27,198 nt of DNA from a virus (Duplodnaviria; Caudoviricetes), in the IMG/VR virus record IMGVR_UViG_3300007734_000536, positions 1 to 27,198 of that record, one strand, 5' to 3'. Of this stretch, positions 1 to 27,198 are shown piece by piece; within the stretch, counting starts at the first letter, position 1, and each line of letters begins with the position of its first letter. The notes under the pieces were generated by a model. The model made no database searches, was not told the origin of the DNA, and saw nothing but the letters and a program-made list of their open reading frames with translations. The translations under genes and the position numbers were made by a program.

Positions 1-56
1 ATGGCAAAGACATTCGGTAATTACTTGAGTTTTTTGCAAAAACATTGAATGACGTT

Positions 57-548
57 ATGGGACGCCGACCAAACACCGCAATCCTCGCTCAAGCCGCTGC
101 CACCGGCGTCGGTTTGCGTCAGGCACGGCGCCAGCTCGAGAAAGGTCAAGGCGTTGCAACGGGTAAGGCTATGAAACCCATCGCCGGGATAGGATTGGAT
201 GGCGAGATCGATCGACTTGAATCCTTGGCGGCTACACTTGGCGAGGCTGCCAAGGAAGCCAGCGGGCCGGAGCGGTCGTCACTGATCGGCGATTACACCC
301 GCGTCGTTGAGGCACTGCGAAAAATGAAGGGCGATCGGCCCGACATTAACGAGGCGGAGGGCAAGATGGTTCCGATCGACGAGGCGGACAAGATACTGGC
401 ACGCCGTACCAACGCACTTATTCCGCTACTGCTTGGCATGCCCAAACGGCTAGCACCTATCTGCGCCCATCGCACGGCTGCTGAGATCCAGAAAGAAGTG
501 GAAAATGAGGTGGGGCAAGTCATGCGACAAGTACAGGCCGCGCTGTGA
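57..548 (+). CDS. terS: Terminase small subunit (Nu1-like)
   Basis: Immediately upstream of terL with GTGA overlap; C-terminal 'LLGMPKRLAP' segment resembles Nu1-like small subunits. ATG at 57 preferred over TTG at 45. Confidence 0.75.
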   Translation: MGRRPNTAILAQAAATGVGLRQARRQLEKGQGVATGKAMKPIAGIGLDGEIDRLESLAATLGEAAKEASGPERSSLIGDYTRVVEALRKMKGDRPDINEAEGKMVPIDEADKILARRTNALIPLLLGMPKRLAPICAHRTAAEIQKEVENEVGQVMRQVQAAL

Positions 549-2293
549 AGGCGGCTGAACAGCTACTCAAACGCGAGCGCGATCGCTGGAACTTTGAGCC
601 ACCACCATCCGTAATTGAGTGGGCGGAAAAGTACATTGAGTTGGATAGCAGGATCACGGCTCGCCCAGGTCTTTACTCAACCAAGTACACGCCTTACGTG
701 GCTGGCGTACTGGAAGCGCTGGCCGATCCGGGTGTGCATACGGTTAGCCTTTGTTGGGGTAGTCAGACAGGCAAGACGCTCACGCTGGCAATCTGGCTGG
801 CGTATCGGATTGCAAACGATCCAGCGCCTGCATTGCTCGTAATGCCTAACGCAGATCTAGCTAGGAGCTACAGCGAAACGCGACTGACTCCCATCTTTGA
901 GAAGTGCAAGCCAGTGCGGGCACTGTTCCCATACGACAGTGACGATTTTAAAATCCTAGAGATGCAGTTTACCAGCATGACTCTGAGCCTTGTGGGATCG
1001 AATAGCCCGGCCAATATCAGCTCAAGGCCGATCTGTATCGCGGTACTGGACGAGCTGGACAAGTTTGCTCCACCGACCGAACGCGAAGCGGCCGCCTACA
1101 ATCTGGCGCTGGAACGCACAAAGGCTTTCCCAAACCGAAAGCACGTACTAACTAGCACGCCCACGCTTTCAACTGGCGACATTTGGCAGAACTATCAGGC
1201 AGGAACGCAGGAAACTTTTCACGTCCCTTGCCACGCTTGCGGAGAATTTCAGGCAATGGAGTTCGGGCAAGTGCGATGGGCAGACAGTGCACGCAATTCT
1301 GACGGTAAGTGGGATCTGCAGAAAGTTGCAGACACGGCCGCATACTATTGCACAAAGTGCAACGAGCCGTGGACGGAAGGCCATAGACGCTCGGCCGTTG
1401 AGCAAGGCAAGTGGGTGGCGGCTAATCCGAACGCAGAGCGCGGGCGACGAAGCATGCGACTACCTAGCTGGTACTCGCCAACCGTCACGATCGCCGACTG
1501 CGCCAAACAGTTCCTAACTCAGAAGCACTATTTACACGGTTTACAAGGATTCGTGAACGGATGGAGTGCGATGCCGTGGGAAGATCAGTTTGATAGTGAT
1601 ACAACCGTCGACATTCCCGCCGGCGCCTTTGCTAAAAAGCAGAATTGGGAAACGGAACATCTTAAATTGGCGGCTATAGACAGACAGATCGACGAGTACT
1701 GGTTCGTGGTAAGGGCGTTTGCCAGGGATGGAACGAGCAGGCTAATTGACGAAGGACGGGCAAGGACGATCGAGGACGTGGCGCAACACTTGCACGCATT
1801 GGGCGTTCAACCAAAACACACGGCAATGGATAGCGGATACGAGACTCAAGATTCCTACCGAATCTGCGCCCGCTACAAGTGGACTGCATTAAAGGGCGAA
1901 GAACGACCAGCTTACTGGATTGAAACGCCACGCGGTCGAATGAAGTCAGTTCACTCAGCAGAGCAGCCCACTGACGCAGGCTGCATGCTTTTGCTTCTCA
2001 GTTCGCCAGCCTGTCAGGATCTGCTGGCATGGTTGCGGAGAGGGCAGGGGCCACGCTGGGAGATCGCCCATGACGTAAGCGCAGATTATCGGGAGCACAT
2101 GAGCAGCCACAAAAAGGTGCATAGGATTAACCGCAAGACAGGGCGCGATCACTACGAATGGATACGAATCAAAAGCAGACAGGATCACTTGTACGATTGC
2201 GAAACATACCTGGCTGGCTTTGCCGTATATGGAAAAGTCATTCGGCCTACTGCCTCGCTCGGCGAGGAATCGTTGACACCTGTGGCGTCGTGA
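545..2293 (+). CDS. terL: Terminase large subunit, lambda GpA family
   Basis: Walker A 'GSQTGKT', Walker B 'IAVLDELD', 'TSTPT' motif, CxxC pairs (CHAC, CTKC), C-terminal nuclease region 'DHLYDCETY'. Confidence 0.95.
   Translation: MKAAEQLLKRERDRWNFEPPPSVIEWAEKYIELDSRITARPGLYSTKYTPYVAGVLEALADPGVHTVSLCWGSQTGKTLTLAIWLAYRIANDPAPALLVMPNADLARSYSETRLTPIFEKCKPVRALFPYDSDDFKILEMQFTSMTLSLVGSNSPANISSRPICIAVLDELDKFAPPTEREAAAYNLALERTKAFPNRKHVLTSTPTLSTGDIWQNYQAGTQETFHVPCHACGEFQAMEFGQVRWADSARNSDGKWDLQKVADTAAYYCTKCNEPWTEGHRRSAVEQGKWVAANPNAERGRRSMRLPSWYSPTVTIADCAKQFLTQKHYLHGLQGFVNGWSAMPWEDQFDSDTTVDIPAGAFAKKQNWETEHLKLAAIDRQIDEYWFVVRAFARDGTSRLIDEGRARTIEDVAQHLHALGVQPKHTAMDSGYETQDSYRICARYKWTALKGEERPAYWIETPRGRMKSVHSAEQPTDAGCMLLLLSSPACQDLLAWLRRGQGPRWEIAHDVSADYREHMSSHKKVHRINRKTGRDHYEWIRIKSRQDHLYDCETYLAGFAVYGKVIRPTASLGEESLTPVAS
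2273..2279 (+). promoter_or_regulatory. TTGACA(C) late-gene motif, 20 nt before ATG 2293
   Basis: One of 8 TTGACA copies all 19-22 nt before an ATG (others at 4766, 5206, 12109, 14232, 16694, 19529, 22540). Confidence 0.65.
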
Positions 2294-2586
2294 TGGCTAT
2301 TTCCCGCAGACTCACGCGGGCCGTTGCTGTAAACTACCTGGCTCAAGCCTCAGGAGTTACCGCAAGCGCCCTGACCAACCTTGCCACTGACCGCAATGCG
2401 GCAATGACGGGCGCAGCATCAGGCCGTGCTCTTGTGGGATCTTCAGCGGGCGGACAATCCGCCAGCTTTCAGATCGACTTAAAACCTACCGAACGGGTTG
2501 AACTATTTCAGGCCGCTATCGATTACTTAAACGGCGTACAGGTCACACGCACCAGCGCCTCATTTTCTTATATTCTGGATAGCTGA
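2293..2586 (+). CDS. Head-tail joining protein (gpW-position), 97 aa
   Basis: Small ORF between terL and portal, TGATG coupling to terL; positional call. Confidence 0.6.
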   Translation: MAISRRLTRAVAVNYLAQASGVTASALTNLATDRNAAMTGAASGRALVGSSAGGQSASFQIDLKPTERVELFQAAIDYLNGVQVTRTSASFSYILDS

Positions 2587-2588
2587 TT

Positions 2589-4226
2589 ATGGCGCAGAAA
2601 CTTTCACTCGTGGCTCGGGTAGGTGCAGGGATCAAGGCGTTCGGCGCAGGATTCGGTGCAGGCATCAGCACGTTCCAGCCTTACGAGGGCGCAGGCTTTT
2701 CACGCAAACGGCCCGTCATCTACGGGGCACACGCCCGCGACTCACGCCTAGATCTAAATGAAGCGACACGGGTTGAGCTGCTTAAGCTTGCTCGGCACAT
2801 GTACCGCAACGTGGGCCTGATTAAAGGAGCGGTGGATTCGATCGCCACCTATTCGATTGGCCCAGGACTACGACCGCAGTATCGCGGAGCAGATCAAGAT
2901 TTCGGCAGGCTGTGTGAGGAATACTGGCGGGATATGGTAGTGCCATCACCTGAAGTTACAGGACGCATGACCTGGACAGATCTACTGCTATCGCTTTCAC
3001 GGTCGATCGATGTGGACGGTGACGTTTTTGTTGTAATGACTGAAAAGGGGAAGTTGCAAGTTGTCGAAGGCCACCGCGTTTGCGAAGGCGACGATTACGG
3101 AACAGCCGACGGCGTATTCCTTGGCAAGCTCGGAGAACCCACCGCATACCTCGTTCAAACAGGCGAGCTCTACAGAAAACTAACTTCAGATACCGTCATT
3201 CACTTAATGGAAATGGAACGGCCCGATCAGATCCGTGGAGGCTCTGCACTAGCTCGCGCACTCAATCACGTCCGCGATTTAAAAATGCTTGGCGAGTTTG
3301 AGAAGGACGCATTGAAATTGCAGGGAAGTATTGCGGCAGTAATTACAACTGACCAGGGCGACGAGCTGGCCGGGCAGGGTGGATTCTTTGGAACAGTGCA
3401 GGCGCAGGACAGCGGAGAAAGCACCATCGCCCGCGAGGAGATCACATCGTCAGCTACCATCCCACGCCTTTCACCTGGCGAAAAGATTGAGATGATTGGG
3501 CCGAATCGGCCGCACGCAGGCTTTGAGCCGTTCGCCAAGTTCCTCATTCGTGACGTGGCCATGGGCCTCGGATTGCCCGTTGAATTTGTTTACGACCCAG
3601 CCAGCGTAGGCGGGGCAGGGATGCGGTTTATTGTGGCAAAGGCACAGCGCAGATTTGAACAACGCCAACGCCTACTCATCGACAGATTCTGCAATCGGGC
3701 ATGGAGATTCTTTATTGGCGGAGCGATTGCCAACGGCGATCTACCGCCGGCCGAAGATTATGCAAAGGTTACGTGGCAGACGCCGAAGTCGCTAACCGTG
3801 GACGCAGGCCGCGAGGCACAGCAAGCCCGCGAGGACTACAAGGCGGGCCTATCCAGCCTGCAGGATTACTTTGGCGAACTTGGCCAAGATTGGGAAGAGC
3901 AGGTCAGACAGATTGCAAAAGAGCGTGAATTTGTCGCATCGATCGGAACGGTTGCACCGCAGACAGACGTGGCGGCTCCGGCAGAAGTAATCAAAGAGGC
4001 ACCAGCAATCGACGAGCCTACACCCGTCAATCCTGAGAAAGATCCAAACGCAGGGCCAGATGCGGAGCTGTCGGCTAAACCTAAAGAAACCGTTAAGGAA
4101 GTATTATCAGAATCTTTTACAATGAGGGACGATCCAGACTTTAACCTCTCCTCTAAAGAGCTGGATATGGTTGCCAAGGCCGTCGGGTTAAAAGATAAGA
4201 AACCAAGAACTACCAGAAAAAAGTAG
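2589..4226 (+). CDS. Portal protein, lambda family
   Basis: 'ARHMYRNVGLIKGAV', 'DGDVF', 'ERPDQIRG', 'AMGLGLPVE', 'GQDWEEQVRQIAKERE' motifs; acidic Pro-rich C-terminal extension. Confidence 0.92.
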   Translation: MAQKLSLVARVGAGIKAFGAGFGAGISTFQPYEGAGFSRKRPVIYGAHARDSRLDLNEATRVELLKLARHMYRNVGLIKGAVDSIATYSIGPGLRPQYRGADQDFGRLCEEYWRDMVVPSPEVTGRMTWTDLLLSLSRSIDVDGDVFVVMTEKGKLQVVEGHRVCEGDDYGTADGVFLGKLGEPTAYLVQTGELYRKLTSDTVIHLMEMERPDQIRGGSALARALNHVRDLKMLGEFEKDALKLQGSIAAVITTDQGDELAGQGGFFGTVQAQDSGESTIAREEITSSATIPRLSPGEKIEMIGPNRPHAGFEPFAKFLIRDVAMGLGLPVEFVYDPASVGGAGMRFIVAKAQRRFEQRQRLLIDRFCNRAWRFFIGGAIANGDLPPAEDYAKVTWQTPKSLTVDAGREAQQAREDYKAGLSSLQDYFGELGQDWEEQVRQIAKEREFVASIGTVAPQTDVAAPAEVIKEAPAIDEPTPVNPEKDPNAGPDAELSAKPKETVKEVLSESFTMRDDPDFNLSSKELDMVAKAVGLKDKKPRTTRKK

Positions 4227-4254
4227 TTGTACGCACACCCGCCGCCCATACGAT
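4227..4254 (+). promoter_or_regulatory. Sigma70-like promoter for a leaderless moron transcript
   Basis: TTGTAC-16 nt-TACGAT, with the GTG start 7 nt after the -10 hexamer. Confidence 0.5.
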
Positions 4255-4260
4255 TAGGGC

Positions 4261-4764
4261 GTGGACGATATCTCACCCGAAACGAGCTCCGTTTACTACG
4301 ATGATGGATCGGTCAGCGTTATTGGCCGAATGATTACAGTAGGCCATCCCTACAACCAAAACTATAACTTGGTATCCATTGTCGGCACTGCCCACGGACG
4401 CGAGAACATGGCGCTTGGCAGCATTATGTGGTGTTTTCTTAGTGCGTTCGGAATCTTATTTGGAGTTGTGCTGTGCAAAAATAGTCCCGTGATGGGCGTG
4501 ACGATTGCCTGCATGTCTATTGCTATTCTTTGGAAAATCATCCAAGGATCTTGCCGCCCTTACGTTGAATTGAAGTTTGGCGGACTAAACAATCAAATGC
4601 TGTTTATGAACAACGCCGAACAAGCCGCACATTTGGCTTATGCCATCAATAAGGCAATCCAAGACATGCACACGCCGCCCGAGCCTGGGCAACCTGTCTA
4701 CAACCCCATCTTTCCAGATCCAGCAGATCCCGTTTCCCGCAATCCTATCTTTAGCCGGAACTAA
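4261..4764 (+). CDS. Two-TM membrane protein (DUF6232-like), moron
   Basis: Two hydrophobic helices (SIMWCFLSAFGILFGVVLC; VMGVTIACMSIAILWKII), beta-rich N-terminus, Pro-rich tail; interrupts the portal-protease junction. Confidence 0.65.
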   Translation: MDDISPETSSVYYDDGSVSVIGRMITVGHPYNQNYNLVSIVGTAHGRENMALGSIMWCFLSAFGILFGVVLCKNSPVMGVTIACMSIAILWKIIQGSCRPYVELKFGGLNNQMLFMNNAEQAAHLAYAINKAIQDMHTPPEPGQPVYNPIFPDPADPVSRNPIFSRN

Positions 4765-4784
4765 TTTGACACCTGTTGGCCAGC

Positions 4785-5708
4785 ATGGCCAACAAACTCA
4801 AAAACGTCTCAATCCTCACCATCGGGGAAGCCCGTGGGCATAACCTTTTAATCGACGAAAAGTCGTTAGAGCAGGCGCTGGCTGTAGCGCAATCCATGAA
4901 GCGGATCAAAGTTACCATGGGCCACGGTGCACCCGTTACTGGAATCCTTGGATATATCGACGGATTCAGAATTGAAGGAGAGCGCCTTATGGGCGATCTG
5001 ACTCTGTTCAACACAAACGAGGCGCAGTTCGTTCAACACTTGGCGCAAGTCCTTCCAGAAGGCTTTGGAATGTCGCTCACTTTTAGCGGCGTACCCGAGG
5101 AGGTGGCTGGGAATCGCTTTGCACGAGTAACCGAGATCTACGATTGCTCAATCGTTTCCGAACCAGCCGCCAATCCCGCAGGTATGTTTTCTGCTTTCTC
5201 AGCAGTTGACATGAAAAAACTTCAAATGAACGAAGCACCTGTCGAAGTCAAAAAAGAGCTTAGTGAACCTGCCGTCGTGGCAGCTCCCGCACCCGAAGCT
5301 CCTGCCGTTGAAACTCCCGCAGTTGTCCAGGCACCGAAAGCCGAACTGGCCGAAATGCCTTCCGACAAGCCTGCGGAAAAAATGGCAGAACCTACCTTGA
5401 CCGACATCGCCGGCATGCTTGCAGAAGTGCTCGCTCTTATGAAAGCGGACGCAACTCAGGACGTGACCGAAGCTCCTGAAATGCCCGCTGAAGATATGGC
5501 TAAAAAAGAGATGAGCGCAAAGACTGAAGAAAAGGCCGACGAAAAGGCCGTGACCACTTTGGAAAAAGCCAAGGCCGACGCTGCTGGCGCAGTGGCGGTT
5601 CCCGCTGAATCGAGCCAACCGCTCGGCCGGGCAGAAATCCTCAATCAATTCAACGCGGAAAAGAATCCGACCCGTCGGTCGGAACTGCTCCGCAAACTCG
5701 GACTGTAA
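4785..5708 (+). CDS. Prohead protease-scaffold fusion
   Basis: N-terminal protease-like motifs (MGHG, GFGMS, DCSIVSEPAAN), then Ala/Glu/Pro/Lys-rich scaffold; directly upstream of capsid gene. Confidence 0.8.
   Translation: MANKLKNVSILTIGEARGHNLLIDEKSLEQALAVAQSMKRIKVTMGHGAPVTGILGYIDGFRIEGERLMGDLTLFNTNEAQFVQHLAQVLPEGFGMSLTFSGVPEEVAGNRFARVTEIYDCSIVSEPAANPAGMFSAFSAVDMKKLQMNEAPVEVKKELSEPAVVAAPAPEAPAVETPAVVQAPKAELAEMPSDKPAEKMAEPTLTDIAGMLAEVLALMKADATQDVTEAPEMPAEDMAKKEMSAKTEEKADEKAVTTLEKAKADAAGAVAVPAESSQPLGRAEILNQFNAEKNPTRRSELLRKLGL
5226..5708 (+). CDS. Nested in-frame scaffold protein (Nu3-like internal start), 160 aa
   Basis: In-frame ATG at the protease/scaffold boundary, preceded by TTGACA at 5206 at the same spacing as other late genes. 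Confidence 0.6.
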   Translation: MNEAPVEVKKELSEPAVVAAPAPEAPAVETPAVVQAPKAELAEMPSDKPAEKMAEPTLTDIAGMLAEVLALMKADATQDVTEAPEMPAEDMAKKEMSAKTEEKADEKAVTTLEKAKADAAGAVAVPAESSQPLGRAEILNQFNAEKNPTRRSELLRKLGL

Positions 5709-5732
5709 TCCAGTCCACTAGGAGAACACTAC

Positions 5733-6623
5733 ATGGCCAACTCAATCGGAACAACGAATGCCAATGTAATCGCTCAGAGGGCTCTCGAGATCCTCGTGGC
5801 GGATTACAGCTTCCTCAAGAACTCCGTAACGGATTTCAGCAGCGAAGCCGCAAAATACAACGCCTCGATCTACACCCACCGCATCTCTGCGACGACCGCA
5901 CAGGACTACTCGCAGACCAACGGTTATGTAGCGACTGCGACCACTCAGACAGACGTGCAGATCACTCTCAACAAGTTCAAGCACGTTTCGTATTCTGTGG
6001 ACGATCAAGAGCGCACCAGCTCCAACATCAACCTGATCGAGCGTTTCGCCGGCGCAGCCGCGCACGCCCTCGGGTTGCAAATGGTTGGGGATCTGTTGGC
6101 CCTCGTGACCTCCTCCACTTACACCAGCGCATTGACGGTTGCATCCAGCGCCTTCTCCTACCGCTCGGTAGTGTCGGCTGGAATCACCCTCAACAACAAC
6201 AACGCCCCGGTCAACGGCCGATACGCTGTTCTTAACCCCAGCTTCTACGGCGCATTGTTGAACGACAGCACCGTTGTGGCCAATCCTCAGATCACCGGCG
6301 ACCTCGTTCGCACGGCTGGGATCGGAAACGTTGCTGGATTCAACATCAACCAGTACAGCGCAGTGCCTTCCAACAGCATCACGCTCGGCGGATTCTTCGC
6401 CCAGCAGGAAGCGTTGTTGATCGCGGCCCGCGTTCCTGAAGTTCCGACCGGCGTTCCCATCCCTGGAGACATCTCGGTTGTGACGGAACCCCGCACTGGC
6501 CTTTCCGTCCAAGTTCGTGAGAACTACGACGTGGTGAAGGGCATGCTGCAACGCACCTACGCTTTGATCTACGGCGTGAAAGCCGGAGAGCCGAACAGCC
6601 TCGTGCGTATCAACGGTAGCTAA
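5733..6623 (+). CDS. Major capsid protein (HK97 fold, P22-coat-like)
   Basis: AGGAG Shine-Dalgarno, strongly biased codons, 'VQITLNKFKHVSY', 'GRYAVLNPSFYGALL', 'IGNVAGFNI', 'LIYGVK' motifs; followed by a strong hairpin. Confidence 0.88.
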   Translation: MANSIGTTNANVIAQRALEILVADYSFLKNSVTDFSSEAAKYNASIYTHRISATTAQDYSQTNGYVATATTQTDVQITLNKFKHVSYSVDDQERTSSNINLIERFAGAAAHALGLQMVGDLLALVTSSTYTSALTVASSAFSYRSVVSAGITLNNNNAPVNGRYAVLNPSFYGALLNDSTVVANPQITGDLVRTAGIGNVAGFNINQYSAVPSNSITLGGFFAQQEALLIAARVPEVPTGVPIPGDISVVTEPRTGLSVQVRENYDVVKGMLQRTYALIYGVKAGEPNSLVRINGS

Positions 6624-6630
6624 TTCACTC

Positions 6631-6673
6631 GGGGAGGGCGGTGGGCTGAAAGGCTCACCGCCCTTTCCACTTT
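6631..6673 (+). terminator. GC-rich hairpin after capsid gene (terminator or mRNA stabiliser)
   Basis: GGGGAGGGCGGTGGGCT-GAAA-GGCTCACCGCCCTTTCC, 17-bp stem including G:U pairs, GNRA loop, weak U tract. Confidence 0.7.
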
Positions 6674-6686
6674 AAGAAATCCTCAC

Positions 6687-6986
6687 ATGTCCGAATTCAC
6701 AGAAGCACTCAAGGAAAGTCTGGCCGCACTTTATACTCAAACCGGCACGGCCGCCACTATCGGTTCCACTTCAGTCACTGGCATTCTTTCCACTGTTACC
6801 CGTAAAGAAAACGTCGATCTCGGCGGATATGATCTGGATCTAAACTCTACCTTCACCATCGACGTGGCAAACCTAGCCACTGCTCCAACTATCGGATCTA
6901 TTCTGCTGGCCAACTCCGTCAGCTATCGGGTGGCGTCGATTGATACTTCTATCGGCAGTTACGTGCTTGGGTTGCGAGAGGTTTAG
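6687..6986 (+). CDS. Head closure / head-tail adaptor (gpFII-like)
   Basis: 99-aa beta-rich protein after the capsid gene; 'PTIGSILLANSVSYRVASI' pattern. Confidence 0.6.
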   Translation: MSEFTEALKESLAALYTQTGTAATIGSTSVTGILSTVTRKENVDLGGYDLDLNSTFTIDVANLATAPTIGSILLANSVSYRVASIDTSIGSYVLGLREV

Positions 6987-6987
6987 A

Positions 6988-8673
6988 ATGGCCACCCGAA
7001 ATCCTAAAATTTCCATCTACATGATCGCCGGGCACGAGGCGCAATTTATTGACCGTTGCCTTACCGCCTTCAAGCCATACTGCGACGAGCTGGTCGTGTG
7101 CATTGCCCAGGGCGCTTGGCCTGATGACGGAACACGGGCGATTGCGGAAAAGTCAGGGGCCAAGATAGTCGAATATAAAAACGCACCCGCAGGCGCAAGC
7201 TGGCCCCACGTAGATAACTTTGCCGCAGCTCGCAACACGGCGCTGGATGCCTGCACGGGCGACTATGCGGTATGGGTGGATTGTGATGACTTGCCACATA
7301 AAGACCTCAAAAACGCATTTAAAAGGGCCATAGAAGCATTTGAGCAGAATCCTAAGCTTGGCATTTATGCAGGGGTCTATGACGTTATAAACGCCAAATT
7401 AAGGCCAGTACGTGAGCGCATGGTAAGGCGTATAGACGGCGTATGGTCTGGAAAGTGGCACTATGCCGTACATGAGGCGCTATTGCCTAATGCTGGGCTG
7501 GAATCTGTAGGCGAGCAGGCCGTGTGGGTGGAGCATCACCCCGGCGGATATAAGCCAAACAGCGCCGATCGGAATCTCCGCATCCTGCAAGGCCAATTAA
7601 GCGAAGCGGGCAAGTATGCGTACTACTATCAACAGGAACTATTCTTAGGCAATCGCAGGACAGAATCGGAGCCGTGGTCACACGTCGCGGCCGTCTGGCC
7701 TGGGCAAGAGGCCACGCTGGCATACGAGGCCGCATGCAATCAGGCCACAGCTACGCAGGATCGCAACGTCAGGATTGGCCTATACCAAAAGGCACATCAG
7801 ATGAATCCTGGGCGAAGGGAAGCGATTTACTATTTAGCCAGGGAAGAGGCCAGCGTGGGTGCGTGGTTGCAAGCGTATCATTTGCTTAAGTCGGCAATGG
7901 TTCAGCCCGATCCGGGCGTGAAGATATGGAACGCCCAGCGCACCGTGTATGACTTTGAGTGCATCGATTTATATCTGGCGGCCTGCAAAGCCGTGGGCGA
8001 TACGACGGAAGCGGAGAAGATCGAGAAGATGTGGCGGGCACAGAAGCCCGTAAAGATTACTGTATGCCACGCAACGCGAGGACGGCCGCAGGAAGCAATT
8101 AACGCTCGTATTCTTTGGATGAAAAAGGCGGCAGACCCAGCCTCGATCGAGTGGATCTACTCAGTCGATGATGACGATCCAAAAGCCAGCATGCTTAAAA
8201 ATTGGGGCATCATTAGCGGTAAAGGCGGATGCGTTGCAGCTTGGAACAGAGCTGCAGAAGTGGCCCGTGGCGAAATTATCATTCAAGGCTCCGACGATTG
8301 GGATCCTCCTTTGCATTGGGATACGATCATCACTCAACGCCTTGGCGATCTAAGCAAGCCTGCCGTGCTTGCCGTATCCGACGGTCATCGCAAAGACGAT
8401 CTTCTGTGCATGGCAATTTTAACAAAGGCTCGGCTGAAACAGCAGGGCACAATGTTTGCGCCTGAGTATGACGCATGCTCAGGCATTTTCAGCGATAACG
8501 AGTACAGCTTACGCGGTGCAAAAGACGGCGTAATCATCGACGCCAAAGATATCGTCTTTACCCACAACAACCCAATCTTCACAGGCGCAGCGCAGGATGC
8601 GGAATTTAAGCGCCATAACGCCAAAGAAAACTACGAGCTGGGCGAGAAGATATTTAAAGAGCGTAACCCGTGA
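6988..8673 (+). CDS. Bifunctional glycosyltransferase: GT2 - TPR-like helices - second GT-A domain
   Basis: N-terminal GT2 motifs (ISIYMIA, FAAARNTAL, WVDCDD, VHE), helical TPR-like middle (LYQKAHQMNPGRREAIYYLA), second GT-A domain (HATRGRP, VAAWNRAA, QGSDDW, FSDNE). Confidence 0.85.
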   Translation: MATRNPKISIYMIAGHEAQFIDRCLTAFKPYCDELVVCIAQGAWPDDGTRAIAEKSGAKIVEYKNAPAGASWPHVDNFAAARNTALDACTGDYAVWVDCDDLPHKDLKNAFKRAIEAFEQNPKLGIYAGVYDVINAKLRPVRERMVRRIDGVWSGKWHYAVHEALLPNAGLESVGEQAVWVEHHPGGYKPNSADRNLRILQGQLSEAGKYAYYYQQELFLGNRRTESEPWSHVAAVWPGQEATLAYEAACNQATATQDRNVRIGLYQKAHQMNPGRREAIYYLAREEASVGAWLQAYHLLKSAMVQPDPGVKIWNAQRTVYDFECIDLYLAACKAVGDTTEAEKIEKMWRAQKPVKITVCHATRGRPQEAINARILWMKKAADPASIEWIYSVDDDDPKASMLKNWGIISGKGGCVAAWNRAAEVARGEIIIQGSDDWDPPLHWDTIITQRLGDLSKPAVLAVSDGHRKDDLLCMAILTKARLKQQGTMFAPEYDACSGIFSDNEYSLRGAKDGVIIDAKDIVFTHNNPIFTGAAQDAEFKRHNAKENYELGEKIFKERNP

Positions 8674-9434
8674 TTCATACCCACAACGCACTGCGGTTAG
8701 GCGACAACCTGATACAACTAAACTTCCTGCGTCGGCTATGCCTGCAGAATCCTGACCTTGAAATCACGCACTATTATAATCCCGGTCTGTGCAAGTTTGA
8801 GGAAATTGACGCCTTGCGTAGCGACATATCTTTACGGTTACGCATTCGCCCGATCAGCGAGGCGCCTGCCGATAGCATCGATTCGTGGCGGAACACTGGC
8901 GGATATTGGGAACGTCACCCCGACAAATTAAACTTTGCGCAATTTCACCTGTGCTGGTTTGAAGAACTGGCCAGCAGGATGTGCGTTAAAAATCCGATCC
9001 GCAAAGTTGAAGATCTGTTGTTTGATTATTGGGCGTTGGATTCTTTTATACCGATGGCGCCAGAGTGCGACATAGTGGTTATCAATTCGCCAGGACTATC
9101 TGGCCAATTTACAAATTTCAACCCTGACGATTTTCGTAACCTAGTATCTAAACTGGTTAGCAAGGGCCATCGCGTAATCAGCACCGTGGATACTGGATTA
9201 TGCCCAGCGTTTGATAATAAAAATGTAACTTGGATAGGAGCGACGGCTGCCAAAGCAAAAGCCGTGGTCGGAACATCTACCGGGCCGAGCTGGCCGTGCC
9301 TTAACGTCCACAACAAAGATGCTTTCCACCTGCTCTGTGCGGATACCGAAACAGTCATATTTACCCAACGTGGGCAGATGGCTAGGAGCGCATTTCACGC
9401 TTTGTATATTTTGGAAGAGGAAGGGTTGCTGTGA
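8670..9434 (+). CDS. Glycosyltransferase, GT9 (heptosyltransferase)-like GT-B fold
   Basis: N-terminal 'RLGDNLIQLNFLRRL' and C-terminal 'AKAVVGTSTGPSW' match GT9-type LGD and D/S-S/T-GP motifs; GTGA-coupled. Confidence 0.6.
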   Translation: MIHTHNALRLGDNLIQLNFLRRLCLQNPDLEITHYYNPGLCKFEEIDALRSDISLRLRIRPISEAPADSIDSWRNTGGYWERHPDKLNFAQFHLCWFEELASRMCVKNPIRKVEDLLFDYWALDSFIPMAPECDIVVINSPGLSGQFTNFNPDDFRNLVSKLVSKGHRVISTVDTGLCPAFDNKNVTWIGATAAKAKAVVGTSTGPSWPCLNVHNKDAFHLLCADTETVIFTQRGQMARSAFHALYILEEEGLL

Positions 9435-9949
9435 AGCAAGAGCTGACGCAGGCAATGGATTTACTGGCGGCCGATCCAGCCGTCAGGTTTATAGGGTATG
9501 GAGTAAAGATAGGCGGGCGGGCAGCGGGCACGCTTAATCACGTTTCAGATTCGCAACTCATCGAAACACCCGTCGCTGAAAATCTAATGGTGGGACTAGC
9601 CACCGGCCTTAGTTTGGCGGGGCTAAAACCCGTTGTCTTTATTGAACGAATGGATTTTATTTTGAATGCGCTGGATGCCATCGTGAATCACCTGGGCGCA
9701 GCGCAACACATTAGCTGCAATCAATTCAAGCCAGCCGCCATCTTGCGGGTAGTCATTGGCAATAAATACAAACCCCTATACACCGGCCCGACTCACACGC
9801 AGGATTTTACTCAAGCACTCAGGCAAATAATCGACTTTCCAATCGTCGAACTAAAAAAGGGAAGCGTAGTCAACGAGTATCAAAGCGCACTGGATAGATT
9901 AAGCGTCGGAACTTCCACCATACTCGTCGAGCGAAAGGATGAGTGGTGA
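9431..9949 (+). CDS. Truncated ThDP-enzyme E1 beta / transketolase pyrimidine-binding domain protein
   Basis: 'IETPVAENLMVGLATGLSLAGLKPVV', 'DFILNALDAIVN', 'GPTHTQ'; 172 aa, lacks the usual C-terminal domain. Confidence 0.85.
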   Translation: MKQELTQAMDLLAADPAVRFIGYGVKIGGRAAGTLNHVSDSQLIETPVAENLMVGLATGLSLAGLKPVVFIERMDFILNALDAIVNHLGAAQHISCNQFKPAAILRVVIGNKYKPLYTGPTHTQDFTQALRQIIDFPIVELKKGSVVNEYQSALDRLSVGTSTILVERKDEW

Positions 9950-11037
9950 AGCAAAACAAATACAGCGATTACAAAATCTTTTCGTTCCCCGATAAGATAG
10001 CCAGTTTCCGCGACGATATTATCACCGCGCCCATCTACGTGCGGATTAAGCCAACGAATATCTGTAATCACGCATGCCGTTTCTGCGTTTATTCTGACGG
10101 CACAACGAGGCCCAAGGATCGGCCTGACTTGCATCTACAGGCAGGAATGCACACGAGTATGAACGAGCGAGACGTGATGCCACGAGATAAGGCGCTGGAA
10201 CTAATCGACGATCTGGCAACTATCGGAACAAAAGCCGTCACGTTTAGCGGGGGTGGAGAGCCTCTGCTACATAAAGACATTGTCGAGATTATGACTAAGA
10301 CAGTTTCCTCTGGTCTGGATCTGTCGATTATTACCAACGGCCAACTGCTCGCAGGCGAAAGGGCGGAAGTATTGGGCAACGCAAAGTGGGTTAGAATTTC
10401 CATGGACTACACAAGCGCAGAGCAGATGGCGTCGAGCCGTAACGTGCCCGATAGGTCGTTTGATTCGGTGATGCAAAACATTAAAAACTTTTCAAATACC
10501 AAAACGGAAAGCTGTGACCTCGGGATTAACTTTATAATTACCCGCTACAATTACGAGGGATTGGTTCCGTTTGCTAAACAACTCAAAGATGCAGGCGTGA
10601 GCAACGTTCGCTTTTCGCCCGTGTACGTTCAAAACTTTAAAGAATATCACAACACCATTGCGGTTAGAGTCAGGGAGCAGTTGGCCGAGTGCCAATCATT
10701 CTGTGACGACGACTTTACCATTAACACAACCTACGATCTGGATAGCCCAAGCAAGTCGCCCATCAGGCCGTTCCATCGCTGTCTATACGCTCAAGCCGTC
10801 TGCGTTGTCGGTGCGGATCTCAATATTTACGCCTGCCACAACACTGCGTACAGCGATCACGGGCGGATTGGATCGATAAAAGAGCAATCGTTTAAGCAAG
10901 CTTGGTTTAGCGAGGAGGCACGCAAATGGCATAAGACGTTTAACCCTGGCGTCAGTTGCCTGCACGAGTGTGCAAATCACGCCAAAGTGGCGCTATTTGA
11001 AAAATTGGCCACGGATAGCCACGACGCTTTTGTATGA
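9943..11037 (+). CDS. Radical SAM enzyme with SPASM/twitch domain
   Basis: CxxxCxxC (CNHACRFC), 'FSGGGEPLL', 'ITNG', C-terminal Cys motifs (RCLY..IYACH..IGSI..SCLHEC). The start may be GTG 9946 (GTGA overlap). Confidence 0.92.
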   Translation: MVKQNKYSDYKIFSFPDKIASFRDDIITAPIYVRIKPTNICNHACRFCVYSDGTTRPKDRPDLHLQAGMHTSMNERDVMPRDKALELIDDLATIGTKAVTFSGGGEPLLHKDIVEIMTKTVSSGLDLSIITNGQLLAGERAEVLGNAKWVRISMDYTSAEQMASSRNVPDRSFDSVMQNIKNFSNTKTESCDLGINFIITRYNYEGLVPFAKQLKDAGVSNVRFSPVYVQNFKEYHNTIAVRVREQLAECQSFCDDDFTINTTYDLDSPSKSPIRPFHRCLYAQAVCVVGADLNIYACHNTAYSDHGRIGSIKEQSFKQAWFSEEARKWHKTFNPGVSCLHECANHAKVALFEKLATDSHDAFV

Positions 11038-11648
11038 ACAAACAGGATCTGATTGATTTTGAATTAAGAATTAAAGCTCTATTTGAGCAGGGCAAACTTC
11101 CTTATTTGATTCACCTATGCGGCGGCAATGAAGATCAACTAATCGAGATATTTAAAGACATTAAGCTGGGCGATTGGATTTTCTCAAGCCATCGATCCCA
11201 CTATCACTACCTGCTGGCTGGCGGAAATCCTGATTTGCTTGAAGAGATGATTAGAGAAGGTCGCTCCATGTTTGTATTCGACCGCAAACTAAATTTCTAC
11301 ACTTCCAGCGTTTTGGCTGGCACTTGCGGGATAGCGGCCGGAGTGGCGCATACGCTTAAAGAGCAGGGAAGCACGGCAAAGGTGTGGTGCTTCTTGGGCG
11401 ATGGAGCTGAGGACGAAGGCCACTTTTATGAAGCCGTAAACTACGTGGCCGGGGCAGATCTACCCTGCACATTTATTATTGAGGACAACGATCGATCCGT
11501 GGACACGCCAAAGGCCGCCAGAGGAAAGGCCACGATGACTTGGCCTGATTGCGTAAAGCGATATCACTACACGCCAACGTTTCCGCATGGCGGTGCGGGT
11601 TGTAAAACCATGGTCACATTTGATCCGACAATCCGCCCGATATGGTGA
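11034..11648 (+). CDS. Truncated ThDP-enzyme E1 alpha-like subunit
   Basis: 'HLCGGNE', 'SSHRSHYHYL', ThDP-binding 'GDGAEDEG...IIEDN'; 204 aa; ATGA-coupled. Confidence 0.88.
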   Translation: MNKQDLIDFELRIKALFEQGKLPYLIHLCGGNEDQLIEIFKDIKLGDWIFSSHRSHYHYLLAGGNPDLLEEMIREGRSMFVFDRKLNFYTSSVLAGTCGIAAGVAHTLKEQGSTAKVWCFLGDGAEDEGHFYEAVNYVAGADLPCTFIIEDNDRSVDTPKAARGKATMTWPDCVKRYHYTPTFPHGGAGCKTMVTFDPTIRPIW

Positions 11649-11665
11649 CAAGAAGCGTCTAAAAT

Positions 11666-12112
11666 ATGCCAGCCGTCACCATGCTCGATCGTTTAATTGA
11701 AGCTGCTTTTCAAGAGCTTCTATCCGTAACCGTCACCGGGCCGACCTATCACTTGTCGCACGATAAGACCGAGAACATGCCTCCATCTATCGTAATAAAA
11801 GCCACGCTAGGAACGGAAGAGCCAGTGCGAGGATCGGGAGTGTTTGCCGTGCCAGTTGAAATTGTTGTGGACGATTCTTACGACGATACAACGGTGGACG
11901 CACACACTCAAAAATGCTCCAAGATTCTGCAAGCTTTCTACGATTCAAGCACTTTAACCGCTAGACTAAACGCCACTACGGCCATCGGATCTGCTCGTTG
12001 TTACAACGCCAAGGTGGATTCTGTTGAGCCAGAGGCGGACGATGAAGAGCGTACAATGCGTCGCACCTTTAAGCTGGCAGTCATTGCATATCCGAATTCT
12101 ATCGCGAGTTGA
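11666..12112 (+). CDS. Tail terminator / tail completion protein
   Basis: Acidic 148-aa protein directly upstream of the tail tube gene; positional call. Confidence 0.55.
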   Translation: MPAVTMLDRLIEAAFQELLSVTVTGPTYHLSHDKTENMPPSIVIKATLGTEEPVRGSGVFAVPVEIVVDDSYDDTTVDAHTQKCSKILQAFYDSSTLTARLNATTAIGSARCYNAKVDSVEPEADDEERTMRRTFKLAVIAYPNSIAS

Positions 12113-12130
12113 CACAAAATTTAAGGCAAT

Positions 12131-12478
12131 ATGGCAGCCACAACAATCGGAACAACGGGCCTACAGTTTGGCATTACTGCTGAAGCCGGTGGGTTAGTTC
12201 AATCTTTCACAGAAACTCGCAACGTAGAGCGTGCAGAAATTAGGAACCAAAGCGGCGAGGTAGTTGGTTGCGCTGTCTATAATCCCACCGATACCTTTGC
12301 TTTCTCCACCACCATCACGGGCGCTTATGCCACAACGGCAGGCGCAGTTCTCACAACCTTGGCAAACGCTACCAGCACGGGCGGTAAGATCGTAGTCGAT
12401 AGCGTTACGGTTAATCGCACTAGCGAAGGATTCGTCACGGTGGACGTATCAGCGACTCGATTCCCCAACATGAGCTAA
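12131..12478 (+). CDS. Major tail tube protein (minimal, 115 aa)
   Basis: Thr/Gly-rich beta protein, TTGACA motif upstream, hairpin downstream, lies upstream of the chaperone and tape measure genes. Confidence 0.65.
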   Translation: MAATTIGTTGLQFGITAEAGGLVQSFTETRNVERAEIRNQSGEVVGCAVYNPTDTFAFSTTITGAYATTAGAVLTTLANATSTGGKIVVDSVTVNRTSEGFVTVDVSATRFPNMS

Positions 12479-12495
12479 CCCGCTCCGGCGGGTTT
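12477..12495 (+). terminator. Hairpin after tail tube gene
   Basis: AACCCGC-TCCG-GCGGGTT(T), UNCG tetraloop. Confidence 0.6.
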
Positions 12496-12508
12496 ATGAG
12501 ATCCTAAA

Positions 12509-12883
12509 ATGGTTGATAGCTTCTGGGGAACGACAAACATTAAAGTGGCTGCGGCAGTCGCAGCCTTTGGCGCAAAGCTAAGAGAATCCGATCCAGTAAC
12601 GTGCATTGTTGAGGAAGGCGGCCATAGAAAATTCACCTTTTGGTTTAGTACAGGTGGCGATCAAGACGCAAAGGCCGAAATGGAACGCACTTGGGCGGAT
12701 ATGAAATCTGAGCCAGAAGCGGCAATTCGGTATGTAAGGGCAGCGCTTGAGAACAGGGAAACACTGCTGGGCCTTATGAAGCGTGCAGAGCCGATCCTGT
12801 CGATCAAGCGTGGCAGCCAAACTTTGCTTATCTCAGAAAGGGCCAGCCCGGAACTAAAGCGGGCGATGATTAAAAAACTATGA
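12509..12883 (+). CDS. Hypothetical protein (N-terminus DUF5659-like)
   Basis: 124-aa ORF, ATGA-coupled to next gene; 'TTNIKVAAAVAAFG' motif. Confidence 0.6.
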   Translation: MVDSFWGTTNIKVAAAVAAFGAKLRESDPVTCIVEEGGHRKFTFWFSTGGDQDAKAEMERTWADMKSEPEAAIRYVRAALENRETLLGLMKRAEPILSIKRGSQTLLISERASPELKRAMIKKL

Positions 12884-13263
12884 GTGAAGAAGCGCTACTA
12901 CAGGAACTGGATAACTCGCTTATCTCGCCTGATCGATTTTTTAAAGATCAGAGGCTTGCGCCTTATACCGAAGGCAGTCGCCTCCTAATGCTACAAGTGC
13001 GGGATGATAGCGATTCCGCGATCTACTTTGTCTGGTCGTTTATTTACCTACATATCCTGCTGGCGGAAGATCGCAAAAAGACGATTCGCCTGGCTTGGGA
13101 CAAGGATGCGTTTCGGGAAAAGCTGATGGATTGGATTGCTGAGATGACGGAGGACGATCGCAATACCGCCTCAGTCATGTGCTCTGCAATCTTGGCGGAG
13201 GCTAACAAAGCGCGGGTAAACGTTATCCCTTCAGCCATAGCCGCACCGCCGGGAAACGCCTAG
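12880..13263 (+). CDS. Tail assembly chaperone (gpG-like)
   Basis: Ends in the in-frame slippery heptamer G GGA AAC just before its stop codon. Confidence 0.8.
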   Translation: MSEEALLQELDNSLISPDRFFKDQRLAPYTEGSRLLMLQVRDDSDSAIYFVWSFIYLHILLAEDRKKTIRLAWDKDAFREKLMDWIAEMTEDDRNTASVMCSAILAEANKARVNVIPSAIAAPPGNA

Positions 13264-13466
13264 CGCCAGGAGGAACCGCCGCGTGCGTGTTTGTCCTGGC
13301 AAAACATACAGGCTGGACGATGGAGCATATTCTATGGGAAGTGCCACTGGCGGCCGTCAATCAGGCCGATCACGTCTTTATGTTTATGGACGGCCTAAAA
13401 CTAAGTCGTGCGGCTCATATTGAAGGCAAAGAGATCCGTGACATGGAAAGGCTATTAGGATTATGA
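13251..13466 (+). CDS. Tail assembly chaperone -1 frameshift extension (gpT-like; G-T fusion 12880-13466)
   Basis: The -1 frame is open from GGGAAAC: GKRLAPGGTAACVFVLAKHTGWTMEHILWEVPLAA...LLGL*; its stop overlaps the next ATG (ATGA). Confidence 0.8.
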   Translation, partial: GKRLAPGGTAACVFVLAKHTGWTMEHILWEVPLAAVNQADHVFMFMDGLKLSRAAHIEGKEIRDMERLLGL

Positions 13467-14308
13467 GCGCAAGCTTAACAGTCGACGCCAGTAAACTACA
13501 GAAAGCCATGAAGGCTTTTATCGGTAATACCAAGGCCGAGGCAGCCAAGGAAATGCGGATACAGGCACGCATGCTTTGCGTTAGCCTAGCTAATTCGACG
13601 CAACCTTTTGGCTTTGGAAATGACGTAAAGAAAGTCGGCGAAAAGGCAGTTACTAAGGATATTGATCGCGTCTACAAATCGGCAGGTACTGCCTCTAAAG
13701 AGATAGCTAAATTATCGCTGCCAAAGGGAAAGACTAAGACACAAAACGCAGAACAAATGGCCAAGGCATTGGCGGCGCTTGTGCTGGGCAAAACTGGCGG
13801 AAGTAAAAGAAAGCGTGCTGAATCCGCACAACAACTTCTAAACAGAATACGACAACAACCGTACGTGGGTACGCAAGTCGGTCAGTTTGACGGTGGAAAA
13901 AGTCACGAATCAGCTCGGTATGGCAAATCAAAAAGAGTGCCTAAAAATCAGTTTGTGCGTCAAATCGTCACTAAAGATAGTCCGTTGTCGCGATATTTTA
14001 AAGATAAGCGCGAAAACGTAGGTATCGCAAAATCAGGCTGGGCTGTTTGCGCCGGTATATTAGGAGGCTTTCGCGGTATTCCTAAATGGGTATACAGGCA
14101 CACGGGTGGCGGCCGCGTAAATGATAAGAGCCAAACGGCGTTGGGCACATTCTCCAAGCCTTACGTTCAAATGACTAATACGATCCCTTGGATTAACAAC
14201 GTAATTAGTACTGGAACCATCCAGAAGTCCATTGACATACAGGTGTTAAAAATGATCAAGCGGCTGAGTATTATCGCTAATTACGAGAGCAAAAAGGCTG
14301 GGCTATAA
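13463..14308 (+). CDS. Basic virion morphogenesis / neck protein (HK97 gp10-like)
   Basis: Lys/Arg-rich; N-terminal 'SLTVDASKLQKAMKAF', C-terminal 'VQMTNTIPWI'. Confidence 0.5.
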   Translation: MSASLTVDASKLQKAMKAFIGNTKAEAAKEMRIQARMLCVSLANSTQPFGFGNDVKKVGEKAVTKDIDRVYKSAGTASKEIAKLSLPKGKTKTQNAEQMAKALAALVLGKTGGSKRKRAESAQQLLNRIRQQPYVGTQVGQFDGGKSHESARYGKSKRVPKNQFVRQIVTKDSPLSRYFKDKRENVGIAKSGWAVCAGILGGFRGIPKWVYRHTGGGRVNDKSQTALGTFSKPYVQMTNTIPWINNVISTGTIQKSIDIQVLKMIKRLSIIANYESKKAGL

Positions 14309-15789
14309 TGGACGCTACCGCCACAGCCAAACTCGCTTTAGATGCTTCCGGGCTGGATCGCGGCCTGCAATCTGCAACGGCCAGCCTAGATCGATTTGCA
14401 AAGCAAACAGGCTCAATTCTGGCAGGAGCATTCGCGTTTGATAAGCTAATCTCGGGCTTTAGTTCAGCGATTGAAAAAGGCGATCAGCTTCAGGACATTG
14501 CCGAAAAGTTCGGAGTATCCGCTAGTAAATTGCAGATGCTTGGGAACGCTGCATCGGTATTCGGCAGTGGGCTAGATCAAGTTAGTGCTGGCCTAAATAA
14601 GCTGTCTCTGGCTCAACAGAAAGCAGTATCTGGGGAAGATGGTGCAGAAGCATTAGTGGCAACATTTGCCGAAGTCGGAATAAGCCTTGAAGAACTGCGC
14701 TCAATGGGGGCAGAAGATATCTTTTTAAGGATTGCGGACAGCTTTGCGAGCGGGGCTAACGACGGCAGGCAATTTGTAATCGTTAATGAACTTTTAGGCA
14801 AAGCTCAGACCGATTTAATAAAAGTACTAAACCAAGGATCGTCCGCAATTATTGAACAAGGGAATGCAATCGGAGTATTTTCAGATGATACCATCTCAAG
14901 CCTATCAGAACTATCTGATCAAATAAAAGTATTACAAAATAATATGACGATGGGATTTGGAAATGTTGCCGCACTTTTAAACCCTTTTATTAAAGGGCTG
15001 CAGGATGCTCTTGAGTTGGCCGTGATGCTCGGGATGGCGGTAAAGGAAGCAGCTTCAGGAAATATCGCAGGAGCTAAAGAAATCGTAAAAGGAGCCAGTA
15101 ATTTAGGCACGGAAAAAATGGCTGAAAGGGATAAGGCCGAAAAGGCTAAGAAGTCGCCAGGACGTGGAAATGCAGAGCGCGAAATAATCAATAATCAGAA
15201 ACAGTTGGAAAAAGCAGAAAAAGACGCAATCAAAGAGCGGACTGACTTGGCTCTTTACCTTTTAAAACAAGAAGACGCCGAAAAAAAATTGGCCAACGAT
15301 TCATACGAGCGCAAAAGGGATACGGAGCGCGAGAGAATGCTAGAGGCTGCTAATCTGGAAGTGAAAGCAGCACAGGAAAAGATGAAGCTACAACAGGAAC
15401 AAGCAGCAAAAGAAAAGGGCATGGCCGCAGGCCCTGGCGGAACAAGCAGACAATTTGAGCAAGCTCGAGCAGGGTCTGCCAGTGAAGTGCTTAACTTTGC
15501 AGGCGGTCTAGGCGATCGCTCTATTTCCGCAATGGTACAACAGGAGCGATCAAAGGCAGCCAAGGAACAGCAAAAGGTGAACCGCAAGGAATTTGACGCA
15601 AAGGTGATGGAACAAACGAGCGCGCTAACTTCTGGCGGAAATCCGCGTACTATGGAAAGCAGACGCCGTGAATTTATCCAGAAAGAAGCGCAGAAAGAAT
15701 CTAAGGGAACCAAGACGCTTGCGGATATTTACCAAGTGCTAGATACGGCACTTCAAAAAATAATCGCATCGCCAATCGTATCCGTATGA
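14308..15789 (+). CDS. Tape measure protein (short, 493 aa)
   Basis: 'AKLALDASGLDRGL' N-terminus, 'LQDIAEKFGVSASKLQ', helical Ala/Glu/Lys-rich body; TAATG-coupled. Confidence 0.85.
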   Translation: MDATATAKLALDASGLDRGLQSATASLDRFAKQTGSILAGAFAFDKLISGFSSAIEKGDQLQDIAEKFGVSASKLQMLGNAASVFGSGLDQVSAGLNKLSLAQQKAVSGEDGAEALVATFAEVGISLEELRSMGAEDIFLRIADSFASGANDGRQFVIVNELLGKAQTDLIKVLNQGSSAIIEQGNAIGVFSDDTISSLSELSDQIKVLQNNMTMGFGNVAALLNPFIKGLQDALELAVMLGMAVKEAASGNIAGAKEIVKGASNLGTEKMAERDKAEKAKKSPGRGNAEREIINNQKQLEKAEKDAIKERTDLALYLLKQEDAEKKLANDSYERKRDTERERMLEAANLEVKAAQEKMKLQQEQAAKEKGMAAGPGGTSRQFEQARAGSASEVLNFAGGLGDRSISAMVQQERSKAAKEQQKVNRKEFDAKVMEQTSALTSGGNPRTMESRRREFIQKEAQKESKGTKTLADIYQVLDTALQKIIASPIVSV

Positions 15790-16460
15790 GTGCTGTCATA
15801 TTAGGCTCTCCGGCGTCAGGGCAGAAGGTATTGCGAAGGAATGAGTTTTCCACTCAGCGCAATGGGCTGGAATTTATTAACGAAATCTACACGATCCGAA
15901 CGGCCGACAGAGCCACGCTTAAACCTGCGCTTGATACGTTGCATAAGAACGTCAGCACATCTTCAACTAAGTACGCAAGGATGGCTGTGGAGAATGTGGC
16001 CTTTAAAGAGATCGATGGGGATTTAAGTGAAATGACGGTATCTTATGTTGGCCTTACAAGCGCTAGCGGGGTACCCCCAGCACTAGTCCGAATTATCCCG
16101 CAAATGGATAAAGGCGTATTCGGGCCGCCTTGTGTCATTAGCGTTGAATTTGTTAGCGAATCAGATACTGCATCAATTATATCAATTCTGCCGTCAGGCG
16201 CTCAGTTTGGCTTAAGTTATTCAGCAAAAGTACCAATGCCAAAATCTATCAATGGCACGATTTTGCCAGTAAATCCAAGAGATCCGTTCAGTACGGGCAA
16301 CGCTCCGGCGCAAACAAGCGCAGTATTTGGACCGCTTGGATACTCAGTTTTCGATTACCAAGGCTATGTATTGACCTCCGTTCAGGCCGAGGAAAGAGGG
16401 ATCTTTGTCGTGGTAATGCATGAGTATGCGGAATACTTTGAAACCGCAACGGTAAGCTAG
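15786..16460 (+). CDS. Tail tip / distal tail protein (putative)
   Basis: ATGA-coupled after the tape measure gene; positional call. Confidence 0.5.
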   Translation: MSAVILGSPASGQKVLRRNEFSTQRNGLEFINEIYTIRTADRATLKPALDTLHKNVSTSSTKYARMAVENVAFKEIDGDLSEMTVSYVGLTSASGVPPALVRIIPQMDKGVFGPPCVISVEFVSESDTASIISILPSGAQFGLSYSAKVPMPKSINGTILPVNPRDPFSTGNAPAQTSAVFGPLGYSVFDYQGYVLTSVQAEERGIFVVVMHEYAEYFETATVS

Positions 16461-16461
16461 T

Positions 16462-16692
16462 ATGGCCACGGCACGCCTAAAAGAGATTACGGCCGGGAAG
16501 CTAAACCTGGAATTCTTTAATAAGATTATTAAAAGGATTGAGGGCATAAAGCCTCTAGCTGGCAGTTTTTTGAAAGTTGTGGAGGAAACGGACGGAATCA
16601 GAATCTCTTTGGATAATGCGGAAGTAAAAGAGCTAAACGTATGTAACAATGGATCGCCAGATACGATTAAGGTATTCGTTCAAAAAGCCTAA
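16462..16692 (+). CDS. Small tail-associated hypothetical protein
   Basis: 76-aa ORF filling the gap between tail genes. Confidence 0.6.
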   Translation: MATARLKEITAGKLNLEFFNKIIKRIEGIKPLAGSFLKVVEETDGIRISLDNAEVKELNVCNNGSPDTIKVFVQKA

Positions 16693-16712
16693 ATTGACAC
16701 AAGAAAAGCATT

Positions 16713-18350
16713 ATGGCGCAATCACTTGATCTTTATATTGACGTTACTAAAGGGGAGTTGCTGACGGGCGGATCGGCCATTAACGGAGCACTGCCTACTT
16801 TAACTAGGAACGATTCTTATAACCTCCGCGTGCGCTTGCGGGAACGTGATTCTGGCGGTTTTTTAAGAGACTTAAACACTAGTGGAATTTCCGTAAAACT
16901 TGGTATCGGTGGCGTTGAGGATAGTCCTACCGATGGACAATTTAAACTTACCCTGGGCGCAGTTACATCCACCGCCATCTCATTCAACGCAACGACTACG
17001 CAGGTATACAATGCGATCAGCGCAATCGCGGGAGCAGGCGTTACTGTCACCACGTTCGGATCGATCACACAAGGCGTTTATTTAATTACCTCCGCCACGG
17101 CCAACACGGCGCTATCGTTTGGCGGGGATGCTTTCACGCTTTTCCCGACAAGCTCGGTTCTAATCAATACCCGCAGGAATCCAGCCACGGGAATTCCTGC
17201 GCAACAAGTAATCAAATTAGTCCGCAATCCTGCCGTATATGCTGATACTTTTACCGCATCGCCTACTGCTGGAATCGTATCACTTACAAAACTACAGGAC
17301 GGATCTGCGTCTCAGAACGAAATCTATAACCTTAGTGCAGGAGCCGACGCAGAAGGCGGATCGGTTGTCCTTAACTTTGGTACGAACAGCACGACTGCGA
17401 TCGCGCTCGGAGCCACGGCCGCCAGCTTTAGGGAAGCTTTAAGCGCCGTCACGGGGATCGGTGCGGGTAATATCAGCGTCGATTCAGGGAATGGCAATTA
17501 CACCATCTCATTCGTTCGGGATCTTGGCCTTCAGAATGTAACTACCGCACTTACTTTGGATACCAGTGGCGTAATATACGGCACATTCTTACAGAGCGCG
17601 GTAACCCTAAACACGGCTGGCATTGAGGAGCTGTTTGCGGAAGCCAGTGCAGATGAAATTACCCCTAAGCTGGAAGTCGAATTGACGCAATCTGGTACGC
17701 CTAAAACCATTTTACAAACGGACGTTACGATTAGAAAAGATTTAATTACCACAGGCAGTGCGGTGCCAGCCGCTCAAGCGTCCTATCTAACGGCGGCCGA
17801 AACGTATGCTGCCTTTGTCCGCAACTCCACTACAGGCGTTAATTCCAGCGCACGCAGCCTGGCAGATTCATCGGCTGTTACAGCCGTGGCGTTTGGAGCT
17901 AGGACGCTCAATAATAGCTCAGGAACGGCCGTTGTGAGCTATGGTGCCGGGCTTTCATTTTCAAACACGCCGCTTGGCTTTTATGGAGTAGCGGTTACGG
18001 CCCAGCCTGCAAATATTAACGCGGTAAGCGGTTTAATTAACGTGGGATTACTGGCCAATAGCGCAACCTACGGAGTTTTACCGCAATCGCCTAGAACGCT
18101 AACTACAACCGCATCTATTTATTTTGGTTCAGTTGCAGCAAACGATACCAACTCAGTTAGTGTTGTTGTTACTGGATGCCAGCTAAATGATATTGTTTTG
18201 ATTGGATTACCTCCAAGCAATCCAAACGGCCTTACGTTCTTGGGCCATGTTACAACTGCAAACGGGCTAGAGATTGATTGCGTAAATGCAACCAACGGAA
18301 GTCAGACACCGGCCACAGCCACCTACCGAATCACCGTCATTGGTTATTAA
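16713..18350 (+). CDS. Tail fibre / baseplate-associated structural protein
   Basis: Thr/Ser/Ala/Gly-rich; two copies of a 'G.F.L.(L/F)G..T.AI...AT......A(I/L)SA..G' module; beta-rich C-terminal module. Confidence 0.7.
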   Translation: MAQSLDLYIDVTKGELLTGGSAINGALPTLTRNDSYNLRVRLRERDSGGFLRDLNTSGISVKLGIGGVEDSPTDGQFKLTLGAVTSTAISFNATTTQVYNAISAIAGAGVTVTTFGSITQGVYLITSATANTALSFGGDAFTLFPTSSVLINTRRNPATGIPAQQVIKLVRNPAVYADTFTASPTAGIVSLTKLQDGSASQNEIYNLSAGADAEGGSVVLNFGTNSTTAIALGATAASFREALSAVTGIGAGNISVDSGNGNYTISFVRDLGLQNVTTALTLDTSGVIYGTFLQSAVTLNTAGIEELFAEASADEITPKLEVELTQSGTPKTILQTDVTIRKDLITTGSAVPAAQASYLTAAETYAAFVRNSTTGVNSSARSLADSSAVTAVAFGARTLNNSSGTAVVSYGAGLSFSNTPLGFYGVAVTAQPANINAVSGLINVGLLANSATYGVLPQSPRTLTTTASIYFGSVAANDTNSVSVVVTGCQLNDIVLIGLPPSNPNGLTFLGHVTTANGLEIDCVNATNGSQTPATATYRITVIGY

Positions 18351-18379
18351 AACAGGGCGAATGCCCTAACGAGATCCTT

Positions 18380-19024
18380 ATGGCCTTTCTTTTTGCAAAA
18401 TCGTTCCCATTTTGCGTCGAGGAAAGTGATGCCCAAACTGGCGACGGAACAGATTACCCATTTGAAATGACGTTAGAAGATGCGATGGAGTTATACTGGA
18501 AATTTCTATCACTAAAAATAACAGACAATCTTGTTTATTCCTTCGTAAATAATTCTACTGAAGGGAGCTGTGTGGCGACTCACTCATTTTCAAACACCAT
18601 AGAAACATTAAGCTATTGGCCTAGCAAAATGAGTGAAATGATTTGTCCACCGCCTCCATATTTTTACGGAACAACTAGCGGATACAATGGAACTATGACA
18701 AGCAGCAATGCCGTAAGCCCATACAATACAGCCGGATTCTATTCTCTGGTATATGCTCAAAGTATGATTAGAAAAAAAATAAATAATACATACAAATTCT
18801 TTCCTAGTTTTCTTTTAGAAATATCAACCGACTTAGAGTACAGTTCAGATTATAGCACTAAAGATAATGGAGGCTTGGCCTCTCAAATTGTTACTCTTAA
18901 AACTAGTAATAAGGAATATAAAACAAACTTATATGCCAGCGGGGTTAATCCTGGCGATCATTCTGAAATCTCTTTATCTGGTTCAGTAGTTATTGAGAAA
19001 GCAAGTGATCGCACCGCTGAATGA
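18380..19024 (+). CDS. Hypothetical tail-region protein (AT-rich, variable)
   Basis: ATG 18380 (MAFLFAKSFPFC) avoids overlap with the upstream gene; Ser/Thr/Tyr-rich. Confidence 0.6.
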   Translation: MAFLFAKSFPFCVEESDAQTGDGTDYPFEMTLEDAMELYWKFLSLKITDNLVYSFVNNSTEGSCVATHSFSNTIETLSYWPSKMSEMICPPPPYFYGTTSGYNGTMTSSNAVSPYNTAGFYSLVYAQSMIRKKINNTYKFFPSFLLEISTDLEYSSDYSTKDNGGLASQIVTLKTSNKEYKTNLYASGVNPGDHSEISLSGSVVIEKASDRTAE

Positions 19025-19532
19025 TATTATTAAGTCTGGGGGATATTTTTGCGGGGGATTTGTAAGAGACTATCTGATCCGTGGAGAATCTTTTAACGAC
19101 ATTGATTTTTGCTTTGCTGGCAATTTGCCTAATCCTTATGCATCTTGGCCTTTGATTAGGACACAGATTGGAAGGGAAACAGCAGAGGCGCATATTGATG
19201 GCATCAAATATCATTGCGTAAATCTCGAGGCCATAGACTTAACTTGTAATCTGTTTTGCTTTGATGGGGTTAAAGTATATCCAAGGCCGTGTTTTCAATA
19301 CAGAGATAAGCCAGTAGATTATTTTAAGGCTTGGGAAATGCTTTTAAAGAAGAAGTTTGTTATGCAAGTCCCAGCTATTAAAAATGTAAAGTTACGGGCC
19401 AAGTTGACTAAGAGGGGCTGGATTGATTGCGGGATTGATCTGGTTGTAGGCACTCTTGCAGCACCGCCACCCGTCGGCCCTTGGTCTGACTTCACCTTAG
19501 CTAAGGAAAGGTTTAATGTCTTAGCCCTTTGA
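18993..19532 (+). CDS. Minimal nucleotidyltransferase, CCA-adding/poly(A) polymerase head-domain-like
   Basis: 'CGGFVRDYL...NDIDF' (GGxVRD, DxD) and 'DLTCN' (DFTIN-like). The start may be GTG 19005. Confidence 0.7.
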   Translation: MRKQVIAPLNDIIKSGGYFCGGFVRDYLIRGESFNDIDFCFAGNLPNPYASWPLIRTQIGRETAEAHIDGIKYHCVNLEAIDLTCNLFCFDGVKVYPRPCFQYRDKPVDYFKAWEMLLKKKFVMQVPAIKNVKLRAKLTKRGWIDCGIDLVVGTLAAPPPVGPWSDFTLAKERFNVLAL

Positions 19533-19550
19533 CACACGCCATCCAGAAGT

Positions 19551-19886
19551 ATGGCCGCTGGCGTATATAATCTAACCGTAGAACAGGGCGTGGATCTTGC
19601 GCTCGAGGTATCGGTCAAGGACTCCACTGGCGCAACGTATTCACTAGTCGGCGCAACTGCTGCCGCTCAGATCCGCGATACCTACAACGGCAACCTGCTG
19701 GCTGAATTTGCAGCCGTCACGGCTACTGGCACGACCGGCAGCCTTACCCTGGCGTTGAATGCAGCCACGGCATCAGCTCTACCCATCAGTGGCGGAAAGT
19801 GGGATCTACTTCTTACCACAAGCGCTGCCACTAAAATCCGCCTTTTACAAGGCTCCGTCACCATCGCGGGAGAGGTGACTGAATAA
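19551..19886 (+). CDS. Tail fibre anchoring / BppU-N-like beta-sandwich protein
   Basis: 'YNLTVEQG...SLVGATAAAQIRD...KWDLLL...RLLQGSVTI..EVT' pattern common in phage tail regions. Confidence 0.65.
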   Translation: MAAGVYNLTVEQGVDLALEVSVKDSTGATYSLVGATAAAQIRDTYNGNLLAEFAAVTATGTTGSLTLALNAATASALPISGGKWDLLLTTSAATKIRLLQGSVTIAGEVTE

Positions 19887-20020
19887 TGCCTATCACCGCT
19901 ACAGTCTGCGGGCCTGCCAGCATTACGGTTGCCGTGGGTACGCCCATCGTGACGGGTGGAGCTGGCGTGGCTGGCGTGACTACAGGCACGGCCGTGGCGC
20001 TGGCGATAGCCTTGGGATGA
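19886..20020 (+). CDS. 44-aa tail fibre adaptor-like peptide (not in ORF track)
   Basis: TAATG-coupled; MPITATVCGPASITVAVGTPIVTGGAGVAGVTTGTAVALAIALG*; ends in the AIALG* motif of phage fibre proteins. Confidence 0.7.
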   Translation: MPITATVCGPASITVAVGTPIVTGGAGVAGVTTGTAVALAIALG

Positions 20021-20036
20021 CAAGGAGCACAAGAAA

Positions 20037-21248
20037 ATGAAACAGATCTGGCCTAATTACTCTTATTCGCCCACCACAAACGTCCTTACGCTTACCGGGT
20101 TAAACATCGATCGCGACCAACTTCTGCTTGTGACTGCCGCCGATCGCGGGAGGATTATGTATAACTTTGCGGATAGCTCGGTTACCGCTTCCGCCTTTAC
20201 GTCGGGCGCAAATACCGCACTTACCCTGGTTGCGACTACCGCTGGGCTAACGACCACGGCTGCGCTTGTTATCTATTACGACGATCAGCTTCAGAGCACC
20301 TCAGTTTCCATCTCTAACCTCCCATCCACCCAGACGATTGCTGGAACGGTAACTGTATCAAATGCAGTTGAGTTAGCACAAGCCCTACTCGCTCAAAGTG
20401 CATCTTACGCAAGTTTAGATGTAAATATTGGTGGAGTTAGTTCGGTCACGCTACCCATCTCTGGCACAGTCACCATTGGCTCTGCTCTCCCCGCTGGCAC
20501 AAACCGCATCGGCGTAGTGACGATTGGAGCAGGGACAGTCACCATCGGAGCAGGGACGGCACAGATTGGAAGCGTGACGGCATCTATCTCAAACAGCCTC
20601 ACGATTGCGTCGCTTCCTGCGATTAGTGGAACGGTTACGGTTGGAGGATTTTCTGGAAATGCCGTCACTACGGGCTACACATTTAATGGAAATGCAGTTT
20701 CCTCCGTCCCTGTTATCGTAATGGAAAATTATAATGGGAGTATTGGAACGGTGGATGTTTCTGGTGGTTTCATTACTGTTACCACAGGCACAAACCAAAT
20801 CGGCGTGGTGACGATTGGCGGTGGCACAGTCACACTCGGGGCAAGCACATCTCAAATTGGAAGCGTCACGGCCAACATTAGCGGAACTGTCCCCATTAGC
20901 ATTACATCTGTAACCATTGGCTCTTGCGTTACGCATGGAGTAACGATTGCAAATACGGTAGTCACATTCTATCCAGCACAAGGCACCACGGTATCTAATA
21001 CAAATTTCACTAGCATTACTTCTTCTACTTCTTTAGTAGCCGCTGATTCTGGCAGGGAAGTGCTGACGGTGTTTAACGAGGGAGCTGGAAATCTTCACAT
21101 TTCGCCCGGTGCTACTTGCACCACGATTAGCTACCAAGTTCGACTATCTAGTGGCGATTATTGGGAATGTCCCGCTGGTCAACTTTCCCTAGCTCATACC
21201 GCAGTATTCGCCACGGCTGGCACGGCTAGAGTAACGCAAATTAGCTAG
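20037..21248 (+). CDS. Tail fibre protein with (I/V)GxVT repeats
   Basis: AAGGAG Shine-Dalgarno; Thr/Ser/Gly/Val-rich; repeated ISGTVT / IGSVT / IGVVT units. Confidence 0.75.
   Translation: MKQIWPNYSYSPTTNVLTLTGLNIDRDQLLLVTAADRGRIMYNFADSSVTASAFTSGANTALTLVATTAGLTTTAALVIYYDDQLQSTSVSISNLPSTQTIAGTVTVSNAVELAQALLAQSASYASLDVNIGGVSSVTLPISGTVTIGSALPAGTNRIGVVTIGAGTVTIGAGTAQIGSVTASISNSLTIASLPAISGTVTVGGFSGNAVTTGYTFNGNAVSSVPVIVMENYNGSIGTVDVSGGFITVTTGTNQIGVVTIGGGTVTLGASTSQIGSVTANISGTVPISITSVTIGSCVTHGVTIANTVVTFYPAQGTTVSNTNFTSITSSTSLVAADSGREVLTVFNEGAGNLHISPGATCTTISYQVRLSSGDYWECPAGQLSLAHTAVFATAGTARVTQIS
20496..20885 (+). repeat. Imperfect ~90-nt internal duplication in the fibre gene (copies start at 20496 and 20787)
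   Basis: GTNRIGVVTIGAGTVTIGAGTAQIGSVTASIS versus GTNQIGVVTIGGGTVTLGASTSQIGSVTANIS. Confidence 0.8.
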
Positions 21249-21257
21249 GAGTAGGCG

Positions 21258-21998
21258 ATGGCACTTTTTAAGACAGTATTAAATCCAATACAACTTGTAA
21301 CAAATTACAAAAGGTTTGGTATTAACGGAATTGCAAACTCTTCTGGCGGTGGAAATATAACTGGCAGATTTTCTGGTGGGTTTAATATAAATGCAGGAAA
21401 TAGTGCTACATCTTACGCAAAAGTTGCATACAGCTCTTCCTTTGCAACAATTACTGGTGCTACTGGAGCACCGATCAACTTTGCTCTTGGAGTTGGATTT
21501 TTTGGGATTGGATATTTTGAATTAGGAACTGCAACCGCAGGGCAGGCAATAAGAATAATTGTTGGAGACGATTCGGAATCAACTGTCCCACTCAATTCTA
21601 CTCAAAATGCTTTAGCAACAAGAGGATTTGGATTTGAAATATATAATGATTCTGGAACAAAAAAAATAAGATTATTTGCTCACGATGGTACAACCTACTC
21701 TACATCTTCTGGATTGTCTGGTTTTCAGTTTGCGTTCACATACACAGTTCAGTTTTACATCAAAAACGATCCATCTGGTAATGTATATTTATATTTAGCT
21801 CAAAACGCAACTGAAAATGGATTAGTCCCAGCACTTCCAGCAACGCCAACAATCACTCTTGCTGGAGGCCCAACATCCTCGACCTCAGCCAAAAGATTTG
21901 TTACAGTAAATGTAATTACTAATGGAGTAAATAATCCAGGATCTGCTTTTGCAAGCTATTGTGCTCTTGATGAAAGTATTTTTACGGTTGGCGTGTAA
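21258..21998 (+). CDS. Putative receptor-binding / lectin-like beta-sandwich protein
   Basis: AGGAG Shine-Dalgarno, AT-rich DNA, aromatic/Gly/Ser/Thr-rich beta strands, last gene of the tail module. Confidence 0.55.
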   Translation: MALFKTVLNPIQLVTNYKRFGINGIANSSGGGNITGRFSGGFNINAGNSATSYAKVAYSSSFATITGATGAPINFALGVGFFGIGYFELGTATAGQAIRIIVGDDSESTVPLNSTQNALATRGFGFEIYNDSGTKKIRLFAHDGTTYSTSSGLSGFQFAFTYTVQFYIKNDPSGNVYLYLAQNATENGLVPALPATPTITLAGGPTSSTSAKRFVTVNVITNGVNNPGSAFASYCALDESIFTVGV

Positions 21999-21999
21999 A

Positions 22000-22119
22000 A
22001 TGCCCCCACTCCTCCTCACCCTCTTGCTCTGCTCCTGCTCGCCAAAACCAGAGCAGAATAATTGTCTGCCAGATTACGGGGAAATGGGAGCTGCTGCCGA
22101 TGCGGGCCGAGTAAAATGA
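22000..22119 (+). CDS. 39-aa putative lipoprotein (not in ORF track)
   Basis: MPPLLLTLLLCSCSPKPEQ...; hydrophobic stretch plus lipobox-like LCSC; fills the gap exactly. Confidence 0.5.
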   Translation: MPPLLLTLLLCSCSPKPEQNNCLPDYGEMGAAADAGRVK

Positions 22120-22275
22120 ATGAGTGCCATAGATGATAAGGATACCCCTAGCTGGCGGGACTTTATGGCAAGCCTCAAGTTCCTAGAGGCCGAGGGCTAC
22201 ATAGAGATATTCTATAACGACAAGGGCGAGGAGATGGTGCGGATTGCGGAAGGCGCAGAAACGGCCACCTTATGA
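22120..22275 (+). CDS. 51-aa acidic hypothetical protein (not in ORF track)
   Basis: MSAIDDKDTPSWRDFMASLKFLEAEGYIEIFYNDKGEEMVRIAEGAETATL*; abuts the previous stop and is ATGA-coupled to the next gene. Confidence 0.65.
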   Translation: MSAIDDKDTPSWRDFMASLKFLEAEGYIEIFYNDKGEEMVRIAEGAETATL

Positions 22276-22532
22276 GCACCGACCAAGTCGCTGAACTTTC
22301 GGAGCGGTTAAGCCTAGTGCGGGAATCAATCGCCCGAATCGAAACCCGGCAGTCGGTAATTCTGGATTTATTAGAACGCTCGCAAGCCAGCTTGGGCGAG
22401 TATCACGGCCGCCTGACCAACATGGAACGCGACGCGCACACGATTAAAACAAAGCTGTGGCTAGTGGCGTTGGTATCCGGGGCAGTGGTAAGCACAGCGT
22501 GGGAGTTAATCAAACGCCGATTTAGCTTTTGA
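22272..22532 (+). CDS. Coiled-coil protein with C-terminal TM helix (XhlA-like, lysis-associated)
   Basis: Heptad pattern followed by 'LWLVALVSGAVVSTAW' and a basic tail. Confidence 0.65.
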   Translation: MSTDQVAELSERLSLVRESIARIETRQSVILDLLERSQASLGEYHGRLTNMERDAHTIKTKLWLVALVSGAVVSTAWELIKRRFSF

Positions 22533-22558
22533 CCTACCTTTGACACCCCGCCAAGGGC

Positions 22559-22723
22559 ATGGAAATTATCAATAACATACTAACGAACTGGCAGTCTTAC
22601 CTTGGCGCCTTGTCGGCCGTGCTAGTGGCTGTGATTGCGGTATCGGCCGTTATCCCTGGCGACGAACCTGAGCGTACCCTGCAAAAGATAGTGGACGTCA
22701 TCGCTCGATTCTCAAAAAAGTAA
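22559..22723 (+). CDS. Putative holin, 54 aa (not in ORF track)
   Basis: MEIINNILTNWQSYLGALSAVLVAVIAVSAVIPGDEPERTLQKIVDVIARFSKK*; one TM helix, basic C-terminus, TTGACA motif upstream. Confidence 0.6.
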   Translation: MEIINNILTNWQSYLGALSAVLVAVIAVSAVIPGDEPERTLQKIVDVIARFSKK

Positions 22724-22727
22724 GCAA

Positions 22728-22898
22728 ATGATCGCCGCAATCGTCGGCGTGGTAGGCAGTTTGCTGGGCGTCCTGCTTTGGTTTTTAAAACGCAAATCGC
22801 CGCTACAGCGCAACTTTGAGGCGATTGAACTGGAACGTAGGAAAAGACTGAGAGACATAGATGCGTGGTGGACTAAACGCCCTCCTGCTGATTCTTAG
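22728..22898 (+). CDS. Putative inner-membrane spanin (Rz-like), 56 aa (not in ORF track)
   Basis: N-terminal TM MIAAIVGVVGSLLGVLLWFL followed by a charged helix; overlaps the lipoprotein gene. Confidence 0.6.
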   Translation: MIAAIVGVVGSLLGVLLWFLKRKSPLQRNFEAIELERRKRLRDIDAWWTKRPPADS

Positions 22899-23112
22899 CC
22901 TGGCACTGGCATCCTGTGCGACAACCTCGCAAACGCAGGACGGCCCGCCGCCAAGCCCGGACAGTATCTCGTACTTTATCTACGCATGGGACAAAGCCGA
23001 ACGCAGTAACCCACCCTGCCCACAAGCTTACCGAGATCTGTTTGCGGAATCGCTCAAAGCGCTATCTGATAGCTTGGCAGAAACTGAAAGAGAGCGAGCT
23101 AGGAATCAGTGA
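22861..23112 (+). CDS. Putative outer-membrane spanin (Rz1-like lipoprotein)
   Basis: Signal peptide with lipobox LASC, Pro-rich segment; overlaps the i-spanin candidate. Confidence 0.7.
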   Translation: MRGGLNALLLILSLALASCATTSQTQDGPPPSPDSISYFIYAWDKAERSNPPCPQAYRDLFAESLKALSDSLAETERERARNQ

Positions 23113-23639
23113 CCAGCCTCGCGGAAGCTAGTTCTCGCACTTTGCGGGCGATTGATTCGCTAGACGCCAGCTTTCAAAGGCAGGTAAGGGGATGGGTGAA
23201 TGAAATGGTGACCAGCCGGATCGAGCCTCTTATCTACTGCGGTATGCGCTCCATGGAGGAGCAGGCCGCGCTGTACGCAAAAGGCAGAACTGACGGAAGC
23301 AACAAGATCGTGACTAAAGCCAAACCAGGGGAAAGTTATCACAACTACGGGCTGGCGTTTGATTGGGTACCGTTGAAGCAGTCGGCAAAGAACGCGGATC
23401 TGTGGATTTCGGATTGGGACAATGAAACCGCTTTCCGCCTGGGCGAGCACGTTGGGGTGAGCTTTGAACTAGCCGCAATCTCTTGGGAAACAGGTCACTT
23501 GCAGTCGTCTAAATATAAGAGCTGGCGTGACATCTCACGCAACTCCGTGGAACAAGTGGAACAGATAAAGGCCAAGGATATCCGCACAAAAACGAGGGCC
23601 AAAAGCCTAGTCAGTAACAGGCCGTGGAGTTCACGGTGA
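23109..23639 (+). CDS. Endolysin, peptidase M15 (L-Ala-D-Glu peptidase-like)
   Basis: 'RSMEEQAALYAKGRT', 'AKPGESYHNYGLAFD' (SxHxxGxAxD), 'WETGHLQ'. Confidence 0.92.
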   Translation: MTSLAEASSRTLRAIDSLDASFQRQVRGWVNEMVTSRIEPLIYCGMRSMEEQAALYAKGRTDGSNKIVTKAKPGESYHNYGLAFDWVPLKQSAKNADLWISDWDNETAFRLGEHVGVSFELAAISWETGHLQSSKYKSWRDISRNSVEQVEQIKAKDIRTKTRAKSLVSNRPWSSR

Positions 23640-23950
23640 CGCCCGAACACGAGAAGCATCTGGCTGGCATTCTGCGCGATTTAAGCAGGGATCTGGACGC
23701 AAAATATCGCAAAGGCCAAGACCAGCACGGTGGTGCGTTGTGGCGCAGGCCCGTGTGGAAGGATGCGTGGGAAGAGGTGCTGGATCTATGCACCTACGTC
23801 CACACGTTAAAGATGCAGCTTTCCGTCATAGCCGAAATCGCACTGATCGGGGCCAGCGACGAGAGCGTTGTGGCAGCGCAATCGCGGGAAAGTTGCCGTC
23901 AGATCCTTGCCGTGCTCGAGGGATTCCCATCAGCGGCCGATAAGAAATGA
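23636..23950 (+). CDS. All-alpha NTP-pyrophosphatase (MazG-like) putative protein
   Basis: 'AKYRKGQDQHGG...DAWEEVLDLCTY' with EExxD; GTGA-coupled to the endolysin gene (alternative start 23624). Confidence 0.5.
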   Translation: MTPEHEKHLAGILRDLSRDLDAKYRKGQDQHGGALWRRPVWKDAWEEVLDLCTYVHTLKMQLSVIAEIALIGASDESVVAAQSRESCRQILAVLEGFPSAADKK

Positions 23951-24699
23951 AAGTAATTCGCAAGTGGAAGCGGTGGCTGGCGGTGAGCTGCAGCCACGGA
24001 CACCTGGCAAACGCAGCCGCCTGCAAAGCCGCTTTAGAAATGAAGCGGAGGTGGCAGCCTGACTCAGATTCAATCCTTCACCTGGGCGATTTTGTCGATC
24101 TATCCGGACTAATGGGCAGTGCCCGTAAAGATCCAGATTCGCCCGAGCGTACCGCATCCATCCGAGAGGACTTTGACGCTGGCCTCAATTTCGTCCGAGA
24201 ACTGGCACCACGCTATGTTTTTGAGGGCAACCACGAGCACCGTCTAACGGCTTTACAATACTCGCCTAGCGCAATCGTGGCGCACTGCTGCACGTCGGCT
24301 AAGTCGGAAATCTACAACATGTGCAAGGATCTAAAGGCGCAGTATATCCCTTATGATATAGAGAAAGGTTGGCGTGATCTTGGCGGCACGGCATTCGGCC
24401 ACGGCTTTATGTACTCAGAGGCAAGCGCAGTACGCGATCACGTTGAAATGCTCCGCAAGCCTGTCGTTATGGGCCACCTGCACCGGGTAGATCGAACGGC
24501 TGGCCGTAGTATTGGCGCCCCTGTGGGCTGGTCGATCGGTTGCCTAGCCGACATCGCCAGCATGCACTACGCCAGGAGAATGCGATCGGTTACCAGATGG
24601 CAACACGGCGTGGCGTGGGGCGAGTATGTAGAGGGCGGGCAGGGATGCACGGTCAACGTCTTGTCGCCAGTAGGAGGGACATGGCGATATCCAGTATAA
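23947..24699 (+). CDS. Calcineurin-like metallophosphoesterase
   Basis: Motifs SCSHG (DxH variant), LGDFVD, GNHE, HG, GHLHR. Confidence 0.88.
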   Translation: MKVIRKWKRWLAVSCSHGHLANAAACKAALEMKRRWQPDSDSILHLGDFVDLSGLMGSARKDPDSPERTASIREDFDAGLNFVRELAPRYVFEGNHEHRLTALQYSPSAIVAHCCTSAKSEIYNMCKDLKAQYIPYDIEKGWRDLGGTAFGHGFMYSEASAVRDHVEMLRKPVVMGHLHRVDRTAGRSIGAPVGWSIGCLADIASMHYARRMRSVTRWQHGVAWGEYVEGGQGCTVNVLSPVGGTWRYPV

Positions 24700-24980
24700 A
24701 GTCAGATTGGGCAACCGTCTTGACCGAATATGTTGCTGGGCAGCGGCAGGAGGTGGTGCCGGCTGGCTGGCTAACTAAACACCAGATCGCCGAGCTGTGG
24801 GGGAAGTCGGCAAATTACGCTAATAAACTCCTGGCACGATTGATTAAAGACGGCAGGGCAGAGAAGAAAAACTACGTGATCCGATTGCCTCACGTTGATT
24901 CAAGCGGAAAAAAGTTTCTAGGCCACTGCCGCAAGGTGCCGCACTACCGGCTTACTTCAGGCAAATCGCCCAAAAACTAG
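24681..24980 (+). CDS. Small basic HTH / winged-helix protein, 99 aa
   Basis: AGGAGG Shine-Dalgarno before ATG 24681; 'WLTKHQIAELWGKSANYANKLLARLIKDG'. Confidence 0.65.
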   Translation: MAISSIKSDWATVLTEYVAGQRQEVVPAGWLTKHQIAELWGKSANYANKLLARLIKDGRAEKKNYVIRLPHVDSSGKKFLGHCRKVPHYRLTSGKSPKN

Positions 24981-25120
24981 CGTCTAGTTTCTTTGGCCAG
25001 CTCTTTCACGAGCAGGGTGGTAATAAAGGCCGAAAGACTTAATCCGCCTTTCTTGGCTAGTCGCTCGCCGTTGCGTTTCACCTTGGGATCTATTGTAAGG
25101 TTGGTTTTCACCTTTTTCAT
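24977..25120 (-). CDS. Ribbon-helix-helix regulator 1, 47 aa (candidate repressor; not in ORF track)
   Basis: MKKVKTNLTIDPKVKRNGERLAKKGGLSLSAFITTLLVKELAKETRR*; alternating beta strand, helix, G-x-S-x-S turn, helix. Confidence 0.8.
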   Translation of the reverse strand: MKKVKTNLTIDPKVKRNGERLAKKGGLSLSAFITTLLVKELAKETRR

Positions 25121-25128
25121 AGGGGAAC

Positions 25129-25157
25129 ATAGTATGCGTAATTTATACGCCTTGCAA
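25129..25157 (-). promoter_or_regulatory. Leftward sigma70-like promoter with operator in the spacer (near-leaderless)
   Basis: Minus strand TTGCAA-17 nt-TACTAT-8 nt-ATG; spacer holds the palindrome GCGTA-N5-TACGC. Confidence 0.7.
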
Positions 25158-25193
25158 GTTTGAAAGAAACTTTAATAAATAAAAAGAAAGTTA

Positions 25194-25229
25194 TGGACAA
25201 TACGCAGACTATGCGTAGTCAAGGCGTAT
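25194..25229 (+). promoter_or_regulatory. Rightward promoter/operator region
   Basis: TGGACA-16 nt-TAGTCA-6 nt-ATG; palindrome TACGCA-N5-TGCGTA at 25201-25217; CAAGGCGTAT (25220-25229) is the inverse of ATACGCCTTG (25145-25154). Confidence 0.55.
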
Positions 25230-25389
25230 GCCTCGTCGCTTTCTCAATGGTAACAAAGCAGAAAAGACAAATCTTGTCCTGCCGTCGGTATTGAAAAAGG
25301 CAGCACAGAAACTGGCCGCTGCTCGTCGTATTTCACTTTCCCAGCTCGTCACCCAACTGCTCGCAAGAGCATCGGGAGAGCAAAGCTAG
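25228..25389 (+). CDS. Ribbon-helix-helix regulator 2, 53 aa (Cro-analogue candidate; not in ORF track)
   Basis: MPRRFLNGNKAEKTNLVLPSVLKKAAQKLAAARRISLSQLVTQLLARASGEQS*; shares KTNL and SLS with regulator 1. Confidence 0.8.
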   Translation: MPRRFLNGNKAEKTNLVLPSVLKKAAQKLAAARRISLSQLVTQLLARASGEQS

Positions 25390-25396
25390 ATACGCC

Positions 25397-25762
25397 ATGA
25401 GCTTGAAGCGTCTTAACGATATTGCCATGAAACTCCGCCAGGAAAACCGAGCTCTTTCCCTTCGCCAGCTAGGCGCCGCTTACGGCCTTGGATACGTGCG
25501 TATTAAGCAAATGCAGGCACTGCCTGGATTCCCGCAGATCGCGGGAAAGGTAATTCCCTCTGATTTTGATCAATGGCGGCTGGCGCAGACTGGCCTAAAT
25601 TCACAGCATCGCGCAAGTCGTCCACACAGTGCCGTTGGTAAAGCTCGTGAACTAACGTCGAGGAGTGATTTACGAGTCTCATGGCGACAGATTGAGAACA
25701 GCCTGAAAGCCGCAGTCTCGTCACTCGGGTTACCCGAAGGGAGTGGAAGCAGTGACGTTTAA
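25397..25762 (+). CDS. Excisionase-like HTH protein with C-terminal extension antisense to int
   Basis: 'LSLRQLGAAYGLGYVRIKQM...PGFP...SDFDQW' AlpA/Xis-like pattern; adjacent to the integrase. Confidence 0.6.
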   Translation: MSLKRLNDIAMKLRQENRALSLRQLGAAYGLGYVRIKQMQALPGFPQIAGKVIPSDFDQWRLAQTGLNSQHRASRPHSAVGKARELTSRSDLRVSWRQIENSLKAAVSSLGLPEGSGSSDV

Positions 25763-26600
25763 GACCGCATATATCCAGCAGGCGACGCCAACAAAGCGAG
25801 GCTCGAGTGCGGGGAACGATACAGGTGACCTCGCGTCCCTCGGCCTTCATTCTGGCCAGCATCGGCTCAATAGCGGCCGGTATGGGAATGCTGAAGGATT
25901 TACCAGCTCCACCCTTGGGACAGGGAAAGGTGAGGATGCGATTCTTCAGATCCACGCAAGAAAGCGGGATCTGCGTCTCTCGGAGACGGCAACCTGTAGC
26001 CAAGGCAATTTCAAAGCTAACTCGCATCCATTCTGGTACACCTTCCACGGCCAAAGCCTTCCGGGTGATTTTAATCTCATTATCCGAAAAAACAGGTTTA
26101 ACACGGGCGATTGGCCCCCGCTTAATTCGGTAATCAAGAAGAGCCACAGAATCCATTTTTCCAAGCAGTCGGCCTTGCCTATGAATCCATTTAAGAATCT
26201 TCAAATCTTGGCACGCTTGATTGCGACCAGCCTTACCTCCGGACGTGCGGGGAAGACTTTGGCGCCATCGCAAATAAATTTCGCAATCGGAAGCAGAAAA
26301 CGCTTGCAGAGTTATTTTTTTCTCACTAATAAAACGAGCAAGATGACGCCAGCAATTTCTGTAATACACTTTTGTCAGAGGGGAAACGGGGTGATTTTCA
26401 ATCAAATCTTCAACCCACTCGTGGCCGCAATCTTTTCGCTTTTCGTTCACGCCAAGTCGAGCGGCCTCGGCCGTTGCTTTTGCGCGATGCAGAGTATTGT
26501 CGATTCGATAGCGGGTGCTTTTTGTACGCCACTTGCCGGACGGATCTTTAAAACGAATATAAAACCACGGATTGCCTTTTTTAACGTAAGAATAGGCCAT
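25503..26600 (-). CDS. int: Tyrosine integrase
   Basis: Catalytic R (ATGCRLRE), K (PKGG), HxxR (HSLR), H (NHSS), Y (ELYQR); N-terminal arm-binding-like beta domain; ATG 26600 preferred. Confidence 0.93.
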   Translation of the reverse strand: MAYSYVKKGNPWFYIRFKDPSGKWRTKSTRYRIDNTLHRAKATAEAARLGVNEKRKDCGHEWVEDLIENHPVSPLTKVYYRNCWRHLARFISEKKITLQAFSASDCEIYLRWRQSLPRTSGGKAGRNQACQDLKILKWIHRQGRLLGKMDSVALLDYRIKRGPIARVKPVFSDNEIKITRKALAVEGVPEWMRVSFEIALATGCRLRETQIPLSCVDLKNRILTFPCPKGGAGKSFSIPIPAAIEPMLARMKAEGREVTCIVPRTRASLCWRRLLDICGLKRHCFHSLRVTRVTRLRLSGCSQSVAMRLVNHSSTLVHELYQRHCVDDLRDAVNLGQSAPAAIDQNQRELPFPRSAGIQAVPAFA

Positions 26601-26630
26601 AGTTACAAGGGTAACATTTGGGCAGTTTAG
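25743..26630 (+). CDS. 295-codon ORF antisense to int (possible overprinted bridging ORF)
   Basis: Open across int codons 1-286 and links the end of xis to ORF 26651; no recognisable domain. Confidence 0.3.
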   Translation: MEAVTFKTAYIQQATPTKRGSSAGNDTGDLASLGLHSGQHRLNSGRYGNAEGFTSSTLGTGKGEDAILQIHARKRDLRLSETATCSQGNFKANSHPFWYTFHGQSLPGDFNLIIRKNRFNTGDWPPLNSVIKKSHRIHFSKQSALPMNPFKNLQILARLIATSLTSGRAGKTLAPSQINFAIGSRKRLQSYFFLTNKTSKMTPAISVIHFCQRGNGVIFNQIFNPLVAAIFSLFVHAKSSGLGRCFCAMQSIVDSIAGAFCTPLAGRIFKTNIKPRIAFFNVRIGHSYKGNIWAV

Positions 26631-26635
26631 CGCAA
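26608..26635 (-). promoter_or_regulatory. Leaderless promoter for int
   Basis: Minus strand TTGCGC-16 nt (ending TGt)-TACCCT-7 nt-ATG; extended -10. Confidence 0.5.
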
Positions 26636-26650
26636 TAATATCCAGCAACT

Positions 26651-26908
26651 ATGCAAAGCATAATCAATCAAAACAAAGAAGGAAATAGATCCGTGGGTTC
26701 AAATCCCACCCCGTCCGAAGCTTATCACTACAACGACTTACGCCGAAGTAGTAACACGGCGGTAATAACTGAGCCTAAAAAGCCACACTACCAACAAGTT
26801 AATTTAAATAAGCGCGGCGGGTACGATCTCGGCCCCGAAGCGTACGTTTACCATCCCAATCCCGCCGTGTGCCGTATGTGGCACGCCCAACACGAGGCCA
26901 GCAAATGA
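26651..26908 (+). CDS. Hypothetical early protein spanning attP
   Basis: 85-aa ORF, ATGA-coupled to 26905; contains the att core (reads SVGSNPTPS). Confidence 0.45.
   Translation: MQSIINQNKEGNRSVGSNPTPSEAYHYNDLRRSSNTAVITEPKKPHYQQVNLNKRGGYDLGPEAYVYHPNPAVCRMWHAQHEASK
26691..26717 (+). other. attP core: 3' end of a tRNA (Ser-like)
   Basis: CC-GTGGG-TTCAAAT-CCCAC-CCCGTCC-G = T-stem/loop, acceptor 3' strand and G discriminator; about 90 nt upstream of the int start; no 5' tRNA half. Confidence 0.85.
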
Positions 26909-27063
26909 TCTCGTGGGAAGTCATGCGGGATCTCGCCCAGGTGTCTATGCTGATTACCGGCTGGGCGCTGTTCGTAGGCTCTGGAATCGCCGGGCTAACC
27001 GTGGCCGTGATCGTCATGGGTTGGGTGATCGATCAGATCCGCAAAATCCTAAAGGATCTATGA
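26905..27063 (+). CDS. Small membrane protein, 52 aa
   Basis: Long hydrophobic segment (VSMLITGWALFVGSGIAGLTVAVIVMGWVI); ATGA overlaps at both ends. Confidence 0.6.
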   Translation: MISWEVMRDLAQVSMLITGWALFVGSGIAGLTVAVIVMGWVIDQIRKILKDL

Positions 27064-27198
27064 TACGCGACCTAGAACAAGAGGGCGTATTGCCTGCACC
27101 TGCCTCAAGTTACGGCTCAAGCGCTTTGTCGATGACGATGGCGTTGATCGATCTACAGGCAAAAAACAAGGAACTACGTAATCGCTTAGAGCGAATCG
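27060..27198 (+). CDS. Hypothetical protein, truncated by window end
   Basis: ATGA-coupled; MIRDLEQEGVLPAPASSYGSS...LRNRLERI remains open to the end. Confidence 0.55.
   Translation, partial: MIRDLEQEGVLPAPASSYGSSALSMTMALIDLQAKNKELRNRLERI

What the first reader, a model, noticed from the sequence alone, without database searches (positions are those of the whole stretch)
2273..22561. TTGACA sits a fixed 19-22 nt before late-gene start codons: a non-canonical expression signal
Seen: all 8 + strand TTGACA hexamers I found by manual scan are followed by an ATG 19-22 nt from the first T. The pairs are 2273>2293, 4766>4785, 5206>5226, 12109>12131, 14232>14252, 16694>16713, 19529>19551 and 22540>22559; six read TTGACAC. 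One-mismatch copies behave the same way (GTGACA 11645>11666, ATGACA 20017>20037). Six of the eight do not overlap an upstream stop codon, so this is not a TGA artefact. Established: TTGACA is the sigma70 -35 consensus, but at this spacing the -10 would fall inside the coding sequence. The ordinary promoters in this window place -35 about 35 nt from the ATG. Inference: either a compact, -10-less late promoter giving leaderless mRNAs via a phage factor that remodels RNA polymerase, or an RNA-level translation-initiation element replacing Shine-Dalgarno.
Basis: partly seen in the sequence, partly recalled or inferred. Interest (0 to 1): 0.85.

Follow-up and report, generated by a model that had tools for sequence, protein, structure and literature searches.

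The report
Compact TTGACA phage late promoter
This uncultured phage and its relatives put the exact word TTGACA 19-22 bases before the start codons of late genes; it is likely an undescribed compact promoter whose messages begin at or beside the start codon, likely switched on by a small phage helix-turn-helix protein that travels with the signal.

Summary
Real. All 8 TTGACA copies lie on the late strand, 19-22 nt before an ATG (chance about 1e-9 after look-elsewhere). The scan found this motif before on other DNA (six reports); my literature searches found no description. New here: (1) inside coding frames the box keeps its codons, and before the tape-measure gene it persists in relatives with no start codon at that spacing, which favours a DNA promoter over a ribosome signal. 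(2) Lake metatranscriptome contigs from several studies begin 5-24 nt into two box genes (weak hint; some read through). (3) A 157-aa helix-turn-helix gene just before the late genes of complete relatives, absent from this truncated window, travels with the box: 11 of 12 host prophages carrying it have boxes, against 1 of 35 terminase regions without it; host DNA lacks boxes. There is no -10 and spacers average 63-71% GC. Best model, untested: transcription starts about 19 nt after the first T, and the phage protein moves host sigma region 4 onto a hexamer at -19 to -14, as lambda Q does in its loading complex. Promoter about 0.75; this mechanism about 0.45.

The parts
2273..2295 (+). Box 1 (TTGACA in the last codons of the terminase large subunit gene) and ATG 2293 of the 97-aa gene before the portal; offset 20
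   Evidence: box kept in 26 of 26 distinct upstream sequences of relatives; its codons invariant in 16 of 16 contexts
4766..4787 (+). Box 2 and ATG 4785 of the likely protease/scaffold gene (role inferred from position; no family hit); offset 19
   Evidence: 19 of 25 distinct upstream sequences
5206..5228 (+). Box 3 inside gene 4785-5708 and in-frame internal ATG 5226 (likely separate scaffold start, upstream of the capsid gene); offset 20
   Evidence: GTT GAC invariant in 28 of 28 contexts; RNA contigs begin at 5231-5250 in 4 runs
12109..12133 (+). Box 4 (overlaps the stop of 11666-12112) and ATG 12131 of the likely tail tube gene (inferred); offset 22
   Evidence: 25 of 25; RNA contigs begin at about 12141-12149 in 4 runs
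14232..14308 (+). Box 5 inside gene 13463-14308; ATG 14252 opens an 18-codon in-frame stretch whose stop overlaps the tape-measure start (14308); likely the promoter of the tape-measure block
   Evidence: xTT GAC A in 38 of 38 contexts; 10 of 11 distant loci checked have no start codon at offsets 17-27
16694..16715 (+). Box 6 and ATG 16713 of a 545-aa tail-region gene; offset 19
   Evidence: 31 of 32
19529..19553 (+). Box 7 (overlaps the stop of 18993-19532) and ATG 19551 (phrog_1084 / tail-fibre assembly-like); offset 22
   Evidence: 21 of 29
22540..22561 (+). Box 8 and ATG 22559 of a small hydrophobic gene before the endolysin (holin-like, inferred); offset 19
   Evidence: 24 of 25
11645..11668 (+). 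Possible weak box GTGACA (contains the upstream stop) before ATG 11666
   Evidence: other alleles carry TTGACG at offset 19
20017..20039 (+). ATGACA before ATG 20037: doubtful, equally read as stop codon plus SD-like AAGGAG

Best explanation
TTGACA 19-22 nt before late-gene start codons is likely a compact phage late promoter, with transcription predicted to start about 19 nt after the first T and give messages with no leader or a few bases. Shown: the placement, its conservation at the DNA level, the lack of a -10 and of SD sites, its confinement to phage late regions, and its co-occurrence with one phage helix-turn-helix (HTH) family. Odds: promoter of some kind about 0.75; needs the HTH family about 0.6; read by displaced host sigma region 4 about 0.45.
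For: Placement: 8 of 8; 76 of 89 distinct late-strand sites in 80 relatives. DNA-level constraint: box codons invariant in 38 of 38, 28 of 28 and 16 of 16 contexts, while only 1 of 19, 12 of 67 and 4 of 147 conserved two-fold positions are invariant in those genes. Kept without a start codon 79-81 nt before the tape-measure gene, with C18-A19 intact (10 of 11 loci). One-sided spacing: offsets 18:2, 19:29, 20:16, 21:7, 22:6 in host prophages; 17:1, 18:0, 19:44 in the family; G at offset 17 in 36 of 56 sites against 25%. RNA contigs with dead-end left ends at 5231, 5234, 5236, 5236, 5241, 5250 (runs X18, X23, X6, X14) and about 12141-12149. Factor: in 80 viral loci picked only for a distant HTH homolog the top hexamers at offsets 19-22 are GTTGAC 73 vs 2, TTGACA 52 vs 4, TTGACT 39 vs 0; 11 of 12 host prophages with a strong HTH hit have 2 or more boxes vs 1 of 35 terminase regions with no hit, and that one has a divergent HTH-like gene at the matching place; host DNA 5 of 101, flat. 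Reader: the box stays TTGAC(A/T) while the phage recognition helix varies widely; host sigma region 4.2 is canonical; sigma region 4 on a -35-like site immediately upstream of region 2 is seen in the Q-lambda loading complex (bioRxiv 10.1101/2022.03.25.485794, passages).
Against: No start site is mapped. RNA data are assembled contigs of related strains; contigs of 29x and 39x read through box 3 (X23, X8), a 4.5x contig spans box 4, and run X4 looks like DNA. In the lambda precedent region 2 holds a -10-like element and the complex is elongating; here TAnnnT is at most 2% at any offset and spacers are 63-71% GC, some wholly GC, so how the DNA melts is unexplained. One prophage with a 45-bit HTH has 0 boxes, as do four regions with 22-28-bit hits. 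The 2x2 mixes two selection schemes, lineages are not independent, and many terminase regions may be remnants. A primase-helicase (52 of 80) and a small nuclease (58 of 80) also travel with the HTH. The converse test was underpowered: box-positive records outside the family were fragments. The HTH gene is not in this window.
Confidence: 0.45

Rival explanations
1. Same compact promoter, but the phage HTH protein binds TTGACA itself (a sigma-4-derived activator or mini-sigma) and recruits and opens host RNA polymerase, like P1 Lpa on its -22 box.
For: All promoter and co-occurrence evidence. The fold is an HTH (residues 69-114) with weak likeness to sigma region 4 (5 of 78 members hit Sigma70_r4; hhalign probability 16%, E 0.0016). 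P1 Lpa binds a sequence centred at -22 (PMC3152322, passages).
Against: The putative recognition helix differs strongly among box-positive prophages while the box does not change, and it lacks the residues of host region 4.2. The box is a single asymmetric hexamer identical to the host -35 consensus.
Confidence: 0.25
2. The box is a sigma-region-4 pause or factor-loading site met during elongation (Q- or AlpA-like), which positions ribosomes or leads to cut 5' ends at the start codon, not a start site.
For: The geometry matches an elongation-stage precedent. The top structural match of the HTH model is AlpA, an antiterminator (Z 5.5, rmsd 8.0, 85 aligned, not significant). The gene sits where Q-like genes sit. 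Read-through contigs exist.
Against: No -10-like pause element and no upstream promoter beside the boxes. Sigma region 4 pausing is reported only for early elongation (PMC3326312, passage). The C18-A19 and G17 bias looks like a start site.
Confidence: 0.12
3. UUGACA is an RNA-level translation-initiation element replacing Shine-Dalgarno.
For: Fixed distance to start codons; 0 of 8 box genes have an SD-like word; some RNA contigs include the box.
Against: Kept with no start codon near it in 10 of 11 distant loci; spacing is one-sided; most dead-end RNA contigs exclude the box; the phage uses AGGAG before the capsid gene; co-occurs with a DNA-binding fold.
Confidence: 0.08
4. A compact promoter read by an unmodified host factor (an alternative sigma of Verrucomicrobiota), with the HTH gene a mere fellow traveller.
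For: Hosts carry further sigma-70 paralogs; HTH and box could both mark one phage lineage.
Against: 400 kb of host DNA shows no box peak (5 of 101); 34 of 35 other terminase regions in the same phylum lack boxes; HTH and box co-occur across phages that share little else (terminase 18 of 80, capsid 1 of 80).
Confidence: 0.07
5. An ordinary sigma-70 -35 element with the start about 35 nt downstream, the true start codons lying further in.
For: Exact -35 consensus; box 8 has AATTAT at 18 nt; some RNA contig ends (5241, 5250, 12146-12149) fall near such a start.
Against: 1 of 8 boxes has a -10 by scan, TAnnnT at most 2% in 254 sites; the ATGs are conserved gene starts; contigs start at 5231-5236 and 12141, before the canonical start.
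Confidence: 0.03

Closest known systems
Phage P1 late promoters with Lpa (and host SspA)
   Same: Dispersed late promoters read by host RNA polymerase with a phage protein and a box closer to the start than -35 (centred at -22; PMC3152322 and PMC8198154, passages).
   Different: Here the box is the host -35 consensus itself at about -19 to -14, asymmetric. P1 late promoters keep a -10 hexamer (recalled), these do not. No family link of the HTH to Lpa was seen.
[quoted passage not shown]
   Same: A phage late regulator moves sigma region 4 from the flap tip to a -35-like site immediately upstream of region 2 (bioRxiv 10.1101/2022.03.25.485794 and PMC6606751, passages): the spacing inferred here.
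   Different: That is one paused elongation complex with a -10-like element and a Q binding site; here eight sites, no -10-like element, and start codons at the inferred start.
RinA/ArpU late activators of Gram-positive phages
   Same: Small activator gene just before the morphogenesis genes, with limited likeness to sigma region 4 (PMC3152322, passages).
   Different: RinA drives one promoter before terS; here terS has no box and boxes are dispersed. 0 of 78 HTH members hit RinA or ArpU models.
Leaderless late promoters of Thermus phages Lalka27a and YS40
   Same: Many late promoters, mostly leaderless messages, an inferred phage factor (bioRxiv 10.64898/2026.04.20.719267, passages).
   Different: Those use a variant -10 (TAGGGT) six bases before the start; here there is no -10.
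Start Associated Sequences of Cluster K mycobacteriophages
   Same: Phage-specific asymmetric word at a fixed place before start codons, function untested (PMC3203893, passages).
   Different: SAS is 13 bp with an SD-like part and proposed to act in translation; this box is 6 bp, unlike SD, and survives loss of the start codon.

Membership tests
Canonical sigma-70 promoter | TTGACA-like -35 hexamer | tested here: met
   8 exact copies
Canonical sigma-70 promoter | TAnnnT -10 hexamer 16-18 nt downstream | tested here: not met
   1 of 8 by scan, inside the coding sequence; at most 2% at any offset in 254 sites
Canonical sigma-70 promoter | Start about 35 nt after the first T | tested here: inconclusive
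   RNA contigs begin both before and near that point; contigs cannot fix a start
P1 Lpa-type late promoter | Several dispersed late promoters with a phage activator | tested here: inconclusive
   Dispersal shown; activator only by co-occurrence
P1 Lpa-type late promoter | Box centred at -22 plus a -10 hexamer (the -10 is recalled) | tested here: not met
   Inferred centre about -16; no -10
RinA/ArpU system | Activator gene just upstream of the morphogenesis cluster | tested here: met
   HTH gene is third before terS in the complete relative; terS lies in the same loci
RinA/ArpU system | Match to RinA or ArpU family models | tested here: not met
   0 of 78 members at E 0.01 in NCBIfam; remote kinship not excluded
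RinA/ArpU system | Single late promoter before terS | tested here: not met
   No box before terS in 36 distinct upstream sequences; eight boxes further on
Q-type loading site | -35-like hexamer next to a -10-like pause element | tested here: not met
   Hexamer present, -10-like element absent
Q-type loading site | Q- or AlpA-like protein | tested here: inconclusive
   AlpA Z 5.5, rmsd 8.0 on a pLDDT 67 model; no Foldseek match at E 0.001
Phage-encoded sigma factor | Sigma-70 region 4 domain in the phage genome | tested here: not met
   0 of 1 complete relative; no sigma family among 15 early proteins scanned
Thermus Lalka/YS40 late promoter | Variant -10 (TAGGGT) six bases before the start | tested here: not met
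   No conserved word at offsets 7-16
Thermus Lalka/YS40 late promoter | Leaderless transcripts | tested here: inconclusive
   Weak hint from RNA contigs
Start Associated Sequence / SD-like element | Always tied to a start codon, partial 16S pairing | tested here: not met
   Kept without a start codon; 0 of 8 SD-like words

The most novel reading that the evidence does not exclude
Phages of Verrucomicrobiota encode an unnamed HTH protein family that rebuilds the host sigma-70 holoenzyme so that it initiates from a lone -35 consensus moved 16 bases towards the start, with no -10 and on GC-rich DNA, giving leaderless late messages: a new class of bacterial promoter and of sigma appropriation.
Probability: 0.4. 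Interest if true: 0.92.

Novelty: new variant of a known kind. Interest (0 to 1): 0.76.

Why it matters
The -35/-10 spacing is set by the build of the sigma-70 holoenzyme and -10 recognition is thought to nucleate melting. A natural promoter class with only a displaced -35 word would show another way to initiate, and the candidate factor makes it testable with purified parts or a reporter. Practically, the box marks late-gene starts (also internal ones such as a scaffold start) and, with the HTH gene, flags likely Verrucomicrobiota phages among uncultured contigs.

Tried and rejected
Stop-codon artefact: six of eight boxes do not overlap a stop. Host-wide signal: a pattern count in four genomes was uninformative because the reversed control is a different word; the direct test on 400 kb was flat. 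Sigma-54-type reading: the spacing would put the start inside the gene (reasoning from the recalled -24/-12 layout). Inverted half-site or hairpin in the spacer: seen by eye in some sites, no column-level support. Co-variation of box and recognition helix: looked for, not found; the TTGACT variant occurs beside TTGACA in the same genomes. Complex prediction of one HTH protein with its host's sigma regions 2-4 and beta flap: no verdict, score 0.00, no evidence either way. Fold searches: only generic HTH matches; PDB sequence search nothing below E 0.07; Atlas neighbours unnamed. A viral scan with alignment A3 could not run. Converse test on records picked by a box-like pattern: HTH in 3 of 48 (two from this family, one at E 9e-4); of 18 records at least 90% complete 17 lacked it, 16 of them with no other box and one 408-kb record with 2 among 21 TTGACA; underpowered. 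The att-like match in the UBA3063 genome is not in a called tRNA, so it is poor host evidence. Stretches without RNA cover upstream of 5160 are no evidence, as strains diverge there. Run X20 did not cover box 3.
Full report
OBSERVATION. The window is the late region, integrase and early switch of a temperate tailed phage (terminase, portal, capsid, tape measure, endolysin, integrase); relatives are 33-35 kb, so about 7 kb of early genes are missing. TTGACA occurs 8 times, all on the late strand, each 19-22 nt before an ATG. The chance is 0.052 per site, 6e-11 for eight and about 1e-9 with a free window; no unrelated hexamer among 2,549 tested comes close. Six ATGs head genes, one (5226) is internal and in frame, one (14252) opens the last 18 codons of gene 13463-14308, whose stop overlaps the tape-measure start. 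Most other late genes abut their neighbours or carry an SD word, and terS has a different upstream region.

CONSERVATION. In 80 loci found with the capsid, 76 of 89 distinct late-strand TTGACA have an ATG at 17-23, against 3 of 13 on the other strand; in 75 integrase loci 80 of 104 at 19-22 against 0 of 6. Per gene start the box is kept in 26 of 26, 19 of 25, 25 of 25, 31 of 32, 21 of 29 and 24 of 25 distinct upstream sequences, and in none of 14 other starts examined. These relatives are close kin, so the counts are not independent events.

DNA OR RNA SIGNAL. Where the box lies in a coding frame its codons are invariant: 38 of 38 contexts at 14232, 28 of 28 at 5206 (one TTGACT), 16 of 16 at 2273, while only 1 of 19, 12 of 67 and 4 of 147 conserved two-fold positions are invariant in those genes. 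Twelve of the 38 contexts come from proteins 28-40% identical; of 11 such loci inspected, 10 have no ATG, GTG or TTG at offsets 17-27, keep C18-A19, and lie 79-81 nt before the tape-measure start (9 of the 10; one contig is cut short). They are a few lineages, but a translation signal should not survive loss of its start codon, whereas a promoter should. Spacing is one-sided: 17:1, 18:0, 19:44, 20:64, 21:11, 22:30, 23-27:15 in the family and 18:2, 19:29, 20:16, 21:7, 22:6 in unrelated host prophages. G is enriched at offset 17 (58% weighted; 36 of 56 against 25%), partly tied to the ATG. TAnnnT is at most 2% at any offset and spacers are 63-71% GC. I infer a start at about offset 19, placing the hexamer at -19 to -14.

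RNA. Eight of 24 listed runs were laid, all as assembled contigs of related strains. Around box 3, contigs with no loose end and no overlapping upstream contig begin at 5236 (X6, X14), 5231 and 5241 (X18), 5234 and 5250 (X23; two loose letters); other dead ends are 5154 and 5657; four pieces and 87 were not shown. Around box 4 contigs begin at 12141 (X6), 12146 (X8, adapter at the end) and about 12146-12149 (X4, X5, after loose letters). Against: contigs of 39x (X8) and 29x (X23) and three of 2-5x run into or through box 3, a 4.5x contig spans box 4, and X4 has flat, DNA-like cover. This is a weak hint of 5' ends at or just before 5231 and 12141, with read-through from upstream.

CANDIDATE FACTOR. 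The complete relative (capsid 99% identical; G353, 100% complete) has no sigma region 4 hit but encodes, third before terS, a 157-aa protein (L090:997-1470, minus strand) with an HTH at residues 69-114 and a long basic helix. Its profile finds 176 clusters at 50% identity; no Pfam, NCBIfam or PHROG family takes more than 9 of 78 members. Three tests. (a) 80 viral loci picked only for a distant homolog: downstream on the same strand, 54 ATG hits at offsets 19-23 among 127 distinct TTGACA; de novo, the top words at offsets 19-22 are GTTGAC, TTGACA and TTGACT with controls near zero. They share little else with this phage (terminase 18 of 80, capsid 1 of 80), though a primase-helicase (52) and a small nuclease (58) co-travel. 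(b) 24 of 301 genomes from the phylum of the UBA3063 genome (Verrucomicrobiota) have a hit; 20 regions were fetched. The 13 with E at most 1e-10 are 12 elements, 11 with 2-8 boxes in 20 kb and one with none; the 7 weak hits have 0-1. (c) Of 40 terminase-picked regions chosen for long contigs, 35 have no HTH hit and 34 of these have at most one box; the exception has 3 boxes and a divergent HTH-like gene at the matching position (7 bits, judged by eye); the other five (45, 28, 28, 28 and 22 bits) have none. Fisher p is 8e-9, or 1e-7 with three near-identical elements merged; it ignores relatedness, mixes selection schemes, and some terminase regions may be remnants. Host DNA from three of these genomes shows no peak (5 of 101). 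The host of this phage is likely a verrucomicrobium: terminase 79% identical in a small contig of the UBA3063 genome, though similar hits lie in two otherwise labelled assemblies, and the box-HTH pair sits in integrated prophages of that phylum.

MECHANISM. Who reads the box is open. I favour host sigma region 4: the word is its exact consensus, the host region 4.2 is canonical, and the box is constant while the phage recognition helix varies among box-positive prophages. A precedent exists: in the Q-lambda loading complex region 4 leaves the flap tip and binds a -35-like site immediately upstream of region 2 (bioRxiv 10.1101/2022.03.25.485794, passages; PMC6606751, passages); with region 2 at -12 to -7 (established) that is about -19 to -14. 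The gap in this model is melting without a -10 on GC-rich DNA. The main rival is direct binding by the phage HTH (weak sigma-4 likeness).

KNOWN SYSTEMS AND NOVELTY. It works like P1 Lpa promoters, RinA-type activation and the leaderless Thermus late promoters, and fails a defining feature of each (membership table). Papers were seen as passages only; no supplements were read, and the promoter logos of the Lalka preprint are in a supplement I could not see. Six searches for a description found none: searches returned 0 papers, only the Lalka preprint, unrelated titles; the library lacks most subscription journals. The scan reported the motif six times on other DNA; look-ups for the HTH link returned nothing. 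Gene roles marked 'likely' rest on position, not on a hit.

VERDICT. A real, strongly conserved, phage-specific signal; likely a new promoter architecture within the known kind of activator-dependent phage late promoters, now with a named candidate factor and a first weak RNA hint. Interest 0.76.

Noticed in passing
window 6676-6689, 12498-12511, 18371-18382: A second signal: a GC hairpin followed by GARATCCT and an ATG 1-3 nt later, right after the capsid, likely tail tube and 545-aa tail genes; 3 copies on +, 0 on -; conserved before 6687 and 12509 in relatives. Several capsid RNA contigs end near the first hairpin. May be a step-down or restart signal.
   Followed up: partly
window 14252-14308: In this lineage box 5 would give a leaderless 18-codon peptide whose stop overlaps the tape-measure ATG, a possible device to load ribosomes by coupling; distant relatives lack the ATG.
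   Followed up: partly
window 26691-26718: att-like 3' half of a tRNA: 26 nt with 2 mismatches to a tRNA-Ser(TGA) in G003, 28 nt near-match in G002 outside any called tRNA.
   Followed up: partly
L090 about 4900-5240, minus strand: A shorter paralog of the HTH gene; 5 of 37 loci over 10 kb carry two such motifs. Could modulate the main factor.
   Followed up: no
L300, L306, L309, L471-L474, L478, L488: In many distant phages a box lies in or at the 3' end of the HTH gene itself, before the next gene.
   Followed up: no
window 6988-11648: Glycosyltransferase, radical SAM and two phrog_34187 genes sit between head and tail genes, mostly overlapping, with no box; likely virion or surface modification.
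   Followed up: no
window 25130-25230: Palindromic TACGCA...TGCGTA and related words before the small regulator gene 25228; likely the operators of the early switch.
   Followed up: no
genomes of the G002 phylum sample: 155 of 301 genomes carry a phrog_2-type terminase hit, far more than have the HTH; many may be lone or domesticated genes.
   Followed up: no
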